NCBI GenBank assembly: GCA_963696085.1
Contig: CAVOIQ010000004.1
Location: forward strand, 48,291 to 112,290
Origin: an uncultured Actinomycetota bacterium
Lineage (GTDB): Bacteria; Actinomycetota; Actinomycetes; Actinomycetales; Microbacteriaceae
Reading direction: 5' to 3'
DNA length: 64,000 nt
Shown here: in pieces, positions 1-64,000 of the stretch
How positions within the stretch are numbered: position 1 is the first letter of the stretch
Layout of the letters: the number at the start of each line of letters is the position of its first letter
Translations under genes and position numbers: made by a program
Notes under the pieces: model-generated
Told to the model about the DNA's origin: nothing
The model's input: only the letters and a program-made list of their open reading frames with translations
Database searches by the model: none

Positions 1-1
1 C

Positions 2-88
2 GACACCGCCTGCGGCGGCGCGGCTCCGGCCGCCCAGGAGCTCGACGCCGACGCCCCGCGAACGGTGACGATCACGCGGCATCCGTAG
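2..88 (+). CDS. 3' end of an upstream gene (partial), possibly TsaE
   Basis: Open frame DTACGGAAPAAQELDADAPRTVTITRHP* runs from the window edge. The TsaE guess rests only on the usual tsaE-tsaB-rimI-tsaD synteny. Confidence 0.4.
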   Translation, partial: DTACGGAAPAAQELDADAPRTVTITRHP

Positions 89-107
89 CCGCCCCGCCCC
101 GCCCCGC

Positions 108-320
108 GGCCCGCGAGGGGTCGCGATCGGCGGTGTTGCGGTGCGAGAACCCCGCGCTCGGCCCGCGAGGGGTCGCGATCGGCGGTGTTGCGCTGCGAGA
201 ACCCCGCGCTTCGCGACCCCTCGCGGGGATGCGGCCGGCGATGACGAGCGTCTGCGCCGCGAGGGGTCGCGTTCGGCGGTGTTGCGGCGACGGATGCCGC
301 ACATTGCGACCCTTCGCGAG
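108..320. repeat. REP-like palindromic repeat cluster
   Basis: Two tandem 52-bp units (108-159, 160-211, near-identical). An inverted copy TCGCGACCCCTCGCGGG (211-227) pairs with 162-178. A third degenerate unit and hairpin lies at 257-319. Confidence 0.8.
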
Positions 321-423
321 CAGCGCGATCGCGGATTCGTGAGTTGGTCTCCCTGCCGTCCCGGGATGCCGGGGCGGGAGCATCTGGAGTGCCGACCTCA
401 TCGAACCGACTGGAGCATCCGTC

Positions 424-1169
424 ATGTCCCACGCAACGTCCCGCACCGCCGACACCGTTTCCGCGAAGCCAGCGCCCGGCACACGAGCCCGCGACCTCCA
501 CGTCGCCGCGCGCGCCGCGCTCATCGCCGCCATCATCTGGCTGATCGAACCGATCTTGTTCGCCCTGACTCTCACGAACCCCGACAACATGCGCATGGAT
601 CAGACGCTCGAGGAATTCCGTGCGGCGAACTGGATCGGCATCCTCGCTGGTCCGGCGTACATCGCCCTCGGCGTGACCTTGGCCGTCATGCTCCTCGCCA
701 TCTCGCGTGTTCAGCGAGTCGCGCAGCGACCGCGGATACGCGAGCGTGATCGCGTACGGGCTCGGAATCCTCGCCGCAGCCGCGCTCGTCGTCGCCGGAG
801 CGATCGGTCTCACCGGCGACGGGCTGGCGGGGATGGCCCTCACCATGATCCCTGATGCCTCGGAGGGTGCGAGATGGCTCGCCCACCAGTCGTTCATGGT
901 CGTGCACGAGGCTTTCCGACTCACCGCCTGCCTGGGGTTCGCGGCGTGGCTGATCGTCTTCTCCCGCACGGGCCGACGGACAGGACTCATCGGGCGGGGT
1001 GTCGCCGTAACGATCGTCATCGCAGCCGTGCTCATCGCTCTTCCGGGTGCCGTCGACCGGACTGCTGACCGGCATGAACTTCATCCTGCTGGCCCTCATC
1101 CCGCTCGCCGTCGCATTCTCCCGGCGGGCGAAGGCCGCCGCCAGCGCGGACGACACGCAGGAACAGTAG
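424..1169 (+). pseudogene. Multi-pass membrane protein (DUF4386-like) broken by two apparent +1 frameshifts
   Basis: The hydrophobic reading continues across frames: 424 frame to ~705, the 707 frame (VFSESRS...ALP) to ~1047, then a third frame VPSTGLLTGMNFILLALIPLAVAF...QEQ* ending at 1169. Confidence 0.7.
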
Positions 1170-1203
1170 CCGCCGCATCCGTCTCACTGTCACAATCACA
1201 GCC

Positions 1204-3081
1204 ATGGACGACGTCCTACTCGCGGCGAGCCGCCTCACCCTCCTGATCGTGGGGGTGGGCGGCTCCGTCGCGGTGGTCGTGGCCGCCGCGCGACGTCGGG
1301 TCGGCCGCGGATGGGTGCCGGCGCTGGCCGCGTCGTCGATTCTGCTTTCGTTCGCCGGGAGTTTGACAGGATCGACCCTCATCCCGGAGCAGCTCTCCCT
1401 CATTCCTTGGTTCGTCGGATTCCCGTTGCTGGCCGCCACCTTTCCCGACGGCCGTTTCGTGCCGCGGTGGTCATGGCTGATCGCCGCCGGATCCGTCGTC
1501 GCCCTAGCCGCCAATGCGATCTCGGGCGATGCGTGGCGACAGAGCACTGCGTGGTTTCTCTTCCCGGTCACTCAACTCGTGTTGTGCGTCGCCGTCATCA
1601 TCTACCGCTACCGCCGCAGCGCGACCACTTCGGAACGCGAAAGCGTCCGCTGGGTGCTGCTGGGAACCCTCATGACCGTCGCCGCGTTCATGGCGATCGC
1701 TGCCAATGGGGAGGTCATCGGCGGCCCGGGCGCGCTCTCCGAAGCGAAGGCGAACGCAGCGGGCATCCCTTTGATGCTCGGTCTCGTGATCGGGCTCGCC
1801 GCGCCGCGGATCTGGAATGTGGATGCTGCGTTCCGCGCGGTCCTCGTGGTGCTGGGGGCCGGGTGGGCCCTGGCGGGCGTGTACGCCGGAACGCGCGCGT
1901 TGGCGCACGCTGCCGGTGTGGGTTCCGATGGCGCGGGGTGGGCTGCCGCTGCTGTGGCGATCGCCGCCTACCCGATCATCCGACTGGCGATGCGCGCGGC
2001 GACCTGGCTGGTGTACCGAGACCGTCTGAGCCCGGAGGCCGCGGTCGCGCGGCTGGCGGCAGGCCTCGAAGCCGACGATCCGCGCAGCATGGCACTGCGC
2101 GTGGTCGAAGCGGCACGCGAGTCGACCGGGTCGCCCGCGGTATCGCTGGAGCCAGTCGATGCCGCGGATGCGGGAGTGTTCACGGCTGCATCGGGTGCGA
2201 TCGACTCCGAGGGAGTCGGCGCCGACTTCCCCGTCATCCTCCGTGGCGAACTGCTCGCGCGACTCCACGCGACGCCACGCGCAGGAGAGTCCGAGCTCAG
2301 CAAGAGAGATCGGGCGACCCTCACCGCGATCGCCCAGCACGCCGCCCCCGCGCTGCACGGCGCACGTGCCTTCATCGAGGCCACGGATGCGCAGGCGGCG
2401 CTCGTCTCCGCGCGCGAGGAAGAGCGGCGGCGCTTGCGACGCGAGCTCCATGACGACCTCGGTCCCGCGCTCTCCGGCCTCGCGTTGGGCGCGGCCGCCA
2501 TCGCGAAGCGCGCGGATGCCGGAGCGCCAGAACTCGCGGCATCCGCTCGGGAACTGCAGGCGGACATCGGGGATGCCGTCGAACGCGCTCGGCAGATTTC
2601 GCATGGGCTGCGCCCGCCGGTGCTCGATGACCGCGGGCTCGCCGCCGCGCTCCGAGATCGGCTGGGCGATGACGTGGTGTGGGAGATCGATGAGTTGGGT
2701 GACCTTCCCGCAGCTGTCGACCTCGCGGCGTTGCGCATCGTGCAGGAGGCCGTGACGAACACGCGCCGGCACGCTGCGGCCTCGGTCTGCCGGGTGCGGG
2801 CCCAGTGCGACCAGGCCGGGCTTCGTATCGAGATCTTCGACGACGGGGTGGGGATACCGAAGGGAGTCACCCCGGGCCTTGGGCTGAGGTCGATCCGTGA
2901 GCGGGCTGCCGAGTTGGGCGGACGCGCCCGGGTATCGCGGGCAGAGGGTGGTGGGACCCTTGTCAGCGTGTGGCTGCCGATCGTCGCGAACGCACCCGAC
3001 CTCGAGAACGCCACCGTAGCCGCACCTGTCGAGACCGCGACCGATAATGCCCCGGCTGATGCGGTTGAGGTGTCATCGTGA
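1204..3081 (+). CDS. Membrane sensor histidine kinase (HisKA_3/NarX-like)
   Basis: N-terminal TM helices; H-box RRELHDDLGP; N-box EAVTNTRRHA; DDGVG and GLGLRSIRERA motifs. Confidence 0.92.
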   Translation: MDDVLLAASRLTLLIVGVGGSVAVVVAAARRRVGRGWVPALAASSILLSFAGSLTGSTLIPEQLSLIPWFVGFPLLAATFPDGRFVPRWSWLIAAGSVVALAANAISGDAWRQSTAWFLFPVTQLVLCVAVIIYRYRRSATTSERESVRWVLLGTLMTVAAFMAIAANGEVIGGPGALSEAKANAAGIPLMLGLVIGLAAPRIWNVDAAFRAVLVVLGAGWALAGVYAGTRALAHAAGVGSDGAGWAAAAVAIAAYPIIRLAMRAATWLVYRDRLSPEAAVARLAAGLEADDPRSMALRVVEAARESTGSPAVSLEPVDAADAGVFTAASGAIDSEGVGADFPVILRGELLARLHATPRAGESELSKRDRATLTAIAQHAAPALHGARAFIEATDAQAALVSAREEERRRLRRELHDDLGPALSGLALGAAAIAKRADAGAPELAASARELQADIGDAVERARQISHGLRPPVLDDRGLAAALRDRLGDDVVWEIDELGDLPAAVDLAALRIVQEAVTNTRRHAAASVCRVRAQCDQAGLRIEIFDDGVGIPKGVTPGLGLRSIRERAAELGGRARVSRAEGGGTLVSVWLPIVANAPDLENATVAAPVETATDNAPADAVEVSS

Positions 3082-3692
3082 TCCGCGTCATCGTGGTCGA
3101 TGACCACCCGGTCTTCCGCAAAGGGCTCGTCGCGCTGCTTCGGGCGAGCGACGTGGAGGTCGTGGGTGAGGCGGCAAATGGGCTCGAGGCGATCGCGGTC
3201 GCCGCGGACCTCCTGCCGGACGTCGTGCTGATGGATGTCGCCATGCCCGAGCTCGGCGGGCTCGAAGCGACCGAACGGATCGTTGCCGAACATCCGTTGG
3301 TGCGCGTGGTCGTGGTGACCCTCTTCGACGACGAAGCCACCGTGCTGCGCGCGCTTCGCGCCGGCGCGAGCGGCTACGTCACGAAGCAGGCGAGCCCGGA
3401 GCAGATTCTGGCGGCGGTGGAGGCGGCATCAGCCGGCGCGTTGATGATCGGCGCCGGCGTACCGCGCCCGCTCGCAGGGCTGGCGGAGTCCGGCGGCATC
3501 GAAGGGCTCACGCCGCGAGAACAATCGGTGGCGGATCTGCTCGGCCGAGGGCTGGCAAACCCTGCGATCGCGGAGCGGTTGTTCCTCTCGACCAAAACAG
3601 TCGCCAACTACGTGTCCATCGTCATGCTGAAGCTGGGTGCGTCCGATCGTGCCGAGGCCGCGCGGCTGATTCGGGCACGCAGGGAAGCGTGA
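3078..3692 (+). CDS. NarL/LuxR-family response regulator
   Basis: Receiver VVDDHPVFR, DVVLMD, GYVTK; HTH LTPREQSVADLLGRGLANPAIAERLFLSTKTVANYVS; GTGA overlap with the kinase. Confidence 0.95.
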   Translation: MIRVIVVDDHPVFRKGLVALLRASDVEVVGEAANGLEAIAVAADLLPDVVLMDVAMPELGGLEATERIVAEHPLVRVVVVTLFDDEATVLRALRAGASGYVTKQASPEQILAAVEAASAGALMIGAGVPRPLAGLAESGGIEGLTPREQSVADLLGRGLANPAIAERLFLSTKTVANYVSIVMLKLGASDRAEAARLIRARREA

Positions 3693-3716
3693 CCGGTCGG
3701 CGACTACCCTAGAGGC

Positions 3717-4364
3717 GTGATCCTCGGCATCGACACCTCGATCGGCACGGCTGTGGCCGTCGTCGACCTTGACGGAACGGTGCGCGCTGATGTCGCGAGT
3801 CCGGATGCCCGTGGGCATGCCGAGGTCATCGGCACATTGATCGAGCGGGCGCTCGCCGAGGCCGGGGTGCGACCGACCGACATCCGATATGTCGCTGCCG
3901 GTATGGGCCCCGGACCCTTCACCGGTCTTCGCGTCGGCATCGCTGCGGCGCGAGCGTTTGCACTGGGGCGGGGCATCCCGGTCATATCTGTCGTCAGCCA
4001 CGATGCCGCCGCTCTCGATCGCACTGCTCTCGACGGTACGGGCGACGCGCCTTTCGCGATCGTCACCGATGCCCGCCGCCGCGAAGTTGCGTTCTCGATC
4101 TACCGCGCCGACACGGGCCGCGAATCGCCCCAGCGCCTCGCGGGCCCCGAACTCGCGCTCAAGGGCACGGATATCACGGCAGCCGGGATGGACTTCCCTG
4201 CCGCGGAGATCGTCGAGACGACCACCATCAGCGCCGCCGCGCTCGCCCGCGTTGCCGCGCGTCGAATCGCGACGGGGGAGAGCGACCCCGCGGCATCCGA
4301 TCCCCTCTATCTGCGCGTGCCGGACGTCACCCCCTCCAACGGACCCAAGAGGGTGGGCACGTGA
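3717..4364 (+). CDS. tsaB: t6A biosynthesis protein TsaB
   Basis: ILGIDTS start, GHAEVI, GMGPGPFTGLRVG, DARRREV; leaderless -10 TACCCT at 3705-3710. Confidence 0.95.
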   Translation: MILGIDTSIGTAVAVVDLDGTVRADVASPDARGHAEVIGTLIERALAEAGVRPTDIRYVAAGMGPGPFTGLRVGIAAARAFALGRGIPVISVVSHDAAALDRTALDGTGDAPFAIVTDARRREVAFSIYRADTGRESPQRLAGPELALKGTDITAAGMDFPAAEIVETTTISAAALARVAARRIATGESDPAASDPLYLRVPDVTPSNGPKRVGT

Positions 4365-4873
4365 GCCTCCGCACCGCGACACCGGCCGACCTCGCCGCGA
4401 TCATGGACCTCGAGCGCGCATCGTTTCCGACGGATGCCTGGAGCGACGCGATGATGGCAGAAGAACTGCGCTCACCGCACGGCCGCTACGTGATTCTCGA
4501 AGAGACCGGCCGCGTGCTCGGCTACGGGGGAGTGCGAGCGCCGCAGAATGCTCCGGATGCCGACATCCAGACGATCGCGATCGCCGAGGCGGCGCGCGGA
4601 CGTGGCCGTGGACGCGAGTTGCTCCGGTCGCTGCTGACCGAAGCTGCCCAGCGCGGTGCTCGTGAGGTGTTCCTCGAGGTGCGTGCCGACAACCCGACCG
4701 CGCAGGCGCTGTACGCCTCGGAGGGCTTCGTCGACGTCGGGCGCCGTCCGCGCTACTACCAACCCGATGACGTCGACGCGGTGGTGATGAAGCTGGATCT
4801 CGCAAGTTGGACATCCGCGCGTGCCCTTCCTCGAATGGATGGCGCCGCGACTGACGCGGGGGCGTGCACATGA
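4361..4873 (+). CDS. rimI: Ribosomal protein S18 alanine N-acetyltransferase (GNAT)
   Basis: [15 protein letters not shown]...[10 protein letters not shown]; position between tsaB and tsaD. Confidence 0.92.
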
Positions 4874-5925
4874 ACCGCACCGAACCCCTGGTGCTGGGGA
4901 TCGAGACGAGCTGCGACGAGACCGGAATCGGAATCGTGCGCGGCCGGACGCTCCTGTCCAACACGATCGCGTCGTCGATGGACGAGCACGCTCGCTACGG
5001 CGGGGTGATTCCCGAAATCGCGGCGCGCGCACACCTCGAAGCGTTGCAGCCCGCCATCGAGGCCGCTGTCGCCGAGGCCGGCGTGCAATTGACCGACCTC
5101 GACGCGATCGCCGTCACGAGCGGTCCCGGGCTCGCCGGCGCGCTCATGGTCGGCATCGGTGCCGCGAAGGCACTCGCCGTCTCGCTGGAAAAGCCGCTCT
5201 ACGCCGTCAACCACCTCGTCGGGCACATCGCCGCAGACCTCCTCACCGGCGAGGACGTCGAATATCCGACAGTGGCGCTGCTCGTCAGCGGTGGACATAC
5301 CTCGCTGCTGCTCGTACGCGACTTGGTCTCGGATGTCGAGCTTCTCGGTGAAACCATGGACGACGCTGCCGGCGAGGCGTTCGACAAGATCGCGCGAATC
5401 CTCGGCCTTCCCTACCCCGGCGGGCCGGAGATCGACCGGGCCGCGGCATCCGGCGACCCTCGGGCGATCCGGTTCCCACGCGGAATGTCTCGGGCGTCGG
5501 ACATGGCTGAGCACCGCTACGACTTCTCCTTCTCCGGCCTGAAAACCGCCGTCGCCCGCTGGTGCGAGCAGCGCGAGGCCGCGGGGGAGTCCGTGCCGAT
5601 TGCGGATGTCGCGGCATCCTTCCGCGAGGCGGTCGTGGACGTGCTCGTCACGAAAGCCCTCGACGCGTGCGCTCGCCACGATGTGCCGCGCCTCCTCCTG
5701 GGCGGCGGCGTCATCGCCAACCGCAGGCTCCGCGACGTTGCCCTCGAGCGTGGCGCGGCCGCCGGAGTCGCCGTGCGCATCCCGCCCCTGTCGCTGTGCA
5801 CCGACAACGGGGCGATGATCGCCGGGCTCGCCGCCGAACTGATCGCCAGCGGCCGCGAGCCCTCCACGCTCGAGTTCGGTGCGGATTCGACCCTGCCGGT
5901 CACCGAAATCCAGGTGATCCGATGA
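4870..5925 (+). CDS. tsaD: t6A transferase TsaD
   Basis: [62 protein letters not shown]. Confidence 0.97.
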
Positions 5926-6503
5926 GCGACGAGCAGATTTCCCGGCCGCGCTCGCGCCGCGAAGCCAGCAGTCCGACCGAGGCAGGCGAACGGGACGAAC
6001 ACGGCGCCGTCGCACCCCCGGTTCCCGGGAAGACGGATGCCGCTTCTGCCGATGCAGCGGCCCCTGTCGCTCTCCCCACCACACCACCTGGTGCGTCACA
6101 CACGTCGGTCGAGAAACCCTCTGACGACGTGGCGACGGTGGGCGAGGCATCGAGCATGCCCGGTGAACACCGTGGCGGATTCCAGCGCGCGCTGACCGCG
6201 CCCGTGCCGATCACGGAGTCCGTGCACGTTCCCGTGGAGTGGGCCCCCGCCCCGCCTCGCCCCCTGCCGCGCATCGCGCCCTGGGCTCTGGGTCTGGCCA
6301 TCGTCGGGCTCTGCCTTTCGCTGATCGTCGGCTGGGCGTTTCCGCTCGGGATCGCTGCATTCGTGATGGCGATCGTCGCCCTGCGACGCCCGTGGGAGAG
6401 CCGGTCGGCCGCGGTGTGGGCACTGATGCTGGGGCTCCTGTCCCTCGTCTACAGCGCCGGATGGCTCTGGTGGGCCGCTTACCAGGCACATCTCCTGCCC
6501 TGA
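5922..6503 (+). CDS. Hypothetical membrane protein (Pro/Ala-rich N-terminus, C-terminal TM helices; DUF4190-like)
   Basis: ATG 5922 overlaps the tsaD stop; low-complexity N-terminus followed by hydrophobic segments. Confidence 0.7.
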
Positions 6504-6556
6504 ATCGCTCGGACGGGCGGGCGGTCGGACGGACGGGCGGGCGCGCGCGGCAGCAG

Positions 6557-7744
6557 TCAGACGCGGTCGGCGAGAAGCGCGACGCGCGATGACCCGACAC
6601 GGGTGAGGATCAGCGTGGCCGACTCCGCGCCCTTGAGCTTGAGCTTCGGGCGCAGGATCGCAGGATCGACATCCACCCCGCGCTTCTTGATCTCCAGAAT
6701 CCCGATGCCGCGCTCGCGCAGCGCTTTCGACAGTCCCTTCACGTCGGCGGGCAGGCGCTCTCGCACCCGGAACGTCGACACGAACGGGCTCGTCAGCGCG
6801 ACATCCGATGTCAAATACGCGATGCCCGGCGCCAGCATCCCCGCGTCCAGACTGCGCGCGACATCGCCGATCAGCCGTGCTCGAATCACGGCGCCCTCGG
6901 GCTCGTGCACGAATGCACCGAGGGGGCGAACATCGACGTCGGGCGTATCGCCGTCGGATGTCAGTTCATGCGCGGCATCACCACGGATGACGAGCGCGGC
7001 CCGTCCGACGCCCGCGCGCGCAAGTGCGCCCGACCACAGCACGAGTTCGACGGTTGCCCCGTCGACGCTGATCCACTGGGCCTCGACACCGTCGGGAATG
7101 CGTGTCCGATCGAAACCGGGCCCGAGCTTGATGCCGGTCGGCATGCGAGCGGCGAGGTCGAACGTCCAGTCGAGGGCCGGCGAATAATCCTCGGCTCCGA
7201 CGCGGGACGTCTCGGTGTGGCCCGCGGTGCGGCGGGCGGGGTCGAGCCACACGGCTTCGATCCCCGTCAGGTCCACCTCCTCGGCGCGATTGCTGCGTAC
7301 CTCGACGGACTCCCCGAACGGGGCGAGGTTGTAGGCGGCGATCGCGGCGGTCACTTCATCGGCATCGACCGCGAGCACGTCCAACCCGATCCCCGCCAAA
7401 CCCAGCGCATCGCCGCCGATGCCGCAGCCGAGGTCGGCGACGCGCGTGATCCCCGCTGCGCGGAATCGCCCCGCATGGCGAGCGGCGATCGCCAGCCGTG
7501 TCGCCTGTTCGAGGCCGGCGCGGGTGAACAGCATCCGATCGGCGAACTCCCCGAACTTGGCGCGCGCTTTCGTGCGCAGCCGAGCCTGGCCGACAGCGGC
7601 CGAGACGAGGTCGGCAGAGCGACCCTCGGCCCGCAGGCGCGACACGGCGGATGCGACGTCGCCGGCTGTCGCCAGAGGGCCGAGTTCATCGACGAGCCGG
7701 AGGCCCTCCGAGGTGAGCAGTGTCGACAGCTCTCCGAGATCCAC
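6557..7744 (-). CDS. Class I SAM-dependent methyltransferase with THUMP-like C-terminus
   Basis: EQAT, VADLGCGIGGD, DPARR motifs; usual position next to groES; -10 TAGGCT 6 nt before the GTG. Confidence 0.88.
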   Translation of the reverse strand: MDLGELSTLLTSEGLRLVDELGPLATAGDVASAVSRLRAEGRSADLVSAAVGQARLRTKARAKFGEFADRMLFTRAGLEQATRLAIAARHAGRFRAAGITRVADLGCGIGGDALGLAGIGLDVLAVDADEVTAAIAAYNLAPFGESVEVRSNRAEEVDLTGIEAVWLDPARRTAGHTETSRVGAEDYSPALDWTFDLAARMPTGIKLGPGFDRTRIPDGVEAQWISVDGATVELVLWSGALARAGVGRAALVIRGDAAHELTSDGDTPDVDVRPLGAFVHEPEGAVIRARLIGDVARSLDAGMLAPGIAYLTSDVALTSPFVSTFRVRERLPADVKGLSKALRERGIGILEIKKRGVDVDPAILRPKLKLKGAESATLILTRVGSSRVALLADRV

Positions 7745-7819
7745 GAGGCCAGCCTATGTGCGCCGGGCTGTATCCACCGTCCCCGCGTCCGGCAGATTCT
7801 GGCGTGAGCGGGGTCATGA

Positions 7820-7846
7820 TTGGCACTCGCGTTGCGAGAGTGCCAG
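7820..7846. promoter_or_regulatory. CIRCE element 1 (HrcA operator)
   Basis: TTGGCACTC-N9-GAGTGCCAG, matching consensus TTAGCACTC-N9-GAGTGCTAA, upstream of groES. Confidence 0.9.
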
Positions 7847-7860
7847 CCGCGCTCTACACT
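7832..7860 (+). promoter_or_regulatory. SigA-type promoter of groES
   Basis: -35 TTGCGA (7832-7837), 17-nt spacer, -10 TACACT (7855-7860), overlapping CIRCE 1. Confidence 0.7.
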
Positions 7861-7865
7861 TGAGG

Positions 7866-7892
7866 CTGGCACTCTCAGGGTGAGAATGCTAA
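7866..7892. promoter_or_regulatory. CIRCE element 2 (HrcA operator)
   Basis: CTGGCACTC-N9-GAATGCTAA. Confidence 0.85.
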
Positions 7893-7921
7893 CCAGACTT
7901 GAAGCAGGAAAGAGGTAGCCC

Positions 7922-8218
7922 GTGTCGGTTTCCATCAAGCCACTCGAGGACCGCATCGTCATCAAGCAGGTCGAAGCTGAGCAGACCACCGCGAGTGGCC
8001 TGGTCATCCCGGACACCGCGAAGGAAAAGCCCCAGGAGGGCGAGGTCTTCGCTGTCGGACCCGGTCGCATCGACGACAACGGCAACCGCGTTCCGCTCGA
8101 CGTTGCCGTCGGCGACAAGGTGATCTACAGCAAGTACGGCGGCACCGAGGTCAAGTTCGGCGGCGAGGACTACCTCGTTCTGTCCGCGCGCGACGTGCTC
8201 GCTGTCGTCGTTCGCTGA
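7922..8218 (+). CDS. groES: Co-chaperonin GroES
   Basis: IKPLEDRIV...[18 protein letters not shown]...[10 protein letters not shown]. Confidence 0.99.
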
Positions 8219-8250
8219 CGCACAGTCTCCGAACAACACAGTTCCTGAAT

Positions 8251-8282
8251 AAAGGCCCGGATGCTTCGGCATCCGGGCCTTT
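8251..8282. terminator. Intrinsic terminator after groES
   Basis: Perfect 14-bp stem AAAGGCCCGGATGC-TTCG-GCATCCGGGCCTTT. Confidence 0.9.
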
Positions 8283-8312
8283 ATCGTTCCCGCCTCCTGG
8301 CAAGCTGGAGGG

Positions 8313-9254
8313 ATGACCCCACCCGATCCCGCCCGCGAGCGGACCCTCGGCGGGATCTACGCTCTCAGCGCCTACTTGTTCTGGGGCTTCATGCCCCTCT
8401 ATTTCCTCACGCTGGCCCCCACCGGTCCGTTCGAGGTCGTGGCGTGGCGAGTGATCCTCTCGTTCGTCTTCTGCCTGCTTCTGCTCACCGTGACACGCGC
8501 ATGGCGCGCCTTCGGCGCGATCGCCCGCAATCCCCGCCTGCTGCTCTGGACGGCGCTCGCCGGCGTGCTCATCTATATCAACTGGCAAGTGTTCCTCATC
8601 GGCACGCTCACCAACCACGTCATCGAGACGAGCCTCGGCTACTTCATCAATCCGCTGGCGACCGTGCTGCTCGGGGTCCTCTTCCTGCGCGAGCGGCTCC
8701 GCGTGGCGCAATGGGTCGCGCTGGGTATCGCCGCCGTCGCGATCCTCGTCATCGTGGTGGGGTACGGGACTGTGCCTTGGATCTCCTTGACCCTCGCCAT
8801 CAGCTTCGGCCTCTACGGGTTCGTCAAGAAGCGAGTCGGACCCTCGGTCGACGCCGTCAGCGGGCTCACGCTCGAGTCGTTCTGGCTTTTGCCCATCGCC
8901 GTCGTGCAGCTGATCATCGTCGGTACGACGTCGGGCATCACGATGTTCTCGGCAGGCCCGCTGCACGCGGTGCTCCTCAGCCTGGCGGGCGTGATCACCG
9001 CGATCCCGCTGCTCTTTTTCGCCGCAGGAGCCCGCAGAGTGCCCCTCATCGTGATCGGCCTGCTTCAGTTCATCACCCCGGTCATGCAGTTCATCATCGG
9101 CGCGTGGTTCCTCGGTGAAGCCATGTCGCTCTCGCGCTGGATCGGATTCAGCCTTGTCTGGGCGGCTCTCATCGTGCTGACGGTCGATTCGCTGCGGGCG
9201 GCTCGCAAGCAGAGGGCGGATGCCGGGATCTCCGACGTCGGCGCCATCGTTTGA
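8313..9254 (+). CDS. rarD: EamA/DMT-family transporter RarD
   Basis: AYLFWGFMPLYF, ETSLGYFINPL, FGLYGFVKK, GLLQFITP. Confidence 0.92.
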   Translation: MTPPDPARERTLGGIYALSAYLFWGFMPLYFLTLAPTGPFEVVAWRVILSFVFCLLLLTVTRAWRAFGAIARNPRLLLWTALAGVLIYINWQVFLIGTLTNHVIETSLGYFINPLATVLLGVLFLRERLRVAQWVALGIAAVAILVIVVGYGTVPWISLTLAISFGLYGFVKKRVGPSVDAVSGLTLESFWLLPIAVVQLIIVGTTSGITMFSAGPLHAVLLSLAGVITAIPLLFFAAGARRVPLIVIGLLQFITPVMQFIIGAWFLGEAMSLSRWIGFSLVWAALIVLTVDSLRAARKQRADAGISDVGAIV

Positions 9255-9414
9255 GCTGGCCGCTCGAGCCGCTCATCCGCGCCGTTTGTAACGATTCGGT
9301 CGCGTAACAGACCGTTAACCTTTTGCAACACTCCTGGTGCATGCGCCCCGTTAGGTTTATACGACTGGCACGGCGCCCGAGTCGAGCCATCTTCAATTCA
9401 CAGCAAGGAGCAAG

Positions 9415-10678
9415 ATGAACGTCTCTACACGTTCTCGCGCAGGAAAGATCATCGTCGGCATCGCCGCGATGGGAATCAGCGCAGTCGTCCTGGCCGGTTG
9501 CTCAGGCAGCTCGACCTCCACGGAGTCAAGCGCCGCCGCCGCACCGGCCGCAGAGGACCTCACCCTCAAGATCGGCACGGTCCTTCCCCAGACCGGTAGC
9601 CTCGCCTTCCTCGGCCCGCCCGAAGAAGCCGGCGTTCAGCTTGCTATCAACGAGGTCAACGAGGCTGCGGCCGGCGTGACCATCGATGCAACCTTCGGCG
9701 ACTCGGGTGACGCGGACAACAAGGCCTTCGAGACGACCGTCCCGAAGCTGCAGAGCGAAGGCGTCTCCGCCATGATCGGTGCGGCCTCCTCGGGCGTCAC
9801 CAAGCTCTTCCTCGACAGCAACGTCTCCGAGGGCATCATCACGTTCTCCCCGGCGAACACCTCGCCCGACTTCACGACGTGGGAAGACGACAACCTCTAC
9901 TGGCGTACCGCCCCCAGCGACCTGCTCCAGGGCGAGGTCCTCGCCAACCAGGTTGCCGAGGATGGCCACAAGAACATCGCCGTCCTGTACCAGAACGACG
10001 CCTACGGCACCGGCCTCTTCGGCGTTGTCAAGGAGGTCTTCGAGGCCTCCGGCGGCACCGTCGTCGCAGACGCCTCGTACAACGATGGTGACTCCTCCTT
10101 CGATGCTCAGGTCGCGACCCTCACGGCGTCGAACCCTGACGCGATCGTGCTCATCACGTTCGACCAGCTGGCGACCATCGCTCCGCTGCTCGTGAACGCG
10201 GGACAGTCGGCCGAAGAACTTCTACCTCGTCGACGGAAACCTCAAGCAGTGGGGTACCGACGTCAGCGTCAGCCTCGAAGGCGCCAAGGGCACGACGCCC
10301 GGACCGGTGCTTTCGGATGACTTCCAGGAGCGCCTGAACGCGGCCTGGGTCGCCGAAGGCAACGCCGACCTCGAGGACCTCAGCTACGCAGGCGAGTCCT
10401 ACGACGCCGTCGTGCTGCTCGCGCTCGCATCGCTCGCGGCGGGTTCGACCGATTCGGCCGACATCGCGGCGAAGCTGCAGGAAGTCTCCGGCGGTTCCGG
10501 TGACGGTGAGAAGTGCACCACGTTCGCGGACTGCGCCGAGATCATCACCGGCGGCGGCACGGCCGACTACGACGGCTACTCCGGTGGCGTTGCATTCGAC
10601 GACGCTGGCGACCCGACCGAGGCCACCATCGGTGTCTTCCAGTACGACGCCGACAACAAGTTCACGCGCATCAACTAA
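9415..10678 (+). pseudogene. Branched-chain amino acid ABC substrate-binding lipoprotein with one apparent +1 frameshift
   Basis: Lipobox VLAGC. Removing one base at ~10213-10216 gives ...GQSAENFYLVDGNLKQWG... in frame with the 10307..10678 ORF. Codon usage is strongly GC3-biased. Confidence 0.85.
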
Positions 10679-10694
10679 TACCTGATCGCATCAG

Positions 10695-10724
10695 AGGGCC
10701 CCGGGTTTCGACCCGGGGCCCTTT
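10695..10724 (+). terminator. Intrinsic terminator after the SBP gene
   Basis: AGGGCCCCGGGT-TTCG-ACCCGGGGCCCT followed by T's. Confidence 0.85.
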
Positions 10725-10827
10725 GCGTTGTCGAGATGTGGTTTCGTCCGTCGCATGTGCGCAGTCGACGTCGGCAGCACCCTGCGCTGGCGACGGCGGA
10801 ACAGCAGGGCACGTGCCGGTGCCCAAC

Positions 10828-10869
10828 AAAGAGGAGGGGCGGATGCCGCAGCATCCGCCCCTCCTCTTT
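10828..10869. terminator. Terminator of the leftward liv operon
   Basis: Perfect 19-bp stem AAAGAGGAGGGGCGGATGC-CGCA-GCATCCGCCCCTCCTCTTT. Confidence 0.88.
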
Positions 10870-10902
10870 GTACGACGCCCTCAGGCGCGCTCAGTCCCTG
10901 AA

Positions 10903-11739
10903 TCAGACCCCGTCGGAGCCGAGCGTGCCCAGGTACAAGCCGATGACCTTGGGGTCGTTGAGCAGCTCGCGACCGCTGCCGTGGTACGCATCGCGGCCCT
11001 GGTCGAGGACATAGCCGCGGTCGCAGATCTGCAGGCACCGGCGCGCGTTCTGCTCGACCATGATCGTCGTCACGCCGGCCTTGTTGATGTCGGAGACGCG
11101 GATGAACGCATCGTCCTGGCGAACGGGGGAGAGCCCCGCGGACGGCTCATCGAGCAGCAGCACCGACGGGTCCATCATGAGCGCGCGCGACATCGCCACC
11201 ATCTGACGCTCGCCACCGGAGAGCGATCCGGCGCGCTGCTTCAGACGCTTGCCGAGTTCGGCGAAGATCTCCGTGACGAACTCGAGGCGCTCGGCGTAGA
11301 TCTTGGGGTTTTGGAAGAGACCCATCTGCAGGTTCTCTTCGATCGACAGCGACGGGAAGACGTTGTTCGTCTGGGGGACGAAGGCCACCCCCCGGCGGAC
11401 GAGCTTGTCGGCGTTGAGCCCGACGATGCTCTCGCCGTTGACAGTGATGTCTCCGCCACGCACCTTGACCATGCCGAAGATCGCCTTGAGCAGTGTCGAC
11501 TTTCCGGCACCGTTCGGGCCGATGATGCCGATCAACTCACCCTGGCGGGCAATGAGGTTGGTGTTGTTGAGGATGTCGACACCGGGAAGATAACCCGCGA
11601 CGAGGTTGGTGACCTCGACGACGACCGCATCGGTCTTGGCGACCGACCGCTCGCCCGCGTGGCTCATGTCCATCGCCGGAGCAGAGGCGGCAGCCGCGCC
11701 GCCACCCGCAGCATCCGGGACCGTGGAAGGATCGCTCAC
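10903..11739 (-). CDS. livF: ABC ATP-binding protein, LivF-like
   Basis: GPNGAGKST, LSGGERQMVAM, LLLDEPSAGL. Confidence 0.92.
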   Translation of the reverse strand: MSDPSTVPDAAGGGAAAASAPAMDMSHAGERSVAKTDAVVVEVTNLVAGYLPGVDILNNTNLIARQGELIGIIGPNGAGKSTLLKAIFGMVKVRGGDITVNGESIVGLNADKLVRRGVAFVPQTNNVFPSLSIEENLQMGLFQNPKIYAERLEFVTEIFAELGKRLKQRAGSLSGGERQMVAMSRALMMDPSVLLLDEPSAGLSPVRQDDAFIRVSDINKAGVTTIMVEQNARRCLQICDRGYVLDQGRDAYHGSGRELLNDPKVIGLYLGTLGSDGV

Positions 11740-12761
11740 TTCTTCTCCTCGCCGTCGGCCTCGTGGATCGATTCCTCTTCGGCCTCGTGAATCTCTTGAA
11801 GCAGTTCTTCAGCCTCTTCGGTCAACGTGCCGTCGTGGCGTCCGGTGATCACGCCGAGGTCGACATCCTGGTGACTGCCGAGGTAGGCGTCGATGACGGC
11901 CTTCTCGTGCATAACGTCCTCGGGGGGGCCTTCGGCAACGACACGGCCCTCCGCCATCACGACGACCCAGTCGGCGATGTGCCGAACCATGTGCATGTCG
12001 TGCTCGACGAAGAGCACCGTCATGCCGAGCTCTTTGAGATCGAGGATGTGGTCGAGCAACGACTCGGTCAGGGCCGGGTTGACACCGGCCATCGGCTCAT
12101 CCAGCATGACCAGCGCAGGGTCGCTCATGAGCGCGCGGGCCATTTCGAGGAGCTTGCGCTGTCCTCCCGACAGCGAGGCAGCGAAGTCCGCTTCCTTGGC
12201 ATCGAGCTTGAAACGCTTGAGCAGATCGCGCGCCTTGTCTTCGATCGAGGTGTCCTGCGCTCGCCAGAACGCGGGAATGAAGCTGGTCCAGAAGCGCTCG
12301 CCACGCTGGCCGGTCGCACCGAGCTTCATGTTCTCGAGAACGGTGAGCAGCGAGAGCGCCTTGGTCAGCTGGAACGTGCGCACCTGTCCCATCCGGGCGA
12401 CCTTGTAGGCGGGGATGCCGGAGAGCGTGTTGCCGTCGTACGACCACGTTCCGGAGTTGGGCTTGTCGAAACCGCAGAGGAGGTTGAACAGTGTCGTCTT
12501 GCCCGCACCGTTGGGGCCGATGAGGGCCGTGATCACTCCGCGAGGGATCTCGAGGTGATCGACGTCGACGGCGGTGAGGCCGCCGAAACGCCTGGTGACG
12601 TTGTCGACGATCATGATCGGGTCGACTTTCGACACCCCGGGGACGGCGTCACCGACGGCCAGGCCGGTCGTTTTCGGGCGACGTACGCTGCCCGTGGTGG
12701 GTGGCGCGGTGGGAGCCGGTGCGCCGCCGATCGGTTCGCTAGTGGGCTCGCTATTTGACAA
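11736..12761 (-). CDS. livG: ABC ATP-binding protein, LivG-like
   Basis: GPNGAGKTTLFN, VRTFQ, LSGGQRKLLE, VEHDM. Confidence 0.92.
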   Translation of the reverse strand: MSNSEPTSEPIGGAPAPTAPPTTGSVRRPKTTGLAVGDAVPGVSKVDPIMIVDNVTRRFGGLTAVDVDHLEIPRGVITALIGPNGAGKTTLFNLLCGFDKPNSGTWSYDGNTLSGIPAYKVARMGQVRTFQLTKALSLLTVLENMKLGATGQRGERFWTSFIPAFWRAQDTSIEDKARDLLKRFKLDAKEADFAASLSGGQRKLLEMARALMSDPALVMLDEPMAGVNPALTESLLDHILDLKELGMTVLFVEHDMHMVRHIADWVVVMAEGRVVAEGPPEDVMHEKAVIDAYLGSHQDVDLGVITGRHDGTLTEEAEELLQEIHEAEEESIHEADGEEKK

Positions 12762-13728
12762 AGGTCATCTCCCTCTTGTCGCCGAGGATGCCCTGCGGCC
12801 TGAAGATCACGAGCAGCATGAGTGCGACACCGACGAGGATGTAGCGCAACGTTCCCGCCTGAATCGACGTCATCGGCAGGATGCCCGCCGACGCGAGTTG
12901 GGGAAGAAGGTTGCCGAGCAGTGCCAGCACCACCCAGAAGATCACGGCGCCGAGGGTCGGACCCAAGACCGTCGCCGCACCGCCGAGGAGGAGGATCGTC
13001 CACAGGAAGAACGTGAGCGACGTGGTGTAGCTCGAGGGGACCACCGCCGACGGGAGCACGTAGACGATGCCACCCATCGCTCCGATGACGCCACCGACGA
13101 CGAGCGCCTGCATCTTGTACGCGAAGACGTTCTTGCCGAGCGAGCGCACGGCATCCTCGTCTTCACGGATGCCCTTGAGGACGCGTCCCCAGGGGCTGCG
13201 CATGAGCGACCAGACGAGCAGGATGGCGATCGCGAGCATCGCGAGGCCGAACACGCGAGTCCAGAGCACTGTTTCATTCGATTCCCACGGCCCGAAACCG
13301 TACTGACCGGGTGGGAAGGGGTTGGCCGCGCGGAAGCTCGCGTGGTAACCGCCGAGCCCGTCAGCCGAGTTGGTCACGTCGTCGAAGACCTGCGTCGTGA
13401 ACAGGAGCCTGACGATCTCCGCCGCCGCGATCGTGACGATGGCGAGGTAGTCCGCCCGCAGTCGGAGGGTCGGGATGCCGAGAATCAGCGCGAACACCGC
13501 CGCAGCAAGCAGCCCGAGAAGCATCGCGATCCACCACGGGATGCCGAGTGTCAGAACCCCGATCGCGTAGCCGTAGCCACCGAGTGCCATGAAGCCGGCC
13601 ATACCGAAGTTGAGCAGTCCGGTGTATCCGAAGTGCACCGCGAGGCCTGTCGCCGCGAGCGCGTAGGCGATCGTGACGGGGCTCAGGATATAACCGAGCG
13701 TGTTTCCAAGAATTGATCCCCAATCCAT
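12751..13728 (-). CDS. livM: ABC permease, LivM-like
   Basis: GYTGLLNFG, LRLRADYLAIVT, SPWGRVLKGIREDEDA, RPQGILG. Confidence 0.92.
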   Translation of the reverse strand: MDWGSILGNTLGYILSPVTIAYALAATGLAVHFGYTGLLNFGMAGFMALGGYGYAIGVLTLGIPWWIAMLLGLLAAAVFALILGIPTLRLRADYLAIVTIAAAEIVRLLFTTQVFDDVTNSADGLGGYHASFRAANPFPPGQYGFGPWESNETVLWTRVFGLAMLAIAILLVWSLMRSPWGRVLKGIREDEDAVRSLGKNVFAYKMQALVVGGVIGAMGGIVYVLPSAVVPSSYTTSLTFFLWTILLLGGAATVLGPTLGAVIFWVVLALLGNLLPQLASAGILPMTSIQAGTLRYILVGVALMLLVIFRPQGILGDKREMTFVK

Positions 13729-13733
13729 GGCCG

Positions 13734-15044
13734 CTACCCCAATCTTTCTTTACGACCGAGCAAGCCTTGAGGTCTCACGAGCAGAATCAGAATCAGAATC
13801 AGCAAGGCGGCCGCGTACTTGAGGTCGGACGGGATCCACAGCGTCGAGGTTTCAACGACGATGCCGACGATGAGCGAACCGAGCAAGGCGCCGAAGGCGG
13901 TGCCGAGACCGCCGAGCGTGATCGCGGCGAAGATGAGCAGCAGCATCTGCGTGCCCATGTCCCACTTGACGCCCGGCCGGAAGTAGGCCCAGAGGATACC
14001 GGAGAGACCGGCAAGCGCACCGGCGAGGATCCATACGATCCGCACGACGCGGTCGACGTTGATACCCGAGGCCGCGGCCAATTGCGGATTGTCCGAGATC
14101 GCGCGGGTGGCCTTGCCGATTCTGGTGCGCAAGAGGAAGTATGCGACGAACAGGATGACGACAATGCTGACGCCCATGCTGATGAGGTCGATATACGACA
14201 GCGAGATCGGTCCGAATTGGTACGGAGCAGGACTCGCGCCCGGCAGCTGGTAGGTCTTGCCGCCGATGAAGTACTGGAAGGTGTAGCGCAGCGCGAGGGA
14301 GAGGCCGATGCTGACGATCATCAGCTGCACGACCCCCAACCCTCTTCGTCGTAGAGGTCCCCACAGACCGCTATCCAGCGCGAGACCGAGGACCCCGCCC
14401 ATGGCTACCGCCAGGATCATGCCGAGCCAGAACGGGAGCGACCAGAACGACGTGAACACCAGGGCCGACACCGCACCCCAGGTGACCATCTCGCCGTGGG
14501 CGAAGTTCGACAAGCCGGTGGTTCCGTAGATGAGCGACGCGCCCATGGCCGCAAGTGCGAGGAGGAGTCCGAAGTTCAGTCCGTTGACCAGGCGCAGAAG
14601 GAGCTGATCGAAGAAGGACTGCGTCACGCGCTCGCCCGTTCCGAGGAAGAGGTTCACGATCTTCGTGTTGGTGAGCCCGAATTCGACCTCTTGAGAGGCG
14701 GAGGCGCCCTCCACGATCACTCCTTCGGGGAGCGTCGACTCATCGACGGTGAGCGTGTACGTGCCCTTCTCAGGGACGTACAGTCGCCACTTGCCTTCGG
14801 CATCCGTTGCGGTGGTGGCGGAGAAGCCGCCGCCCTCGATCTTCATCTCAACGCCTTCGAGCGGGACGTCGTCCTTCTCGATCACACCGGCAAAGTAGAA
14901 GTCGGTCTTCTCTTGATCGTCACCGGCCGCGGCAGACGCCGACCCGGGGGAGGCCATGAAGACCATGGCGGCTGCCAAGAGCGCACACATCAACGCCATC
15001 AGCCATGGCGAAATTCTTCGCGCGGGGGCAATCGTGGAACCCAC
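13734..15044 (-). CDS. livH: ABC permease, LivH-like, with N-terminal extracytoplasmic beta domain
   Basis: GTTGLSNFAHGE, TRIGKATRAISDN, RPQGLLG; N-terminal signal peptide plus ~100-aa beta-rich domain. Confidence 0.9.
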   Translation of the reverse strand: MGSTIAPARRISPWLMALMCALLAAAMVFMASPGSASAAAGDDQEKTDFYFAGVIEKDDVPLEGVEMKIEGGGFSATTATDAEGKWRLYVPEKGTYTLTVDESTLPEGVIVEGASASQEVEFGLTNTKIVNLFLGTGERVTQSFFDQLLLRLVNGLNFGLLLALAAMGASLIYGTTGLSNFAHGEMVTWGAVSALVFTSFWSLPFWLGMILAVAMGGVLGLALDSGLWGPLRRRGLGVVQLMIVSIGLSLALRYTFQYFIGGKTYQLPGASPAPYQFGPISLSYIDLISMGVSIVVILFVAYFLLRTRIGKATRAISDNPQLAAASGINVDRVVRIVWILAGALAGLSGILWAYFRPGVKWDMGTQMLLLIFAAITLGGLGTAFGALLGSLIVGIVVETSTLWIPSDLKYAAALLILILILLVRPQGLLGRKERLG

Positions 15045-15118
15045 AGGACCTCCAGTCCGTCACCGCTGACCGACATAGTCGGTGTCATCGGCCTCGATGC
15101 ACGACGGTACGAGCGTAA

Positions 15119-16834
<1,716 letters not shown>

Positions 16835-16890
16835 CCCCGCCTGCCGCTGTCGCCGAACCACCGCTCTCGCGGGGAATTCGCCGCGCCCGG

Positions 16891-18015
16891 TCAGGCGGGC
16901 AGGCGGAACGGGGCGGCCGCCCGGGCGGTGTCGTCGGTCGCGAGCCCGGCAAGCACCGCGCCCACCGCGGGAGTGAACTTGAAGCCGTGCCCGGAGAATC
17001 CGGCACCGACGACGATGCGGCCGCGGCGATCGAGCACGAAATCCTCGGTGGCTGTCGAGGTGTAGGTGCAGCTGATCGGCACAGCACTGTCGGCGTCGAG
17101 CCCCGGCATCCACTCTCCGACGTAGTCGCGCAGCAGGGCGGCGAGCTCCGGCACCGGACGGAAGGTGCGGGCGTCGGGGTTGACGACGGGTCCGACGAGA
17201 TGGAATCCCACCTTCACACCCTCGCCCGGAGTGGGCATCCCGTAGACGTTGCCGGGGAAGCGGTCACGCGGCAGCAGGTGGTTGAACGATGGCCACGCAG
17301 GCGTCCGATCGCCCGAGGTCGTGTCGAGCGGCGCGAAATGGGCCGGGCTCTCTTCCGTGACGGTCAGCGGAGGGAGTGCGAAGGAGGCGGGAAGGATGCC
17401 GCGCGTCCAGGCTCCGGCGGTGACGACCACCACGTCGGCGACGAAGTCCTGGCGTTCGCCGTGCCGCTCGACGGTGACGACCACGTCGTCGGCCCGCTCC
17501 TGGATGTCCACCACGCCCGCGCCGTAGTGCACCTCGGCGCCGAAGCCTCGTGCCCCGCGTTCGAGCGCTTCGAGCGCGGCCGCCGCGCGCACCACACCCG
17601 CGTCCGGGGTGAACAGGGCATCGCCGTCGAACCGCATGCCCCGCCACCGGCGCGCTGCTTCGTTCGACGACAGCACCTCGGCGCGCGCGCCGCGGGCGGT
17701 GAGCGCCGCGTGGACGCGGGCGATGGCGTCGTCATCGCCGTGCGTCACGAGCCCGTGCAGGCGCAGCAGCGGCTCGCCCGTCGTGCGTGACAGCTCGTCC
17801 CACTCGGCACGGGCGAGATCAAGCAGGTCCAGGTAGTGATCGGCGGAGTAGGCATTGTTGAAGTTGCGCGTCGCACCGTGCGATGCGCCACGCGTGTGGC
17901 CGCGCTCGAAGCGCTCGAATGCGACCACTCTGTGGCCGCGCCGCGCCAGCTGCCAGGTTGTGGCCAGTCCCATCGCGCCGGCGCCCACGACGATGTGCGA
18001 AACGCGCTCTGTCAT
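16891..18015 (-). CDS. Monomeric sarcosine oxidase / N-methyltryptophan oxidase (SolA)-family flavoprotein
   Basis: VGAGAMG, GASHGATR, SCTYT (position of the flavinylated Cys), GFSGHGFKF. Confidence 0.85.
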   Translation of the reverse strand: MTERVSHIVVGAGAMGLATTWQLARRGHRVVAFERFERGHTRGASHGATRNFNNAYSADHYLDLLDLARAEWDELSRTTGEPLLRLHGLVTHGDDDAIARVHAALTARGARAEVLSSNEAARRWRGMRFDGDALFTPDAGVVRAAAALEALERGARGFGAEVHYGAGVVDIQERADDVVVTVERHGERQDFVADVVVVTAGAWTRGILPASFALPPLTVTEESPAHFAPLDTTSGDRTPAWPSFNHLLPRDRFPGNVYGMPTPGEGVKVGFHLVGPVVNPDARTFRPVPELAALLRDYVGEWMPGLDADSAVPISCTYTSTATEDFVLDRRGRIVVGAGFSGHGFKFTPAVGAVLAGLATDDTARAAAPFRLPA

Positions 18016-19886
18016 ATTCTCGTTCCAATGGTGGGGATCGGTTCGGCGCGCGTGGACAGCGCGGCGCGCAGCGCTGCGCGGGCAGCGGCGTCGATCTCTC
18101 GCAGCACGGTCGAGTTCGTGTGGGGGACCGGCGCGATGATCGTGAAAACCCGGATGTCCTCATGTGGGACACCAACGGAGAACAGATCGGCTGCCGCCGT
18201 GCCGTCGCTCCCGACCACGGCGCCGTCTTCGGCGCGCACGTCCAGCGCATCCGACGCGGTTCCGTCGGGGAAGCGCCAGACGCGACCGATGCCGTCTTCG
18301 AGAAGTCGGCGAAGCAAGGGATCGGCGGTGCGCTTCACGGTGGGGGCGGGCAGCCACGCCTCGACGATCCGTTCGGCAGTGACGGTCTCGCCTGCCCGTG
18401 TCGCGACGGTGACACCGTCATCTCGCACCTCGACGGCGATCTGACCGCCCGCGAACCGGACGACACCCGCCTCGTGCGCGGCGAGGAGCTGGCGGGCGCG
18501 ACGCAGCGGCGGACCGCTGCCGAAGGACGCGGCCGTCGCCAGAAACGCGCGATAGGCAGGGAAGGACTCGGTCGTGAGACCACCGAAGCCGACGAGATCG
18601 ATCACCGCGGATCGAGCGGCCGCATACGAGTGCAGAGCGAGTTTGAGCGGACTTTCCATACCCCGTGCAGCCTCGTCGGCGTCCCGCCGCACGGCGGACG
18701 CGACATCCGCATCGGTCATGGATTCGCGCGAATGGAAGGGGTCCGCGGCGTCGACCAGCGACAGTCGGTCTGCGGGATCCGCGATGTGTATCGCGACCAG
18801 CGCCGCCACGGACTCGTCCGTCGTTCGAAGGGCATCGAGGAGTGCAGGTGCATCGCGCACCGCACCGGGTCGCACGCGCACGAGCGCCCGGTAGTAGTCG
18901 AACGCGGCGTCGCGCTCGATCAGCGGGAGCACGTCGCGGGCGAAGTCCACCGGGCGCCGCGATCGCAGCCGAGGCAGGGCCGCGCGCAGGATGCGCTGCT
19001 CGGGGAAGAACGGCGGTGCGCCGAAGTCGGGCTTCGCCCGGTAGGGGAGGCCGCGACGGGAGCCCGCGACCAGGAAGGGTTCCTCCCCGGACGGCTCGTA
19101 ACGGCACGAACCGTCGGCGAGATCGATGAAGCGGCCGCCGCGCTGCTCCGTCAGTTGGCTGAGCGTATCGAAGAACCCCATCCCCAGGCCGCGCACCGCG
19201 ACGATCTCGCCCGCCCGGATCGGCGACAGGTCCTGGTCGATCGGATTGCCGGCAGCGATGACCCGCGCATGCGGCGCGGGAGCCGCCGGGTCGAGCCAGC
19301 CGACCGCGAGCAGCACCGCATCCGTCGTCAGAGCGTTGCCATCGTCGAGCTCGACGCTCCAGCCGGCAGCGGCGCGCTCCAGCGCGATCGCGCGCGCACG
19401 ATGGACCCGCACCTCGACATGCGGCGGCGCCGACCGCACGATGTCTTCGAAGCACCACCTGAGGTAGTGGCCGTAGAGCAGTCGCGAGGGATTCGAGTGG
19501 TCCCGCGTCGCGACCGCTTCGGCGATCACCTCGGTCGGGGCGTCAGCACCGGCGACGGCCGGATCCGCGGCGACGAGGCGACACCACTGCGCCAGCGAGG
19601 GACCGGGGCGGATCGGACCTTCGCATTCGACGGTTCCGTCGGTGAACAGCGTCGACTGCGCCGCGACCGTGTTCATGATCAGAAAGGACGACTGCGCGGC
19701 CCGCCAGATGCGGCCGGACCCCGGCGGGTACGGATCGATGACATGCACGATGAGCTGCTGACGAGCATCGTCGCTGGCGCTGGCAAGGATGCGTTCGAGC
19801 GCCGAAGTACCTCGCACGCTGGCCCCGATGATCGTGACGGATGCCGGGGAGGCGCGGTCGTCACCTGTCAGCCGATCCGCTCGCAC
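18012..19886 (-). CDS. FAD/NAD(P)-binding oxidoreductase, CreE/FzmM-like (NAD_binding_9 family)
   Basis: IIGASVRGTSALERI, VIDPYPPGSGRIWR..QS..LIMNTVAAQ, GLGMGFFD, GSRRGLPY. GTG 19886 is chosen because CAGGAT sits 6 nt upstream; 624 aa. Confidence 0.82.
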   Translation of the reverse strand: MRADRLTGDDRASPASVTIIGASVRGTSALERILASASDDARQQLIVHVIDPYPPGSGRIWRAAQSSFLIMNTVAAQSTLFTDGTVECEGPIRPGPSLAQWCRLVAADPAVAGADAPTEVIAEAVATRDHSNPSRLLYGHYLRWCFEDIVRSAPPHVEVRVHRARAIALERAAAGWSVELDDGNALTTDAVLLAVGWLDPAAPAPHARVIAAGNPIDQDLSPIRAGEIVAVRGLGMGFFDTLSQLTEQRGGRFIDLADGSCRYEPSGEEPFLVAGSRRGLPYRAKPDFGAPPFFPEQRILRAALPRLRSRRPVDFARDVLPLIERDAAFDYYRALVRVRPGAVRDAPALLDALRTTDESVAALVAIHIADPADRLSLVDAADPFHSRESMTDADVASAVRRDADEAARGMESPLKLALHSYAAARSAVIDLVGFGGLTTESFPAYRAFLATAASFGSGPPLRRARQLLAAHEAGVVRFAGGQIAVEVRDDGVTVATRAGETVTAERIVEAWLPAPTVKRTADPLLRRLLEDGIGRVWRFPDGTASDALDVRAEDGAVVGSDGTAAADLFSVGVPHEDIRVFTIIAPVPHTNSTVLREIDAAARAALRAALSTRAEPIPTIGTRI

Positions 19887-19974
19887 CGGTCCATCCTGGC
19901 AGGGCGTCCCAGCCCTCTCGGCCCGTCCGGGCCGTTTGTGTCGGCGTGTGTCGGGGCGACTTCGTCGATCGAGT

Positions 19975-19990
19975 GAAACGTTTCTACGTT
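19975..19990. promoter_or_regulatory. Palindrome GAAACGTTTC abutting a -10-like TACGTT; LacI-type operator candidate
   Basis: Perfect 10-bp palindrome at 19975-19984 inside the divergent intergenic region; TACGTT at 19985-19990. Confidence 0.45.
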
Positions 19991-20067
19991 GGGGACTACG
20001 CCGCAGCGGTGAATCGCATCGCCGCGGCGTCTCACAGCCTCGCCATCCAATCCAGGAGCACACCGTC

Positions 20068-21219
20068 ATGCCTCATTTCCGTCGCGGAGCCGCCCTCGCC
20101 GGCGCCGCCGCCCTCGTGCTCGGCCTCACGGCCTGCAGCACCCCCGCCGCTCAGTCCGGCGACGCCGTCGCCACGGAGCCCGTGCGCATCGGCGTCGCGC
20201 TGCCGCAAACCGGTGACCAGGCCCAGTACGGGGAGTACTTCCAGCAGGGATTCGATCTCGCCCTCGACCAGCTCAACGACGCGGGTGGCATCGACGGCCG
20301 GCAGGTCGAGCTCGTATACGAAGACACCCAGGCCGATCCCGCGCAGGCGCCCGCGGTCGCGCAGAAGTTCGTCGACGACGAGTCGATCCTCGCCGTGCTC
20401 GGAGACTTCGGTTCGCCGGCGTCCGCCGCAGGCAGCCCCATCTATCAGGCCGCAGGGTTGGTGCAGTTCGCGTTCTGCGCGTCGGCCTCGACCGTGACCG
20501 ATCCGGGCGACTACGTGTTCGCGACGTGGGTCTCGCAGGAGTACGAAGCCCCCCGCCTGGCAGAGTTCGCCGCCGAGCAGGGCTCGACCGCCGCGGTCTT
20601 CTACCAGGACACTGACTGGGGTCAGGAGACCCACGGCTTCTTCTCCGGGGGCGCCGACAAGGCCGGACTCGACGAGGTGTACTCGACCGCGTACAACCCC
20701 GAGAGCACGGACTACCGCCCGCTGCTGCTGGCGGCCCAGGCCGAGAACCCCGAGGTCATTGTCCTCATCTCGTACGCGGCGGACGCTGCGCTCATCACGT
20801 CGCAGGCGCGTGAACTCGGCATCGATGTTCCGATCGTCGGCATCAGCTCGATCTACAACCAGCAGTTCATCGATCTCGCCGGCGATGCCGCCGAGGGCGT
20901 GCAGACGCTGAGCTACTTCACCCCGAAGAACCCCGACGAGGATGTGCAGCAGTTCATCGCGGACTTCGACGCCGAGTACGACGTCGAGACGCCGTCGGAC
21001 TTCGCCATCCGTGCCTACGACGCGCTCAACATCGTCGCAACGGCGGCTAACAGCACTGACGAGCTCACCCGCGCGAGCCTGCGCGATGCCCTGGCCACCG
21101 GCGAGGACTTCCCGACCATCCTCTACGGCCCGATCACCTTCACCGAGGATCGCCGCGTGGTGGACGCCGAGCAGTACCCGCTGGTGGTCAAAGACGGCGC
21201 ATTCGAGCTCGTCGAGTAG
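20068..21219 (+). CDS. Liv-type ABC substrate-binding lipoprotein
   Basis: SD AGGAG; lipobox GLTAC; IGVALPQTG, GGIDGRQVELVYED, AYDA. Confidence 0.9.
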   Translation: MPHFRRGAALAGAAALVLGLTACSTPAAQSGDAVATEPVRIGVALPQTGDQAQYGEYFQQGFDLALDQLNDAGGIDGRQVELVYEDTQADPAQAPAVAQKFVDDESILAVLGDFGSPASAAGSPIYQAAGLVQFAFCASASTVTDPGDYVFATWVSQEYEAPRLAEFAAEQGSTAAVFYQDTDWGQETHGFFSGGADKAGLDEVYSTAYNPESTDYRPLLLAAQAENPEVIVLISYAADAALITSQARELGIDVPIVGISSIYNQQFIDLAGDAAEGVQTLSYFTPKNPDEDVQQFIADFDAEYDVETPSDFAIRAYDALNIVATAANSTDELTRASLRDALATGEDFPTILYGPITFTEDRRVVDAEQYPLVVKDGAFELVE

Positions 21220-21294
21220 CGCCGCACTCACGACCGAACCCTGTCCGGGTGCCCGCTACGGGTACCCGGACATCGGTATGAAAGGGACCTTCGG

Positions 21295-23166
21295 GTGGAC
21301 ATACTCCTTGCAGGGATCGTCAGCGGCAGCACGTATGCGCTGCTCGCGATCGGCGTTTCGCTGATCTTCGGCGTATCCAACATCGTCAACTTCGCGGCGG
21401 GCTCGGTGTTCGCCGCAGGCGCGATGATGGGCTGGTTTCTGGCCGCAGTGCTGGCGTGGCCGCTGTGGGCGGTGCTGGGCGGGGTGGTCGCATTCACGAG
21501 CCTGCTCGGGTGGCTCATCTTCGTGGTCGCGGTGCGGCCGCTGCGGACGGCACCGGGCATCGCCGTGCTGCTGTCGACGTTTGCTGTCGGCATCATCCTC
21601 GACAACACCTCACAGCGGGTGTTCGGTGCTGAGACGCGTCGCTTTCCTGCGTTGCTCGAGCGCAGCAACTTCGAGCTGTTCGGGTTCCGCTTCGGCACCA
21701 TCGCGATCGTCATCATCGGTGTGAGTGTGGTGTGCGTCGTGGTGCTCGCTTGGGTGCTGGCGCGTACGCGCATCGGCCGCGCGATCCGCGCCACCTCGCA
21801 GGACCGTGACGCCGCAGCCCAGATGGGCATCCCGGTCGACCGCATCCAAGCAATCTCCTTCGTCATCGCCTCCGCGCTCGGTGGTGTCGCGGGAGTCCTC
21901 GTGGGCATGTACTTCTCGAATGTCGCGCCGTCCATGGGGTTCGCCGCAGGCGTGCAGGCGTTCGCCGCGGCGACCATCGGCGGGCTGGGCTCGTTGCCCG
22001 GGGCGATCGTCGGGGGTCTCATCCTCGGCGTGGCCGAGGCCTTCGGTGTGTCCCTCTGGGGTGATTCGGTGCGCCAGCTCATCACGTTCGGCGCACTCAT
22101 CCTGGTGCTGTGGGTCCGGCCGGGCGGCATCCTCGGCCGCGTTCCTGCCGTGGCGAGCGAGCCGATGACCGGCACGTTCTTCGGTGCGGGCACACCACTG
22201 CGCCTGAACCGGTGGCTCGCCTTCGGACTGCTGGGGGCGGGGCTGCTGGTGCCGGTCATCGCCAGCGACTACCTCCTGCGGACGGGGGCGCTGGTCTGGA
22301 TATACGCACTCTTCGCACTGTCCGTCACCCTCGCGGGGGGCTTCGCCGGCCAGATCGTGCTGGGGCAGGCCGGGGCGCTGGCGATCGGCGCGTACACCTC
22401 GGCGCTGCTGGTCACGCAGGCCGGCTGGGACTTCTGGGCGAGTTTCGTGGCCGCCGGACTCTGTGCCGCGATCGGGAGCGTATTGCTGACTGCTCCGACG
22501 TGGCGGCTCCGAGGGCACTACGTATCGATGGCGACGCTCGCCACCGGCGGGTTGATCGCCGCGCTCGCGCTCAACCTGCAGGGCATCACGAACGGCGCGC
22601 GCGGCATCTACGGCATCCCCCGGCCGACGCTTTTCGGCGTCCCCGTTTCGTCCGCCGCAGGGATGTACCTGCTCGCGTTCGCGGTGCTCGCCGGGGCCCT
22701 GGTCATCGTGTCGCGCCTCGGGTCCTCGCACCTCGGCCGCTCGTGGGCCGCGGTGCGCGAGGACGAAGTGGCTGCGGCATCGTCCGGCATCCACCCGGCG
22801 GCGTACAAGTCGCTGGTGTTCGGGCTCGGGTCGGCCATTGCCGGCTTCGCCGGGGCGCTGTACGCCGCCCAGGTCACCTATATCGAGCCGAGCCAGTTCG
22901 GCATATCGCTCTCGGTGCTGGCCGTGACGATCGCCATCCTCGGGGGCCTGCGCGCACCGATGGGCGCCGTCGTGGGTGCCGTCGTGCTGGTGGGCGTCCC
23001 CGAGTTCTTCCGCGCGTTCGCGGACTGGCGACTCCTGTTCTACGGTGTCCTGCTGCTGGTTCTGATCTTGTGGCGGCCGCAGGGGTTGTGGGCGCATTCC
23101 GACACGTTCGCACGGCTGTGGGGGCGCCTGACCCGCCGCCGAGTCAGTGAAGAGGTGGTCTCGTGA
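21295..23166 (+). CDS. Fused LivH-LivM ABC permease
   Basis: Two permease halves: IFGVSNIVNFA...TRIGRAIRA...RPGGILG, then GQIVLGQ...SHLGRSWAAVREDE...RPQGLW. Confidence 0.9.
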   Translation: MDILLAGIVSGSTYALLAIGVSLIFGVSNIVNFAAGSVFAAGAMMGWFLAAVLAWPLWAVLGGVVAFTSLLGWLIFVVAVRPLRTAPGIAVLLSTFAVGIILDNTSQRVFGAETRRFPALLERSNFELFGFRFGTIAIVIIGVSVVCVVVLAWVLARTRIGRAIRATSQDRDAAAQMGIPVDRIQAISFVIASALGGVAGVLVGMYFSNVAPSMGFAAGVQAFAAATIGGLGSLPGAIVGGLILGVAEAFGVSLWGDSVRQLITFGALILVLWVRPGGILGRVPAVASEPMTGTFFGAGTPLRLNRWLAFGLLGAGLLVPVIASDYLLRTGALVWIYALFALSVTLAGGFAGQIVLGQAGALAIGAYTSALLVTQAGWDFWASFVAAGLCAAIGSVLLTAPTWRLRGHYVSMATLATGGLIAALALNLQGITNGARGIYGIPRPTLFGVPVSSAAGMYLLAFAVLAGALVIVSRLGSSHLGRSWAAVREDEVAAASSGIHPAAYKSLVFGLGSAIAGFAGALYAAQVTYIEPSQFGISLSVLAVTIAILGGLRAPMGAVVGAVVLVGVPEFFRAFADWRLLFYGVLLLVLILWRPQGLWAHSDTFARLWGRLTRRRVSEEVVS

Positions 23167-24026
23167 CCGAGCCGACGACCAGGCCCCTACTGCGGGTCAC
23201 CGGCCTGACGAAACGCTTCGGCTCCTTGACGGTGGTCGACAATGTCTCGCTCGAGATCCAGCGCGGCGAGGTCGTGTCGATCATCGGCCCCAACGGCAGC
23301 GGCAAGACGACGACTCTCAACATCATCAGCGGGGTGCTGCGCGCGGCATCCGGATCCGTGGAGCTGGACGGCAGACGCATCACCGGCCGCAAGCCGCACG
23401 AGATCGCCAATCTCGGGCTCACTCGCACGTTCCAGAACGGCCGCGTGATCGGCAATCTCACGGTCGCCGAGAACGTCCTCGTCGGATTGGAGTCGGTGCA
23501 GACCATCGGGCGTCCGCTGTCGACGTTGCGCGGCATCCCGGGCATCCGCTGGCTCCCCCTTCTCGCCGAGACCGTGAGCGCGCTGCTTCCCGGACCTCGC
23601 CGCCGACGCCAGGATGCGGCAGACGCGGAGCGCGTGAGCGCGGAACTCGCGCGGTTCGGCGACCGCCTCGCGCCGCGCCGCGACCAGTACGCGTACTCGC
23701 TCTCGTACGCCAACCGTCGTCGCACCGAGATCGCGCGTGCTCTCGTGGCCTCGCCAAAGCTGCTCGTGCTCGACGAGCCGACGGCCGGAATGAACCAGAC
23801 CGAGACCGCCGAGGTGCTCCAACAGCTGCTCGAGCTCAAGAAGGCGGGCCTCACGATGCTGCTCGTCGAGCACAAGCTCGATCTGGTCATGACCGTGTCG
23901 GATCGTGTGCTCGTTCTCGACGACGGGCGGCTGATCGCACAGGGCCGGCCCGACGACGTCCGCCGGGATCCGCGCGTCATCGAGGCCTACCTCGGCAAAG
24001 CCTTCGCGGAAGGATCCGACGCATGA
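23163..24026 (+). CDS. ABC ATP-binding protein, LivG-like
   Basis: GPNGSGKTT, TRTFQ, LSYANRRRTEIARAL, LDEPTAGM, VEHK. Confidence 0.92.
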   Translation: MTEPTTRPLLRVTGLTKRFGSLTVVDNVSLEIQRGEVVSIIGPNGSGKTTTLNIISGVLRAASGSVELDGRRITGRKPHEIANLGLTRTFQNGRVIGNLTVAENVLVGLESVQTIGRPLSTLRGIPGIRWLPLLAETVSALLPGPRRRRQDAADAERVSAELARFGDRLAPRRDQYAYSLSYANRRRTEIARALVASPKLLVLDEPTAGMNQTETAEVLQQLLELKKAGLTMLLVEHKLDLVMTVSDRVLVLDDGRLIAQGRPDDVRRDPRVIEAYLGKAFAEGSDA

Positions 24027-24847
24027 CCGCGCTGCTCGCATTCGAGGACGTCACGGTGAGCTACGGCGTGAGCCCCGCTCTCGAGAACGTGACGCTCCAG
24101 CTCGAGGAAGGGCACATCACCTGCCTGCTCGGCGGCAACGCCTCGGGGAAGTCCACCACCATGAAGACGATTCTCGGGCTGATTCGCCCGGTGTCGGGCC
24201 GCGTGATCTTCGACGGTCAGGACATCACCGGTTGGGGCACACCCCGCCGCATCCGTGCGGGCATCGCGTCGGTCCCGGAAGCGAGGCGCGTGTTCGCCGA
24301 CATGACCGTCGAAGACAACCTGCTCGCCGGCGCGTATGTGCGCCTCGACCGGGGCATCCGGCGCACGCTGGCTGAGGTATACGAGTTCTTCCCGCGGCTC
24401 GCCGAGCGCAGGGTGCAGCGAGCGGGCACGTTGTCGGGCGGAGAGCAGCAGATGCTCGCGTTCGGCCGAGCGCTGATGAGCCGCCCGCGACTGATCTGCA
24501 TGGACGAGCCCACAATGGGGCTGGCGCCGATCGTCGTCGAGCGCGTCCTCGGGCACATCGCCACGATCAACCGCGACCTCGGCGTGAGCGTTTTCATGGT
24601 GGAGCAGAACGCCGAGCTGGCGTTGAGCGTGGCGGACAGCGGCTACGTGCTGCGCACCGGCCGAATCGCCGTGACCGGCACGGCCGCTGAGTTGCTCGCC
24701 CACCCGGGCGTGCGCGAGGCGTACCTCGGCCGGGCGATCGATCCGGCTGCTGCGCCGCTCGAGGTCGCGGGGCGATCAGATCCCGGCACGGGCACCCCCG
24801 CGCGCGCTGACACGACGACCGACGCCACAGAGGACGGACGAGCATGA
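24023..24847 (+). CDS. ABC ATP-binding protein, LivF-like
   Basis: ATG 24023 overlaps the previous stop; GGNASGKST, LSGGEQQMLAFGRAL, MDEPTMGLAP. Confidence 0.92.
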   Translation: MTALLAFEDVTVSYGVSPALENVTLQLEEGHITCLLGGNASGKSTTMKTILGLIRPVSGRVIFDGQDITGWGTPRRIRAGIASVPEARRVFADMTVEDNLLAGAYVRLDRGIRRTLAEVYEFFPRLAERRVQRAGTLSGGEQQMLAFGRALMSRPRLICMDEPTMGLAPIVVERVLGHIATINRDLGVSVFMVEQNAELALSVADSGYVLRTGRIAVTGTAAELLAHPGVREAYLGRAIDPAAAPLEVAGRSDPGTGTPARADTTTDATEDGRA

Positions 24848-25347
24848 CCGATGTACTCCTGACGATCGCGGAGGTCGTCTCGGACGCCCCGCGCGACCAT
24901 CGACCCGCGGTTCGCGAAGCGGCACAGGCGAGCTATCACGCACTGTTCGACGTCCCTGCCGACGACCCGGCACCCGGTGTCGACCGGTCGCTGCGGCATC
25001 TCATCGCGGCCCGCACTGCCCGGCTGGAGGGCGACGGTCCGGCCGTCGAGTTCTATCTCGAGTCCGTCGATGCCCGCGATGAGCAGTCGCTTGTGGAGCA
25101 GGGACCGGATGGACCGGCGGGAGTGCGGGCGCCGCGGCGCACGCGCGCCGCGCTGCGCTACGTCGACCTTCTCACCACACGTCCTGCTGGGGCGACGGTC
25201 GACGATCTGAACGGGCTGCTCGCCGCAGGCTGGGAGCCCGCCGAGATCGTCGTGATCGGACAGATCGTGGGTTTGGTGACCTATCAGGTGCGCGTCGCGC
25301 AAGGGCTGCGCGTACTGGATGATCTGTTCGGGGAGGACGACCGTTGA
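24844..25347 (+). CDS. CMD-domain protein (Avi_7170-like)
   Basis: R..VREAAQASYHALF and AGW...EIVVIGQIVGLVTYQVRV resemble this family; no CxxC; paired with an AhpD-like gene. Confidence 0.7.
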   Translation: MTDVLLTIAEVVSDAPRDHRPAVREAAQASYHALFDVPADDPAPGVDRSLRHLIAARTARLEGDGPAVEFYLESVDARDEQSLVEQGPDGPAGVRAPRRTRAALRYVDLLTTRPAGATVDDLNGLLAAGWEPAEIVVIGQIVGLVTYQVRVAQGLRVLDDLFGEDDR

Positions 25348-25973
25348 GCACGCGATTCACCACCGAGGAACGCGCTTGGCACGCGTGGATCGAGCCGGTC
25401 GGTCCTGACACCGGCTCACCAGCGCAGATCGCGGCGTACGAGTCGAGCGTGTGGCCCGACTCGCCGTATTTCCGCCTGCTGGCGTGGCATCCCGGCGCAC
25501 TGGCGGCCAGGACCGCGCTGGACCGTGCGATCTTCCTCGGGCGACCGGGGCTGCCGCGCGGCGAACGCGAACTGGCGGCGACCGTCGCTTCACGCCTCAA
25601 CGGTTGCGAACTGTGCACCAGCGTGCACTCTCGGTTCACCGTCACCTTCACCAAGCAGGAGGACGCCGTCCAACGCCTCCTCGAAGAGGGCGTCGATGCC
25701 CTCTTCGAGCCGCGCTGGCGGGCGATCGTCGATGCTGCCGCGGCGCTCAGCGCCTCGCCGCCGCGGTTCGCCGCTCACCACGCACGGGCACTGGTGGACG
25801 TCGGGTTCTCTCGTGCCGACATCCAGGACATCGTGGAATCGACGGCGTTCTTCGCCTGGGCGAACCGCCTGATGCTCAGTCTTGGGGAGCCCGCCGCACC
25901 CGACGCTGCGGACGGGGAGGCGATCGCCAACCAGCGCGCCGCCGACGCCCTCGCCGCGGAGACTGCGGCGTAG
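25344..25973 (+). CDS. Alkylhydroperoxidase AhpD-domain protein (Avi_7169-like)
   Basis: SPYFRLLA, ERELAATVASRLNGCELCTSVH (CxxC..H), FFAWANRLMLSLGEP. Confidence 0.85.
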   Translation: MSTRFTTEERAWHAWIEPVGPDTGSPAQIAAYESSVWPDSPYFRLLAWHPGALAARTALDRAIFLGRPGLPRGERELAATVASRLNGCELCTSVHSRFTVTFTKQEDAVQRLLEEGVDALFEPRWRAIVDAAAALSASPPRFAAHHARALVDVGFSRADIQDIVESTAFFAWANRLMLSLGEPAAPDAADGEAIANQRAADALAAETAA

Positions 25974-25987
25974 GCGCCTCGGAGGCG

Positions 25988-26032
25988 CACCCACCTGCCT
26001 TCCCGCCACCATCGCGGGAAGGCAGGCGGGTG
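25988..26032. terminator. Hairpin between convergent ahpD-like and MFS genes
   Basis: 19-bp stem CACCCACCTGCCTTCCCGC/GCGGGAAGGCAGGCGGGTG with one mismatch that is a G.U wobble on the minus strand. Confidence 0.75.
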
Positions 26033-26035
26033 TCG

Positions 26036-27556
26036 TCACGCCTCGGCGAGCGCGGGCTCGCGGGTGACAGATGCCTCGGCCGCGGCATCCGTCTCCACGG
26101 TGTTCGCGGGAGCGGAGCGTCCGACGGGCAGCCACAGCGCGACGACGGCGGCGGCCAGCAGCACTGCGGCCCCGGTCAGCACCGCGGGGCGCGCGGCGTC
26201 GACGTAAAGGTCGGGCCGCAGCTCGCCCCCGGCGCTCACGAAGATCGCTGTCATCACGGCCGTTCCCAGAGCAATGCCGATCTCACGCGCGGTGGAGTTG
26301 ACCCCGGACGCCTTGGCGTGGTCGAGCACTCCGAGTGTCGCCAGCAGTGCGGTCGCCGACGGCGCGAAGACAAGCCCCATGCCGATGCCGGCGAGGATGA
26401 ATGGCGCCACCATCTGTGCGTAGGCGAGGTCGGCTGAGAGCGTGAGGCCGATCCACCCCAGTGCGATGCCCTGCAGCACGAGGCCCGACAGCAGCAGGAT
26501 TCGCGTGCCGACCCGAGGTGCGATGATGCCGGCGATCGGCGCGACGAACATCGGCGCGAGGGTCCAGGGCGTTGTCTGCACCGCGGCTTCGAGGGGCGTC
26601 GACCCCTGCACGACCTGCAGGTACTGGATCAGGATGAACACCGACCCAAAGGTTCCGAAGCTGAACGCGAAGCCGACGATGTTCGTCAGCGAGAATGACC
26701 GGTCGCGGAACAGCCGCAGCGGCACGAGTGGCGCCTTCGTGCGGGTCTGCCAGCCCAGGAAGGCCAGCAGCAGCACGATCCCGGCCGCGATCTCGGCGAT
26801 GACACCCGCCGACGACCAGCCGTCATCGTTGCCACGGACGATCGCATGGACGAGAGCGAGCACGCCGACGGCCGCGAGCAGTGCTCCGAAGACGTCGATC
26901 CGGGCGCGCTCGCCGAAGTCGTTGTTCAAGGCGAACAGTGCGAGGGGGATGGCGATGAGCGCGACCGGGATGTTGATCCAGAAGATGGACTGCCAGTTCA
27001 AGCCCTCCATGATCGCGCCGCCGACGAGTGGCCCGACCGCGACGCCGAGACCGGCGACGCCGCCCCAGATGCCGATTGCGAGTGGTCGGCGCGCCGGCGC
27101 AACGCCGCCGGCGATGAGGGCGAGCGACAGCGGCATGACTCCGGCGCCGCCGAAGCCCTGCAGCGCGCGGGCGGCGATGAGCTGCCCCGGGTCAGTACTG
27201 AGGGCCGCGAGGGCCGATCCGATGCCGAACAGCGCGATGCCGATCACGAAGACGGTGCGGCGGCCGAAGCGATCGCCGAGTGCCGACGCGACAAGGATCG
27301 CGCTCGCGAATGCCAGCGTGTACGCGTTCATGAACCATTGCAGCTCTTCGACGCTGGCCCCGAGCTCGCTGTGCAGCACCGGGAGCGCGTTGGTCATGAC
27401 GAGGTTGTCGAGCGTGGCCATGAACATCGGGACGGATGCCGCGGCAACGACGAGTCCGAAGGACCGCGTGCGTCCGGGGCTCCCGCCGGCACGGCTTCGC
27501 ACGGATGCCGGATTCGTCGCGTCAGCCATCGGCGCGGGGGTGATGACGTCGCTCAT
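26036..27556 (-). CDS. DHA2 (14-TM) MFS efflux transporter
   Basis: FMATLDNLVM, GDRFGRR, GPLVGG, WQSIFWINIP; divergent from tetR. Confidence 0.92.
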   Translation of the reverse strand: MSDVITPAPMADATNPASVRSRAGGSPGRTRSFGLVVAAASVPMFMATLDNLVMTNALPVLHSELGASVEELQWFMNAYTLAFASAILVASALGDRFGRRTVFVIGIALFGIGSALAALSTDPGQLIAARALQGFGGAGVMPLSLALIAGGVAPARRPLAIGIWGGVAGLGVAVGPLVGGAIMEGLNWQSIFWINIPVALIAIPLALFALNNDFGERARIDVFGALLAAVGVLALVHAIVRGNDDGWSSAGVIAEIAAGIVLLLAFLGWQTRTKAPLVPLRLFRDRSFSLTNIVGFAFSFGTFGSVFILIQYLQVVQGSTPLEAAVQTTPWTLAPMFVAPIAGIIAPRVGTRILLLSGLVLQGIALGWIGLTLSADLAYAQMVAPFILAGIGMGLVFAPSATALLATLGVLDHAKASGVNSTAREIGIALGTAVMTAIFVSAGGELRPDLYVDAARPAVLTGAAVLLAAAVVALWLPVGRSAPANTVETDAAAEASVTREPALAEA

Positions 27557-27577
27557 GCGAGCCTCTTCTCGGGTGTT

Positions 27578-27628
27578 GTAATTGAATGATTACTTCGGTC
27601 ACACCGACTGTAGTAATCCGCTGATAAC
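27578..27628. promoter_or_regulatory. Two candidate TetR operators GTAAT-N6-AT(T/A)AC
   Basis: GTAAT-TGAATG-ATTAC (27578-27593) and GTAAT-CCGCTG-ATAAC (27613-27628) in the divergent MFS/tetR gap. Confidence 0.6.
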
Positions 27629-28276
27629 ATGTCAAGCGTGAAAACAAATGAGGGAACGACGACGACGTCAAAGCCCGCGCCGGCCATCCGGATGAGCTCC
27701 GAAGATCGCCGCGAGCAGATCATCGCCGCAGCCCTGGCGGTGTTCGGCGCCAAGGGGTACGAAGGCACCACGACGGACGAGGTCGCCCGCACCGCCGGGA
27801 TCAGCCAGCCGTACGTGGTCCGGCTGTTCGGCACGAAAGAGAACCTTTTCCTCGCGGCCATGCAGTCCGCGCTCGACGAGCTGATGCACACGTTCCGCGC
27901 GGAACTCGCCGACGAGGCATCCGATCGTCCCGTCGCCAAGCGCATCGGGGAGGCGTACGTCGAACTGCTCAGCACGCGGGGACTGCACCAGACCCTCTCG
28001 CACGCGTGGCTGCTCGGCGGGCACCCGGTGATCGGGCCGGCCGCGCGGCGCGGTTTCGCGCAGGTCTGGCAATTCTTCCGCGATGAGGCGGGCCTGGATG
28101 CTGACGAGGCCCGGATGTTCCTTGCCGAAGGCATGCTGATCAACGTCATGATCGGCATGCGCCTCGTCGACGACTACGGCTCGGATCCGCGGATCACCGA
28201 GCTCTTCCGCACGTGCTTCCCGACCGAGCTGCCGCACATCCTCGACATCGCGCCCAAGGGCAACGAGCCCTGGTAG
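27629..28276 (+). CDS. TetR-family regulator
   Basis: RREQIIAAALAVF..KGYEGTTTDEVARTAGISQPYVVRLFGTKENLF. Confidence 0.95.
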   Translation: MSSVKTNEGTTTTSKPAPAIRMSSEDRREQIIAAALAVFGAKGYEGTTTDEVARTAGISQPYVVRLFGTKENLFLAAMQSALDELMHTFRAELADEASDRPVAKRIGEAYVELLSTRGLHQTLSHAWLLGGHPVIGPAARRGFAQVWQFFRDEAGLDADEARMFLAEGMLINVMIGMRLVDDYGSDPRITELFRTCFPTELPHILDIAPKGNEPW

Positions 28277-28349
28277 CAACGTGACGGATGCGGTGCACCC
28301 AGAGGTCGCGGCATCCCGCCGAACGAACCGGCGCCGGTAGGCTGGACCT

Positions 28350-29474
28350 GTGAGCATGGAGATCGAGATCGGCCGCGCCAAGCGCGCGCGTCGGGCATAC
28401 GCGTTCGATGACATCGCGGTCGTGCCTTCGCGGCGCACCCGCAACCCCGAAGACGTGTCGACGGTGTGGACGATCGACGCGTTCTCGTTCGGCATCCCGG
28501 TGCTGGGCGCCCCGATGGACTCGGTCATGAGCCCGCAGACGGCGATCATGCTCGGACAGCTCGGGGGCCTCGGAGTCCTCGACCTCGAGGGTGTCTGGAC
28601 GCGCTACGACGACCCGGAGCCGCTCCTCGCCGAGATCGCGGGACTGCCCGACGCCGAGGCGACAGAGCGCATGCAGGAGCTGTATGCCGAGCCGATCAAA
28701 CCTGAACTCGTCCGCGATCGCCTCGCGCAGATCCGCGATGCCGGTGTCACGGTCGCCGGGTCCCTCACCCCACAGCGGACGCAGGAGCTGTACGAAACCG
28801 TCGTCGCCGCGGGCGTCGACTTGTTCGTGATCCGCGGCACGACGGTCTCGGCCGAGCACGTCTCGAGCGTCGCCGAACCCCTCAACCTCAAGAAGTTCAT
28901 CTACGACCTCGACGTTCCCGTCCTCGTCGGAGGAGCGGCGACGTACACCGCCGCGCTCCACCTGATGCGCACGGGCGCCGCCGGCGTCCTCGTCGGATTC
29001 GGCGGGGGAGCAGCTTCCACGACGCGCGCCACCCTCGGGGTGCACGCTCCGATGGCCACCGCACTCGCGGACGTCGCCGGCGCACGCCGCGACTATCTCG
29101 ACGAGTCGGGCGGACGCTACGTGCACGTCATCGCCGACGGCGGAGTGGGCACCTCGGGCGACATCGTCAAGGCACTGGCCATGGGAGCGGATGCCGTCAT
29201 GCTGGGCGTTGCGCTCGCTCGCGCGACCGATGCCCCGGGCCGCGGATTCCACTGGGGACCCGAAGCACACCACCCCCGGCTGCCGCGCGGACGTCGCCTG
29301 AAGGTCGAGCAGACCACGAACCTCGAGTCGGTGCTCTACGGCCCGGCGCCCGTCGCAGACGGCACGGCGAACCTCATCGGGGCTTTGCGGAAGTCGATGG
29401 CCACGACCGGATACTCCGACCTCAAGGAGTTCCAGCGCGTAGAGGTCGTCGTCGCGCCGTACACCGCCGGATGA
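28350..29474 (+). CDS. guaB3: GuaB3-family IMP dehydrogenase-related protein
   Basis: IEIGRAKRARRAYAFDDIAVVPSRRTR, APMDSV, VHVIADGG, MATTGYSDLKEFQ. Confidence 0.92.
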   Translation: MSMEIEIGRAKRARRAYAFDDIAVVPSRRTRNPEDVSTVWTIDAFSFGIPVLGAPMDSVMSPQTAIMLGQLGGLGVLDLEGVWTRYDDPEPLLAEIAGLPDAEATERMQELYAEPIKPELVRDRLAQIRDAGVTVAGSLTPQRTQELYETVVAAGVDLFVIRGTTVSAEHVSSVAEPLNLKKFIYDLDVPVLVGGAATYTAALHLMRTGAAGVLVGFGGGAASTTRATLGVHAPMATALADVAGARRDYLDESGGRYVHVIADGGVGTSGDIVKALAMGADAVMLGVALARATDAPGRGFHWGPEAHHPRLPRGRRLKVEQTTNLESVLYGPAPVADGTANLIGALRKSMATTGYSDLKEFQRVEVVVAPYTAG

Positions 29475-30307
29475 CAGACTCCGGTCCGACCGCAACAGGC
29501 CCTACCCCCGAGCCCGCGCAGGTCTTTCCGCCGACGCTGCGCGAAGTGCTTCTGCGCCCCTGGTGGCTGGGAATGCTCGCGTTTGCACTCGTCGTGGCGG
29601 CAGTGTTCGCGTGGCTCGGTCAGTGGCAGCTCGGGCGTGCGGTCGAATCCGGCCCGGTCGAGCCCGGCCAGACCGAGATCGTCCAGCCCATCGCCGACGT
29701 CGTCGCACCGGGTGAATACCTCTCGGGTCCGCTCGGCGGGCAGCAGGTCGAGGCCGCCGGGGGCTTCATGGCAGACGACTTCCTTGTCGTGTCGTCTCGG
29801 TACAACAACGACGTGGAGGGGTACTGGGTGACCGGGCAGTTCCGCATCGACGGTACAGCTGAACCCACGTCGGTTGCGGTCGCCGTCGGATGGACGGACG
29901 ATCGAGAAGAGGCAGACGCTGCGGCATCCGCCCTCAATTCGGATCCTCCCCAGAATCTCGAGGTCTCCGGCCGGCTGATCGCCGACGAAGGGCCGGCCCT
30001 TCCTCCACGAGGAGCAGAGCCGGATGAGATGACCCGGATGTCGCCCGCAGCGCTCCTCAGCCGCTGGCACGACATCGCAGAGCTCAACGTCTACCGTCCC
30101 TATCTCGCCTCGACGGAACCGCTCGGAGACCTCACCGCCATCGACTCGCCCGCCCCCGACGAGGGCTCTAGCGTCAACTGGCTGAACATCTTCTACGCCA
30201 TCGAGTGGGCGGTCTTCGCCGGCTTCGCGTTCTACATGTGGTACCGACTGGGCAAAGACGCGTGGGAGAAAGAGGTCGAGGAACTCGAGGACGGCGAATC
30301 CGCCTAA
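29471..30307 (+). CDS. SURF1-family membrane protein
   Basis: N-terminal TM ending LGQWQLGR; C-terminal NWLNIFYAIEWAVFAGF. Confidence 0.85.
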   Translation: MTDSGPTATGPTPEPAQVFPPTLREVLLRPWWLGMLAFALVVAAVFAWLGQWQLGRAVESGPVEPGQTEIVQPIADVVAPGEYLSGPLGGQQVEAAGGFMADDFLVVSSRYNNDVEGYWVTGQFRIDGTAEPTSVAVAVGWTDDREEADAAASALNSDPPQNLEVSGRLIADEGPALPPRGAEPDEMTRMSPAALLSRWHDIAELNVYRPYLASTEPLGDLTAIDSPAPDEGSSVNWLNIFYAIEWAVFAGFAFYMWYRLGKDAWEKEVEELEDGESA

Positions 30308-30365
30308 CCCTCACAACCGGATGCCGGGGGAGGCTCGCTCTCGCCCCACGGTTAGAATGGGGATC

Positions 30366-30872
30366 ATGCCCCGACAGCCCAAACTCGCCTCGTTTCCGGC
30401 GATCCGCGGAGCTCTGCGGTTCTACCAGATCTGCTCCATCATCACGGGTGTCGGGCTTCTGCTGCTGTGCACCGAGATGCTTCTGAAGTACACCCCGCTG
30501 CACGTCGAACTCTTCCTCGGCGGCTCAGGCGGATTCCTCTGGTTCGCCCCCGTCGTCCCCGGTGTCGACGGTGGCCTCGTCTCGACCGGCGACGGTATCA
30601 ACCTGTCGCTGGCGATCCTCATCGTGCACGGCTGGTTCTACGTCGTCTATCTCTTCGCGTGCTTCCGCGTGTGGAGCCTGATGCGCTGGAGCTTCATCCG
30701 CTTCATCATGCTCGCGCTCGGCGGCATCGTGCCCTTCCTCTCGTTCGTGATGGAGGCTCGCGTCGCGCGCGACGTGAAGAGCTACCTCGCACGTCGTGAG
30801 GATGCCGAGCTGCACTCCCGCGCCGAGCACTCGTCTTTGACCCAAGCGATCCCGACGGAGAACAAGCGTTGA
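30366..30872 (+). CDS. DUF3817 integral membrane protein
   Basis: [33 protein letters not shown]. Confidence 0.85.
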
Positions 30873-32449
30873 CCACTCAGACCGAAACGGCCCAGAAGCC
30901 GGTCCTCGTCGTTGACTTCGGCGCACAGTACGCCCAGCTGATCGCACGTCGTGTGCGCGAGGCGGGCGTGTACAGCGAGATCGTGCCGCACACGGTGACC
31001 GCCGCGGAGATCGCGGCGAAGGAACCCGTGGGGATCATCCTCTCGGGCGGGCCGTCTTCGGTCTACGAGCCGAATGCACCGCAGCTCGACCCCGGCGTGC
31101 TCGAACTCGGCGTGCCGACGCTCGGCATTTGCTACGGCTTCCAGGTGATGGCGCAGCAGCTCGGCGGCGAGGTCTCCAACACCGGCTTGCGCGAGTACGG
31201 CGCGACGGACGCCACGGTCCTCACCGAAGGTGTCCTCCTTCACGGCCAGCCCCCGCTGCAGAACGTCTGGATGAGCCACGGCGATCAGGTGTCGAAGGCC
31301 CCGGACGGGTTCGAGGTCCTCGCTCGCACCGCAGTGACGCCCGTCGCTGCTTTCGCGAGCGACACCCGTAAGTTCTACGGCGTGCAGTGGCACCCCGAGG
31401 TCAAGCACTCCGACTTCGGCCAGCGAGTGCTCGAGAACTTCCTGCACAACGCGGCAGGCATTGCCGCCGACTGGAACAGCGGCAACGTGATCGCCGAGCA
31501 GGTCGACCGGATCCGCGCCCAGATCGGCACGAGCCGCGTGATCTGCGGCCTCTCCGGCGGTGTCGACTCGGCCGTGGCCGCGGCGCTCGTGCACAAGGCC
31601 GTCGGTGACCAGCTCGTCTGCATCTTCGTCGACCACGGCCTCCTCCGAAAGGACGAGCGCGAGCAGGTCGAACAGGACTACGTCGCCTCGACCGGTGTGC
31701 GCCTCGTGACGATCGACGCGCGCGAGCAGTTCCTCGCTGCGCTCGCGGGCGTCAGCGACCCCGAGCAGAAGCGCAAGATCATCGGTCGCGAGTTCATCCG
31801 CACGTTCGAGCAGGCCGAAGCAGCCCTGGTGGCCGAAGCAGAAGCCGACGGCGAGCCGATCCGGTTCCTCGTCCAGGGGACGCTGTACCCCGACGTCGTC
31901 GAGTCCGGCGGCGGAACAGGCACCGCCAACATCAAGAGCCACCACAACGTGGGCGGCCTGCCCGAAGACCTGCAGTTCGAACTCGTCGAGCCGCTGCGGA
32001 CGCTGTTCAAGGATGAGGTCCGCGCGATCGGACGGGAACTCGGGCTGCCCGAAGTGATCGTCGGCCGCCAGCCGTTTCCGGGGCCAGGCCTCGGCATCCG
32101 GATCGTGGGTGAGGTCACCGCTGACAACCTCGAGATTCTGCGTGAGGCCGACGCCATCGCCCGCGAAGAACTGACCAAGGCCGGCCTTGACGATGAGATC
32201 TGGCAGTGCCCCGTCGTGCTGCTGGCCGGCGTCCGCTCCGTCGGCGTGCAGGGAGACGGTCGCACCTACGGCCACCCGATCGTGCTGCGTCCGGTATCGA
32301 GCGAAGACGCGATGACGGCCGATTGGACGCGCCTGCCGTACGACGTGCTCTCGAAGATCTCCAACCGCATCACCAACGAGGTGCGCGATGTCAACCGTGT
32401 CGTGCTTGACGTGACGTCGAAGCCGCCGGGAACGATCGAGTGGGAGTAA
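30869..32449 (+). CDS. guaA: GMP synthase (glutamine-hydrolysing)
   Basis: [39 protein letters not shown]; TTG start. Confidence 0.98.
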
Positions 32450-32481
32450 CTACTCAACCCGAGTAACTACTAACCCGAGTA
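32444..32481 (+). repeat. Short tandem duplication spanning the guaA stop
   Basis: GAGTAACTACTCAACCC (32444-32460), GAGTAACTACTAACCC (32461-32476), then GAGTA. Confidence 0.8.
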
Positions 32482-32496
32482 GCTCCCCGCGCAACG

Positions 32497-32532
32497 AAGA
32501 AGGCCCGTCCGGATCACCGGACGGGCCTTCTT
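32497..32532. terminator. Bidirectional terminator between guaA and the yccA-like gene
   Basis: Perfect 16-bp stem AAGAAGGCCCGTCCGG-ATCA-CCGGACGGGCCTTCTT. Confidence 0.88.
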
Positions 32533-32543
32533 GCGAGTGGTTG

Positions 32544-33464
32544 CTAGTTGCTGCCGCGAGCGATCGCGATGATGCGGAGGATCTCGACGTACAGCCACAC
32601 GACAGTGACCATGATGCCGAAGGCGCCGAGCCATGCCATCTGACGGGGTGCGCCGTTGCGGACACCGCTCTGGATCGAGTCGAAGTCGAGGACGAGCGAG
32701 TACGCCGCCATGATCACGACGATGACCCCGATCAGGACGCCCCACGGGATGCCGAAGAGGAAGCTGGGCTGGCTGCCCATACCGAACGGACCAGCGCTGT
32801 TGGGGCCGCTGAAAGCACCGAACATCATCATCACGACGTTGATCAGCGAGAAGACCAAGTAGCCGAGCATCGCGATCATGAAGATCTTGGTGGCCCTCTT
32901 CGACGCGCGCACCTTGCCGCTGGCGAACAGCGCGAGCGTTACGCCGACGACCGAGAGCGTCGCCACGGTTGCCTGAACGACGATGCCGGGCCACAGGTGC
33001 TCGAAGTACGCCGAGATGCCACCGATGAACAAGCCCTCGGCCGCGGCGTACCCGAAGATGAGCAACGGGCGGATCTTCTTCCTCGAGGTGAAGATGACGA
33101 CCATCGCGAGGACGAACCCGGCGAGTGCGCCGATCAGCCACGGGGTGAGGTTGACGTTGTCGGGGGTCGCGGCGGTGACACCGGACATCGTCCAGATCCA
33201 GCCGACCGCTGCCGTCACGAGAAGGATCGCGAACAGGCCGACCGTCTTGAGGACGGTGTCTTCGACCGTCATGCGGTTGGTCTCGACCGCACCGGCGGAG
33301 GGGGCGGCGTACATGCCTTCGAGGTTCGCCTGTGCGGCGACGTTGACACCCTGCAGCTGCGCGGTGGCAGCCTGGGTCTGGGCGCCTGGAGCGGCCGGCG
33401 GGGTGAGCCCGGGCTTCTGCTCCTTGAACGCGGGGTTGTCGAATGCGGGGTTTCTGAGGGCCAC
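32544..33464 (-). CDS. Bax inhibitor-1/YccA-family membrane protein
   Basis: RMTVEDTV, YAAAEGLFIGGIS, SLVLDFD, WLYVEILRI; GTG 33464 with GGAG SD. Confidence 0.9.
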   Translation of the reverse strand: MALRNPAFDNPAFKEQKPGLTPPAAPGAQTQAATAQLQGVNVAAQANLEGMYAAPSAGAVETNRMTVEDTVLKTVGLFAILLVTAAVGWIWTMSGVTAATPDNVNLTPWLIGALAGFVLAMVVIFTSRKKIRPLLIFGYAAAEGLFIGGISAYFEHLWPGIVVQATVATLSVVGVTLALFASGKVRASKRATKIFMIAMLGYLVFSLINVVMMMFGAFSGPNSAGPFGMGSQPSFLFGIPWGVLIGVIVVIMAAYSLVLDFDSIQSGVRNGAPRQMAWLGAFGIMVTVVWLYVEILRIIAIARGSN

Positions 33465-33616
33465 GGCTCTCACACTCCAAAGTCGTTTGCGACACAACGC
33501 ATCTGCTGTGTGTTAGCAAGGATATCCGAACAGGGGTGAACCCGTCACGCGCGGTGCTGTGAGCCCGCTATGAACAGCCGCGGGTCAGCGGCTGACAGCC
33601 CGCGTAGCCTGGATGG

Positions 33617-34651
33617 ATGCCGCGCCCCACTTCTCCGCTGATCGCGCAGCGCCCGCTCGTGATCGGTCATCGGGGTGCACCCGGCTATCGTCCCGAGCAC
33701 AGTCGGTCGTCCTACGACCTGGCGATCGAGTTCGGCGTCGATGCGGTCGAACCCGACGTGGTCTTCTCGAAGGACGGCGTCTTAGTCGTGCGCCACGAGA
33801 ACGAGATCTCGGGCACGACGGATGTGGCGGACCATCCGGAATTCGCCGAGCGGCGTGCAACCAAGTCGATCGACGGCTCGGAGGTCACCGGCTGGTTCAC
33901 CGAGGACTTCACGTGGGCGGAACTGGCGACGCTGACGTGCCGCGAGAGGCTGCCGAAGCTGCGTCCTGGCAGTGCGTCGTTCGACGACACGCAGCCGATT
34001 CTGCGGCTCAGCGATCTCCTCGATCTCATGCGAGGCGCTTCGCTGGAGAGGGGCCGGGAGATCGGCGTCGTGCTGGAGATCAAACACGCAACCTACTTCG
34101 AGGGTCTCGGCTTCGACGTGGCAGGCGTCATCGTCGACGAGCTGCGATCGGCGGGGTGGGCCTCGGGGGAGCATCCGCTCACGATCGAGTCGTTTGAATT
34201 GACCATCCTGGAAAAGGTGCGCTCGCACGGTGTGGACGGCACGTATATCTATCTCCTTCAGGCGTCCGGCAGCCCGGCAGACCTCGTGGCGGCACGCGGA
34301 GACGCGGCGCCGACCTTCGCATCGCTGGCGGATCCGGCCGGTCTTGACACGTTGATCGGTGTCGTCGACGGCATCAGTGTCGACAAGCGGATGATCCTCG
34401 GACCAGGCCGCCTCGGCCGCGCGACCGGCCCCACGAGCGTCGTGAACGACGCACACGAGCGGGGCCTGCGCGTTTTCACCTGGACATGCCGCCCGGAGAA
34501 TACGTTCTTGATGGCTCAGTTCCGTAAGTCGGGTGGCAAAGGCGCATTCGGTGATTGGGAATCCGAATGGCAACTGATCGCAGATGCGGGCGTTGACGGC
34601 GTCTTCGTCGATCACCCCGACCTGGGTGTCGCCTTCTTCCGCGATCGGTGA
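33617..34651 (+). CDS. Glycerophosphodiester phosphodiesterase (GlpQ/UgpQ family)
   Basis: IGHRGA, EHS, VEPDVVFSKDGVLVVRHE, LEIKH, FTWT, GVFVDHPD. Confidence 0.93.
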   Translation: MPRPTSPLIAQRPLVIGHRGAPGYRPEHSRSSYDLAIEFGVDAVEPDVVFSKDGVLVVRHENEISGTTDVADHPEFAERRATKSIDGSEVTGWFTEDFTWAELATLTCRERLPKLRPGSASFDDTQPILRLSDLLDLMRGASLERGREIGVVLEIKHATYFEGLGFDVAGVIVDELRSAGWASGEHPLTIESFELTILEKVRSHGVDGTYIYLLQASGSPADLVAARGDAAPTFASLADPAGLDTLIGVVDGISVDKRMILGPGRLGRATGPTSVVNDAHERGLRVFTWTCRPENTFLMAQFRKSGGKGAFGDWESEWQLIADAGVDGVFVDHPDLGVAFFRDR

Positions 34652-34718
34652 ACGCACGACGCGCTGCACGCAGGACGCCCGTCTGCGCGAAAGAGGCGCA
34701 CACCAATAGGCTCAGCTT

Positions 34719-37700
34719 GTGAAGACGGCGACGAAGCGGGGCATCCTCGCCGTCGTCGTGTCGATTGTGCTGATCTCCCTCGGCGCGGGGGTTGGGGTCG
34801 TCCTTTCCGATGCCCTCGGCATCCGGACGGAGCCGGCCACGCAGATGGAACCCGCAGCACCCGCCGTTCCCGTCGCAACGACGGCCGTCCCCCCGCCGCT
34901 GTTCACCACGGTGGATGACGCGCAGCGGGACGAACGTGTCAACGTCGCCCTCGAGGAGCTGTCCGATGCCGTGGCCGACGCCCCTGAGCGCGCGGGCGAA
35001 GCAACACTGACCATCGTGCCGGGCACGGGCGACCCGGCAGACGAGACGTATCGACTGAGCGGAACGGCCGATGCGCTCCAGATCGAGGCCGCGAGCGAAA
35101 CCGGTGCGGTGCGGGGCGTCTACGACCTCGCCGCCCAGGTGCGTGCCGGTCGATCCGTGACGGAGCACCTCGGTGAGGAGGTCACCTCCCGGCTGCCGTT
35201 CCGCATGGTCGACATGGGCGCAGTCGCGGTGACGCCGGATCCCGCCGAGTGGGAAGCGGGCACCGACTACTCGCACGCGTCCAAGGCGTTCGCCGATGTG
35301 ATCCTGCCCGATGCGCCGTACATCGACCCGGAGTCGCTCGCGGACGCGTATGCGGATTTCGATACGTTCCTTCGTCACTCACTCGCGAACGGGTACAACG
35401 CCGTCGCCTGGCCCGGCCTCGTCGAGTACCTCACCTTCGACGATATCCCGGGCGGGCCTTTGTACCTCGAGGGCGACGACCATCGAGCCAAGGCGTTCGC
35501 GCTGGTGGATGCGTTCGGGCCGTTCTGGGACCACGCGCAGGAGCTCGGTATGAAGGTCTTCCTGCGCACGGACATGCTGACCTTGACCACTCCGCTCGAG
35601 GAGTATCTGACGGACCGGTTCGGGTCGCTCGACACGGAGAACCCGGAGCTCTGGGACGTGTACGCCGCCGGACTCGATGAGATCTATGCGGCCGCGCCCG
35701 CACTCGATGGTGTGCTCATCCGCATCGGCGAGGCGGGCAGCGTCTACGACGTGGAGGGATGGGACTACTATTCCCAGCTCGCAGTGACCTCGCCCGAGGC
35801 GGTCCGCACGATGCTGACGACGCTCACGGCGCAGGCCGAAGCATCCGATCGAGAAGTGATCTTCCGCACCTGGAGCGTCGGGGTCGGCGCGGTCGGCGAC
35901 ATGCACACGAACGATGCGTCGTATGAAGCCGTGCTCGGGGGCATCGACTCACCGGCGCTCATCGTCTCGACGAAGTACACGCTGGGCGACTTCTACAGTT
36001 GGCTGCCGCTGAACACCACCCTCGAGCAGGGAAGCCAGCGTCGGATCATCGAGTTCCAAAGCCGCCGCGAATTCGAGAATTTCGGCGCGTTCCCCAACGA
36101 CCTCGGGCCCGAATACCAATTCGCGATGCAGAGTCTCCTTGCCGCGAACGACAACATCGAGGGCATCTGGACGTGGACGCAGGATGGCGGGCCCTGGCGT
36201 GCAGGCCCTATGACCCTGTACCTGAAGGCGGGGTTCTGGCAGCTGTACGAGCTGAACACGATGCTCGCCGCACACCTCGCGCGTGACCCCGACACCGATG
36301 TCGCGGAGGTGACCGAGGGGTGGGCGCGGCAATGGTTCTCGGACGATCCGGCGCACGGCGTCCGCGATCGTCGAGGCGATGTCGATGTCGCGCTCCGCCG
36401 TCGAACAGGGCCTCTACATCGAGCCGTTCGCCGATCAGCGGGTATTCGCCATCGGGCTCGAACCGCCGCCCATGATGTGGATCTTCGAGTGGGACATCGT
36501 CACGGGTGATTCGGCCGTGCTGGATGTCATCTACGCGATTTCGCGCGACGCCACCGGCGGTGACATCGAAAAGGCGATCGTCGGCGGCGAGCAGGCCGTG
36601 ACCGATGCCGAGAAGATGCGGGACCTGATCGACGGGACGGATGCCGCGACCTGGCACGACCCTGCCATGCGGGACGCCTTCGTCGGCACGATGGACTATC
36701 AGGTCGACGTGCTGAAGCTCCTCGCGGCCAATCGGGCGATGATCCTCCACCAAGCGCAGTGGCACGACACGCTCTCGTCGGATGCCTACGCCGCGTGGCA
36801 ATCCGATCGCGATGAATTCCAGGAGCTCGCCGCCGCCCACACCGCGACCTACACCGGCGATGTCAACTTCCCGGCATACAACCTCACTGCCGCACAGCTC
36901 GGCGTGCAGCGCGCCGACCGGGATATGGCGATGGCGTGGGCGGCGCGCATCCTGCTGATCCTCGCGCTGGCGTGGCTTGTCATCGGCATGGTCTCATCGC
37001 GTACACGTTTGGTGCGTCGCCCCGGAGCGGCGGCCGCACGCGCGGGATGGCTGGCATCGACGCGCCCGTGGCGGGCGAGGGAATCGACGCTGGGGATGCT
37101 TCCACTCGACCGGTGGCTGCTTCTCGGTGTGCCCGCCGTGCTGCTCGTGGCGACCCGTGCCGTGCAGACGTCGTTCCTTTCGTGGAGCCACCTCGCCGTG
37201 GTGCTGGGCGCATGGATCATCGCTGTGATCGTCGTAAGGCTGCTCGTCGGGCGGCGATCGCCGTGGCCGATCATCGCCGCCGCCGGCGGAGTGGTCGTGC
37301 TGCGCTGCATCCTCGCGCTGGCCGCGCTGTCGCTCACGGGTCCGGGCGGCTACTGGTTCGCGTTCTGGACCGATCCGACCCGCCGGACGATCTATGTCTC
37401 GCTCGCATTCGCCCTGTTCATTTGGGTCTTCGTCGCTGCGGGATGGGCACTCGCCGCACAGATCGGTGCGCGGCGCGCGACGGGCACAGTGCTCGCAGGG
37501 GTCGGCGCGGGGCTCGCGATTCCCGCCGCCATCGTCGGGATCATCGGGCTCGAGCAGGCCCTCAGTTTCTGGAACGACGAAATGGGCCTGCTGCCGTGGG
37601 GGCTCGCGCGCATTCTCGGCATCACCGTGTATCTCGACATCCCAGGCGACACCGCGTGGTATGCCGCCGGCTTCGGCGCGATCATCTGCGTCATCGGGGT

Positions 37701-37749
37701 GCTGTTGGCGATCAGATGGCGGCGCGCCGAGCCTCAGGGTCGCTCGTAG
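34719..37749 (+). pseudogene. ~1000-aa membrane-anchored glycoside-hydrolase-like protein with C-terminal multi-TM domain; one apparent +1 frameshift at ~36352
   Basis: N-terminal TM; hexosaminidase-like N domain (ETYRL...IEAASETGAVRGVYDL); TIM-barrel-like region (GVLIRIGE, IFRTW, STKYTLGDF). Deleting one base gives DDPATASAIVEAMSMSR, joining ORFs 34719 and 36379. Confidence 0.65.
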
Positions 37750-37770
37750 CTGGAGCAATACAGTGTGGTC

Positions 37771-38700
37771 ATGGCCACAGGAATCGCAGCCCATGGAGTC
37801 CGTCGATCGTTCGGTGAGGTCCACGCGGTCCGCGACGTGACACTCGACGCGCGCGAGGGGGCTGTGACCGGCCTCGTCGGCCCGAACGGGTCGGGCAAGA
37901 CGACCCTGCTCCTCATGCTCGCGTCGTTGCTGGCGCCGGATGCCGGCGAGGTCCGCATCGCCGGCATCGACCCGATCGCCGACCCCGCCGCGGCTCGCGC
38001 GGTCCTCGGCTGGATGCCCGACGCGCTCGGTGCGTGGCCGTCTCTCACCGCCCGCGAGACGATTGCGATGACGGGACGGCTGTACGGCATGGACAAAGAC
38101 GCCTCGTCGCGGCGCGCGGACGTGCTGCTGGGTGAGGTCGGACTCGAAGAGCTCGGTGCGGCGCCCGCGCGGGTCCTTTCTCGGGGGCAGAAGCAGCGGC
38201 TGGGTCTTGCCCGTGCGCTCGTCCACGACCCGCGCGTGCTGCTCCTGGACGAGCCCGCGTCGGGCCTCGACCCGCAGGCGCGCATCGACCTGCGCACACT
38301 CCTCCGCCGATATGCCGCCGAGGGGCGCACGATTCTCATTTCCAGCCATATTCTCTCGGAGCTCGAAGAGGTGGTCGACGATGCCGTGTTCCTCGTCGCG
38401 GGGGAGACGGTCAGCTCCGAGCGCGTCGCCGAGGCCGCCGGCCGGACGCGCACGTGGCGTATCCGGATCGCGGATGTCGAAGCATCCGTCGCCGTCCTTC
38501 CGGTCGCGCACGCGCTGGGCCTCGACGTCGCGCTCGTCCCCATCGACCGCCGCGACATTCTGGTGTCGTTCGAATCGGACGCCGCGGCCGCTGCGGGCCT
38601 CGCCGCGCTCGTCGGCGCGGGGGTTGCCGTAGCCGAATTCTCTGCAGCGACGGGGATGCTCGAGCATACGTTCCTCGATCTCGAAGGAGGCGCTCGATGA
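37771..38700 (+). CDS. ABC-2 type exporter ATP-binding protein
   Basis: GPNGSGKTT, LSRGQKQRLGLA, LDEPASGLDP, SSHILSE; ATG 37771 lies 6 nt after -10 TACAGT. Confidence 0.92.
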   Translation: MATGIAAHGVRRSFGEVHAVRDVTLDAREGAVTGLVGPNGSGKTTLLLMLASLLAPDAGEVRIAGIDPIADPAAARAVLGWMPDALGAWPSLTARETIAMTGRLYGMDKDASSRRADVLLGEVGLEELGAAPARVLSRGQKQRLGLARALVHDPRVLLLDEPASGLDPQARIDLRTLLRRYAAEGRTILISSHILSELEEVVDDAVFLVAGETVSSERVAEAAGRTRTWRIRIADVEASVAVLPVAHALGLDVALVPIDRRDILVSFESDAAAAAGLAALVGAGVAVAEFSAATGMLEHTFLDLEGGAR

Positions 38701-39806
38701 GCGCCGCGAGGCTGTGGACGATCACCCGGTTGGAGCTGCTCCAGCGGGTGCGCACCGTGTCGTGGTACGTCCTACTGGGGATCTTCGCGCTCCTCCTGGT
38801 GGGGGTCACGGCGCTCGCCTTCCTCGCGTTCGGAGGTGTCGACTCGGCTTTCGCGGCCGATACGGATGGCGCGAGGCGTGGATCGGGCATCTACTCGACG
38901 ATCGTCTACATCACGCTGCTGCTGGTCGTCTTGGTCTCGCCGACGCTGAGCGGCAACTCGATCAACGGCGACCGGGATGCCGCAACCCTCGCACCCGTTC
39001 AAGTGACCTTGGCCACGACCGGCGAGATTCTGCTCGGCAAGCTGCTCGCGGCATGGATCACCGGCCTCGCCTTCGTCGGCGTCGCGGTGCCGTTCCTCAT
39101 CATCGCGACCTTCGCGGGAGGCGTGCAGCCGTGGACGGTCGTCGTGTCCCTGCTCGTCCTCATCATCGAGATCGGAGTCGTCTCGGCGATCGGGGTCGGG
39201 CTCAGCGGCATCCTGGCCCGCCCGCTTTTCTCGGTCGCCGCCACATACCTCGTCGTCGCCTTCCTCACCGTCGGAACCCTCATCGGGTTCGGGCTGATCG
39301 GGTCGGCGTTCGGTTCGGAGTCGGTCTCGAAATATCGTTCAGCGGAGTACGACTCGAACGGCGCCCCGGTGTGCAAAGACGGTTCGGAGAGCTGTTGGAA
39401 CAACCCGGAGGAGTGGATCTGCGGCGACTGGGAGACCACCACCTACCAGGCGCCGAGATTCGATCGGGTGTGGTGGATGCTCGCCGCCAATCCGTTCGTG
39501 ATCCTCGCGGATGCGACTCCGTCGACCTTCGACGGGTATGGAAACCCGGTCGACCTCTTCGGTCAGGTGAAGTCGGGCGTGCGCTACGCCCAGCTGACTC
39601 CCGACCTCGAACAGACGTGGGACGAGTGCGCCCCGCCGGTTTCGGAGAGCTCGCCAACGCCGGAGGACATCATCGCCACAACGGTGCCGAGCTGGTTCGT
39701 CGGGCTCGGCGTGCAACTGCTCCTCAGCGTGGGACTGCTGTGGTGGGCGTGGGCAAGAACCCGAACCCCCGCACGGAAGCTCCCACCCGGAACGCGCATC
39801 GCCTGA
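38697..39806 (+). CDS. ABC-2 type permease with Cys-containing extracellular loop
   Basis: ATGA overlap; INGDRDAATL..VQVT, ILLGKLLAAW; loop with several Cys residues. Confidence 0.85.
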   Translation: MSAARLWTITRLELLQRVRTVSWYVLLGIFALLLVGVTALAFLAFGGVDSAFAADTDGARRGSGIYSTIVYITLLLVVLVSPTLSGNSINGDRDAATLAPVQVTLATTGEILLGKLLAAWITGLAFVGVAVPFLIIATFAGGVQPWTVVVSLLVLIIEIGVVSAIGVGLSGILARPLFSVAATYLVVAFLTVGTLIGFGLIGSAFGSESVSKYRSAEYDSNGAPVCKDGSESCWNNPEEWICGDWETTTYQAPRFDRVWWMLAANPFVILADATPSTFDGYGNPVDLFGQVKSGVRYAQLTPDLEQTWDECAPPVSESSPTPEDIIATTVPSWFVGLGVQLLLSVGLLWWAWARTRTPARKLPPGTRIA

Positions 39807-39836
39807 CAACGCCAAGAGCGAAGAGATAGAGACCTC

Positions 39837-41453
39837 GTGAAGAAGTGGATCGTCGTCATCCTGTTGGGCAGCGCCCAGTTCGTGATGGTGCTCGACGGCA
39901 CCGTGATGAATGTGTCGATCTCGACCGTGGTGTCGGACCTCGACACCACCGTGGCGAACATGCAGGCGGCGATCACCTTCTACACGCTCACGATGGCGGC
40001 CTTCATGCTGCTCGGCGCCAAGCTGGGTGACATCTGGGGTCGGCGGCGCGCGTTCGTCATCGGTTCGTGCATCTACGCGGTGGGGTCCCTCACGACGGCG
40101 TTGAGCCCGACCTTCGGGGTCCTCTTCACGGGCTGGTCGATCGTGGAGGGGCTCGGCGCAGTACTGGTGATTCCGGCGATCGCTGCGCTCGTTGCCGACA
40201 ACTACACCGGACGTGACCGAATCGGCGCGTACGCGATCATCGGTGCGGCATCCGGTGCCGCGGTGGCGGCAGGTCCGCTCATCGGCGGCTACGTCACGAC
40301 CTACTACTCATGGCGCTACGTCTTCGTCGCCGAAGTCGTGATCATGGTGATCGTCGTCTTGTTCTCGCGCTCGATCACCGACTCGTCCGTGCGTCAGCGC
40401 GTCCGCATCGACTTCCTCAGCGTGGTGCTGTCGTCAGCGGGCCTCGTATTCGTGGTGTTCGGCATGCTGCAGAGCAAGACGTGGGGATGGATCATTCCGC
40501 TGCATCCCCCGGAGATCGCCGGTGTCGCCATTGCGCCGCTGGGAATATCGCCGACGGCGTGGCTGATGGTCGTCGGGGCCGGTCTGATCGTGCTGTTCGT
40601 GCAGCGTCAGAAGGCGCTGGTGCGCGCGGGTCGCTCGCCGCTCGTGCACGTGGAGATGTTCTCCATCGCCCAACTGCGCAGCGGCCTGTCGGTGTTGGGC
40701 ACCCAGTACGCGATCACCGCGGGACTCTTCTTCATGGTCCCGGTGTATCTGCAGATGACTTTGGGGCTCGACGCGCTGCAGACCGGCATCCGGATCTTCC
40801 CGCTCTCCATCTCGCTCATCCTGTTCTCCTTCGCGGGCACGAGGCTGTCATCCATCTGGTCGGCTCGGCGGATCGTGCGCGTCGGGCAGGTGCTCCTCGT
40901 GGTGAGCGCCGTGCTGCTGCTGGGGACGGCCACCGTCGACCTGCGCAGCGTTCTGTTCGGTGTCGGGATGTTCCTCGCCGGAAGCGCGCTAGGTCTTCTC
41001 GCCTCACAACTCGGCAACGTCAACATGTCGGCCGTGACCGAGAAGGAGACCAGCGAAGTCGGTGGGCTTCAGGGCGTGTTCCAGAACCTGGGTTCCTCCC
41101 TCGGTACGGCCCTCATCGGCTCGATCCTGATCGGCGCATTGGCGACATCGTTCGCCAGTGGAGTCGCGGAAAGCAACCTTCCCGACGAGACGAAGGCAAT
41201 CGTCAGCACCGCGACCGACGGCGGCGTCGATATCGTTCCCGTGCGGGACGTCGCGGACATCGGCGCCAAGGCAGGACTCACCGAAGAAGAGTCGGCTGCG
41301 CTGACGACGGTCTATCGAGAGTCGCAAGTGGCCGCGCTCCGCGTTGCCTTCTTCGGACTCGTTGTGATCAGTCTGGTGGCGCTGCTGTTCTCCGGCGGCA
41401 TTCCTGCAGAGGCACCGGAGCGACGACAGAAGAAGCGCACGCAACCGGCGTAA
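39837..41453 (+). CDS. DHA2-type MFS transporter
   Basis: FVMVLDGTVMNV, GDIWGRRR, GPLIGG, SWRYVF. Confidence 0.9.
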   Translation: MKKWIVVILLGSAQFVMVLDGTVMNVSISTVVSDLDTTVANMQAAITFYTLTMAAFMLLGAKLGDIWGRRRAFVIGSCIYAVGSLTTALSPTFGVLFTGWSIVEGLGAVLVIPAIAALVADNYTGRDRIGAYAIIGAASGAAVAAGPLIGGYVTTYYSWRYVFVAEVVIMVIVVLFSRSITDSSVRQRVRIDFLSVVLSSAGLVFVVFGMLQSKTWGWIIPLHPPEIAGVAIAPLGISPTAWLMVVGAGLIVLFVQRQKALVRAGRSPLVHVEMFSIAQLRSGLSVLGTQYAITAGLFFMVPVYLQMTLGLDALQTGIRIFPLSISLILFSFAGTRLSSIWSARRIVRVGQVLLVVSAVLLLGTATVDLRSVLFGVGMFLAGSALGLLASQLGNVNMSAVTEKETSEVGGLQGVFQNLGSSLGTALIGSILIGALATSFASGVAESNLPDETKAIVSTATDGGVDIVPVRDVADIGAKAGLTEEESAALTTVYRESQVAALRVAFFGLVVISLVALLFSGGIPAEAPERRQKKRTQPA

Positions 41454-41476
41454 CGACCTCCATCAGTGGCGCCGCG

Positions 41477-42667
41477 TCACGCGGAAACGACGACTCGGTC
41501 GCTCACGCTGCTCATTCTCGTCAATGCGATGACAGACAACGCCGCCGCGGGCGCTATCAGCAGTGCCCAGCGGAGAGACGTGGCATCGGCGATCGCACCG
41601 ACCACCGGCGGAGCGAGAAATCCGACCCGCATCGCGACCGAAGCAATAGCGAGACCAGAACCGATGCGCAGGCCCGGAGTCTCATCCGCGGCCTGCATCG
41701 CAGAAGGGATCATCGTGGCGATGCCGACACCCACGAGCGCGAAGCCGGCCAGCGTGCTCCACAGTGCGGGCGAGGCGAGTGCGAGGAGGAAACCGGCCGC
41801 GGCCAGGCACGCTCCGCCGTCGAGGACCCGTCGGGTTCCCCACCTCATGATCGCCCCGTCACCGGCCAAGCGACCGATCGTGAGGGCGCACATGAAGACG
41901 ATGAAGACCAGTCCTGCGGCTTCTTTCGCCGTGCCGACGATGTCCACGAGGTAGATTCCGCCCCAGGTCGACACCATGTCCTCGAGCAGTGCGCCGATGA
42001 TCGCGATGCCCAACACCGCGAGAAACGGCCCGACCGCCAGTCGGCGAGCGGGGGAGAGCGTGTGTGGTGCGGCATCCGCTTCGGCCTTAGTGGAAGGCGC
42101 GGGGAGTCGTACGAGGTAGCCCGCGACGCCGGAGAGCAGCGCGATGGCAATTCCGGTGGCGACGAGTTGCGTCGCGATCGGCACGGCGGTCGAGATGGCG
42201 AGCGCGGCAACCAGTCCGCCGGCGATCGCGCCGATGCTCCACACCCCGTGCAGGCCACTGATCACCGATCGGCCCATCAGGCGCTGCACTCGCAATCCGT
42301 GCGCGTTGTTGGCGATGTCGCCGGTGCTGTCGAGGACACCGGCAATGAAGAGCGCCACAGCGAGTTGCACGCCGTCGGCGGCCAGCGAGATCAGCACAAG
42401 ATTGAGCCCGAGCAGGACAGACGACGTGACCGCCGTCGGTGCGGAGCCGATGGCGCGGAGGATTCGCCCGGCGACCAGCCCCGCCACGAGAGACCCCACC
42501 GGACCCGCGGCGATGATCAGTCCGAGCGCGCTGTTGTCGAGGTCGAACGTCGCGCGGAACTCGACATATCGCGGGACGATCGACGCGAACGCGACAGCGT
42601 TGACGAAGAAGAGGAGCGCCACGCCCCACCGCGCCCGGCTCGCCCGTGTTTCAAGTGCAGATCTCAC
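41477..42667 (-). CDS. MFS transporter (FucP/YbjJ-like)
   Basis: 12 hydrophobic segments; DIANNAHG, SGLHGVWSIG, GRLAGD; -10 TATGGT 6 nt before the GTG. Confidence 0.85.
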   Translation of the reverse strand: MRSALETRASRARWGVALLFFVNAVAFASIVPRYVEFRATFDLDNSALGLIIAAGPVGSLVAGLVAGRILRAIGSAPTAVTSSVLLGLNLVLISLAADGVQLAVALFIAGVLDSTGDIANNAHGLRVQRLMGRSVISGLHGVWSIGAIAGGLVAALAISTAVPIATQLVATGIAIALLSGVAGYLVRLPAPSTKAEADAAPHTLSPARRLAVGPFLAVLGIAIIGALLEDMVSTWGGIYLVDIVGTAKEAAGLVFIVFMCALTIGRLAGDGAIMRWGTRRVLDGGACLAAAGFLLALASPALWSTLAGFALVGVGIATMIPSAMQAADETPGLRIGSGLAIASVAMRVGFLAPPVVGAIADATSLRWALLIAPAAALSVIALTRMSSVSDRVVVSA

Positions 42668-42795
42668 TTGTGCACCATAGCCGGAATCTGGGACCGGTCA
42701 CAGACACCGGCTACGTCATTCGTATCATGGGGGCCGGAACTGCCCCTACCCCGGGTTGCGTTTGGCAGACTGGAGCGACGCGAGAAGGAGAAGCA

Positions 42796-43686
42796 ATGAA
42801 GCAGCGCAATCTGGCGGGACGACAGGTCTCGGCGATCGGCCTGGGCGCCATGCCCCTTTCGATGAACAACGACAAGAAGTACCCGTCGTTCGAGGATGCC
42901 GTAGCAACGGTGCATGCCGCCCTCGACGCAGGCGTCACCCTCATCGACACCGCCGACATCTATGCCCCCGACGGTGAAGAGATGGGACACAACGAACGCA
43001 TCGTCGCCGAGGCGCTCCGCACGTGGGGCGGCGACTCGTCGAACATCTTCGTCGCCACCAAGGGCGGCATCACGCTCACGGAAGACGGCACCAAGACACG
43101 CGATGGGTCCGAGGCTTATCTGCGATCGGCCGTGGAGAAATCTCTCGAGATCTTCGGCGTCGACCAGATCGAGCTCTACCAATACCATCGCCCCGACCGC
43201 ACCCGGGTCTACGCCGACATCATGAAAAGTTTGAAATCGCTGCATGACGCCGGGCTCGTTCGTGCGGTCGGCATCTCGAACGCGAGCGTCGAGGAGATCC
43301 AGATCGCTCTCGACGTGCTCGGCGAAGGAAACCTTGCCAGCGTGCAGAACGAGTTCTCGCCGAAGCATCCGGGAAGCATCGACGAACTGCGCTTCTGCGC
43401 CGACCACGACATCGCGTTCCTGCCGTGGAGTCCCCTCGGTGGCACCGGCGGGGGTGCTCGCAGCGTCGGCGATCGGTTCTCGGCCTTCCGCGAGGTGGGC
43501 GATGCCCACGGCGTCAGCCCTCAGCAGGCCGTGCTCGCGTGGGAACTCGCCCTCGACCCACACGTCATCCCGATCCCCGGTGCGCGGCGGGCAGCGTCCA
43601 TCACGGACTCGGCGAAAGCCGCCGATCTGGAACTCACCGCCGATGAAGTGACCCAGCTGTCCGAGTCGGTGGGAATCTTCGACTGA
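42796..43686 (+). CDS. Aldo/keto reductase
   Basis: SD AAGGAG; IGLGAM, IDTADIY, ATKGG, YQYHRPD, VGISN, PWSPLGG, PIPG. Confidence 0.93.
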   Translation: MKQRNLAGRQVSAIGLGAMPLSMNNDKKYPSFEDAVATVHAALDAGVTLIDTADIYAPDGEEMGHNERIVAEALRTWGGDSSNIFVATKGGITLTEDGTKTRDGSEAYLRSAVEKSLEIFGVDQIELYQYHRPDRTRVYADIMKSLKSLHDAGLVRAVGISNASVEEIQIALDVLGEGNLASVQNEFSPKHPGSIDELRFCADHDIAFLPWSPLGGTGGGARSVGDRFSAFREVGDAHGVSPQQAVLAWELALDPHVIPIPGARRAASITDSAKAADLELTADEVTQLSESVGIFD

Positions 43687-43745
43687 GCGTCCATCCGCGC
43701 GGCGTTCACGGGAAGCGACCAGGTATCGCTTCGCTTGACAGGTCG

Positions 43746-43817
43746 ACGCGACGGCGGGATTCGAACCCACTGCACTTCCGGGTATGAGCCGGTGCCCGGG
43801 CCATCCGGATCGTCGCG
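43746..43817 (-). tRNA. Atypical tRNA-like element with CAT anticodon (Met-like; may be pseudo or non-canonical)
   Basis: Minus strand: acceptor CGCGACG/CGTCGCG, D arm CCGG-ATGGC-CCGG, anticodon loop CTCATAC closed by CCGG/CCGG, T arm GTGGG-TTCGAAT-CCCGC. No U8 and no encoded CCA. Confidence 0.6.
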
Positions 43818-43993
43818 GTGAAGCCAACGTAACCCGACGCTCCGACGTCGCGGATCCATGTGACAGGCCGTTGCGACGCATGACGGTCTGTGACGGCATC
43901 CGGGTTCAGCGAATCAGCGGGGCTGGCTCAAACGCACCGGCTCTCAGCAAACTCGGCGGCGGTGTCGCAGCACCCGCCTACACTTGAGAGGCC

Positions 43994-46435
43994 ATGACCG
44001 ACGCCTCCCAGCCCCTGATCGTCGGCGGCGACCGCGGACCCGAAACGCGCCCCGATGCCGACCTGCTCGAGGGCCTGAATCCACCGCAGCGCACCGCCGT
44101 CACCTATCGCGGACCCGCCCTGCTGATCGTTGCCGGCGCCGGATCGGGTAAGACCCGCGTCCTGACGCATCGCATCGCCTCCCTCCTGCGCGGACGTGAG
44201 GCATGGCCCAGCCAGATCCTCGCCATCACCTTCACCAACAAGGCCGCAGGCGAGATGCGCGAACGCGTTCAGCACCTGATCGGCGACAGCGCGCAGGGCA
44301 TGTGGATTTCGACGTTCCACTCCGCGTGCGTACGAATCCTCCGCCGTGAAGCGCAGCAGTTCGGCTTCACGAAGAGCTTCACGATCTACGACTCGGGCGA
44401 TTCGCGTGCGCTGATCAAACGGTTGGTGAAGGAGCACGAAGCGGATGCCTTCGGTCTCACGCCAGCGGGCGTGCAGAGTCGCATCTCGAAGCTGAAGAAC
44501 GAACTGGCGGATGCCGAGTCCTACGCGCGCCAGGCCAATATGTCCGACCCGGCGGAGCGCATCTTCGTCGAGATTTTCGCCGATTATCAGCGCGCGCTCC
44601 AGCGGGCGAATGCCTTCGACTTCGACGACCTCATCGCGCAGACCGTTTACCTCTTCCGCGCGTTCCCGCACGTCGCGAACGTCTATCGCCGCCGGTTTCG
44701 ACACGTCCTCGTCGACGAATACCAGGACACGAACCATGCGCAATACTCGCTGATCCACGAACTGACCCGCCCCGTCGTGGGGGAGACGGCCGAGCCGTTC
44801 GAATCCGGCGGGATGATGATCTTCGAGCCGGAGCGTGCTCCCGAACTGGACGCCGCGTCGCTCACCGTCGTCGGCGACTCCGATCAATCCATCTACGCGT
44901 TCCGCGGCGCCGACATCCGTAACATCACGGAGTTCGAACGCGACTACCCCGGCGCGAAGGTCGTGCTGCTCGAGCAGAATTACCGCTCGACGCAGAACAT
45001 CCTCTCGGCGGCGAACGCCGTGATCGGCAACAACTTCGACCGCAAAGACAAGAAGCTGTGGACCGACGTGGGAGCGGGCGACCCGATCGTCGGGTTCACC
45101 GGGTACTCGCAGCACGATGAGGCACAGTTCGTCGCGGATGAGATCGAGGCGCTGCGACGCACCGGGATGGCCTACTCGGAGATGTCGGTGTTCTACCGCA
45201 CCAACTCGCAGTCGCGGGCGCTGGAGGAGATCTTCATTCGCTCGGCCCTGCCCTACAAGATCATGGGCGGCACGAAGTTCTACGATCGCGCAGAGATCAA
45301 GGACGCGTTGGCGTACCTCGTCGCCATCTCGAACCCCGCCGACGAGATGGCGGTCCGGCGGATTCTGAACAAGCCCCGCCGCGGCATCGGCGATGTGACC
45401 GAGACGGCGATCGCCCGTTACGCCGCCGACGAGGGCATCACCTTCCGCGACGCGCTCGCGAACGCACCGTCGCTCGGCGTCGGGCAGAAGATTCAGACGG
45501 CGATCACGCGGCTCGACGCGGTGCTCGCAGAAGCCGCCGCGATCATGCTCCCCGAGTCCGGCGAGCTCGCCCCACCGACCGCCGTGGCAGAGGGACTCAC
45601 GCTGCTGCTGAATAAGAGCGGCTATCTCGAGGCGCTCCGGGCGAGCAAAGACCCGCAGGACGAAGCACGGCTGGAGAACCTCGACGAACTCGTCGCGGTG
45701 ACCCGCGAGTTCGCGCGCAACAACCCCGAAGGCACGATCCTCGACTTCCTCACCGAGGTCGCGCTCGTCTCCGACGCCGACGATCTCGAGAGCGATTCAG
45801 GCTTCGTGTCGCTGATGACGATGCACACCGCGAAAGGGCTCGAATACGATGCCGTGTTCGTCACCGGCGTCGAAGAGGACCTCATCCCGCACCGCATCTC
45901 GGCGGGCGAGCCCGGCGGACCTCAGGAAGAGCGGCGACTGTTCTATGTTGCGCTGACCCGCGCGCGCAAGCGCCTGTACCTGTCGCTTGCCATGACACGG
46001 GCGCAGTTCGGTGAAGTGACCGTGGCGATGCCCAGCCGGTTCTTGCAGGAGATTCCGCACGAGCTCATCGACTGGCGGCAGTCACCCGGCGACGTCAATT
46101 CGCGTGGCGGAATGCAGTCCCGCGCTCTCAATGCACGTCGCTCCGGTGGCTTCGGTGGGGGATCGACGAACCGATACGGTGACGATCTCGTGCCGCTCCC
46201 GCGCCGCGAGAAGAGCGGATCGATCGAGAAGTTCGCGAACCGGATTCCCGCGAAAGTACGCGACAACGGTGACATGGAATTGGCATCGGGCGACCGCATC
46301 CGCCATGACGATTTCGGCGATGGGCGCGTCGACGCCGTCACCGGCGAGGGCGCCAAGCGCGTGGCACATGTGCGTTTCGACAAGGTGGGCGCGAAGAAGC
46401 TGCTCATCAAGATCGCACCCATCCAGAAGATCTGA
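43994..46435 (+). CDS. pcrA: UvrD/PcrA SF1 helicase
   Basis: AGAGSGKT, ITFTNKAA, DEYQDTN, GDSDQSIY, NYRST, TMHTAKGLE, EERRLFYVALTRA, C-terminal Tudor-like tail. Confidence 0.97.
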   Translation: MTDASQPLIVGGDRGPETRPDADLLEGLNPPQRTAVTYRGPALLIVAGAGSGKTRVLTHRIASLLRGREAWPSQILAITFTNKAAGEMRERVQHLIGDSAQGMWISTFHSACVRILRREAQQFGFTKSFTIYDSGDSRALIKRLVKEHEADAFGLTPAGVQSRISKLKNELADAESYARQANMSDPAERIFVEIFADYQRALQRANAFDFDDLIAQTVYLFRAFPHVANVYRRRFRHVLVDEYQDTNHAQYSLIHELTRPVVGETAEPFESGGMMIFEPERAPELDAASLTVVGDSDQSIYAFRGADIRNITEFERDYPGAKVVLLEQNYRSTQNILSAANAVIGNNFDRKDKKLWTDVGAGDPIVGFTGYSQHDEAQFVADEIEALRRTGMAYSEMSVFYRTNSQSRALEEIFIRSALPYKIMGGTKFYDRAEIKDALAYLVAISNPADEMAVRRILNKPRRGIGDVTETAIARYAADEGITFRDALANAPSLGVGQKIQTAITRLDAVLAEAAAIMLPESGELAPPTAVAEGLTLLLNKSGYLEALRASKDPQDEARLENLDELVAVTREFARNNPEGTILDFLTEVALVSDADDLESDSGFVSLMTMHTAKGLEYDAVFVTGVEEDLIPHRISAGEPGGPQEERRLFYVALTRARKRLYLSLAMTRAQFGEVTVAMPSRFLQEIPHELIDWRQSPGDVNSRGGMQSRALNARRSGGFGGGSTNRYGDDLVPLPRREKSGSIEKFANRIPAKVRDNGDMELASGDRIRHDDFGDGRVDAVTGEGAKRVAHVRFDKVGAKKLLIKIAPIQKI

Positions 46436-46480
46436 CCCTCGCGGCTGAATGACATGAGCGACGCTGGGTAGGCTCGAACG

Positions 46481-47521
46481 ATGGCATTGTTCAAGCGCGA
46501 CAAGAATCGCAGGGCTGACAGAGAAGCAGCGGTCGATCCTCCGGTCACGGATGCCGAACCGGTCGAATCCGAACCGATCGAGTCCGAGCCGGTACCCCAG
46601 GTCAACATCTCGATGTCGACGTTCGGTGCGCCCGCCGCCCCGCCCACGCCCATCGCCGCGCCTGCGATCACCCGCCCGGCCGCGCCGCCGGTCGGAACGC
46701 CGACGGTCCGTCCGCCGGCCGAAGCACCCGCAAAAACAGAGACGGCGTTGGGGCTTCCCGACAACGTGCTGGTCGTGGAGGCGCTCCAGAAGCTGTCGGA
46801 TCCGCCGACGAACGACGAGGCGATGAACGTCATGCGCCAGGCCTTACAGGGCCATCTGTTCGTGCGCGTCCGTGGCGACGCCCGTGCATTGCTGTCGGAG
46901 GGAAAGCCGCTCGATCTCGCGGTCTCCGAAGTCGATGGCAACCGCTTCCTGCTCGCCTTCAGTGGCGGCGCGGGGTTGCAAGCCAGCGTGCGAGCCGACG
47001 GCGACACGGCGACCTCGGCGATCAGCCAGCCGGTGCGCGACATCTTCCGTACGGCGATCGATGGCCCGTATGCGGGCATCATCGTCGATCACGCCACCGC
47101 CGGCGCGCGCATCAATCTCCCCACGGGCCTTCTCGAAAAGGCGTCGGGCGAGGGCGACCCGGCGCGGACGGTCAAGGCTCTGCTCGCTGCTCCCCGAACC
47201 TCGGACACGGCGGCGGCAGTCGCAGAGGCGCTCACCACGTCGCCACTCTGGGTCGCTGCTGGTCCGAGCGATGAGAACGGCAAGTTCGGGCTCGCAGAGT
47301 CGCGCTCACCCGATGGCACGCGCCGCCTCGAGGTGTTCACGCATCCGCTCGAGATCGTCTGCATGCGCCGCGGTGACCGTACCCTTCCGATCACGGGCGC
47401 GCAGCTGGCGAAGGCGCTGACGAGCGGCTCGGGTCTGACCGGCATCGTGGTCGATCCTGCGGGGCCCTGGATCGAACTTTCGCTGACCGACCTCGCGCCG
47501 TTACTCGAACTCGAGGCCTGA
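46481..47521 (+). CDS. SseB-family protein with two tandem SseB-like domains
   Basis: Repeated pattern (FLLAFS...GIIVDHA; LEVFT...GIVVDPAG); Pro-rich N-terminus. Confidence 0.7.
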   Translation: MALFKRDKNRRADREAAVDPPVTDAEPVESEPIESEPVPQVNISMSTFGAPAAPPTPIAAPAITRPAAPPVGTPTVRPPAEAPAKTETALGLPDNVLVVEALQKLSDPPTNDEAMNVMRQALQGHLFVRVRGDARALLSEGKPLDLAVSEVDGNRFLLAFSGGAGLQASVRADGDTATSAISQPVRDIFRTAIDGPYAGIIVDHATAGARINLPTGLLEKASGEGDPARTVKALLAAPRTSDTAAAVAEALTTSPLWVAAGPSDENGKFGLAESRSPDGTRRLEVFTHPLEIVCMRRGDRTLPITGAQLAKALTSGSGLTGIVVDPAGPWIELSLTDLAPLLELEA

Positions 47522-47553
47522 CACACAGGCATCTGGCTGAGTAGGGTCGGGGC

Positions 47554-48585
47554 ATGGCCTCCGAGCGCATCACACTGACTGTCCCAGGGCCGCACGGCGA
47601 TCGCGAGGTCGGCCTCTCGAGTCCGAACAGGGTCATCTGGCCCGAACTCGGCATCACCAAGCACGAGCTCGCCGAGTACGCCATCGCGGTCGCAGAGCCA
47701 TTCCTGGCCGCGAACGGGCACCGACCGATTTCGCTCGAGCGGTTCCCCGCATCGATCGACGGCGAGCGGTTCTTCTCGAAGAATCCACCCAAAGGCTCGC
47801 CGGAGTTCGTCAATCAGGTGATGTGCACCTACAACAGCGGACGGAAGCATCCCCAGGTCGTGCTCGACGAGGCCGCGGCCATCGTGTGGGCGGTCCAGAT
47901 GAATACCGTGGTCTTTCACCCCTGGTCGTCGCTGGCCGCCGATACCGACAACCCCGTCGAGTTGCGGATCGACCTCGATCCGCAACCGGGCACGGATTTC
48001 GCGGATGCCGCATCCGTCGCCCCTGCTCTGCGTGACGTGCTCGCCGAGGCCGGGCTCACCGCCTTCCTCAAGACGAGCGGCAATCGCGGCATCCACGTCT
48101 TCTGCCCGATCGAACCGACGCACGAGTTTCTCGACGTCCGCCATGCGGTCATCGCGGCCGGCCGTGAACTCGCGCGGCGCATGCCCGAGCGCGTCACCAC
48201 GAACTGGTGGAAAGAGGAGCGCGGCGAGCGCATCTTCGTGGACTTCAACCAGGCCAACCGCGACCGGACGATGGCCGGCGCCTACAGCCCGAGGGCGCTG
48301 GCCGGAGCGACTGTCGCGACACCCATCACGTGGGATGAATTGGCGGATGTGAACCCCGCGGCATTCACCGTGCGGACGGTGCCGGAGCGCCTCGCGACCG
48401 TCGGCGACCCGTGGGCGGATCTCCAGGCCTCACCCGGGCGCATCGACACGCTGCTGGAGTGGTGGGAGCGCGATCTGAGCGACGGTCTGGGCGAACTGCC
48501 CTTCCCCCCGGAATTCCCCAAGATGCCGGGTGAACCGTCGCGCGTACAGCCGAGTCGTGCGAAGAAGCCCGAAGCCGAGGGTTGA
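47554..48585 (+). CDS. LigD-type primase-polymerase (Prim-PolC)
   Basis: LSSPNRVIWP, ERFFSKN, RIDLDP, KTSGNRGIHV, FVDFNQ. Confidence 0.92.
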   Translation: MASERITLTVPGPHGDREVGLSSPNRVIWPELGITKHELAEYAIAVAEPFLAANGHRPISLERFPASIDGERFFSKNPPKGSPEFVNQVMCTYNSGRKHPQVVLDEAAAIVWAVQMNTVVFHPWSSLAADTDNPVELRIDLDPQPGTDFADAASVAPALRDVLAEAGLTAFLKTSGNRGIHVFCPIEPTHEFLDVRHAVIAAGRELARRMPERVTTNWWKEERGERIFVDFNQANRDRTMAGAYSPRALAGATVATPITWDELADVNPAAFTVRTVPERLATVGDPWADLQASPGRIDTLLEWWERDLSDGLGELPFPPEFPKMPGEPSRVQPSRAKKPEAEG

Positions 48586-48605
48586 GGCCGTCGGCGCGAC
48601 CGCCG

Positions 48606-48710
48606 CCGAACCCATCCTCATGCGCCGAACCCCTATCCAATCTGCGCAGAAAGACTATGGGTTGGGCGTTCGGGGATGGGTTGGGCGTCGGGGAGCGCGA
48701 ACCTATCCAT
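48606..48710. repeat. Degenerate direct/inverted repeats between convergent genes
   Basis: ATGGGTTGGGCG(T)TCGGGG twice (48657-48693); CCGAACCC(C/A)..TCC-like units at 48606, 48625 and ~48698. Confidence 0.55.
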
Positions 48711-50031
48711 CGGTGCCCCACTCGCGTTCGGTGACGACCCGCGCGACGGTGAGTCCCACCGCGAGGGCGATGACGATGAACACGGCCAGGATGCCGAATT
48801 CCACGGCAGCCACCGTGTCGCCGTCGATCGTGGCGACGATGGCTCGATACGACGCGGCGCCGGGAACCATGATGATCACGGCGGGGACGGTGAGGGCGAT
48901 CCGGGGCGCTCGAATGAGCTTGGTCGCGACGTAGGCACCCAAGCCCACCGCGAGTCCGGCGGCGGCGGCAGCCACGGCGGGCATGACTCCCGAGTCGACG
49001 AGGGTCAGTCGTCCGACGTTGGCCACCGCGCCGATCACCGCCGCAGTGAGCGCGATGCGCATCGGAGTGGCGAACAAGATGGCGAAGCCGAGGACTCCGA
49101 TGAATCCCGCACCGAGTCGGACCACAGAAAGCAGGGGCTCGGGGACCACCGGCGAGAGGGTATCGGTCGCGCTCGTTTCGAAGACGGCGGCGACGGCCCA
49201 GACGGCGCTGCCGCATGCCAGCAGGATCAGGCAGGCGTACACCACGCGCATCACACCCGCGTTCAAGTCGAGGCGTGCGAGATCCAGCGCTCCGGTCACC
49301 AACGGGAACCCGGGCACGAGGAAGAGGACCGAGCTGGTGAGTGCTGCGCCATAGGCGATCTCCGGCGCACCCGCCAGGCTGAGCACGTGCGATACGGCGA
49401 GGAAGCCGAGGAGTGCGGTCAGGGCCGCCAGGAACACGAGCAGAAACTCGTTGAACCGCGCACGCGCACACAGAATTCGCACCCACTGACCGGCCGCGAC
49501 AGCGAGCGCGACGCTGACGATTTCGGGCCAGCCGCCGTTGTTGAGGAATGCAAAGGCGGCGCACGCCGCCGCAGCGCTTGCCACCCGCAGCGTCATCGAG
49601 TACAGCGGCGGGGTCGACTCGATGCGGTCGAGGTCGCGCTGGAGGACCTCGACCCGGACACCGCCTTCGATGTCATGCGACAGATTCTTCAGCAGCGCGA
49701 TCCGCTGCGCATTGACGCCGGGACGACGAATCTCCGCCACCCTCGTGCGGAAGAGTGCGCCGCGGTGCGCGGTCACGATGATGTCGGTCATGCCCACCCG
49801 CGATTCGAGCCGCTCGATGCCGAGCGCTTTGGCCGTGCGCGTCATCGTGTCTCGGACTCGTGCGGACGAGGCGCCCGCGCCCAGCATCATTGCGCCCATG
49901 CGCAGAACGGCATCGGTGCGGGCGATGAAGAGGACCGGCTCCAGGTTGAGTTCGGCCGTCAGCTCGGTGACTTCTCCCGGTTCGACCGGCTCAATCGGCT
50001 CTCCGGTCTCGCCGTCCCGATCACCGCTCAT
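48703..50031 (-). CDS. Threonine/serine exporter (ThrE family)
   Basis: GASSARVRDTM, VPGFPLV..ALDL, VPGAASYRA; hydrophobic C-terminal half. Confidence 0.88.
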   Translation of the reverse strand: MSGDRDGETGEPIEPVEPGEVTELTAELNLEPVLFIARTDAVLRMGAMMLGAGASSARVRDTMTRTAKALGIERLESRVGMTDIIVTAHRGALFRTRVAEIRRPGVNAQRIALLKNLSHDIEGGVRVEVLQRDLDRIESTPPLYSMTLRVASAAAACAAFAFLNNGGWPEIVSVALAVAAGQWVRILCARARFNEFLLVFLAALTALLGFLAVSHVLSLAGAPEIAYGAALTSSVLFLVPGFPLVTGALDLARLDLNAGVMRVVYACLILLACGSAVWAVAAVFETSATDTLSPVVPEPLLSVVRLGAGFIGVLGFAILFATPMRIALTAAVIGAVANVGRLTLVDSGVMPAVAAAAAGLAVGLGAYVATKLIRAPRIALTVPAVIIMVPGAASYRAIVATIDGDTVAAVEFGILAVFIVIALAVGLTVARVVTEREWGTDG

Positions 50032-50104
50032 GGGTCGATCCTGGCATCCTCAGTGACCGAAGCGTGAGAGCCGCCGCCCGACGGCCCGCAGAACTCGTCG
50101 GAGG

Positions 50105-51148
50105 TCAATCCAGGACGTCCGCGAGATCGAAGGCAGACACGGTCTCCAATTGGTCATAGGTGCATGAGCGCGGCTCGCGGTCGGGTCGCCATCGATCGAA
50201 CTGCACCGTATGCCGGAACCGGTGACCCTCGAGCTGGTCGTAGCGCACTTCGAGCACGCGCTCCGGGCGAAGTCGCACGAAAGACACATCCTTCGACGAC
50301 GTGAAGCGAGAGCGATCGCCCTCACCCGTGACCGCTTCACCATCGGCGTCGCGTTCGACGAGCGGAGCGAGTTCGTCGACGAGCTCGAGTCGCCGTTTGT
50401 CGGTCCACGCGGCGACGCCCCCCACGCTGCGCAGCACTCCGTCGGCGTCGTACAACCCGACCAGGAGCGATCCGACGCCCTGACCGCTCTTGTGCACCCG
50501 ATAGCCGAGGGCGACCACATCCGCGGTGCGCGCATGCTTGATCTTGAGCATCGTGCGCTTGCCCGGGGCATAGGGCTGCGCGAGCGGCTTGGCGACGACC
50601 CCGTCGAGGCCCGCGCCTTCGAACTCCGCCAGCCACTGACGGGCGCGATCGGGATCCTCGGTCGTGCGGGTGAGGTGGACCGGATGCGGGATATCGCTCA
50701 GCAGATCGACGAGTTCGCTGCGCCGTGCGGAGAATGGCTCGTCCTGCAGATCGCGCTCGCCGCGGGCGAGGAGGTCGAAGGCGATGAACATCGCCGGAGT
50801 CGTCTCGCTGAGCATCGTCACTCGTGACACGGCGGGGTGAATGCGCTGCGAAAGCGCCTCCCATTGCAGGCGCTGGGAGCCTGACTCGCCGGTGGCGACG
50901 ACGATCTCACCGTCTATCAGACAGGGTTCGGGGAGGAGGCGTGCGAAGGCCTCGACCAGCTCGGGGAAGTAGCGCGTGAGCGGCTTGGCTCCGCGCGAGC
51001 CGATCTCGACGGACTCACCGTCCCACGACACCAGCGCGCGGAAGCCATCCCATTTCGGTTCGAACGAGAGCCCGCCGGGGGTCTTCGCCGGATCGGGAAT
51101 GGCGGGTACGGCTTTCGCGAGCATCGGCTGGGGAATGTCGTAGGCCAT
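50105..51148 (-). CDS. ligC: ATP-dependent DNA ligase LigC
   Basis: PMLAK, FEPKWDGFR, IDGEIV, AFDLL, LDGVVAK, HRFRH; ATG 51148. Confidence 0.93.
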   Translation of the reverse strand: MAYDIPQPMLAKAVPAIPDPAKTPGGLSFEPKWDGFRALVSWDGESVEIGSRGAKPLTRYFPELVEAFARLLPEPCLIDGEIVVATGESGSQRLQWEALSQRIHPAVSRVTMLSETTPAMFIAFDLLARGERDLQDEPFSARRSELVDLLSDIPHPVHLTRTTEDPDRARQWLAEFEGAGLDGVVAKPLAQPYAPGKRTMLKIKHARTADVVALGYRVHKSGQGVGSLLVGLYDADGVLRSVGGVAAWTDKRRLELVDELAPLVERDADGEAVTGEGDRSRFTSSKDVSFVRLRPERVLEVRYDQLEGHRFRHTVQFDRWRPDREPRSCTYDQLETVSAFDLADVLD

Positions 51149-51197
51149 GGATCCATCCTGGCCCGTCGCGGCCACGCACGGAATGGGTGGGAGCATC

Positions 51198-51228
51198 GCG
51201 GGGGTGGGGCAGCTCGCCCCACCCCCGC
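51198..51228. terminator. Strong GC hairpin upstream of the ligC start
   Basis: Perfect 13-bp stem GCGGGGGTGGGGC-AGCTC-GCCCCACCCCCGC; no U-tract. Confidence 0.5.
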
Positions 51229-51432
51229 ATCCCGAGCCATGGTGCAGGCGTTCCGCTCTCTCCCCACGAGAGTTTCAGGGGTGTGGGTTCATACCCTGGA
51301 CACCCTGTCGGCAGTCATTCGGGACACTGTGCCAACGTGACTTATCTTGATCCCTGGGCCAGGAAACCTCATCGGGCATTTGCCCGATCTTCGGCGGACG
51401 TAAGGCGTGTGTTCGCGGCGTAGCCTGGTGCG

Positions 51433-52572
51433 ATGCCCGACGTGAGCCCGCACATCCGCGCCGTTCCGGGCAGCGGCATCCGCCGAATCCACGAGATCGC
51501 GCTCACGCTCGATGGGGTGACATCGCTCGTGGTGGGCGAGCCGGATGTGCCGATCGCCTCGCACATCGCCGCCGCGGCGAAGGCCGCCTGGGACGCCGAC
51601 GAGACCGACTACACCGCCAACGCGGGGATCCCCGCCCTGCGGCGCGCATTCGCGGATCGGTTCGCCGCGGATCAGGGCGTCGACCTCGACATCGAGCGGA
51701 TCTGGACCGCGGCGGGCGGCACCCAAGCCCTCCACCAGGCGCTCGGGCTCGTGCTCGCGCCGGGTGACGAAGTGCTCGTGCCCGATCCTGGCTACACGAC
51801 GTTCACGATGAGCCCGCGGATGCTCTCGGCCGTGCCGGTGCCGTACGCGCTCAGGCTCGAAGCGGGATTCCTCCCGGAGATCGACCGGCTCGAGCACCTT
51901 GTCACCGCGCGGACCAAGGCGATCATCGTCAATTCGCCCTCGAACCCACTGGGCACGGTGCTCGATCGCGCCGCGGCGGAGGCGCTGCTCGAGTTCGCGA
52001 GCCGTCATGACCTCTGGGTGATCAGCGACGAGGTGTATTCAGATCTGACGTGGGACGGCGCGCATGTCAGCCTGACGGCGCTCGACGGCGGGGAGCGGGT
52101 GCTGGGGGTCTTCTCGCTGTCGAAGACGTACGCGATGACCGGCATCCGGATCGGATTCCTCGTCACCCCGCCGGGCTGGACAGACATCATGCGGACGGTG
52201 CAGGAAGCGATGATCTCGTGCGTCAACGCACCGGGTCAGTATGCCGGGATCGCCGCGCTCACCGGCGATCAGAGTCACGTGGCGGCCGCGCGCGCTCACT
52301 ATCGGGGCAACCTCGACGCGGCGACCGCTCTCCTCGACGCGCGAGGCATCGGCTACGTCGAGCCGGCGGGAGCGTTCTACCTGTGGATCGACGTGCGCCA
52401 CACATCCGGGGGAGACGTGGCGGCCTGGGCGGAGCGATTCCTGCGCGAGCAGAGGGTCGCCGTGGCGCCGGGTTCAGCCTTCGGGGAGTCGGGTGAAGGC
52501 TGGATTCGCGTCTGCGTCGCCGCGAACCGTGCCGACATCATGCACGGGTTGTCGCTGCTCCCCGCCCCCTGA
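51433..52572 (+). CDS. PLP-dependent aminotransferase class I/II
   Basis: VGEPD, GGTQAL, NSPSNPLG, ISDEVY, SLSKTYAMTGIRIG, GAFY. Confidence 0.93.
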   Translation: MPDVSPHIRAVPGSGIRRIHEIALTLDGVTSLVVGEPDVPIASHIAAAAKAAWDADETDYTANAGIPALRRAFADRFAADQGVDLDIERIWTAAGGTQALHQALGLVLAPGDEVLVPDPGYTTFTMSPRMLSAVPVPYALRLEAGFLPEIDRLEHLVTARTKAIIVNSPSNPLGTVLDRAAAEALLEFASRHDLWVISDEVYSDLTWDGAHVSLTALDGGERVLGVFSLSKTYAMTGIRIGFLVTPPGWTDIMRTVQEAMISCVNAPGQYAGIAALTGDQSHVAAARAHYRGNLDAATALLDARGIGYVEPAGAFYLWIDVRHTSGGDVAAWAERFLREQRVAVAPGSAFGESGEGWIRVCVAANRADIMHGLSLLPAP

Positions 52573-52593
52573 CCGGCGGGGGAGTGGCTTCGC

Positions 52594-53268
52594 TCAGGGG
52601 TCGAGGCGGGCGTGCAGAAGCCGGGCCACTTCGGCCCGCGGCATCCGGCGCGGGAACACTGCGATCACGACGTCATCGTCGGCGGGACCGGACTCGTCGC
52701 CCAGGACGCCGAAGCGGCGACGCACATCGTCGAGCGCTGCGCGCAACGTGCTGACCGGAACGCGCTTGGGCCCGCGGAGCAGTTGCCGCAGAACGTGATT
52801 GTGCACCGCGGTCACCAGGGCACTGAACCCGACGGCGTCGAGCGGATCGAGGCCCGGCAGTGCGCCGCGAAGGTATTCGTCGAACACGCGCTCGTAGCGG
52901 AACACCATCACGATCTCGCGGTCGCGCAGCGCCGGCACCGTGCGCACGACCGCGTACCGGCGACGGGCGAGGTCGGGGTCGGCGGCGAAGTGGCGATACA
53001 CCTGCACGGATGCCTCGCACACGGCGTCCCACGGGTCGTCGTGGGGCTTCGCCAAGTCGGCGCGCACCCGTTCGAGGAGCAGGTCGTGGTCGGCGAAGAC
53101 GACGTCGTCCTTCCCGCCGAACTGGCGGAAGAAGGTGGAGCGGGAAATTCCGGCCGCCTGTGCGATCTGCTCGACTGAGGTGGATTCGAAACCCTGCGCG
53201 GCGAACAGTTCGAGCGCGGCGGCGACCACCGCGTTGCGTGCGGTGGAGGGATTCGCTGTCTCACTCAT
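52594..53268 (-). CDS. TetR-family regulator
   Basis: AALELFAAQGFESTSVEQIAQAAGISRSTFFRQFGGKDDV; ATG 53268. Confidence 0.92.
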   Translation of the reverse strand: MSETANPSTARNAVVAAALELFAAQGFESTSVEQIAQAAGISRSTFFRQFGGKDDVVFADHDLLLERVRADLAKPHDDPWDAVCEASVQVYRHFAADPDLARRRYAVVRTVPALRDREIVMVFRYERVFDEYLRGALPGLDPLDAVGFSALVTAVHNHVLRQLLRGPKRVPVSTLRAALDDVRRRFGVLGDESGPADDDVVIAVFPRRMPRAEVARLLHARLDP

Positions 53269-53405
53269 GGTCGACCAAAGCCTAGACCGGGGTGGGACGT
53301 GACAGAGCGGTCCTGGCCGGATAGTAGGCTGGATAACTGGCCGATATCTTGACGTCAAGATTCTTTTCGGCCTTACCCCCACAGTCGCCCAGCGAAGGAT
53401 TGCAC

Positions 53406-54572
53406 GTGGATCTCTACGAGTACCAGGCACGAGACCTATTCGAGAAGCATGGGGTGCCGGTACTTGCCGGCATCATTGCCGACACTCCTGAGGAGGCGAA
53501 GGCAGCGGCCGAGAAGATCGGCGGCGTGGTCGTCGTCAAGGCTCAGGTCAAAGTCGGAGGCCGCGGCAAAGCCGGCGGCGTCAAGGTCGCCAAGACCGCC
53601 GACGAGGCATACGAAGCAGCGAAGGCCATCCTCGGCCTCGACATCAAGGGACACGTCGTTCAGCGCGTCATGGTGGCTGCCGGAGCCGACATCAAAGAGG
53701 AGTTCTACTTCTCGGTGCTGTTGGACCGGTCGAACCGCTCCTACCTCTCGCTGTGCTCCGTCGAGGGTGGTGTTGAGATCGAGCAGCTGGCGGTCGAGAA
53801 GCCCGAGGCACTCGCACGCATCGAGGTGAACCCGCTGACGGGTATCGATGCCGCCAAGGCGCTCGAGATCGCCAAGGCCGGCGGCTTCGACGACGAACTG
53901 GCCGCGAAGGTCGCCCCCGTCTTCGTCAAGCTCTACGACGTCTACAAGAACGAGGGCGCGACCCTCGTCGAGGTCAACCCCCTCGTCCTCACCGGTTCCG
54001 GCGACATCATCGCCCTCGACGGCAAGGTCACGCTCGACGAGAACGCGAGCGAAGTTCGCCACCCCGAGCACGAAGCGCTCGAGGACAAGGGCGCCGCAGA
54101 TCCGCTCGAGGCGAAGGCCAAGGCATCCGGTCTGAACTACGTCAAGCTCGACGGCCAGGTCGGCGTCATCGGAAACGGTGCGGGACTGGTCATGTCCACC
54201 CTCGACGTCGTCGCGTACGCGGGGGAGAAGCACGGCGGAGTGAAGCCGGCGAACTTCCTCGACATCGGCGGCGGAGCGTCAGCGACCGTCATGGCCGCAG
54301 GCCTCGACGTCATCCTCGGCGACGAGCAGGTCAAGTCGGTCTTCGTGAACGTCTTCGGCGGCATCACGTCGTGCGTCGCCGTTGCGGACGGCATCGTCAA
54401 GGCCCTCGAAATCCTCGGCGACAGCGCCACCAAGCCGCTCGTCGTGCGCCTCGACGGCAACCAGGTCGAAGAGGGTCGCGCGATCCTCGCCGCAGCCAAC
54501 AACCCCCTCGTCACCCTCGCCGCCAGCATGGACGACGGCGCCGACAAGGCCGCCGAGCTGGCGAACGCCTGA
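53406..54572 (+). CDS. sucC: Succinyl-CoA synthetase beta subunit
   Basis: [45 protein letters not shown]. Confidence 0.98.
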
Positions 54573-55499
<927 letters not shown>

Positions 55500-55526
55500 G
55501 TCGAAGTGCGCTGAGCTCTAAACGAC

Positions 55527-55556
55527 AGGGGACGGATGCTGCGGCATCCGTCCCCT
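55527..55556 (+). terminator. Terminator after sucD
   Basis: Perfect 13-bp stem AGGGGACGGATGC-TGCG-GCATCCGTCCCCT followed by a T-rich tract. Confidence 0.85.
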
Positions 55557-55624
55557 TCGTCGTTCTTCCTCGACTTCGGGCAGGGGTTCGCCGCACGCTC
55601 GATCAGGCGTCATAGGGTGGAAGC

Positions 55625-56065
55625 ATGCCGCTGACCGGAGAATACAAGCCGTCCACCGCCGAATGGGCTCGCACCCAGGCCGAGAAGTTCGAGGCGTCGG
55701 GAGGGACTGAAGCCAACACCCTGCGCGGAGTGCCGATCATCGTCCTCACGACCGTCGGCGCGAAGTCCGGCGGACTTCGCAAGACCGCGCTGATGCGCGT
55801 CGAGCATGAGGGGCGCTACCTCGTCGTCGCATCGAAGGGCGGAACACCAGAGCCACCTGCGTGGTACTGGAACATCCGCGCGAACGCGCACGTCGAGCTG
55901 CAGGACGGTGCCGACAAGCGCGACTACAACGCTCGCGAGCTGAGCGGTGACGAGCGGACCGAGTGGTGGGCGCGCGCGACCGCCGTGTGGCCCGATTACG
56001 ACACCTACCAGACCAAGACAGACCGCGAGATCGCGATCTTCCTCCTGGAGCCGTTCGAGGACTGA
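55625..56065 (+). CDS. Deazaflavin (F420)-dependent nitroreductase family (Ddn/FDOR-A)
   Basis: [46 protein letters not shown]. Confidence 0.92.
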
Positions 56066-56100
56066 CGACCGCGATACTGACGAGCGCGCGCCCGTCGGAA

Positions 56101-57567
56101 CTACCCGCCGAGCAGCGTTTCGATGGGCCCGCGCCCGAAGTACACCGCAAATCCAGCCGCGACGACCCAGAGCAGTGGGCTGATGTCCCGCGCCTTGCCG
56201 GACAGCGACCGGACGATGACCCAGCTGATGAACCCGGCGCCGATGCCGTTGGCGATCGAGTACGTCAGAGGCATCACCGTGATCGTGAGGAAGACCGGGA
56301 TGAGCGCCGAGACGTCGGAGAGTTCCACGTAGCGGATCTGCGCCATCATCAGCGCGCCCACGATCACCAACGCCGATGCGGCGATCTCGGTCGGCACGAT
56401 CGTCGTCAGCGGCGTGAAGAACATCGCGAGCAGGAACAGAGCGCCGGTCACGAGGTTCGCGAGGCCCGTGCGGGCGCCTTCGCCGATGCCGGCACCCGAC
56501 TCGATGAAGACCGTGTTCGACGAGGACGAGGTGAAGCCACCTGCGACGGCGCCGATGCCCTCGACGACGAGCGCCGATCGGAGACGCGGGAAGTTGCCCT
56601 TGTCGTCCGCCAACTCTGCTTCGCGCGAGAGCCCGGTCAGCGTCCCCATCGCGTCGAAGAAGTTCGTGAACAGGAGCGTGAAGACGAGCATCGTGGCGGC
56701 GAGCACGCCGATGCGCTCGAACGAGCCGAAGCTGATCTGTCCGACCAGGCTCAGATCGGGGAAGCTCACCCACTGCTCCGGAAGTTCGGGGACGGTGAGG
56801 CCCCACCCCCCGGGGTTGAGGGTGCCGTCGTCGCCGAATTTGGGCCCGATGTGCCAGATCGCCTCGACGATGACCGAGACCACGGTGCCGGTGACGAGTC
56901 CGATGAGGATCGCGCCCTTGACCTTGCGCGCCATGAGCACGGCAGTCAGCAGCAACGTGAAAACGAACAGCAGAGTCGGGACGGTGGCGATGGAGCCGGC
57001 GATACCGAGACCGACCGGAGGTGACGATTCTCCGGTGGCGGTCACGAACCCGCTGTCGACGAAGCCGATGAAGGCGATGAACAGGCCGATGCCCACGGTG
57101 ATCGCCGTCTTCAGCGCCATCGGAACGGCGTCGAAGATGAGACGGCGGAGCCCTGTGACGGCCAACAGCACGATGAGCAGGCCGTTGATGACGACGAGCC
57201 CCATGGCTTCGGCCCACGTCACCTGGCCGACGACCGCCACGGCGAGGAACGAGTTGATGCCCAGGCCCGCCGCGAACGCGAACGGCAGACGTGCCACCAG
57301 CCCGAACAGAATCGTCATCGCTCCGGCGGTCAACGCGGTCGACGCGGCGACGGCGGCGAAGGGCAACTGGCCGCCCTCGACGTCGACGGCACCCGACAGG
57401 ATGATCGGATTCAAGATCACGATGTACGCCATCGCGACGAAGGTGACGAGACCACCGCGGACTTCGCCGCCGATCGTAGAGCCACGCCTCGAGATGTCGA
57501 AGAAGCGATCGATCGCGTTCTTCGGCTGAGTGTCGGGCTGAGCGTCCGTAGGGGCTGTGCTGGTCAT
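56101..57567 (-). CDS. NCS2/AzgA-family purine permease
   Basis: EVRGGLVTFVAMAYI, AAGLGINSF, NFFDAMGT, FIESGAGIGEGARTGLA; SD AAGGAGG before ATG 57567. Confidence 0.93.
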   Translation of the reverse strand: MTSTAPTDAQPDTQPKNAIDRFFDISRRGSTIGGEVRGGLVTFVAMAYIVILNPIILSGAVDVEGGQLPFAAVAASTALTAGAMTILFGLVARLPFAFAAGLGINSFLAVAVVGQVTWAEAMGLVVINGLLIVLLAVTGLRRLIFDAVPMALKTAITVGIGLFIAFIGFVDSGFVTATGESSPPVGLGIAGSIATVPTLLFVFTLLLTAVLMARKVKGAILIGLVTGTVVSVIVEAIWHIGPKFGDDGTLNPGGWGLTVPELPEQWVSFPDLSLVGQISFGSFERIGVLAATMLVFTLLFTNFFDAMGTLTGLSREAELADDKGNFPRLRSALVVEGIGAVAGGFTSSSSNTVFIESGAGIGEGARTGLANLVTGALFLLAMFFTPLTTIVPTEIAASALVIVGALMMAQIRYVELSDVSALIPVFLTITVMPLTYSIANGIGAGFISWVIVRSLSGKARDISPLLWVVAAGFAVYFGRGPIETLLGG

Positions 57568-57648
57568 GATTCCTCCTTGGACGACGCTAGCGGTCACATG
57601 GTGCGCCTCGCATCACCCTCCCGTTCGGCTAGGTAGGGTCGATGGGGC

Positions 57649-59100
57649 ATGAATCGCCTTATCGTCGCCCTCCTCGCCGCCTTCGACGCCATCATCGTCG
57701 TCGCGACCGGCCTCGCCGCCGTCCTTGCTCCGCTCACGATCCTGTGGGTGCTCAACCTCGGACCCGGCGCGGTGTGGAGTGCCCTGTGGCCGACGACCGC
57801 GAAGATCTGGCAGCTCGGACACCTGGTGCCCATCGAGGTCACCCTCCCCGCGGACTACCTCGCGGCCACCGGCATCCCCGCCGATGCCAGCACCTTCGTG
57901 CTTTCGCTCGCACCCTTGGCGTTCGCGGGTTTCACCGCGATCTTCGCCGCGCGTTCGGGCGCTCGCGCGGCCCGCGCCGGCGCGTGGGGCACCGGCGTGG
58001 GCGCGGGTACCGTGACGTTCGCCGCCCTCACCGTGGCCCTGTACCTCACCTCGCAGACCGACCTCGCGGTCGTCACGCAGTGGCAGGCGCTCCTGCTGCC
58101 GGTTCTGGTGTTCGCGCTGCCCGCCCTCGTCGGTGGCATCGTGGGCGCGTGGCGCCTCGGCGACGACGGGCTCATCGACGGCATCCGGGAACGCGCTGAC
58201 GACCACCCGCACTGGCGTGGCGTCCCCGAAGGCATTGCGGTGGGCGCCGGCATCACTCTCGCGGGCACCGTGGGGCTGGGAGCGCTCGCGCTCACGGTCG
58301 GACTCGTCACCCGCGGCACGGAAGTCATCGCGCTGTTCGAGGCCGCGCACGTCGATGTGCTCGGCGCCGTCGTGCTGACGATCGGTCAGCTCGCCTATCT
58401 GCCGACAGTCGTCGTGTGGGGAGCGGCATTCGTCGCCGGGCCGGGGTTCGCGGTCGGCCAGGCGACCACCGTGTCACCGGCGGGCACCAACCTCGGTATC
58501 GTCCCCGGCGTGCCGATCCTCGGCGTCATTCCCGAATCGGGCAGCGCATGGCTGCTGCTCCTCGTGCTTCTGGTCGTCGGTCTTGGCGTGCTGGCCGGGC
58601 TGGCCGCGCGCGCACGGCTCCTGCGGCAGGGGAGGGACGAGCGGATGCTTCCGCGCCTCATCGTGCTTGCGGGCATCGTGATCCTCAGCGCCGGCGGCGC
58701 GGCTCTGCTCGCCGTTCTCGCCTCGGGCTCGCTCGGTCCCGGCCGACTGGACACCCTCGGCCCCGAGCCAGGCCCGTTCGCATTGGCGGTCGCCGCAGAG
58801 GTCGCCGTCGGCGCGGCGATCGTCTTGCTGACACCCCGCGGTGGGCCGCATCCTGTTGCTGAATCGGGATTGGGTGCCGTCGAAGAGTGGCCTGCTCCGG
58901 ACGCCCCGCGGGATCTCGCCCCCGCGCCATACCTGGCTGCTGCGTCGGCACAGGGACCGGAACCGGTGACGGATCCCGACCTGCAGCCCACAGAACCCAT
59001 CGACGCCGGGTTCCTCGCCGCGCCCTCCGCCAGCCGGTCCGGCGAGACTCCTCCCGACGAGACGGACCCCGAAGTGCCCGACGGGTCGCGGGTAGAGTAG
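57649..59100 (+). CDS. DUF6350/PerM-like multi-pass membrane protein
   Basis: ~10 TM segments, [25 protein letters not shown]; conserved position upstream of purN. Confidence 0.8.
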
Positions 59101-59104
59101 GACA

Positions 59105-59710
59105 GTGCTCACGGTCGCCGTTCTCATCTCGGGCGCGGGGTCAAACATGCGTGCCCTGCTCGAGGCCGCGAGCGACCCGCATTACCCGGCACGAATCATC
59201 GTCGTCGGCGCCGACCGACAGGCCGACGGATTCGAGCACGCGGAAGCCTTCGGCATCCCGACGTTCATGGTTCCGTTCCACGAGTACGAGACTCGCGAGC
59301 ACTGGGGCGAAGAACTGCAACGCCAACTCGAGGTGTGGAATCCCGACCTCATCGTGCTCAGCGGTCTGATGCGCCTCCTCCCGCCGGCCGTCGTCGATGC
59401 CTGGTCTCCGAACCTCATCAACACGCACCCCGCGTTCCTGCCCGAGTTCCCCGGCGCACACGGCGTGCGCGATGCGCTCGCCGCCGGCGTCGCCCAGACC
59501 GGTGCCAGCGTGATCGTCGTCGACAACGGCATCGATTCGGGTCCGGTCCTCGCCCAGGAGCGCATCGCGGTGCACCCCGGCGACGACGCACACTCCCTGC
59601 ACGAGCGCATCAAACCCGTTGAGCGCCGACTGCTGATCGATGTCGTCCGTCGCATCGCAACCGGCGATCTCGCACTGAACACCGTCTCAGACCCCTCTCA
59701 CAGACACTGA
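59105..59710 (+). CDS. purN: Phosphoribosylglycinamide formyltransferase
   Basis: [31 protein letters not shown]. Confidence 0.97.
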
Positions 59711-59726
59711 ACCACCAGGAGCTTCA

Positions 59727-61331
59727 ATGGCCGGCCCCAGCATCGACCCTGCCCTTTACCGTCACCGCGACCTCGTCCCGGTGCGGCGGGCACTCGTCTC
59801 CGTCAGCGACAAGACCGACCTGCTGCCGCTGGCACAGGCCCTCGCCGAGGCGGGCGTCGAGATCGTCTCCACCGGCGGATCCGCGGCGCTTCTGCGCGAC
59901 GCGGGCCTGACGGTGACCGACGTCGCCGAGGTCACCGGCTTCCCTGAGTCGCTCGGCGGTCGTGTCAAGACGCTCCACCCGAGCGTCCACGCCGGACTCC
60001 TCGCTGACCTGCGCCTCGAAGACCACGAGCTTCAGCTCGGTGGCCTCGGCATCGAGCCCTTCGAACTCGTCGTCGTCAACCTGTACCCCTTTGCTGAAAC
60101 TGTGGCCTCGGGTGCCGAGGGCGACGCCGTGGTCGAGCAGATCGACATCGGCGGACCGGCGATGGTCCGCGCCTCTGCGAAGAACTTCGCCAACGTGGCC
60201 ATCGTCGTCTCCCCGACCTCCTACCCCGCCATCATCGACTCCGTCCGTGCGGGCGGCACCACGCTGTCGCAGCGCCGTGATCTCGCCGCGCGGGCCTTTG
60301 CCCACACGTGCGAATACGACCGCGCGGTCGCCACCTGGTTCGTCGAGGAATCGCTCGCCGGCGACGACCTGCCGCGGCATCTGACCATCAAGGCAGAGCG
60401 CCTCGCTACCCTCCGCTACGGCGAGAACTCGCACCAGCGCGCGGCGATCTACACGCGCATCGGCGGCCACGGCATCGCTCAAGCCGAGCAGCTTCAGGGC
60501 AAGGAGATGTCGTACAACAACTACGTCGACGCGGATGCCGCTCTGCGGGCAGCATTCGACATGGTCAAGCCCGCTGTCGCGATCATCAAGCACGCCAACC
60601 CCTGCGGGATCGCGGTCGGAGCGCCGCAAGCCCTCGACCCGATCGCCTCCGCGCACCTGCGCGCTCACGAGTGCGATCCGGTCTCGGCGTTCGGCGGCGT
60701 GATCGCCGCCAACCGCACCATCACTCTGAAGATGGCGGAGAATCTCCGCGATATCTTCACCGAGGTCATCGTCGCGCCGGACTTCGAGCCCGCAGCGCTC
60801 GAGGTCTTCAAGCTGAAGAAGAACCTGCGTGTGCTGCGCCTGCCTGCCGACTGGCGCCAGGAGCAGATGGATGTGCGGCTCGTGTCCGGCGGTCTTCTGC
60901 TGCAGGATGCCGACCGCTTCCCCGACGACATCGAGTCGGTGGCGGCAAACTGGCAACTCGTCTCGGGCGAGCGTCCCGATCCGTCCGAACTCGAGGGCAT
61001 GATCTTCGCGTGGAAAGCCTGCCGTGCGGTGAAGTCCAACGCCATCGTCCTCGCGCGCGGCTCTGCCACCGTCGGCATCGGCATGGGTCAGGTCAACCGG
61101 GTCGACTCCTGCCGACTCGCGGTCGAACGCGCCGGCGATCGCGCCGCCGGATCGGTCGCGGCATCCGACGCCTTCTTCCCGTTCGCCGACGGCCCACAGG
61201 TGCTGATCGACGCCGGCATCCGCACGATCATCCAGCCCGGTGGATCCGTGCGTGACCAGGAAGTCATCGACGCCGCCCGCGAGGCCGGCGTGACGATGTT
61301 CTTCACCGGTGAGCGCCACTTCTTCCATTGA
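59727..61331 (+). CDS. purH: AICAR transformylase/IMP cyclohydrolase
   Basis: [59 protein letters not shown]. Confidence 0.98.
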
Positions 61332-61453
61332 TCCGGACGTCGACCGGCACGAAGGCGCGCATGGGCACTGCTGCCCATCGCGGGTGAGTACGACGTCGGT
61401 TAGGTTTACGGAACCTGGTTGAAGGTCTGTGCGGATGGAGAGAAACGGCTGCG

Positions 61454-62827
61454 ATGACTGATTCTGGACCCAAGATCTGGGAGATCGACGAGTCGACCCC
61501 CGAGATCGAGGGGCTGGATCGCTCAGGGCGACCCCGACCCGAGTATGCGGCGTCGTTGGGTCTTCTTCCGGCGCCGCTCGGGCGACGCTCGTTGGCCACG
61601 CTCATCGAAGTCGCGGTGGTGGTGTTGTTGCTGCTCCCACTGCTCCTGGTGGCCCTGCCGGCCATTCTCACCGCGGCGCAGACGCCTGAGAATCTGCAGG
61701 CAGAACTGCTCGGCCGCAGCGATCTGCTGCTCATCATCATCTGCACGCTCGCGTCGTATGTCCTCGTCATCGCGTTCATCGTCGTCCAGCTGATCCTCCA
61801 TGGACGGAAGGGCGTGACGTTGGGAAAGGCCGTCGTCGGCATCCGTTCGGTCAACGTGCGCACGCTGGCGCGGCCGAAGTTCTGGCGTGGAGCGATCGTT
61901 CGCTATCTCGTGCTGTGGGGGAGCTTCCTGATTCCCCTGATCGGACCGCTTCTGGTCATCGCGCTGTCACCGCTGTTCGACCCGCAGCGACGGGGCCGAG
62001 GCTGGGCGGATCTCGCCGCGGGGACGTGGCTCGTCGACGCCCGTCGGGGACTGAACCCCTACGACGAGAAGCGGATGCGGATCGCACGCAAGACCGTGGC
62101 GTCGAACCTGAAAGATGAGCGCAGCGCGCTCCCGTCGCTCGCCACGCCGCTCAGTGCGGGCACGCAAGCGGCGTACATCCCGACCGCCCGCAGTCGCGGG
62201 GGAGTGCTCGGTGCGCCGTCCGGGGATGCGACCCCGGCATCCACGCCAGATCCCGCTCTGGTATCCGCATCCGTTGCGGCGTCCGTGCCGCCTGCGCACT
62301 CCGCAATTGCTGGTCCGTCGCTCGCGACCCCCGACCCTGTCCCAACATCGCAACCGGCATCCGATCTCCCTGCCTCGTCACCCGCTGCCGAGTGGGCGCC
62401 CCCGACGCTGTTGCCTTCGGTGCAGGCAGCCCGTGCGCTGCAGCCCGTGCCGGACGTGCAGGATGCGGCGGCCCCGGAAACTCCGGCGCCCGCGGCGCTT
62501 GTCGTCACACTGGTGCTCGATACCGGCGTCACGATCAACGTCGACGGTGCGGGCGTGCTCTTGGGCCGAGCACCGACCGCGGCTGAGGGCGAGAGTGGGC
62601 TGGTGGCGGTCCGGGTTGCGGATCCTTCGATGTCGATATCTAAGACGCACCTCGCTGTGCTCCGATCAGGCGAATCCATCGTCGTCGTCGACCGCGGATC
62701 AACCAACGGCAGCTCCCTGACCAGCGGTGGAACCGAGCGGATTCTCGCGCCCCGCGAGCGCGTGCAGCTCACTGACGGCGATACGATCCGATTCGGAGAC
62801 CGTCATGCCGCGGTCAGAATCGGCTGA
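61454..62827 (+). CDS. RDD-domain membrane protein with Pro/Ala linker and C-terminal FHA domain
   Basis: RDD (LGRRSLATLIE...TLGKAVVGIR...RRGRGWAD); FHA (LLGRAP, ISKTHL, DRGSTNG). Confidence 0.85.
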   Translation: MTDSGPKIWEIDESTPEIEGLDRSGRPRPEYAASLGLLPAPLGRRSLATLIEVAVVVLLLLPLLLVALPAILTAAQTPENLQAELLGRSDLLLIIICTLASYVLVIAFIVVQLILHGRKGVTLGKAVVGIRSVNVRTLARPKFWRGAIVRYLVLWGSFLIPLIGPLLVIALSPLFDPQRRGRGWADLAAGTWLVDARRGLNPYDEKRMRIARKTVASNLKDERSALPSLATPLSAGTQAAYIPTARSRGGVLGAPSGDATPASTPDPALVSASVAASVPPAHSAIAGPSLATPDPVPTSQPASDLPASSPAAEWAPPTLLPSVQAARALQPVPDVQDAAAPETPAPAALVVTLVLDTGVTINVDGAGVLLGRAPTAAEGESGLVAVRVADPSMSISKTHLAVLRSGESIVVVDRGSTNGSSLTSGGTERILAPRERVQLTDGDTIRFGDRHAAVRIG

Positions 62828-62854
62828 CATGCAGAGCCAGACGAGGACGTATCG

Positions 62855-64000
62855 ATGAGACTCAAGCTGACCCTTCAGCGCCGCACCGGCGAGCGCACGG
62901 ATATCGTGGTGACGTCGGACACGACCGCCACTGTGCAAGACGTCGCGCGCCGGATCGCGGAAGCCGACCCGACTCGAGAGATCGTCCCCGCTCCCACCGA
63001 CGTGCTCACCTTGTCGGTGGCACCACCGACGTCGGCCGATGTCGAGCTGCTCGACCCCAATCTGCTCATCAGCGACGCGCCCGTCGGCTCGGGCTTCGTG
63101 GCTTCGATCGTCAATCTCGGCAGCGACTACGTCTCCGCTCGCAACGCCAGTGCCCCAGTCGCAGCGATCCTCCGCATCACCGGTGGACCCCTTGCCGGGA
63201 GCGAATTCCCGCTCCCCAAGGGGCACTTCATCATCGGCAGGGCACCGGAGAGCGACGTCGTGCTCGATGATGCGCTCGTCTCGAAGCGGCACGCGCGCAT
63301 CGAGGTCGGACCCGCCGTTGAACTCGTCGACCTCAACTCGGCGAACGGCATCGTCGTCGACGGCGGCCTTGTTCAGCGCCTCCGCGTGATCCCCGGTCAG
63401 CCGTTCGTGCTCGGTGATTCCGAGGTTGTCGTGAGCATGGTCCAGGACTTCGCTCCGGCAGACCGCGAGCCCGTCCTCGAGCGCGGCGGATCGCTCCTGT
63501 TCAATCGCAGCCCCCGGGTCGAGCCTCGCTACGCCGGTGAGGAGCTGCCCGAACCTCGCATGCCGAAAGACCCGATCACTCGGATGTTCCCGTGGCCGAT
63601 GCTCGTGGCGCCGGTCATTCTCGGCATCGCGATCTTCTCGATGACCGGGCAGCTTCGATCGCTGCTGGTCATCTTCATGTCACCGCTCATGCTGTTCGGA
63701 AACTTCATCTCGCAGCGCACCCAGATCGGACAGCGTCAGCGCAAAGAGGCCGAGGTCTTCGAGCGCACCTTCGAAGAACTCGAAGAGACGCTCTACCGCG
63801 AACGTCCGCGAGAGCGCGAGATCCGCAATGCCGAGGCGCCACCGGTCGCGGTCGTCTTCGACGAGGCGATGCGGCTCGGCCCGATGCTGTGGACGCGACG
63901 GCCCGAGCACTGGAACTTTCTTGCGATGCGGATGGGCACGGCGATTGCGCCCTCGCGCACGACCATCAAGCACGCAGAAAACCCGGAGGCGCTGCAGGAG
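62855..64000 (+). CDS. N-terminal part of an EssC/EccC-like FtsK/SpoIIIE protein with FHA domain (partial, runs off the window; absent from the ORF track)
   Basis: SD GAGGA, ATG 62855, open to the window end. MRLKLTLQRRTG...; FHA (IIGRAPE, SKRHARI, DLNSANG); FNRSPR; TM hairpin FPWPMLVAPVILG...FMSPLMLFGN; LWTRRPEHWNFLAMRMG. The ATPase domains would lie beyond the window. Confidence 0.8.
   Translation, partial: MRLKLTLQRRTGERTDIVVTSDTTATVQDVARRIAEADPTREIVPAPTDVLTLSVAPPTSADVELLDPNLLISDAPVGSGFVASIVNLGSDYVSARNASAPVAAILRITGGPLAGSEFPLPKGHFIIGRAPESDVVLDDALVSKRHARIEVGPAVELVDLNSANGIVVDGGLVQRLRVIPGQPFVLGDSEVVVSMVQDFAPADREPVLERGGSLLFNRSPRVEPRYAGEELPEPRMPKDPITRMFPWPMLVAPVILGIAIFSMTGQLRSLLVIFMSPLMLFGNFISQRTQIGQRQRKEAEVFERTFEELEETLYRERPREREIRNAEAPPVAVVFDEAMRLGPMLWTRRPEHWNFLAMRMGTAIAPSRTTIKHAENPEALQE

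Follow-up and report, generated by a model that had tools for sequence, protein, structure and literature searches.

GGATGCCG, a highly iterated asymmetric word in a Microbacterium-type genome and a candidate self-DNA tag

The window analyzed here is a 64-kb stretch of DNA in which one short word, GGATGCCG or its complement CGGCATCC, recurs about 1.1 times per kb on both strands and inside genes. This raises the question of what keeps so many copies of the word in a chromosome.

Abundance, specificity, and independence from coding

Exact copies in the window number 71 (32 on the + strand and 39 on the - strand), compared to 7.55 +/- 2.5 (maximum 14) in dinucleotide shuffles. The preliminary description had counted 65-70 copies by eye and expected about five from composition, and both figures were accurate. 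The shorter GGATGC/GCATCC occurs 139 times in the window, and 42 of the 71 copies carry an added 5' C, giving the 9-mer CGGATGCCG. In the whole Microbacterium-type genome (3.16 Mb), GGATGCCG is the top-ranking 8-mer with 2,905 copies, and its observed/expected ratio is 12 at order 0 and 7.8 at order 2. Genes hold 84% of the copies, with a density of 0.90/kb in coding and approximately 1.0/kb (0.98) in non-coding DNA. A literature search found no published description of GGATGCCG. The copies and genes in the window referred to below are as follows.

77..62362, both strands: all 71 exact copies of GGATGCCG/CGGCATCC, the first at 77 and the last at 62355-62362
2514..2544, + strand: head-to-head pair, GGATGCCG at 2514 and CGGCATCC at 2537, within the histidine-kinase gene 1204-3078 (Pfam HisKA_3/HATPase_c)
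2571-2578: a third copy, close to this pair
4291..4298, - strand: one tsaB copy, gene frame.CG GCA TCC (Ala-Ser, rare GCA codon)
5444-5451 and 5612-5619, - strand: two copies in tsaD, both in the GCA-TCC frame
7922..8215, + strand: groES, without GGATGCCG
9415-10317, 53349-54569, and 54597-55496: binding-protein gene, sucC, and sucD, all without GGATGCCG
16060-16067 and 16417-16424, + strand: two copies in guaB, read as ..G GAT GCC G.. (Asp-Ala, minor GAT codon)
44509..44516, + strand: copy in the UvrD/PcrA-type helicase gene (43994-46432), GAT-GCC frame
60533..61221: four copies in purH, at 60533+, 60905+, 61159-, and 61214-, in three different frames
Starts 77, 292, 364, 6035, 8267, and 10841: first six of the 12 copies outside called genes
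Starts 28309, 30319, 33615, 38975, 43894, and 55542: last six of these 12 copies

Pfam supports all the gene names first proposed for the window (tsaB, tsaD, groES, binding protein, guaB, UvrD/PcrA helicase, sucC, sucD, and purH). A few of the positions differed by 10-20 bases: the guaB copies given as 16040 and 16437 start at 16060 and 16417, and the purH copy given as 61150 starts at 61159.

Specificity covers the whole word, all eight positions; every one of the 24 one-letter variants falls to background (observed/expected 0.7-2.7). Beyond the 5' C the flanks are not conserved, and information content is at background one base outside. The word is not palindromic; in the 9-mer, self-complementarity is confined to the three nucleotides at each end. 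A dispersed repeat of REP or MITE type was considered and rejected, as there is no longer conserved unit and most copies are genic.

The abundance of GGATGCCG is independent of coding. Compared to a codon-aware null, in which shuffling preserved the amino acid sequence and codon usage, genes contain 2,436 copies where 591 +/- 24 are expected (4.1x), so the ratio did not come near 1 after codon correction. All six frames are enriched (2.2-15x). The use of GAT-GCC and GCA-TCC codons that was first noticed in the window holds there and genome-wide, with 983 copies in the GAT-GCC frame (183 expected) and 456 in the GCA-TCC frame (29.5 expected, 15x over the synonymous shuffle). The Asp codon is GAT in 83% of G-GAY-GCC-G contexts vs. 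42% of other contexts, so the excess extends over four codons and dicodon usage does not account for it. In non-coding DNA, GGATGCCG is 10x over its own order-2 expectation. The maximal-order Markov ratio is 1.13, but this value is uninformative because GGATGCCG dominates its own 7-mers. Counts and codon-aware nulls thus bear out the original view of a highly iterated chromosomal signal at the DNA level rather than a by-product of coding. The parallel first drawn with uptake sequences and HIP1 likewise holds for density and layout.

The same description also held the word to be scarce in highly codon-biased genes. This did not hold genome-wide: the density is still 0.89 copies/kb in the top GC3 decile, and a lower value was seen only in the lowest decile (0.68/kb). 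Its absence from groES, sucC, sucD, and the binding-protein gene is within sampling noise.

Orientation, conservation, and dialects

In every 50-kb bin the + and - strands carry equal numbers of copies, even though the share of genes on one strand ranges from 8 to 93% between regions. No contig has a replication skew of the word, and none appears across the gene-strand switch on contig C7. Sense and antisense copies number 1,222 and 1,223. Of the layouts initially considered, the unpolarized one was found for both replication and transcription, and a replichore skew of Chi or KOPS type was absent. KOPS and other skewed octamers (PMC3384302) are likewise 8-bp asymmetric words, in their case read by the translocase FtsK, but KOPS is defined by the strong replichore skew that GGATGCCG lacks. 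The FtsK-family gene content is also identical in word-rich and word-poor genomes.

Locally, orientation is not random. Adjacent copies are opposite in 57% of cases (z about 7.5), and same-orientation copies avoid one another within approximately 1.2 kb. At 100-1250 nt the same/opposite pair ratio is 0.79 for GGATGCCG vs. 0.94-1.42 for 40 other top 8-mers. The alternation is repeated in the word-rich congener G017 (59%, z 4.1), and genome G034 has it for its own word (65%). This local alternation is indirect evidence for a direction-sensitive reader. Among pairs within 48 nt genome-wide, 78 are head-to-head vs. 26-32 for each of the three other arrangements, and hairpins are likewise in excess. 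The pair at 2514/2537 is a strong hairpin (fold of 2508-2550, -27.2 kcal/mol, z -3.4). Convergent gene pairs have more copies between them (1.26/kb) than divergent pairs do (0.77/kb), copies are spread evenly along genes, and overall spacing is near random (CV 1.08).

G017 keeps 55 of 97 orthologous sites (57%), compared to 16-23% for other 8-mers. Where the amino acid is conserved, codons inside the word are retained far more often than elsewhere: GAT 70% vs. 17%, GCA 69% vs. 12%, and GCC 86% vs. 48%. The congener G064 has 0.23 copies/kb and keeps 9% of the sites; no word-linked codon retention and no alternative word were found in it. In the tree, G064 is sister to G017, the richest species (support 99/98), and is nested among word-rich species, which makes it a secondary loss.

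The word is abundant in many Microbacteriaceae genera and approximately 2x control in 12 other families. Between genera its sites are mostly unshared in the small sample compared. Related lineages spell the word differently, as dialects: AGGATCCG in family-mates (genus g17), and GTATGCCG in family f23 only, among 24 families of the order (observed/expected 20 in genome G280). In three Microbacterium phages GGATGCCG is enriched only 3-4x vs. approximately 2x in word-free genomes, and no positional pattern was seen. The longest stretch free of GGATGCCG is a sugar-catabolism island.

Candidate readers

Gene presence was compared with the word for competence genes, for pilus ATPases, for methyltransferases of three families, and for FtsK/TraB-type translocases, and no correlation was seen; RecC, AdnAB-type nucleases, NucS, and DprA do not track the word either. 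The co-variation of word frequency with methyltransferase or competence genes, suggested at the outset, was therefore not found. The genome encodes a comEA-comEC operon, DprA, and Tad-type ATPases; ComEA has an ordinary build (SLBB+HHH_3), and intact ComEC, DprA, and Tad ATPases also occur in genomes where the word is rare or absent. Type IV PilB/PilT is patchy (6 of 22 congeners) and uncorrelated with word density. RecBCD is absent, with RecC (PF04257) missing from 26/26 Microbacteriaceae and 3/3 word-rich f23 genomes. The two AdnA/AdnB-like genes are adjacent, encode about 1,100 aa each, and were found in all genomes tested. Both G064 and G034, which has a different word, have them intact, and neither of the two AdnAB domain forms tracks word density.

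A methyltransferase-driven bias, one of the roles originally suggested, was not supported. The richest genome, G017, has neither a C5 nor an N6_Mtase enzyme. The C5 methyltransferase (PF00145) is also absent from G012 and interrupted by a stop in G000. Among five genomes tested, N6_Mtase (PF02384) occurs only in word-poor G064, and N6_N4 methyltransferase (PF01555), which is conserved in the genus, occurs in all five, word-rich and word-poor alike.

Possible explanations

In its behavior GGATGCCG resembles the "self-DNA" tags known from Neisseria, Haemophilus, and cyanobacteria. We tentatively favor reading (C)GGATGCCG as a self-tag, specific to its lineage, that works in recombination or in the manner of an uptake sequence; it would be read directionally, and biased conversion or selection would keep it. 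We would give this reading somewhat less than an even chance. The whole 8-9-bp word would be recognized by a putative sequence-specific protein that takes part in DNA import or recombination, and the process it serves would be uptake or recombination. Word-bearing DNA would be preferentially taken up, recombined, or retained, which we propose as the reason that both strands keep carrying the word about once per kb. In our view the mechanism is most likely that of uptake sequences: a biased reader together with homologous replacement would act as a molecular drive, possibly with help from selection. The drive would write the word wherever it is tolerated (synonymous sites, conservative replacements, and intergenic hairpins) and would also restore mutated copies. 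Maintenance may thus be by drive and not by selection on each site, the sequence patterns alone being compatible with both. Copies may alternate because a second same-orientation copy within about 1.2 kb adds little. Loss of the reader, as in G064, would lead to quick decay because many copies sit on disfavored codons, and a shift in its specificity would let a new dialect displace the old word (AGGATCCG in g17, GTATGCCG in f23).

The DNA uptake sequences (DUS) of Neisseriaceae and uptake signal sequences (USS) of Pasteurellaceae have been reviewed and modeled (PMC1939737). Like them, GGATGCCG is a short, exact, asymmetric word at approximately one copy per kb on both strands; it is mostly genic in several frames, richer in 3' intergenic DNA, and has a minority of copies in inverted pairs and hairpins. 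It also has one-letter dialects by lineage, is poor in foreign DNA, and can be explained by molecular drive. Unlike them, it is shorter (8-9 bp), has no extended AT-rich flank, alternates locally in orientation, and was lost by a whole species. It also occurs in the phylum Actinomycetota, where a literature search found no uptake sequence described. Neisseria reads its DUS with a ComP-type minor pilin. The USS receptor is so far only predicted (PMC12616744). Among the gene families compared, no receptor was found for GGATGCCG, and the type IV pilus machinery does not follow it. That no candidate reader tracks the word is a point against uptake or recombination. Less clear-cut points against it are that few sites are common to different genera in the small sample and that phage enrichment lies above that of word-free genomes. 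In H. influenzae, uptake is independent of uptake-sequence orientation (PMC1939737), and local alternation is therefore not expected of uptake sequences.

The main rival, which we regard as possible but doubtful, is a Chi-like control word for the end-resection helicase-nuclease AdnAB. A nuclease entering a two-ended break would read the word on one strand and switch from degradation to RecA loading; selection would therefore maintain, for travel either way, one copy in the right orientation per 1-2 kb. The Chi words of RecBCD and AddAB (PMC8022716; PMC5041463) are asymmetric, 5-8 nt long, and several-fold over-represented; they mark own DNA for a reader that moves along it, which would explain the orientation-aware spacing. 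As an 8-nt asymmetric word over-represented as E. coli Chi is, GGATGCCG fits this description. Its alternation range of approximately 1.2 kb suits a traveling reader, whole-word retention at synonymous sites suits selection, and the low frequency in foreign DNA and the gene content (no RecC in 26 Microbacteriaceae, two adjacent AdnA/AdnB-like genes) agree with it. However, the word has no co-orientation with replication or gene strand, and every Chi characterized to our knowledge is skewed to the leading strand. The density is also approximately 4x that of E. coli Chi, the excess of head-to-head hairpin pairs is foreign to Chi, and phage copies have no end-facing arrangement. RecC is absent and AdnAB is the sole candidate enzyme; it has no known Chi in the literature searched and is intact where the word is absent (G064 and G034), with domain forms that do not follow density.

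A binding site for an abundant chromosome-organizing protein (a nucleoid-associated or condensin-loading factor) is unlikely. Selection for even chromosome coverage would then keep many weak sites. This is consistent with uniform density in, between, and along genes and with exact-word specificity; head-to-head pairs could be dimer sites, and a recognition helix that changes would account for dialects. However, selection spread over approximately 3,000 sites would act only very weakly on each, whereas rare codons are 70% retained, spacing is near random and not regular, and one whole species lost the word with no replacement. We know of no actinobacterial chromosome organizer with an 8-bp asymmetric site at such density.

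Mutation pressure from methylation or repair (HIP1-like orphan methylases or very-short-patch repair) is a very improbable way to build up the word. CpG deamination of GGACGCCG could yield the central T, known type IIS systems recognize GGATG and GCATC, and an N6_N4 methyltransferase is conserved across the genus. Against this, GGACGCCG shows no depletion (636 copies, observed/expected 1.2), none of the methyltransferase families tested tracks the word, flanks are adjusted too, and constraint extends beyond the T, as shown by GCC retention and the eight specific positions. The cyanobacterial HIP1 (GCGATCGC) is similarly a hyper-abundant octamer in all frames, with orthologous positions conserved beyond neutral expectation and loss in some lineages; its function is unsettled, with a recent link to gene transfer and transformation (PMC4390886; PMC5861425; PMC13756078). 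Unlike GGATGCCG, HIP1 is palindromic, contains sites of two orphan methylases, and is reported to be quasi-periodic, while none of three methyltransferase families follows GGATGCCG and its spacing, the orientation effect aside, is near random.

An origin in base composition, in codon or dipeptide preferences, or in copies of a mobile repeat could draw on the low maximal-order Markov ratio, on the frame C GGC ATC C being built of preferred codons, and on the approximately 2x excess in word-free genomes, but its probability is negligible, as it is refuted by the codon-aware shuffle with every frame enriched, by the non-coding enrichment with non-conserved flanks, by the context test, by a congener with the same coding habits that lacks the word, and by rare-codon retention specific to the word.

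Abundance and specificity of the word

Hyper-abundant self-words are known from few groups only (DUS, USS, Chi, and HIP1), and each is a handle on self versus foreign DNA. The window carries 71 exact copies of the 8-mer GGATGCCG (the word, both strands counted) between positions 77 and 62362, 32 on the plus strand and 39 on the minus strand. Dinucleotide-preserving shuffles gave 7.55 +/- 2.5 copies (maximum 14 in 100), so the excess claimed in the preliminary description holds; the gene names given there also agree with Pfam. The source genome (G000) is a draft of 3.16 Mb in 10 contigs with 66.5% GC, and the window is C4:48291-112290. Genome-wide, GGATGCCG occurs 2,905 times and ranks first among all 8-mers, at 12.1x the expectation from base composition and 7.8x that of a second-order Markov model. 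Its maximal-order Markov ratio is 1.13 because the word dominates its own 7-mers. All 24 single-letter variants fall to 0.7-2.7x genome-wide, near background, indicating that all eight positions are specified. The sole flank preference is a 5' C, found in 59% of copies, and the 9-mer CGGATGCCG has 1,713 copies genome-wide (21x enriched). Flank analysis showed background information content outside CGGATGCCG; therefore, the word is not part of a longer repeat. A mobile repeat as its source was ruled out, as flanks are not conserved. When species-representative genomes were scanned for a 16-bp double word, most hits were to Microbacteriaceae such as Microbacterium, Agromyces, and Cryobacterium.

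Genes were called with a simple GC3-based caller (2,737 genes, 85.6% of the genome), and synonymous codons were shuffled within each gene, keeping the protein sequence and per-gene codon usage. Against this codon-aware null the excess persists, with 2,436 copies observed in genes and 591 +/- 24 in the shuffles. Enrichment is present in all six reading frames, from 2.2x (C GGC ATC C) to 15x (.CG GCA TCC). GAT accounts for 83% of Asp codons in G-GAY-GCC-G, compared to 42% in other GAY-GCC contexts and 31% overall, and a G precedes 57% of GAT-GCC compared to 19% of GAC-GCC. This dependence of GAT on its flanks extends across four codons, and dicodon usage therefore cannot absorb it. In non-coding DNA the word occurs at 0.98/kb, 10x its own second-order expectation. 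Scarcity in highly codon-biased genes, as initially claimed, was not found; word density is flat across GC3 classes, with the lowest decile excepted. The protein-preserving shuffle, the context test, and a congener without the word rule out a codon, dicodon, or dipeptide artefact, and an origin of the word in coding or composition is excluded.

Strand, spacing, and pairing of copies

Every 50-kb bin has as many plus as minus copies, even where 8% or 93% of genes share one strand. Genes hold 1,222 sense and 1,223 antisense copies, which are evenly distributed along gene length. By these three measures no replichore or transcription polarity was found, and the Chi/KOPS-like strand polarity raised as a possibility in the preliminary description did not materialize.

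Gaps between copies are near-exponential (CV 1.08), which rules out regular spacing; only an orientation-specific effect is real. Adjacent copies are opposite in 57% of 2,895 pairs (56% without pairs <100 nt apart). The ratio of same to opposite orientation at 100-1250 nt is 0.79; 40 control 8-mers, the non-palindromic ones next in frequency, give 0.94-1.42. The effect fades by about 1.5-2 kb. The word-richest congener, G017, shows alternation too (59% opposite, z 4.1), and in G034, a genome of genus g17 of the Microbacteriaceae with a different word, alternation of that word is stronger (65% of neighbours opposite).

At distances of <=48 nt there are 78 head-to-head pairs genome-wide, compared to 26-32 for each other arrangement. 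They include perfect palindromes of 14 and 16 bp and terminator-like hairpins. Intergenic word density is 1.26/kb between convergent genes and 0.77/kb between divergent genes. Tandem arrays (GGATGCC)3-4 with a 7-bp period and a +++- cluster between convergent genes were also observed in intergenic DNA outside the window. No obvious candidate reader gene (a reader being the protein proposed to recognise the word) was seen beside these clusters and arrays, where flanking genes are unannotated.

Window 2508-2550: head-to-head hairpin (fold prediction)
G000 C5:190468-190496: array or cluster of the word
G000 C5:199033-199054: array or cluster of the word
G000 C7:727301-727322: array or cluster of the word
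G000 C3:27586-27635: array or cluster of the word

Maintenance, loss, and dialects

Word counts per genome range from about 630 to about 4,970 across the genus, compared to 150-250 for a reversed-word control. We examined 400 kb each from G017 and from the word-poor congener G064. The word is again the commonest 8-mer in G017 (1.5/kb); in G064 it occurs at 0.23/kb (1.9x), and an unbiased 8-mer census of the 400 kb found no other outstanding word. In codon alignments of orthologues, 55 of 97 G000 word sites are exact in G017 (16-23% for all other 8-mers), and seven of 76 are exact in G064. Codon retention was scored only at positions with a conserved amino acid. The rare codon GAT is kept in G017 in 70% of cases inside the word and 17% for other GAT codons, and the corresponding values inside the word and elsewhere are 69 and 12% for GCA and 86 and 48% for GCC. 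Since all three codons are retained, the constraint spans the whole word and not one mutable base. No word-specific codon retention was found in G064 in the same alignments. By these comparisons, the word is actively maintained, yet losable. A CpG-deamination hotspot (GGACGCCG to GGATGCCG) was also considered and rejected; retention extends to other synonymous positions, GGACGCCG as the source word is undepleted, and the C5 methylase is missing from the richest genomes.

In a tree of five concatenated proteins, G064 is sister to G017 with G000 outside (support 99/98), so its word poverty represents secondary loss followed by rapid decay. In this tree G034, which is without GGATGCCG, also branches from within a set of GGATGCCG-rich genera. 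Between genera, word sites are mostly unshared, with just 2-11 comparable sites per genome.

The 9-mer ranges from control level to 30-50x across 200 genomes of the family. Those at control level are small genomes and genera g17, g53, and g71. Two species of g77 differ, one having 175 copies of the 9-mer and the other 28. The hyper-abundant word of G034 is AGGATCCG, which has asymmetric flanks around GGATCC and whose complement CGGATCCT resembles CGGATGCCG. Its 7-nt core AGGATCC has 297 copies in 400 kb of G034 (C2:100001-500000; 0.74/kb), and the top 8-mers containing this core are 12-14x enriched. Of 24 families of the order, f23 alone is enriched in a one-letter variant, GTATGCCG, with counts of 2,476 vs. 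135, 1,376 vs. 97, and 1,251 vs. 191; one f23 genome is without it. In 400 kb of another f23 genome (G280), GTATGCCG is at 20x with a similar 3' flank.

Candidate readers, possible processes, and foreign DNA

The reader was sought by gene-family presence and absence in word-rich compared to word-poor or word-free genomes. The preliminary description had proposed relating word frequency to methyltransferase or competence genes, but none of the families examined (competence, pilus ATPase, methyltransferase, FtsK-type, nuclease, and DprA sets) tracks the word in the compared genomes. ComEC is intact in all of them, and DprA, NucS, and an N6_N4 methyltransferase are present in all. The competence locus of G000 has the ordinary leuS-comEA-comEC-holA order. 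Among T2SSE/TadA/PilB ATPases, the Tad type occurs in all compared genomes, and type IV PilB is found sporadically, with no correlation to the word. For FtsK/TraB/EccC, the FtsK, EccC, and third FtsK-like sets are the same throughout. The N6_Mtase family was found only in word-poor G064 among the compared genomes. The sole C5 DNA methyltransferase gene of G000 (C8:12093-13129) is broken by a TGA stop. An open frame of 1,508 aa begins at the window end; it has FtsK-type domains and is EccC-like (type VII secretion).

Window 62855-64000 onward (C4:111145-115668): EccC-like open frame

RecC is missing from the 26 Microbacteriaceae sampled and from all three word-rich f23 genomes; the word-free f23 genome G298 alone has it. 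In the PDDEXK_1/AdnAB comparison, pairs resembling AdnAB, an end-resection helicase-nuclease, occur in all compared genomes (e.g., G000 C1:80378-86961). Congeners differ in the nuclease domain of one subunit, which is either uninterrupted or divided by an insertion, and neither form tracks word density. Stops in the second AdnAB-like gene of G000 were an artefact of a profile match that overran the true stop codon.

G003, G004, G007, G008, G010, G014, G064, G227: insertion-split AdnAB-type nuclease domain

The data require a sequence-specific process on DNA itself that reads the word as a unit, senses orientation across roughly a kilobase, has evolvable specificity, and can be lost. We lean toward the Microbacteriaceae and f23, with its one-letter dialect, having an undescribed DNA self-recognition system. 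A direction-sensitive import or break-repair reader would have written and would maintain thousands of 8-9-bp copies, shift specificity between genera, and at times be lost outright. Uptake-sequence-like biased import or recombination, with competence putative here, is ranked first as a tentative explanation because it is the known process giving all frames, both strands, no polarity, dialects, hairpin pairs, and foreign-DNA poverty, which uptake sequences combine (PMC1939737). Orientation-aware spacing, however, is present in this word and is not a classic trait of uptake sequences. Directionality would be accounted for by a Chi-like word read by AdnAB, but the total absence of replichore skew and the presence of AdnAB in word-free genomes make this rather unlikely. 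A binding site for chromosome organisation is more doubtful still, and a bias driven by methylation or repair is highly improbable.

Literature searches found neither the word nor an AdnAB Chi described, and no uptake sequence reported for Actinobacteria or Microbacterium; a Microbacterium phage paper reports other motifs only (PMC7302621). A role in DNA import would make this the first system of uptake-sequence type outside Proteobacteria, and a role in break repair would give AdnAB its first Chi-type word. The word is a clear-cut example in a large actinobacterial family with a wide distribution (soil, plant, and clinical), and natural experiments are on hand in the G017/G064 sister pair, the respelt genus g17, and the second family with a one-letter dialect. 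With such contrasts, comparative genomics should be able to find the reader, and culturable Microbacterium strains should allow it to be tested. The present analysis quantifies how far sites and codons are retained, shows that the loss in G064 is nested, and adds the g17 word, a controlled alternation test, and negative gene correlations. Genetic tools for these bacteria could gain from the word, as cyanobacterial transformation did from HIP1 (bioRxiv 10.1101/2024.09.10.611283). It is also a strong taxonomic signature for metagenome binning and a marker of recently acquired DNA.

Stretches of the genome without the word are longest at the rRNA operon and at a 17-kb sugar-catabolism island, which lies on the contig of lowest GC. 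The latter is probably a sugar-utilisation island of recent acquisition.

G000 C9:31520-48639: word-free stretch encoding rhamnosidase, GH1 and GH2 glycosidases, MFS transporters, and uronate isomerase

In three Microbacterium phages (two lytic, one temperate), the word occurs at 0.35-0.44/kb (3-4x), mostly in codon-friendly orientation, and no end-facing arrangement of copies was found. The temperate phage Zeta1847 (MH271320, 47.9 kb) carries the palindrome CGAGCTCG at 81 sites in all three frames, about 4.6x the order-2 expectation. The lytic phages Quhwah and MementoMori have none, compared to 14 expected both-strand counts (about seven sites). This contrast could reflect a second iterated word or a difference in restriction avoidance.

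Follow-up and report, generated by a model that had tools for sequence, protein, structure and literature searches.

An eight-gene importer and flavoenzyme cluster between guaB and guaB3 of a rhizosphere Microbacterium, possibly for a modified amino-acid-like nutrient

The window, a stretch of 64,000 nucleotides from a rhizosphere Microbacterium, harbours between guaB (15332-16834) and guaB3 (28350-29474) two divergent groups of genes. The leftward group (minus strand) encodes an MSOX-family FAD amine oxidase of the DAO/MSOX-like type (16891-18015, 374 residues, PF01266 with E 9e-49) and a class B flavin monooxygenase of the CreE/FzmM (nitrosuccinate-synthase) family (18012-19886, 624 residues, PF13454 with E 1e-36). 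According to the coordinates, the start of the oxidase gene overlaps the stop of the monooxygenase gene by 4 bp. The monooxygenase frame is open up to position 20069, and alignment of orthologues together with the stored 624-residue gene call places its start at GTG 19886. The rightward group (plus strand) encodes a lipoprotein SBP of the Liv/HAAT type (20068-21219; Peripla_BP_6, E 2e-65), a fused LivH-LivM-type permease (21295-23166; 623 residues with two BPD_transp_2 domains), a LivG-like ABC ATPase (23163-24026; ABC_tran and BCA_ABC_TP_C), a LivF-like ABC ATPase (24023-24847; ABC_tran, with NF008626 at 258 bits, below its cut-off), the Avi_7170-like CMD-fold protein CMD1 (24844-25347; TIGR04029 at 90.8 bits for a cut-off of 100.75) and the Avi_7169-like, AhpD-like CxxC protein CMD2 (25344-25973; PF02627). 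All four junctions of the last five genes, from the permease to CMD2, are 4-bp overlaps judging from their coordinates. A hairpin (inverted repeat I12, 25988-26032; 19-nt arms, 95% complementarity, 7-nt loop) lies between the CMD2 gene and a convergent gene for an MFS protein of the DHA2 efflux type (26036-27556, minus strand), and it is likely to be the terminator of the rightward operon. A TetR gene follows (27629-28276). The eight genes, their families, their overlaps and their flanks are all as a sequence-only reading of this DNA had described them. A canonical Liv system also adjoins guaB on its left side.

The unit is conserved across genera. Among species-representative genomes, we found the full eight-gene set in 10 other Microbacteriaceae species, namely Microbacterium allomyrinae, M. 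lacus, M. telephonicum, M. album, Microterricola and five Leucobacter genomes, and this recurrence puts the gene arrangement far beyond chance. In Microterricola all eight genes form one co-directional, overlapping operon, while in Leucobacter a FMO-DAO-SDR group diverges from the ABC-CMD genes. The two operons of the window thus co-occur as one conserved unit, as had been anticipated. We found no characterised pathway that matches the cluster, which had been called uncharacterised from the outset; it is a variant of an already-seen, uncharacterised gene neighbourhood. In 54 fully flanked loci of the monooxygenase clade, counting Liv-type and Dpp-type ABC importers, a CMD/AhpD gene is present in 40, an importer SBP in 41 and both in 38, and an SDR or MSOX-like oxidase is usually present as well. 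The importer and CMD/AhpD pairing was found in none of six loci of the aspartate-signature/Salinispora group. While the core stays constant, the importer type has switched several times; this core of monooxygenase, CMD pair and importer is conserved also where the oxidase is absent.

Variable cargo usually fills the space between guaB and guaB3 in Microbacterium, which bears out only in part the proposal that the cluster represents an accessory island. A search of the cluster for mobility genes, tRNA and flanking repeats revealed none. In three Microbacterium species the MSOX-like gene stands by itself next to guaB3, and it may therefore have a separate use of its own; together with the variable cargo, this argues for long residence and some loss of genes, and not for a fresh island. 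The MFS/TetR pair adjoins the cluster in the window, in locus L002 and in the group-2 locus L083, but is absent at the orthologous loci L003 and L004.

The monooxygenase aligns over its full length with the Streptomyces L-aspartate N-hydroxylase (PDB 8CP2, E 2.6e-86), and it shares the fold, length and class B FAD/NADPH architecture of 8CP2/8CP5 (Streptomyces sp. V2), CreE and FzmM. In the alignment to 8CP2 it keeps the catalytic Trp51 and Asn62 as well as Arg13, Arg412, Arg593 and Arg597; its changes are R266K, R409A, N413S, R416I, R577V and V571F, and R276 falls in a gap. Four of the five L-aspartate contacts, the entry-chamber residues R276, N413, R416 and R577, are thus lost and Arg13 alone is retained, whereas Streptomyces homologues in the same alignment retain them all. 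Arg409, also replaced, belongs to the sulfate site that neighbours the aspartate site in 8CP2. The pocket of group 1, to which the window enzyme belongs, is hydrophobic (F581, I/V429, V/I587), and group 1 monooxygenases form a clade (SH-aLRT 98%). In the tree, the monooxygenase clade is actinobacterial, long-branched and apart from the Streptomyces proteins with the aspartate signature. The description of this enzyme as CreE-like therefore stands for family and fold but does not extend to the aspartate-binding arginine cluster, whose absence indicates that it is not a nitrosuccinate synthase. Unlike the systems of 8CP2, CreE and FzmM, the window has no partner lyase, and the enzyme is surrounded by importer and redox genes instead of a biosynthetic cluster. 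The characterised members of the family are all amino-acid N-hydroxylases (PMC10404684; PMC7347517), with roles in biosynthesis (PMC7347517) and neither in S-oxygenation nor in catabolism.

The oxidase is homologous to the MSOX structures 1EL5 and 7EXS (E 1e-43 to 5e-45). It has the DAO fold of MSOX and SolA and keeps the covalent-FAD Cys315, the catalytic Lys/His/Tyr set and the carboxylate-binding Lys348 (conserved residues: Lys265, His269, Tyr317, Arg49, His45). By contrast, Met245 of MSOX is replaced by Asn in 15 of 15 orthologues, and Arg52 by Asn in 14 of them and by Ser in the Microterricola protein. These changes, along with scores short of the equivalog cut-offs for SolA and soxA_mon (224.6 vs 257 and 217.8 vs 479.65), suggest that the substrate is probably neither sarcosine nor N-methyltryptophan.

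The signal peptide of the SBP is of the lipoprotein type and terminates in LTAC; the best solved relative of the protein is 3HUT. The SBP, permease and ATPase families are those of E. coli LivJHMGF and of Agrobacterium Atu2422-type systems, with the permease halves matching the LivH and LivM models, respectively. In the SBP pocket the aromatic residues of the LivJ/Atu2422 type are kept, as are its backbone-binding Ser/Thr positions. The window system differs in its fused permease, in the scores of all components, which are below equivalog cut-offs, and in the acidic residue that holds the alpha-ammonium group (Glu/Asp226), which is Ser in all 11 group-1 sequences (the window and 10 loci). In group 2 the same position is Gly in 9 of 10 sequences and Ser in locus L039. 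This loss makes a plain alpha-amino acid improbable as the imported compound.

CMD1 contains no Cys and is presumed to be a partner subunit of CMD2, whose C-E-L-C-x3-H motif aligns, as CxxCxxxH, with those of 3C1L and 2PRR. CMD2 scores above the TIGR01926 cut-off (142.8 vs 81.8 bits) and below that of TIGR04030 (201.6 vs 233.15 bits). In Corynebacterium a single fusion protein of 395-411 residues combines homologues of both. The genes had been taken for an Avi_7169/7170-type pair, and such an adjacent pair is indeed present, though the profile search placed both members below their TIGRFAM cut-offs. That the pair lacks a luciferase-like monooxygenase and has a different oxygenase had been noted as a departure from its usual company, but the PF13454 monooxygenase is the common actinobacterial partner of Avi_7170/7169-type pairs, with either Liv-type or peptide-type importers. 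Neighbourhoods of TIGR04029/TIGR04030 combine, like the window, a Cys-free CMD protein and a CxxC AhpD-like protein with a transporter and a flavin monooxygenase, which is luciferase-like in locus L126, for example. The window departs from them by its scores below both curated cut-offs, its single-component class B oxygenase and its Liv-type importer. The CMD pair is also found beside TRAP transporters and beside luciferase-like monooxygenases, and may be a general-purpose antioxidant add-on. A literature search on the TIGR04029/TIGR04030 family found no paper and no function.

A Corynebacterium version of the cluster was matched by synteny to C. glutamicum cg2674-cg2679, the C. callunae locus L076 being syntenic with cg2673-cg2687. 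As in the window, a PF13454 monooxygenase gene diverges from an ABC importer operon ending in CMD domains. Unlike the window, the importer is of the peptide type (SBP_bac_5), the CMD protein is fused, an SDR is present and the MSOX-like oxidase is missing; the monooxygenase is about 32-37% identical to that of the window, with D581/K426 in the pocket where the window has F581. The product of cg2674 is the characterised CxxC dithiol reductase AhpD2, which is supplied by Lpd/SucB/NADH (PMC10460364) and protects against H2O2 (PMC12179340). The C. glutamicum genes (ahpD2, the Dpp-type ABC genes cg2675-78 and cg2679) are a predicted McbR target, and cg2674-78 are co-induced with the McbR (sulfur) regulon (PMC2807442). 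We scanned for the McbR operator consensus TAGAC-N6-GTCTA (PMC2723105) with at most one mismatch. Of 13 Corynebacterium/Rothia loci, 11 have such an operator in the divergent promoter, within the 250 nt that precede the monooxygenase gene, for a background of 8 matches in 224 kb; in contrast, no McbR box was found in the window.

We propose, at slightly better than even odds (roughly 0.55), that the eight genes constitute one functional unit which takes up a neutral, modified amino-acid-like nutrient and processes it oxidatively. Import of the compound would fall to the lipoprotein SBP together with the Liv-type ABC system. The monooxygenase would consume NADPH and O2 in oxygenating a heteroatom of a substrate that is monocarboxylic and hydrophobic, either N, following family precedent, or S, perhaps iteratively as in the family. 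The MSOX-like oxidase, which in sister clusters is accompanied or replaced by an SDR, would oxidise a C-N bond adjacent to a secondary or cyclic amine, releasing H2O2. By analogy with C. glutamicum AhpD2, a CMD1/CMD2 hetero-oligomer would act as a CxxC dithiol reductase recharged via Lpd/SucB, either reducing a sulfenate or similar oxidised product or supplying peroxidases that clear the flavoenzyme peroxide. The physiological role would be nutrient salvage, and the combination of uptake, oxidation and thiol redox appears to fit catabolism or scavenging better than biosynthesis. The SBP pocket was read from a sequence alignment. The exclusively N-hydroxylating, biosynthetic precedent of the monooxygenase family and the occurrence elsewhere of the MSOX-like gene and of the CMD pair count against this proposal.

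Bacillus subtilis salvages S-methylcysteine and S-(2-succino)cysteine by means of an amino-acid ABC importer, one or more S-oxygenating flavin monooxygenases and sulfenate reduction by thiol systems, from operons expressed under sulfur limitation. Those operons involve two-component luciferase-like monooxygenases and N-acetylation/deacetylation steps, and are not known to have a CMD/AhpD pair; their monooxygenases are presumably not homologous to that of the window, the working logic being similar. The homologous Corynebacterium module behind McbR operators makes an organosulfur amino acid (a thioether, N-substituted or cyclic) plausibly the favoured substrate class. That the substrate contains sulfur is nevertheless a tentative assignment, somewhat short of an even chance, as no McbR box was found in the window and the sulfur link comes from relatives with a ~35% identical monooxygenase, other pocket residues and another importer type. 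An amino acid that is only N-alkylated or otherwise N-modified is unlikely but to be reckoned with, and other compounds share the remaining odds.

The strongest alternative, which we regard as rather improbable, is a purely N-directed catabolism without sulfur, in which the monooxygenase N-oxygenates an imported N-alkyl (e.g. N-methyl) or cyclic imino acid bearing a hydrophobic side chain, the MSOX-like oxidase dealkylates it and the CMD pair serves solely to clear flavoenzyme peroxide. The N-hydroxylase precedent (PMC10404684; PMC7347517), the intact amine oxidase, an SBP devoid of the residue for a free alpha-ammonium group and the support of AhpD2 for peroxidases and H2O2 tolerance are consistent with it. 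However, the core is kept where the oxidase is missing, the Corynebacterium module lies behind boxes of the sulfur regulon, and a two-protein thiol reductase in every cluster seems excessive for peroxide clean-up.

It is quite unlikely that no substrate is shared, with an ordinary branched-chain importer and a general antioxidant AhpD pair next to unrelated leftward flavoenzymes. The solitary MSOX-like genes, the other contexts of the CMD pair and the Liv system left of guaB, which indicates that such systems are common here, would agree with this, but the set is kept in three genera and as a single operon in Microterricola, 38 of 54 clade loci combine importer and CMD pair with importer types swapped around the core, and the SBP pocket appears unlike that of LivJ. 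Marginally less probable still is biosynthesis or signalling, whereby an imported precursor is turned into an N-oxidised oxime, hydroxamate or nitro compound, which the cell retains or exports, e.g. through the MFS protein. The biosynthetic precedent of the family and the adjoining efflux MFS/TetR genes speak for it; against it are the lack of this pair at two orthologous loci, the absence of ligase, NRPS or tailoring genes, the import direction of SBP-dependent ABC systems and the McbR control in Corynebacterium, which suggests nutrient metabolism. An aspartate-nitrosuccinate (ANS) pathway that provides a secondary metabolite with nitrite or 3-nitropropionate, in the manner of CreE/FzmM, is very improbable despite the full-length homology to 8CP2 and the intact catalytic residues, given the lost aspartate site, the separate long-branched clade, the importer and redox context and the lack, in the profile search, of a CreD/FzmL-type lyase or any biosynthetic gene in the cluster.

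The 181-bp divergent promoter region (19887-20067) was read directly. Searches of it found neither a riboswitch nor a McbR box; it contains a perfect 10-bp palindrome, GAAACGTTTC, at 19975-19984, and other AT-rich palindromes are present in orthologous divergent regions.

Two divergent operons, which the sequence-only reading had placed between guaB (15332-16834) and guaB3 (28350-29474), are present there with exactly the same boundaries, at 16891-25973. The leftward operon encodes a DAO/MSOX-family oxidase (16891-18015(-)), hereafter called the MSOX-like oxidase, whose gene overlaps by 4 bp that of a PF13454 flavoprotein (18012-19886(-)), hereafter called the monooxygenase. The open frame of the latter extends to 20069, but alignment with orthologues agrees with the stored gene call on a start at GTG 19886, leaving a divergent promoter region of 181 bp. 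The rightward operon codes for a lipoprotein substrate-binding protein (SBP) of the Peripla_BP_6 family (20068-21219), a fused LivH-LivM permease (21295-23166), LivG-like and LivF-like ATPases encoded 3' of the permease, a CMD-fold protein (CMD1, 24844-25347) and a CxxC-containing AhpD-like protein (CMD2, 25344-25973), with 4-bp overlaps joining the last five genes. A hairpin with 19-nt arms (25988-26032) separates this operon from a convergent MFS gene. Judged by its closest homologues, the window is part of a Microbacterium genome, 3.16 Mb in size.

Relatives of the monooxygenase were sought in a genome set that represents each prokaryotic species once, and the 80 loci obtained, with 10-kb flanks, were searched with every window protein. 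The homologues fell into three groups. Group 1, which includes the window, contains monooxygenases with 42-66% identity and forms a clade with 98% SH-aLRT support in the monooxygenase tree. Its members, namely Microbacterium allomyrinae, M. lacus, M. telephonicum, M. album, a Microbacterium MAG, Microterricola pindariensis and five Leucobacter genomes, all carry genes for the monooxygenase, the MSOX-like oxidase, the Liv-type SBP, the fused permease, two ATPases, CMD1 and CMD2. In Microterricola, the eight genes are co-directional and overlapping, and hence form a single operon, while the leftward operon of Leucobacter gxy201 has the composition FMO-DAO-SDR. This co-occurrence bears out the earlier suggestion that the two operons constitute one unit. 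In group 2 (34-39% identity), a monooxygenase-SDR gene pair is divergent from the genes for a Liv-type importer and a CMD pair. In group 3, found in Leucobacter, Corynebacterium, Rothia, some Microbacterium and Micromonospora, the monooxygenase gene, usually together with an SDR gene, is divergent from those of a peptide-type (SBP_bac_5) importer and a CMD pair; two Leucobacter genomes additionally harbour an MSOX-like gene.

For context counts we took the 54 fully flanked loci outside the aspartate-type clade, i.e., outside the Streptomyces relatives with L-aspartate-binding residues. A CMD/AhpD gene is present in 40 of them, an importer of either type in 41, both in 38, and an SDR or oxidase gene in 37; none of these was found in the six aspartate-type or Salinispora loci. 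The monooxygenase tree shows that the importer type changes several times in the sister clade of group 1. Importers have thus been exchanged, and the constant core consists of the monooxygenase, the CMD pair and an importer. The cluster is a real, conserved and uncharacterised uptake-oxygenation-thiol-redox unit. Within a module that is widespread among actinobacteria, it represents a rare variant of the Liv type that is coupled to an MSOX-like oxidase. The presence of a PF13454 enzyme in place of a luciferase-like monooxygenase, initially regarded as an oddity, is none, since this enzyme recurs with the CMD pair and an importer across the actinobacterial clade.

The monooxygenase matches the L-aspartate N-hydroxylase of Streptomyces sp. 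V2 (8CP2) over its full length (E 2.6e-86, residues 13-608). In the latter, Trp51 and Asn62 are located at the flavin, L-aspartate is held in an entry chamber by Arg13, Arg276, Asn413, Arg416 and Arg577, and a sulfate is held by Arg266, Arg409, Arg412, Asn413 and Arg416 (PMC10404684). The window protein shares the class B PF13454 fold and the catalytic Trp51 and Asn62 with nitrosuccinate synthases (CreE/FzmM), but retains only Arg13 of the five entry-chamber residues. In the alignment with 8CP2, Arg13, Trp51, Asn62 and Arg412 are kept, whereas Arg276 falls in a gap and the other changes are R266K, R409A, N413S, R416I, R577V and V571F. In an 81-sequence alignment, the complete aspartate signature was found in five Streptomyces loci. 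The sister clade of 75 sequences, which includes every importer-linked protein, has no Arg at the positions of Arg409, Arg416 and Arg577 (75/75), and Lys replaces Arg266 in all but two sequences. Long, fully supported branches separate the two sets in the monooxygenase tree. The pocket of group-1 enzymes combines F581 with I/V429 and V/I587. In groups 2 and 3, D581 and M587 predominate, in many cases together with K426. These substitutions suggest that one carboxylate might still be bound and that the site of the second one has been replaced, in group 1 by a hydrophobic pocket. Profile searches assigned none of the cluster genes to a lyase family, and an adjacent nitrosuccinate lyase of the CreD/FzmL type is thus lacking. 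In the Streptomyces aspartate-signature loci, Pfam searches on selected neighbour frames recognised no lyase domain either, and the aspartate-type label denotes their residue signature only. Our literature searches on PF13454 returned nothing, and those on CreE/FzmM yielded no account of an importer-linked clade.

The importer shares a Peripla_BP_6 SBP, a BPD_transp_2 permease and LivG/LivF-type ATPases with the BCA C-terminal motif with other Liv-type (HAAT) systems, but its components score under the equivalog cut-offs for LivJ, LivH, LivM, LivG and LivF. The 11 group-1 SBP sequences aligned show identity or near-identity at the positions that line the pocket of LivJ/Atu2422. The acidic residue that binds the alpha-ammonium group (Glu226 in LivJ, Asp in Atu2422) is replaced by Ser in the window SBP and in all ten other group-1 sequences. 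The same position in group 2 is occupied by Gly in nine of ten proteins and by Ser in that of locus L039. The loss of this residue, as read from the sequence alignment, hints that the ligand may be something other than a plain alpha-amino acid.

In the MSOX-like oxidase, the Cys315 residue of covalent flavinylation and the catalytic residues Lys265, His269 and Tyr317 are conserved, as they are in 14 orthologues, and Lys348, Arg49 and His45 are also kept in the window protein. It differs from SolA and MSOX in scoring below the equivalog cut-offs (NF008425, 224.6 vs 257; TIGR01377, 217.8 vs 479.65) and in having Asn in place of Arg52, the carboxylate clamp of MSOX structures. Among the 15 orthologues examined, the Arg52 position is Asn in 14 and Ser in that of Microterricola, and Met245 is replaced by Asn in all. 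The protein appears to be an active amine oxidase that has its own substrate specificity.

The profile searches proposed in the sequence-only reading recognised the PF13454, TIGR04029 and TIGR04030 families, but both CMD proteins remain below the curated cut-offs of the latter two (CMD1, 90.8 vs 100.75 for TIGR04029; CMD2, 201.6 vs 233.15 for TIGR04030), which the group-2 and group-3 homologues pass. As a putative AhpD-like dithiol reductase, CMD2 passes TIGR01926 (142.8 vs 81.8), the peroxidase-related subfamily, and its C-E-L-C-x3-H motif aligns with that of the structural-genomics "peroxidase-related" proteins 3C1L and 2PRR. CMD1 is devoid of Cys residues, and its gene and that of CMD2 overlap by 4 bp. 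In Corynebacterium, the two are fused into one protein of 395-411 residues that scores above both TIGRFAM cut-offs; the fusion argues that CMD1 and CMD2 may be in contact and act together. As in the Avi_7170/Avi_7169 neighbourhood, the window has a gene for a Cys-free CMD protein followed by that of an AhpD-like protein with CxxC, and a transporter and a flavin monooxygenase are encoded alongside. Pairs of this type directly adjoin a TRAP (DctPQM) transporter in Frigidibacter (L125) and lie directly 3' of a luciferase-like monooxygenase gene in a metagenomic contig (L126), indicating that the pair travels with varied importers and flavin oxygenases. These contexts in other phyla are consistent with the association with luciferase-like monooxygenases that the sequence-only reading gave for the Avi_7169/7170-type pair. 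Literature searches on TIGR04029, TIGR04030, Avi_7169 and Avi_7170 found nothing.

The locus of C. callunae codes, in this order, for an MFS transporter, a fused CMD protein, a duplicated ATPase, two permeases, an SBP, a divergent monooxygenase, DedA, an SDR, TetR and MetB, and it matches gene for gene the published list of cg2673-cg2687 in C. glutamicum, in which cg2674 is annotated as ahpD and cg2679 as "hypothetical protein" (supplement of PMC11266056). A C. glutamicum control genome matches PF13454, TIGR04029 and TIGR04030. The cg2674/NCgl2349 product is described as AhpD2, which regenerates thiol peroxidases via its CxxC dithiol with electrons from Lpd/SucB/NADH, in a passage of PMC10460364 citing Su et al. 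2019, and AhpD2 was reported to increase H2O2 tolerance (PMC12179340). PMC2807442 lists cg2674-78 among the predicted targets of McbR and reports that these genes are induced at pH 6 along with the methionine/cysteine regulon. In 11 of the 13 Corynebacterium/Rothia loci, the 250 nt upstream of the monooxygenase gene contain the McbR consensus TAGAC-N6-GTCTA (PMC2723105) with at most one mismatch and with varying spacers, against a background of 8 matches in 224 kb, several of which lie upstream of metB. The operator arms are clearly conserved in these loci, although the species are related and a nominal P value therefore exaggerates the significance. The Corynebacterium form of the module is thus predicted to be under sulfur-regulon control. 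In seven loci of this genus (L046, L054, L062, L065, L069, L072 and L076), the module is found within a few kb of metB, which encodes a protein of the cystathionine gamma-synthase family. Extra McbR boxes occur upstream of metB, for example at position 15557 of the C. callunae locus (L076).

Unlike the Corynebacterium module, with its operator in the divergent promoter, the window cluster has none: no McbR box with up to one mismatch was found anywhere in the window or in the divergent promoters of the Microbacteriaceae loci scanned, and the sole match in this family, at position 14328 of L041, is ~4 kb from the promoter. The divergent promoter of the window harbours a perfect palindrome, GAAACGTTTC, at 19975-19984. 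Other AT-rich palindromes, CATTCGAATG, ATTCGAAT and, in Leucobacter, ATGTTACACAT-like sequences, were found ~60-150 nt upstream of the SBP start in L004, L001 and the Leucobacter loci. All these palindromes, that of the window included, are candidate operators of a so far unassigned regulator. Rfam searches of the window at gathering thresholds and of the intergenic region in permissive mode detected no riboswitch, the sole match being a sub-threshold PhotoRC-I.

We propose that a neutral, modified amino-acid-like compound would be taken up by the SBP-dependent importer and oxygenated on a heteroatom by the monooxygenase with NADPH and O2, perhaps iteratively as in its family. The MSOX-like enzyme would then oxidise a C-N bond, the sister clusters having an SDR, and the CMD1/CMD2 dithiol reductase would reduce the oxidised product or supply peroxidases. 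Organosulfur compounds are the substrate class we favour, with a probability of roughly 0.45, because the Corynebacterium module appears to belong to a sulfur regulon, because a dedicated thiol reductase is present and because sulfur-salvage operons tend to combine importers, flavin monooxygenases and redoxins. The amine-oxidase partner and the precedent of the monooxygenase family both speak for chemistry directed at nitrogen only, which we regard as a less likely alternative. A cyclic or N-substituted sulfur amino acid might reconcile both lines of evidence, though this is speculation. Nitrosuccinate synthesis was rejected given the loss of the aspartate-site residues, the replacement of the second-carboxylate site and the absence of a lyase from the cluster; the first description of the flavoprotein as CreE-like therefore applies to its fold, by virtue of the full-length match, and not to its function.

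Extending the organosulfur reading, we tentatively suggest, as an idea with the odds against it, that the whole actinobacterial clade of nitrosuccinate-synthase-like monooxygenases might be non-biosynthetic and act in an undescribed pathway that salvages modified, and probably organosulfur, amino acids or peptides. A dedicated CMD/AhpD heteromer would reduce the product of iterative heteroatom oxygenation, and the window would represent the rare Liv-type, MSOX-coupled variant for a hydrophobic, N-substituted or cyclic sulfur amino acid of the rhizosphere. The CreE/FzmM family is known only from nitrite-generating steps of natural-product biosynthesis. Our analyses reveal a much larger sister clade lacking the aspartate site in Microbacteriaceae, Corynebacterium, Propionibacteriaceae, Rothia and Micromonospora, where it is tied to nutrient importers and an uncharacterised AhpD-like pair. 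The orphan families TIGR04029 and TIGR04030 are thereby placed in a functional context, and the conserved McbR operators suggest a putative role in sulfur metabolism for cg2679 and the cg2674-78 operon of a genetically tractable model organism. The chemistry of the module, if worked out, could reveal a new route by which modified amino acids are salvaged in soil and on skin, and class B monooxygenases could gain a new class of substrates.

Much of the sequence-only reading stands, except for enzyme specificity, the supposed unusualness of the architecture and the description of the cluster as an accessory island. The accessory part of the latter holds: a group-1 orthologue is present in 0 of 120 sampled Microbacterium species, 26 of which have group-2 or group-3 paralogues (35-44% identity), and no more than five carriers in Microbacterium came up in the species-wide scan, so the cluster is rare. 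Recent insertion is disfavoured. In three Microbacterium genomes (L115, L116 and L117, from G003, G004 and G015, respectively), an MSOX-like orthologue (59-62% identity, same substituted residues) is solitary and divergent from guaB3, next to an ABC-F-type double ATPase in G003 and G015; the monooxygenase, importer and CMD genes were not found at the guaB3 site of these genomes. These solitary copies nest inside the cluster-linked Microbacterium clade, that of G015 being sister to the M. telephonicum protein with 99% support, which favours old residence with partial loss. ARAGORN detected no tRNA or tmRNA in the whole window, Rfam gave nothing at gathering thresholds, a repeat search found no flanking direct repeats and no mobility genes were seen; there is thus no mechanistic sign of an integrated island. 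A tRNA-like element initially proposed at 43712-43831 was recognised by neither ARAGORN nor Rfam. The G+C content of the cluster (69.5% vs a genome mean of 66.6%, 98th percentile of 9-kb windows) is too weak an indication to call a foreign origin, since guaB3 itself is at 69.5%.

The cluster adjoins guaB in four genomes, those of the window and of L002, L003 and L004, and is followed by guaB3 in the window, L003 and L004; the L002 locus stops short of guaB3. The MFS/TetR pair is missing from L003 and L004 and is therefore not part of the unit. The two gua genes were said to be normally close. They are often adjacent in other genera, but among 17 Microbacterium relatives they are adjacent in one and 0.7-1.4 kb apart in four, with MFS/TetR or other cargo in the rest. 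The order guaB3, SURF1-like gene (29471-30307) and guaA (30869-32449) forms a conserved core (28350-32449), and variable cargo is confined to the guaB side of guaB3.

A second Liv-type ABC system, canonical and unfused, lies left of guaB (9415-15044). It comprises an SBP gene (9415-10320(+)) that resumes in another frame (10307-10678(+)), possibly through a frameshift or as a pseudogene, two ATPase genes (10903-11739(-) and 11736-12761(-)) and two permease genes (12751-13728(-) and 13734-15044(-)). Group-1 orthologues of the cluster are carried by M. lacus SDZm4 (L003) and Microbacterium sp. C448 (homologue P0026), both sulfonamide degraders, a coincidence that probably reflects the choice of strains for sequencing. 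In a search of sequencing runs, which listed none of RNA, eight rhizosphere metagenome runs from two studies, one of them perhaps the origin of the assembly, contained DNA near-identical to 16891-25973 (47-73% of sampled words).

Follow-up and report, generated by a model that had tools for sequence, protein, structure and literature searches.

Does a flavin monooxygenase gene of the CreE/FzmM type, placed beside a sarcosine-oxidase-like gene in a genome without the matching lyase, belong to a nitrous-acid pathway or to something else? To our knowledge, enzymes with the FzmM/CreE fold have been described almost exclusively as sources of nitrite for natural products with N–N bonds, and genome miners take them as markers of N–N bond pathways. 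The gene pair in question lies on the minus strand of a 64,000-nucleotide (nt) stretch of DNA from an uncultured member of the Microbacteriaceae (the window), and encodes a 624-amino-acid (aa) flavoprotein (19886..18012) and a 374-aa oxidase (18015..16891). In the list of open reading frames (ORFs), the ORF upstream of the oxidase spans 18012..20069 (minus strand); the GTG at 19886 is a reasonable start for it because an AGGA lies approximately 8 nt upstream and orthologue alignments begin at residue ~10–16. Here we argue, with a probability of roughly 0.6, that the two genes encode the oxidative part of a conserved accessory cluster for uptake and oxidation, and do not belong to the nitrous-acid (aspartate–nitrosuccinate) pathway.

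The 624-aa protein (18012..19886, minus strand) combines a PF13454 domain (1e-36) with the three-domain FzmM fold. It matched PDB 8CP2 across residues 14–609 (E 2.7e-86), and a Foldseek search with its AF2 model (pLDDT 95.1) returned 8CP2 at TM 0.84, with the next-best folds below 0.46. The preliminary description, which had presented it as CreE/FzmM-like without CreD, was right about the fold and overstated the kinship. CreE-type enzymes make up a minority of PF13454, a very large family with 1980 representative clusters. In a tree built from 64 actinomycete homologues, the window clade stood apart from the CreE clade of 17 rows (SH-aLRT 99), and the AU test rejected a joint CreE and window clade (p 4.2e-12). 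The monooxygenase has the FzmM/CreE fold yet is not a CreE. A CreD-like lyase is encoded immediately downstream in 12 of the 17 CreE-clade loci. The lack of a CreD lyase, first noted for the neighbourhood, now extends to the whole source genome (3.16 Mb, 97.8% complete), since its sole Lyase_1 genes are fumC-like, aspA, argH and purB. No ORF in the window exceeds 829 aa, hence no megasynthase lies nearby, in keeping with the earlier claim that a biosynthetic gene cluster is missing here.

The two clades also differ in the residues that line the active site. According to the 8CP2 structure paper, L-aspartate is bound by R13, R276, R416, R577 and N413, and the tables of that paper give KM values above 1 mM for the N413A variant and above 4 mM for V571F. 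In the window enzyme only R13 of the five ligands is kept, with R276 deleted, N413 replaced by Ser, R416 by Ile and R577 by Val, and the Arg cluster R266, R409 and R412 reads K, A and R. All 17 rows of the CreE clade share R266, R276, R409, R412, N413, R416 and R577, with V, A or M at position 571; at 266/276/409/412/413/416/571/577 the window clade shows K, a deletion (PPFFP), A/Q/G, R, S/A/G/L, I/V, F and V/I. On the flavin side, to which R13 also belongs, the equivalents of Trp51 and Asn62 (W61 and N72) are invariant, as are G233, G235 and D240 of the second dinucleotide motif (GxGxG). These positions yield a seven-position signature, R-R-R-N-R-V/A/M-R in the aspartate enzymes and K-x-R-x-I/V-F/Y-V/I in the window class. 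Because only approximately 1 in 9 of the family members examined carries the aspartate signature, PF13454 proteins should not be annotated wholesale as CreE. The window enzyme represents an uncharacterised specificity class within a known enzyme family, and the early suggestion that it acts on a substrate other than aspartate is now backed by the phylogeny with its AU test as well as by the residue map.

The partner encoded at 16891..18015 (minus strand) is an MSOX/MTOX-like covalent-flavin amine oxidase of 374 aa (PF01266 DAO, 9e-49), which matched PDB MSOX entries down to 5e-45 and scored below both NCBIfam cut-offs (MTOX, 224.6 against 257; soxA_mon, 217.8 against 479.65). In 1EL5 numbering it keeps C315, K265, H269, Y254, Y55, K348 and R49, the covalent-FAD Cys315 and K265, H269 and Y254 corresponding to C316, K268, H272 and Y258 of the oxidase. 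Tyr and Lys of the carboxylate triad Arg52/Tyr55/Lys348 are retained, whereas Asn takes the place of Arg52 (one relative has Ser there) and also of M245. The translational coupling described at the outset held up: both ORFs are present, the oxidase ATG overlaps the monooxygenase TGA (ATGA, 18012..18015, minus strand; junction ...AGA ATA TGA CAG...), and four orthologous loci (L039, L040, L041 and L083) keep an ATGA/GTGA overlap with a purine-rich stretch ahead of it. In 21 of the 53 Microbacteriaceae genomes that bear a PF13454 gene (counted by hand), a member of the oxidase subfamily lies no more than 15 kb from such a gene; most copies sit away from any PF13454 gene, and across 16 loci without one the subfamily had no constant neighbour, which left no substrate clue there.

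Although the pair is real, the gene set of the preliminary description left out its most constant partners, an ABC importer and an AhpD-like pair. These begin beyond a divergent intergenic region (19887..20067) that contains a 14-nt inverted repeat at 19998–20030 and gave no match in a sigma-70-type consensus promoter scan; no Rfam family or riboswitch was found in 15–30 kb of the window. The plus strand then encodes a HAAT/Liv-type substrate-binding lipoprotein (20068..21219; PF13458, 3.9e-65; signal peptide ending LTAC), a fused LivH/LivM-type permease (21295..23166; two PF02653 stretches, NCBIfam LivM and LivH models), a LivG-type ABC ATPase (23163..24026; PF00005, PF12399) and a LivF-type ABC ATPase (24023..24847; PF00005), whose gene shares an ATGA overlap with livG and whose orthologues align from residue 1. 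They are followed by a Cys-free, CMD_Avi_7170-like CMD-domain protein of 167 aa (24844..25347, plus strand; TIGR04029, 1.6e-25) and an AhpD-like 'peroxidase-related' protein of 209 aa with a CxxCxxxH motif (25344..25973, plus strand; TIGR01926, TIGR04030, PF02627). The lipoprotein matched PDB 3HUT (4.9e-44); it is a generic HAAT binding protein, and the PDB relatives of this protein and of the AhpD-like protein offered no clue to ligand or function. The CMD protein, which has no Cys in any orthologue, reached 90.8 bits against TIGR04029 (cut-off 100.75), and the AhpD-like protein, whose CxxCxxxH is invariant in 8 relatives, reached 142.8 bits against TIGR01926 (above the cut-off of 81.8) and 201.6 bits against TIGR04030 (below the cut-off of 233.15).

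From the intergenic region, the importer and AhpD-like genes run one way and the monooxygenase and oxidase genes the other, and most genes are coupled by overlaps. The same eight genes occur in four Microbacterium loci (M. lacus, M. telephonicum, M. album and one MAG), and in another genus all genes of the eight-gene cluster lie on one strand. Among the 10 members of the wider clade, the CMD pair is nearby in 9, the ABC importer in at least 8 and the oxidase in 6, which makes the importer and the AhpD-like pair the most constant partners. The monooxygenase/oxidase pair is part of a conserved nutrient-uptake cluster. In a genome of the same genus (G126), the oxidase (70% identical) occupies the same site while the monooxygenase, the importer and the CMD pair are missing, so the oxidase is able to function on its own; as to insertion or deletion, the G126 gap holds no monooxygenase remnants, and an unrelated ORF fills it. 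The G126 arrangement, like the position of most oxidase copies away from PF13454 genes, counts against the uptake-and-oxidation reading.

From the gene content and residue map, we infer that the cluster most likely serves to break down or scavenge a neutral amino-acid derivative that the cell imports. The compound taken up by the lipoprotein-anchored Liv/HAAT-type ABC importer would be amino-acid-like and neutral, and probably hydrophobic or N-substituted. The 624-aa enzyme, predicted to be an NAD(P)H- and FAD-dependent class B monooxygenase of the FzmM fold, is intact in its flavin-side catalytic residues while its entry-chamber arginines are mostly replaced by Ile/Val/Phe/Ser, and for these reasons it would most likely oxygenate a soft nucleophile (amine N; thioether S less likely) on a non-dicarboxylic substrate. 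The MSOX-like oxidase, with its predicted covalent-FAD cysteine, would most likely oxidise the C–N bond of a secondary amine, present either in the monooxygenase's substrate or in its product; N-dealkylation followed by N-oxygenation, as the preliminary description suggested, would be one option for the order of steps. The AhpD-like protein with CxxC may, together with the Cys-free CMD protein, provide a thiol-redox step, either peroxide removal or N–O/S–O reduction. We put forward tentatively, and at somewhat less than even odds, that an N-oxygenase of the FzmM fold whose chamber has lost its cationic character, an Arg52-less MSOX-like oxidase and an AhpD-like CxxC pair together form an undescribed catabolic or scavenging route for an imported N-alkylated or neutral amino acid. 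If true, the FzmM fold would gain its first role outside biosynthesis along with a new class of substrate, and Microbacteriaceae possibly a new amine-catabolic route; the enzyme is an expressible candidate that comes with a binding protein and partner enzymes for a new substrate search.

The altered first dinucleotide-binding motif, already pointed out in the preliminary description, was confirmed as G-A-S-V-R-G (19809..19826, minus strand; IIGASVRGTS in context). It departs from the GxGxxG consensus in that Ser replaces the second Gly, a change that could in principle weaken FAD binding and mark a decaying or inactive flavoprotein. We rejected this pseudo-enzyme reading as very improbable, given that the Ser is fixed in 33 of the 317 aligned family members, all orthologues of the window clade sharing about 50–84% identity (Gly in 277 others), that the frame is open, the catalytic residues intact and the AF2 model very confident, and that orthologues from Leucobacter and genome G158 with Gly at the motif carry the same chamber signature. 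It is scarcely credible that the enzyme is a genuine aspartate N-monooxygenase of the CreE/FzmM type that does without a lyase, its nitrosuccinate decaying to 3-nitropropionate. The 39% identity and common fold with 8CP2 speak for it, as does the proposal that Aspergillus homologues produce 3-nitropropionate without a lyase, but the fungal enzymes retain all ligands and Arg-cluster residues, whereas the window enzyme has lost four of the five ligands and most of the Arg cluster, belongs to a clade that the AU test separates from CreE, and sits in an importer context instead of a biosynthetic cluster; we rejected it on these grounds. An HpyO-type urate hydroxylase tied to purine metabolism might be read from the database names of relatives ('FAD-dependent urate hydroxylase Hp…' or '…HpyO/A…') and from the position of the cluster between guaB and guaB3, near guaA. 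The names, however, appear to be a shared domain label, and the guaB–guaB3 gap is a variable insertion site that differs between genomes of the genus, the two genes lying 16 bp apart in G258, while neither gene was detected in the fetched flanks of the M. album and G158 loci. The cluster contains no purine-catabolic genes and its importer is of the amino-acid type, and on this context we rejected the urate hydroxylase as exceedingly unlikely.

Organosulfur scavenging, in which the monooxygenase would S-oxygenate a thioether amino acid taken up by the importer, similar to S-alkylcysteine or methionine, and the CxxC pair would perform sulfoxide or sulfenate chemistry, is unlikely but has more substance. 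The substrates of class B flavin monooxygenases include soft S nucleophiles in addition to N nucleophiles, and the CxxC motif is invariant. In a related PF13454 clade, which likewise comes with this oxidase subfamily, the genes lie beside SBP_bac_3 ABC, GNAT and luciferase-like monooxygenase genes and close to Cys/Met PLP enzymes, a neighbourhood that we take to resemble yxeK-type sulfur-scavenging operons. That sulfur-like context nevertheless comes from a different PF13454 clade; sulfur-metabolism genes are absent from the window cluster, the partner is an amine oxidase, and the characterised members of the FzmM fold all oxygenate primary amines.

The proposed uptake-and-oxidation cluster resembles known systems in its parts. 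We found no literature on Avi_7169, Avi_7170, TIGR04029 or TIGR04030. In the CMD_Avi_7170/perox_Avi_7169 (TIGR04029/TIGR04030) pair, as in the window, a Cys-free CMD protein adjoins an AhpD-type CxxCxxxH protein, presumably with an ABC importer and a monooxygenase nearby; the window pair differs in that both scores fall just under the family cut-offs, and in its neighbours, an FzmM-fold monooxygenase in place of a luciferase-like one and an importer of the Liv type. With monomeric sarcosine oxidase and N-methyltryptophan oxidase (1EL5, 2UZZ) the window oxidase shares the DAO fold, Cys315, K265, H269, Y254, Y55 and K348, whereas its carboxylate-binding Arg52 and its Met245 are Asn and its Phe100 is probably Ala; it forms a subfamily of its own, present in 84 of 301 Microbacteriaceae genomes (E<=1e-40). 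With FzmM/CreE (8CP2/8CP5) the monooxygenase shares the three-domain fold with its helical substrate domain, the W51, N62 and R13 equivalents, the NADP motif and presumably C4a-hydroperoxyflavin chemistry. It differs in its separate clade, in GxSxxG in place of GxGxxG, in the loss of R276, N413, R416, R577 and R409, in Lys for R266 and Phe for V571, and in an uptake-cluster setting, not a biosynthetic one, within a genome without CreD. PcxL, a 2-aminoethylphosphonate N-oxygenase and the other characterised non-aspartate amine oxygenase named beside this family, is only 17–22% identical to FzmM-type enzymes and thus far more distant from them than the window protein is, and it indicates that a change of substrate is possible in the family.

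The interval 19886..16891 is filled by two minus-strand genes, 19886..18012, which encodes a 624-residue protein (the monooxygenase) from a GTG start with AGGA approximately 8 nt upstream, and 18015..16891, which encodes a 374-residue protein (the oxidase). A longer ATG start is possible in the monooxygenase frame, up to 20069, and orthologues align from residue ~10–16 only. Profile searches identified PF13454 in the large protein (1e-36) and PF01266 in the small one (9e-49), for which the top NCBIfam models were N-methyltryptophan oxidase and monomeric sarcosine oxidase, both under cut-off. At the junction (...ATA TGA CAG...), the monooxygenase TGA is overlapped by the oxidase ATG; in four orthologous loci, too, the two genes overlap, as ATGA or GTGA, and a purine-rich stretch precedes the overlap. 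The open reading frames, profile matches and ATGA overlap confirm the preliminary description of a CreE/FzmM-like flavoprotein gene coupled to a sarcosine-oxidase-like gene.

The large protein aligned end to end with the aspartate N-hydroxylase of Streptomyces sp. V2 (PDB 8CP2; E 2.7e-86). Its AlphaFold model (pLDDT 95.1, pTM 0.93) superposed on 8CP2 with a TM score of 0.84 and 39% identity, and the next folds (NbtG, DesB, KtzI and SidA) reached TM ≤0.46, indicating that the protein, as modelled, has the FzmM fold. The structure paper on the 8CP2 enzyme places Trp51 and Asn62 at the flavin and names Arg13, Arg276, Arg416, Arg577 and Asn413 as L-aspartate ligands in the entry chamber, where the arginine cluster further includes Arg266, Arg409 and Arg412. 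Its text reports loss of hydroxylation in an N413E mutant; its Table 2 gives the 413 variant as N413A, with a KM above 1 mM, and lists V571F with a KM above 4 mM.

From Actinomycetes genomes we compared 64 homologues together with their 7-kb flanking regions. The CreE clade (17 members) includes all 12 loci with a CreD-like lyase gene immediately downstream; R266, R276, R409, R412, N413, R416 and R577 (8CP2 numbering) are invariant in it, and V, A or M occupies position 571. The window protein falls in a separate clade (SH-aLRT 99), and forcing the two clades together cost 144 log-likelihood units (AU p 4.2e-12, indicative only because the group was named after the tree was built). Members of the window clade retain W51, N62, R13, R412 and the NADP motif and carry K at R266, A/Q/G at R409, S/A/G/L at N413, I/V at R416, F at V571 and V/I at R577, with a 3-residue deletion within a PPFFP stretch at R276. 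The positive charges of the chamber thus fall from seven to three and hydrophobic side chains are gained, so that, judged from these residues, a dicarboxylic amino acid would be a very unlikely substrate. The earlier inference of a substrate different from that of CreE/FzmM therefore holds. The CreE signature is present in 35, and the window signature in 48, of 317 aligned members of the family, which comprises 1980 representative clusters at E ≤1e-3. Some family members lie inside very long proteins (P0244, P0151, P0218 and P0235; 5264, 1594, 1474 and 1366 aa), suggesting fusion of an FzmM-fold domain with a megasynthase or another module.

The first Rossmann motif, previously noted as altered, indeed reads IIGASVRGTS. 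Ser replaces its second Gly in 33 of the 317 sequences, all in the orthologue clade (~50–84% identity); orthologues from Leucobacter, Microterricola and G158, a genome of another genus, retain Gly and have the chamber signature in common with the window protein. On this distribution we regard the Ser as a fixed lineage trait; we rejected it as a sign of decay, since 33 sequences of one orthologue clade share it.

The reported lack of a CreD lyase extends to the whole source genome (3.16 Mb, 97.8% complete), in which the sole Lyase_1 genes are fumC-like, aspA, argH and purB, and which has only one full PF13454 gene. Five loci from 7–10-Mb genomes (L044, L047, L048, L054 and L058) lie inside the CreE clade and retain the full aspartate-binding signature, with no CreD-like lyase gene within 7 kb; they could belong to lyase-free nitrosuccinate or 3-nitropropionate producers or have the lyase elsewhere.

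Divergent from the gene pair, and mostly linked by 4-base overlaps, are genes for a HAAT/Liv-type lipoprotein binding protein (20068–21219), a fused LivHM permease, LivG and LivF, a Cys-free CMD protein (TIGR04029-like) and an AhpD-type protein with an invariant CxxCxxxH (TIGR01926 passed; TIGR04030-like). No regulator gene was found within the cluster. The divergent promoter region that separates the monooxygenase gene from the binding-protein gene contains a 14-nt inverted repeat (19998–20030, 86% complementary), which may be an operator. Elsewhere in the window, a second Liv-type ABC system has its binding protein (9415–10678, plus strand) apparently split into ORFs of 301 aa (N-terminal part of Peripla_BP_6) and 123 aa (C-terminal end of ANF_receptor), which may reflect a frameshift or pseudogene.

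The complete set also occurs in M. lacus, M. telephonicum, M. album and one MAG, and in G158 it lies on a single strand, where the importer comes first, followed by the CMD pair, the monooxygenase and the oxidase. Of the 10 members of a wider clade, nine have the CMD pair, eight a confirmed Liv- or Opp-type ABC importer and six the oxidase; extra genes at some loci encode an FMO-like protein, or a URO-D-like protein and an SDR. Unannotated ORFs at one locus, L086, suggest a ninth importer. Single 383–432-aa ORFs at L086 (5057–6208) and L087 (9113–10411) match CMD in their C-terminal part and may fuse both CMD-pair genes; at L088, the operon of the Liv importer encodes two class B monooxygenases in tandem, with a PF00743 FMO-like gene (5709–6986) immediately 5′ of the PF13454 gene. 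PF13454 homologues were found in 53 of 301 sampled Microbacteriaceae genomes, and by hand count 21 of these 53 have the oxidase subfamily within 15 kb (~1 expected by chance), a count that includes related, non-independent genomes and involves at least 13 genus codes.

Most copies of the oxidase subfamily stand alone, in variable contexts. In G126, of the same genus as the window, an oxidase 70% identical occupies the same site adjoining guaB, with no monooxygenase, importer or CMD pair there. Across the genus (window, G258, G579, G126, G197 and G034), the guaB–guaB3 interval carries variable cargo, ranging from 16 bp in G258, through an MFS transporter and TetR in G579 and the oxidase, an unrelated ORF, an MFS transporter and TetR in G126, to the full 11.5-kb cluster in the window (16835–28349). 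The link of the cluster to guaB is therefore positional only.

Aligned with 1EL5, the oxidase retains the covalent-FAD Cys315, Lys265, His269, Tyr254, Tyr55, Lys348 and Arg49, with Arg52 and Met245 replaced by Asn and Phe100 probably by Ala; all 11 oxidases beside PF13454 genes share this signature. We infer that the pathway most likely begins with import of a neutral amino-acid-like compound, whose amine (or possibly thioether) group the FzmM-fold enzyme would oxygenate with NAD(P)H and O2; a secondary amine of either the substrate or the product would have a C–N bond oxidized by the covalent-flavin oxidase, and the CxxC pair would carry out a thiol-redox step. The main rival is a sulfur-scavenging variant of this function, for which a third PF13454 clade (L101; also L093–L097 and L102) argues: it occurs together with oxidases of the same subfamily (Arg52 to Asn), next to it lie genes of the GNAT, luciferase-like monooxygenase and SBP_bac_3 ABC types, and Cys/Met PLP enzymes are encoded nearby, a layout like that of sulfur-scavenging operons.

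Within a known enzyme family, the monooxygenase represents a specificity class that has yet to be characterised, and its gene belongs to a conserved uptake cluster. A recent paper describes Arg52, Tyr55 and Lys348 as residues that Sox-family enzymes conserve to bind the carboxylate of the substrate; the window oxidase shares Tyr55 and Lys348 with monomeric sarcosine oxidase but has Asn in place of Arg52.

Follow-up and report, generated by a model that had tools for sequence, protein, structure and literature searches.

A non-canonical tRNA(CAU) gene with a rebuilt core, conserved in most Microbacterium species and preceded in some of them by a PafBC-like promoter motif

Bacterial tRNAs with rebuilt cores are rare, and the known ones (tRNASec, tRNAPyl and the allo-tRNAs) have each marked special decoding or special partners, and have become tools of genetic-code engineering. 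Conditional or regulatory tRNAs form another class, represented by bldA tRNA-Leu(UAA) of Streptomyces, a canonical tRNA for a codon otherwise without a decoder, and by "tRNA-Other" of Bacillus cereus, a pseudo-tRNA. At the level of single stems, the anticodon stem of the M. alvus tRNAPyl is known to have an unpaired base (PMC7609411), and a survey of "extended superwobble" reported 4-bp stems in 27% of elongator tRNA-Met genes and speculated that these tRNAs are AUA readers (PMC13092985). No mention of a Microbacterium tRNA-Met was found in the latter article or in the available part of its supplements, and a literature search for a description of the tRNA reported here found none.

The gene analyzed in this study lies on the minus strand of a 64,000-nucleotide stretch of DNA from an uncultured Actinomycetota bacterium (GCA_963696085.1), the whole of which is referred to below as the window. 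It sits between an aldo/keto reductase gene and pcrA, and the relevant features of this region are the following:

43746..43817, minus strand: non-canonical tRNA(CAU) gene (R1 model score 87.6 bits, covariation)
43817 (C1), 43747 (G72), 43746 (discriminator U73) and 43784-43786 (anticodon CAT), minus strand: landmark positions of this gene
43826..43831, minus strand: -10 hexamer TACGTT (TANNNT type), ending 8 nt before the mature 5' end
43840..43847, minus strand: PafBC/RecA-NDp-like "-26" box CGTCGGAG, followed by 8 nt and then by the -10
43860..43894, minus strand: upstream module of three GTCAY motifs and GCAAC
43712..43732, minus strand: hairpin GAAGCGA-N7-TCGCTTC, 7 bp, 14 nt downstream of the element
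43994..46435, plus strand: pcrA (UvrD/PcrA helicase; Pfam UvrD-helicase, UvrD_C and PcrA_UvrD_tudor), a divergent neighbor and not part of the element

A side-by-side comparison with the described systems shows both similarities and differences. With elongator tRNA-Met (CAU) the element shares the CAU in a 7-nt loop, U33, A37, the availability of a single MetRS, a 7-bp acceptor with a paired 1:72 position, a 5-bp T stem, a TΨC-type T loop and G18G19; it differs in being a fourth CAU species that some relatives dispense with, and in its C1:G72, U73, unfixed position 8, rebuilt D/anticodon core and sub-threshold Rfam scores. Like tRNAPyl of the M. alvus and D. hafniense types, it combines a compact core and a long anticodon stem with a 3-nt variable loop, a 4-5-nt D loop, loss of U8:A14 and 7/5 acceptor/T geometry (PMC7609411). 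Unlike tRNAPyl, it carries CAU rather than CUA, keeps G18G19, the TΨC loop and two connector nucleotides, and is hosted by an actinobacterium, from whose genome PylRS is absent (best PylS_Cterm match 20 bits vs. a cut-off of 178). Its best Rfam match is tRNASec (RF01852), at 20-36 bits (gathering score 47), with which it has in common extended D and anticodon stems, a 4-nt D loop and the lack of a linker between the two stems, whereas its 7/5 rather than 8/5 geometry, the lack of a long variable arm, CAU rather than UCA and U73 rather than G73 set it apart. As in the 4-bp-stem tRNAs (PMC13092985), the helix is interrupted after the 4 bp adjoining the loop, but the stem of the element has three more pairs past the bulge, and the remainder of its core is also rebuilt. 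Finally, the element resembles bldA and tRNA-Other in being accessory, dispensable and equipped with its own, putatively regulated promoter, so that a switch role is possible; it differs from bldA in that AUG and AUA already have decoders in its host.

Taken alone, the element is unconvincing, and it is the comparative data that place it far above chance. ARAGORN at default settings made no tRNA call in the whole 64-kb window, and called the element tRNA-Met(cat) only with thresholds lowered to 90% (-ps90). No Rfam family reached its gathering score over the element (the top sub-threshold match is tRNA-Sec, 20.5 bits, E = 0.14), its single-sequence fold z-score (-1.39) is not above chance, and in its minimum-energy fold the D region pairs with the anticodon region, giving no cloverleaf. 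The sequence nevertheless contains the parts that an earlier note on this DNA had described: a perfect 7-bp acceptor (CGCGACG, 43811-43817, with CGTCGCG, 43747-43753), A8, a D stem CCGG/CCGG closing the 5-nt loop AUGGC, an anticodon stem CCGG/CCGG with the loop CUCAUAC (CTCATAC in the DNA), and a T stem GUGGG/CCCGC with the canonical T loop UUCGAAU. The length of 72 nt given there holds when the discriminator is counted, C1 to G72 being 71 nt, and CCA is not encoded in this copy, since its 3' trailer is CGA (43743-43745). The 7-bp anticodon arm with a 3-nt bulge (GCA/UGC), also proposed there, is possible in this copy but does not represent the conserved register, which here reads G·U, C-G, an A/A mismatch, a 1-nt bulge and CCGG/CCGG. 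Overall, the window copy is a somewhat divergent member of its family, among the lowest-scoring homologues (87.6 bits vs. ~103 bits typical under R1): a one-base deletion in the D loop leaves a 4-bp D stem and a 5-nt loop without the 14:19 pair, the third pair of the anticodon stem is the A/A mismatch, G·U occurs at two positions, and C is found at -1, unlike the U common among homologues. All four helices are intact despite these divergences.

The conserved structure emerges from an alignment (A3) of 100 homologues comprising 82 distinct sequences. Its best-supported form has 24 pairs, with 98.6% of cells paired and with compensatory both-side changes in 9 of the 24 (95 cells), observed in the D, anticodon and T stems; no shuffle reached these values, and sliding the partners lowered pairing to 40-59%. 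Thus, the covariation among genus homologues that the earlier note had named as a check is present. The acceptor has 7 bp, with C1:G72 paired in all 82 distinct sequences, in line with the previously noted lack of the initiator C1:A72 mismatch and of the three G-C pairs, and with 5:68 being G·U, A-U or G-C. Two connector nucleotides vary (A, G or U at position 8; U, C or A at position 9). The D stem has 5 bp, of which the fifth, 14:19, covaries (G-C, A-U, U-A, G·U), and it closes a 4-nt loop, YGGU; it is joined to the anticodon stem with zero intervening nucleotides (no nucleotide 26). The anticodon stem is composed of 3 + 4 pairs with one bulged base on the 3' strand between them, and in its upper part the top pair is G-C, G·U or A-U and the third occurs as five pair types. 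In the 7-nt anticodon loop, N-U-C-A-U-A-N, the UCAUA (U33-CAU-A37) is invariant in 100/100 Microbacterium homologues, next to a variable position 38 (C in 62% of homologues); a 6-nt loop is found in six to seven species. The variable loop has 3 nt, the T stem 5 bp, and the T loop of homologues reads UUCGACU.

U73, the GG of the D loop and the UUCGA of the T loop are invariant in the 100 sequences, and the equivalents of G18G19 and the T-loop signature U54-U55-C56-R57-A58 are present as in tRNAs in general. The canonical tRNA core is not: there is no fixed U8 and no 26 linker, and the D, anticodon and variable regions depart from the standard 4-bp D stem with a loop of 7-11 nt, 5-bp anticodon stem and variable loop of 4-5 nt. 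In short, the acceptor/T-arm half of the molecule is ordinary and the D/anticodon half is rebuilt. Of the homologues, 55% have an encoded CCA, vs. approximately 8 of 44 tRNA genes genome-wide. For 62 of about 103 compact homologues ARAGORN returns a plain tRNA-Met(cat), so that the outcome of this check, also named in the earlier note, is divided: non-standard for the window copy at default settings, and tRNA-Met at -ps90 and in much of the family.

Two other structural models were considered and rejected. In the energy-minimized fold, where the 5' strand of the D arm pairs with the 3' strand of the anticodon arm, the two alternative helices show no compensatory change, and two of their base pairs have 49 broken cells between them; pairs of this fold are disrupted wherever the anticodon stem has changed. 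A sixth D-stem pair, T9·G24, fails on position 9, which varies uncompensated, and on G24, which covaries with position 45.

Conservation is confined to the tRNA-like unit and is broad within the genus. When the 308-nt intergenic region was compared with relatives by BLAST, matches were limited to its tRNA-like part and occurred in 20 of 24 genus genomes; in the alignment, conservation runs from C1 to U73-CCA and stops at the tRNA ends, defining a 76-nt unit with unalignable flanks, and a CAU is conserved immediately before C1. In a scan with a covariance model (R1), 124 of 151 Microbacterium species genomes had the element, each in a single copy, at odds with the unconserved relic that the earlier note had allowed for, and so did 105 of 128 high-quality Microbacterium genomes (82% prevalence). 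The element is absent from some relatives, including a complete genome of the same genus (G007). Across bacteria, with each species represented by a single genome, a scan matched at least 120 contigs, nearly all named Microbacterium; the matches listed include M. testaceum, M. oxydans, M. paraoxydans, M. lacticum, M. yannicii and M. oleivorans, as well as a few other Microbacteriaceae. Compact forms are also found in Arenivirga flava and in one Microbacteriaceae isolate, and when 375 genomes belonging to other families of the order were searched for the pattern, only chance matches turned up. Conserved, structured, single-copy and promoter-bearing, the element is a real tRNA-family gene. Many public genomes probably annotate it silently as tRNA-Met, and Microbacterium tRNA sets are inconsistently annotated because Rfam models and many ARAGORN runs miss the gene.

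Within its own genome the element is an addition to three canonical CAU tRNAs. The 44 tRNAs identified by ARAGORN on the assembly include three with CAU: an initiator tRNA (contig C1, position 63594) with the C1xA72 mismatch and the GGG/CCC stem, a tRNA adjoining tRNA-Thr(GGU), which we infer to be of the elongator-Met type, and a tRNA at C7:412232, likewise taken to be Ile2-like. There is one MetRS gene and one TilS-type gene, and a second MetRS or a second TilS is absent from the genome. The complete Microbacterium genome G007 and the sister-genus genome G109 have the three canonical CAU tRNAs only; G023, G124 and G136 have these three plus the element or its relative. BLAST of the genome for a second copy of the element returned none. 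A recent duplication of a resident tRNA was considered as a source and rejected, the best identity to any of the 44 being 0.68-0.73, with many isotypes. The features of an initiator, a C1xA72 mismatch and consecutive G:C pairs at 29:41, 30:40 and 31:39, are lacking in the element, where C1:G72 is paired and the stem reads C:G, G:C or A:U, then G:C. Among the tRNAs of this genome, U73 occurs in those for Gly, Cys and Thr, and neither U73 nor C1:G72 is a usual feature of Met acceptors.

The TACGTT -10 proposed in the earlier note is supported by the homologues. Of 36 homologues, 35 have an upstream TANNNT, mostly TAGCGT or TAACGT; its distance from C1 is 8-11 nt in 27, and hairpin-like insertions separate the two in the rest. 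Position -1 is U in 35 of the 36. The spacing in the element matches that of ordinary tRNA genes of the genome, many of which have TANNNT 7-13 nt ahead of their 5' end. Its "-26" box, CGTCGGAG, is one base off the genome consensus TGTCGGAG (C replaces the first T), and CGTCGGAG-N8-TACGTT agrees with the core at 5 of 6 bases and has the correct spacing (box 16 nt before the -10). The LexA-independent RecA-NDp promoter is said, in a motif wording reportedly due to Gamulin and co-workers in 2004, to contain a TGTCRG-type box with its center near -26, 16 nt ahead of a TANNNT -10. The PafBC regulator and its "-26 motif" have been described (PMC6789036, PMC8223512, PMC11804915), and in this genome two tandem WYL-domain ORFs (351 and 342 aa), at C7:241601 and C7:242593, correspond to it.

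A position weight matrix (PWM) built from the 20 exact TGTCRGNG-N8-TANNNT sites of the genome scores the promoter of the element at 18.6 bits (rank 28 of 6.3 million positions) and places pcrA's own promoter (43963-43984, plus strand) at rank 69 of 6.3 million. The exact sites precede recA, radA, tag, rarA, sbcD, a DnaQ-like exonuclease gene, dnaX, DUF222-HNH genes and others, and at many of them the start codon lies 6-7 nt past the -10; recA, radA, tag, rarA and sbcD in these positions validate the motif for this genome. The promoter of the element thus resembles the LexA-independent RecA-NDp/PafBC type of recA and radA in this genome. Of 125 distinct homologue promoters, 14 match TGTCGG exactly at this distance and another 14 with one mismatch. 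These are not independent events, since the species are related, and the box is absent from most homologues, other clades and other genera being without it. Its presence suggests DNA-damage induction of the element in this genome and, by the same box, in about a fifth of its relatives.

Beyond the box, GTCAY occurs 3 times in 110 nt (0.28 expected; 0-1 upstream of other tRNA genes), and a related upstream module is conserved before compact and canonical homologues in several genera; a 46-nt PWM of this module, run over the genome, returned nothing convincing as a regulon. On the other side, the downstream hairpin pointed out earlier is present, but its use as evidence for a transcription unit is unsupported: 60 nt downstream in 116 homologues fold like control DNA (mean -20.8 vs. 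-20.3 kcal/mol, p = 0.65), a terminator scan downstream of the element found no terminator-like site, and the hairpin has no following U tract.

Overall, we give a probability of slightly more than one half (about 0.55) to the reading of this element as a vertically inherited, single-copy accessory tRNA of Microbacterium, a fourth CAU species that would act as a Met-accepting conditional elongator. It would be transcribed from its own TANNNT promoter with a leader of 2-3 nt, its 5' end would be trimmed by RNase P, CCA would be added afterwards in this copy, and the single MetRS would charge it with methionine through the invariant CAU. Methionylation is expected because CAU is the dominant MetRS determinant in E. 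coli; likewise, service as a conditional elongator would agree with the paired 1:72 and with a stem lacking the three G:C pairs of the initiator. Its own -10 and the signs of selection speak against random decay, as the earlier note had suggested from intact stems of non-standard geometry. The "tRNA-like ncRNA" of that note is correct as to geometry, and only partly borne out as an ncRNA instead of a tRNA: given the ARAGORN calls, the cloverleafs of sister genera and the invariant U33-C-A-U-A37, the element is best read as a true, structurally remodelled accessory tRNA. Points that weigh against it are the low score of the window copy, the atypical U73 and C1:G72, C38, which may preclude t6A37 (PMC13276492), the 6-nt loops of one clade, the siblings that carry GCA or no anticodon on this scaffold, and the absence of the PafBC-type box from most homologues; they lend some weight to a non-decoding or partner-dependent role.

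The relatives outside Microbacterium place this form in a wider family. In several Microbacteriaceae, an additional CAU tRNA has the acceptor CGCGGCG/CGUCGCG-U73 and folds into an ordinary cloverleaf; such versions were found in Leifsonia, Frondihabitans, Cryobacterium, Microterricola, Conyzicola, Leucobacter and Agromyces cavernae, and in the genomes G136, G278, G042, G100, G115, G043 and G155. They score 54-58 bits against the Rfam tRNA model, are called tRNA-Met by ARAGORN, and have the same promoter layout as the element (TANNNT 8-9 nt upstream, CAU before C1) and an upstream module with GTCAY, GGTAAG and GCAACAY motifs. Because the same acceptor and promoter layout occur in these sister genera, the compact Microbacterium form looks like a remodelled orthologue. 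The scaffold also carries GCA (Cys-type) in a tRNA of G109, which has two normal tRNA-Cys genes besides, and in two VKM Microbacteriaceae isolates. Several Agromyces species retain the compact D arm, the acceptor, the T arm, the -10 at 8 nt and the CAU leader, with the anticodon arm replaced by a hairpin having a U/C-rich loop of 5-7 nt and no CAU, and this form always lies directly upstream of a UPF0102/YraN gene. Since Agromyces siblings have lost the CAU and other genera carry GCA, the scaffold may matter more than the anticodon.

This bears on the first alternative, a tRNA-like RNA without a decoding function whose synthesis and processing would be those of a tRNA. Such an RNA could regulate MetRS, a tRNA-targeting enzyme or a stress sensor, or act as their decoy, or it could be an aminoacyl donor outside the ribosome; we consider this possible, although doubtful. 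It would account for a remodelled core without a conserved U8 or nucleotide 26 and with a 4-nt D loop, which fails general tRNA models, for the Agromyces siblings, whose promoter, CAU leader and acceptor, D and T arms outlived the CAU anticodon, and for the clade with the 6-nt loop, where everything else is intact. The free evolution of the anticodon-stem sequence while the rest is frozen, the stress-type promoter in this genome and the unusual upstream module also fit. It is harder to reconcile with a U33-CAU-A37 held constant in every Microbacterium homologue and with a base-paired 1:72, which suits EF-Tu. Non-proteinogenic tRNAs such as the staphylococcal tRNA-Gly are not known to have a canonical T loop and GG elbow, and the element has both. 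Moreover, no conserved partner gene lies nearby, and a T-box search for a sensor of the element (AUG specifier) detected only the ileS T-box in the genome.

A further possibility, which we regard as unlikely, is that the rebuilt, Sec/Pyl-like core is a handle for a dedicated partner encoded elsewhere in the genome, the element being a DNA-damage-inducible special-purpose adaptor. Candidate partners would be an amino-acid-altering enzyme, a special elongation or initiation factor, a nuclease or a sensor. If this were true, the element might, for instance, reprogramme AUG or AUA decoding, or help to translate the largely leaderless damage regulon, under genotoxic stress, and Agromyces would have kept only the non-decoding part of the function.

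Quite unlikely, in our estimate, is a second tRNA of the Ile2 type, on which TilS would make lysidine at C34 and which IleRS would charge, so that AUA would be read conditionally in a bldA-like manner. In its favor are the CAU that Ile2 tRNAs also have, the presence of a TilS, and the great rarity of AUA (~0.3 per 1000 codons among sampled high-GC3 ORFs), which could let a regulated decoder work as a switch. On the other side, a canonical Ile2-type tRNA is already available at C7:412232, and the element has U73 instead of A73, a different acceptor stem and a variable position 38, most often C; IleRS elements include A73 and A37-A38.

Returning to the accessory tRNA favored here, its genomic surroundings are variable. 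Flanks differ among the species and genera examined, with no conserved partner gene beside the element; the flanking genes include aldo/keto reductase, arginase, beta-lactamase, LtrA, transporters and others, and in 10 of the 20 genus loci inspected pcrA lies 0.2-8 kb away from the tRNA, beyond its 5' end. Part of this variability is due to integration events at the gene. In at least 5 species a tyrosine integrase with an arm-binding domain is encoded on the opposite strand, 35-170 nt past the 3' end. In M. paraoxydans the far end of a 13.2-kb island coincides with a 29-bp copy of the tRNA 3' end, and in Microbacterium sp. 1P10UE that of an 80.7-kb island coincides with a 27-bp repeat. The gene serves integrases as an attB site, as true tRNA genes do. 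The window copy is unoccupied, with no island and no repeat of its 3' end in the genome, and a search of sequenced phages for a copy or attP gave only a 37-nt match to a Salmonella phage tRNA-Met, which is not relevant. A decaying tRNA pseudogene or att relic without a function of its own, conserved by integrating elements that rewrite its 3' half, would fit the attB use, the isolated 3' fragments of the element that exist, the variable flanks and the failure of detectors on the window copy, but it is disfavored as very improbable by a 5' half that integrating elements do not supply and that is as invariant as the 3' half (100 homologues), by the compensatory changes in three stems, by the single-copy prevalence, by the conserved promoter and U at -1, and by the unoccupied window copy.

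Thus, the gene is, for the biology of Microbacterium, a landing site for genomic islands. Should its PafBC-type promoter be functional, it would also provide a rare case of DNA-damage control over a tRNA. With more than 100 natural sequence variants revealing which of its parts are constrained, this one bacterial family offers an evolutionary series that leads from an ordinary cloverleaf to a compact core with CAU and on to a compact scaffold without an anticodon.

Ahead of the tRNA(CAU) gene, by 45–75 nt, lies a conserved upstream module, which is kept across genera and is specific to this gene:

Window 43860–43894, minus strand: upstream module, with counterparts at the homologous loci L001–L020, L160, L218, L251 and L262.

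The motifs of this module read GTCAY / GGTAAG or GACUCAY / GCAACAY, and in one Microbacterium clade its place is taken by a CCAGG-N7-CCTGG palindrome.

Some Microbacterium species, M. oleivorans and M. gawkjiense among them, form a group in which the anticodon loop of this gene is 6 nt long (G/U-UCAUA) and the rest of the gene is intact (loci L159, L178, L208, L220, L252 and L260, and also L014 in genome G013). In Agromyces spp. and one MAG (L171, L202, L204, L216, L264), a tRNA-like gene without CAU shares its acceptor, its T arm and its compact D arm with the tRNA(CAU) element, but its anticodon arm is a hairpin whose loop is U/C-rich and 5–7 nt long; the -10 TAACAT is kept 8 nt upstream, and in every case a UPF0102/YraN gene follows directly downstream. 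An extra tRNA built on this same C1:G72/U73 scaffold bears a GCA (Cys) anticodon at L052/L297 (genome G109, which also has two ordinary tRNA-Cys genes) and in Microbacteriaceae VKM Ac-2854 and Ac-2855 (L227, L235). The tRNA(CAU) gene has also received genomic islands, of 13.2 kb in M. paraoxydans EaN35-6 (L225 with L209; 29-bp repeat) and of 80.7 kb in Microbacterium sp. 1P10UE (L214 with L256; 27-bp repeat); in both, the bounding repeats are copies of the tRNA(CAU) 3' end and a tyrosine integrase adjoins the intact copy.

Two further RNA elements of G000, the genome holding the window, are:

C7:197485–197655, plus strand: T-box-like element (41.7 bits, under the Rfam cut-off), the only one in G000, immediately upstream of the IleRS gene.
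C7:412232–412306, minus strand: Ile2-like CAU tRNA.

In Microbacterium, the D arm of this Ile2-like tRNA is unusual in being Tyr/Cys-like (GGCCAAGCUGGUCAAGGC), and positions 1 and 72 form a G1·U72 pair; in other genera the corresponding tRNAs carry the standard D arm.

The motif (A)ATGTCGGAGG-N7-TANNNT marks a putative DNA-damage regulon across G000, with 20 exact sites genome-wide, at many of which the start codon lies 6–7 nt past the -10 (leaderless). These sites include the first five below, listed with the pafBC-like genes:

C7:679263: recA
C2:41825: radA
C6:193714: tag
C7:328647: rarA
C8:451516: sbcD
C7:241601 and C7:242593: tandem WYL-domain genes, pafBC-like

A promoter of this type is also predicted for pcrA, the divergent neighbor of the tRNA(CAU) gene, and ranks 69th among 6.3 million positions in the PWM scan:

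Window 43963–43984, plus strand: predicted PafBC/RecA-NDp-like promoter of pcrA, TGTCGCAG-N8-TACACT.

Because its -10 ends 9 nt before the pcrA ATG (43994), the pcrA mRNA is predicted to be nearly leaderless.
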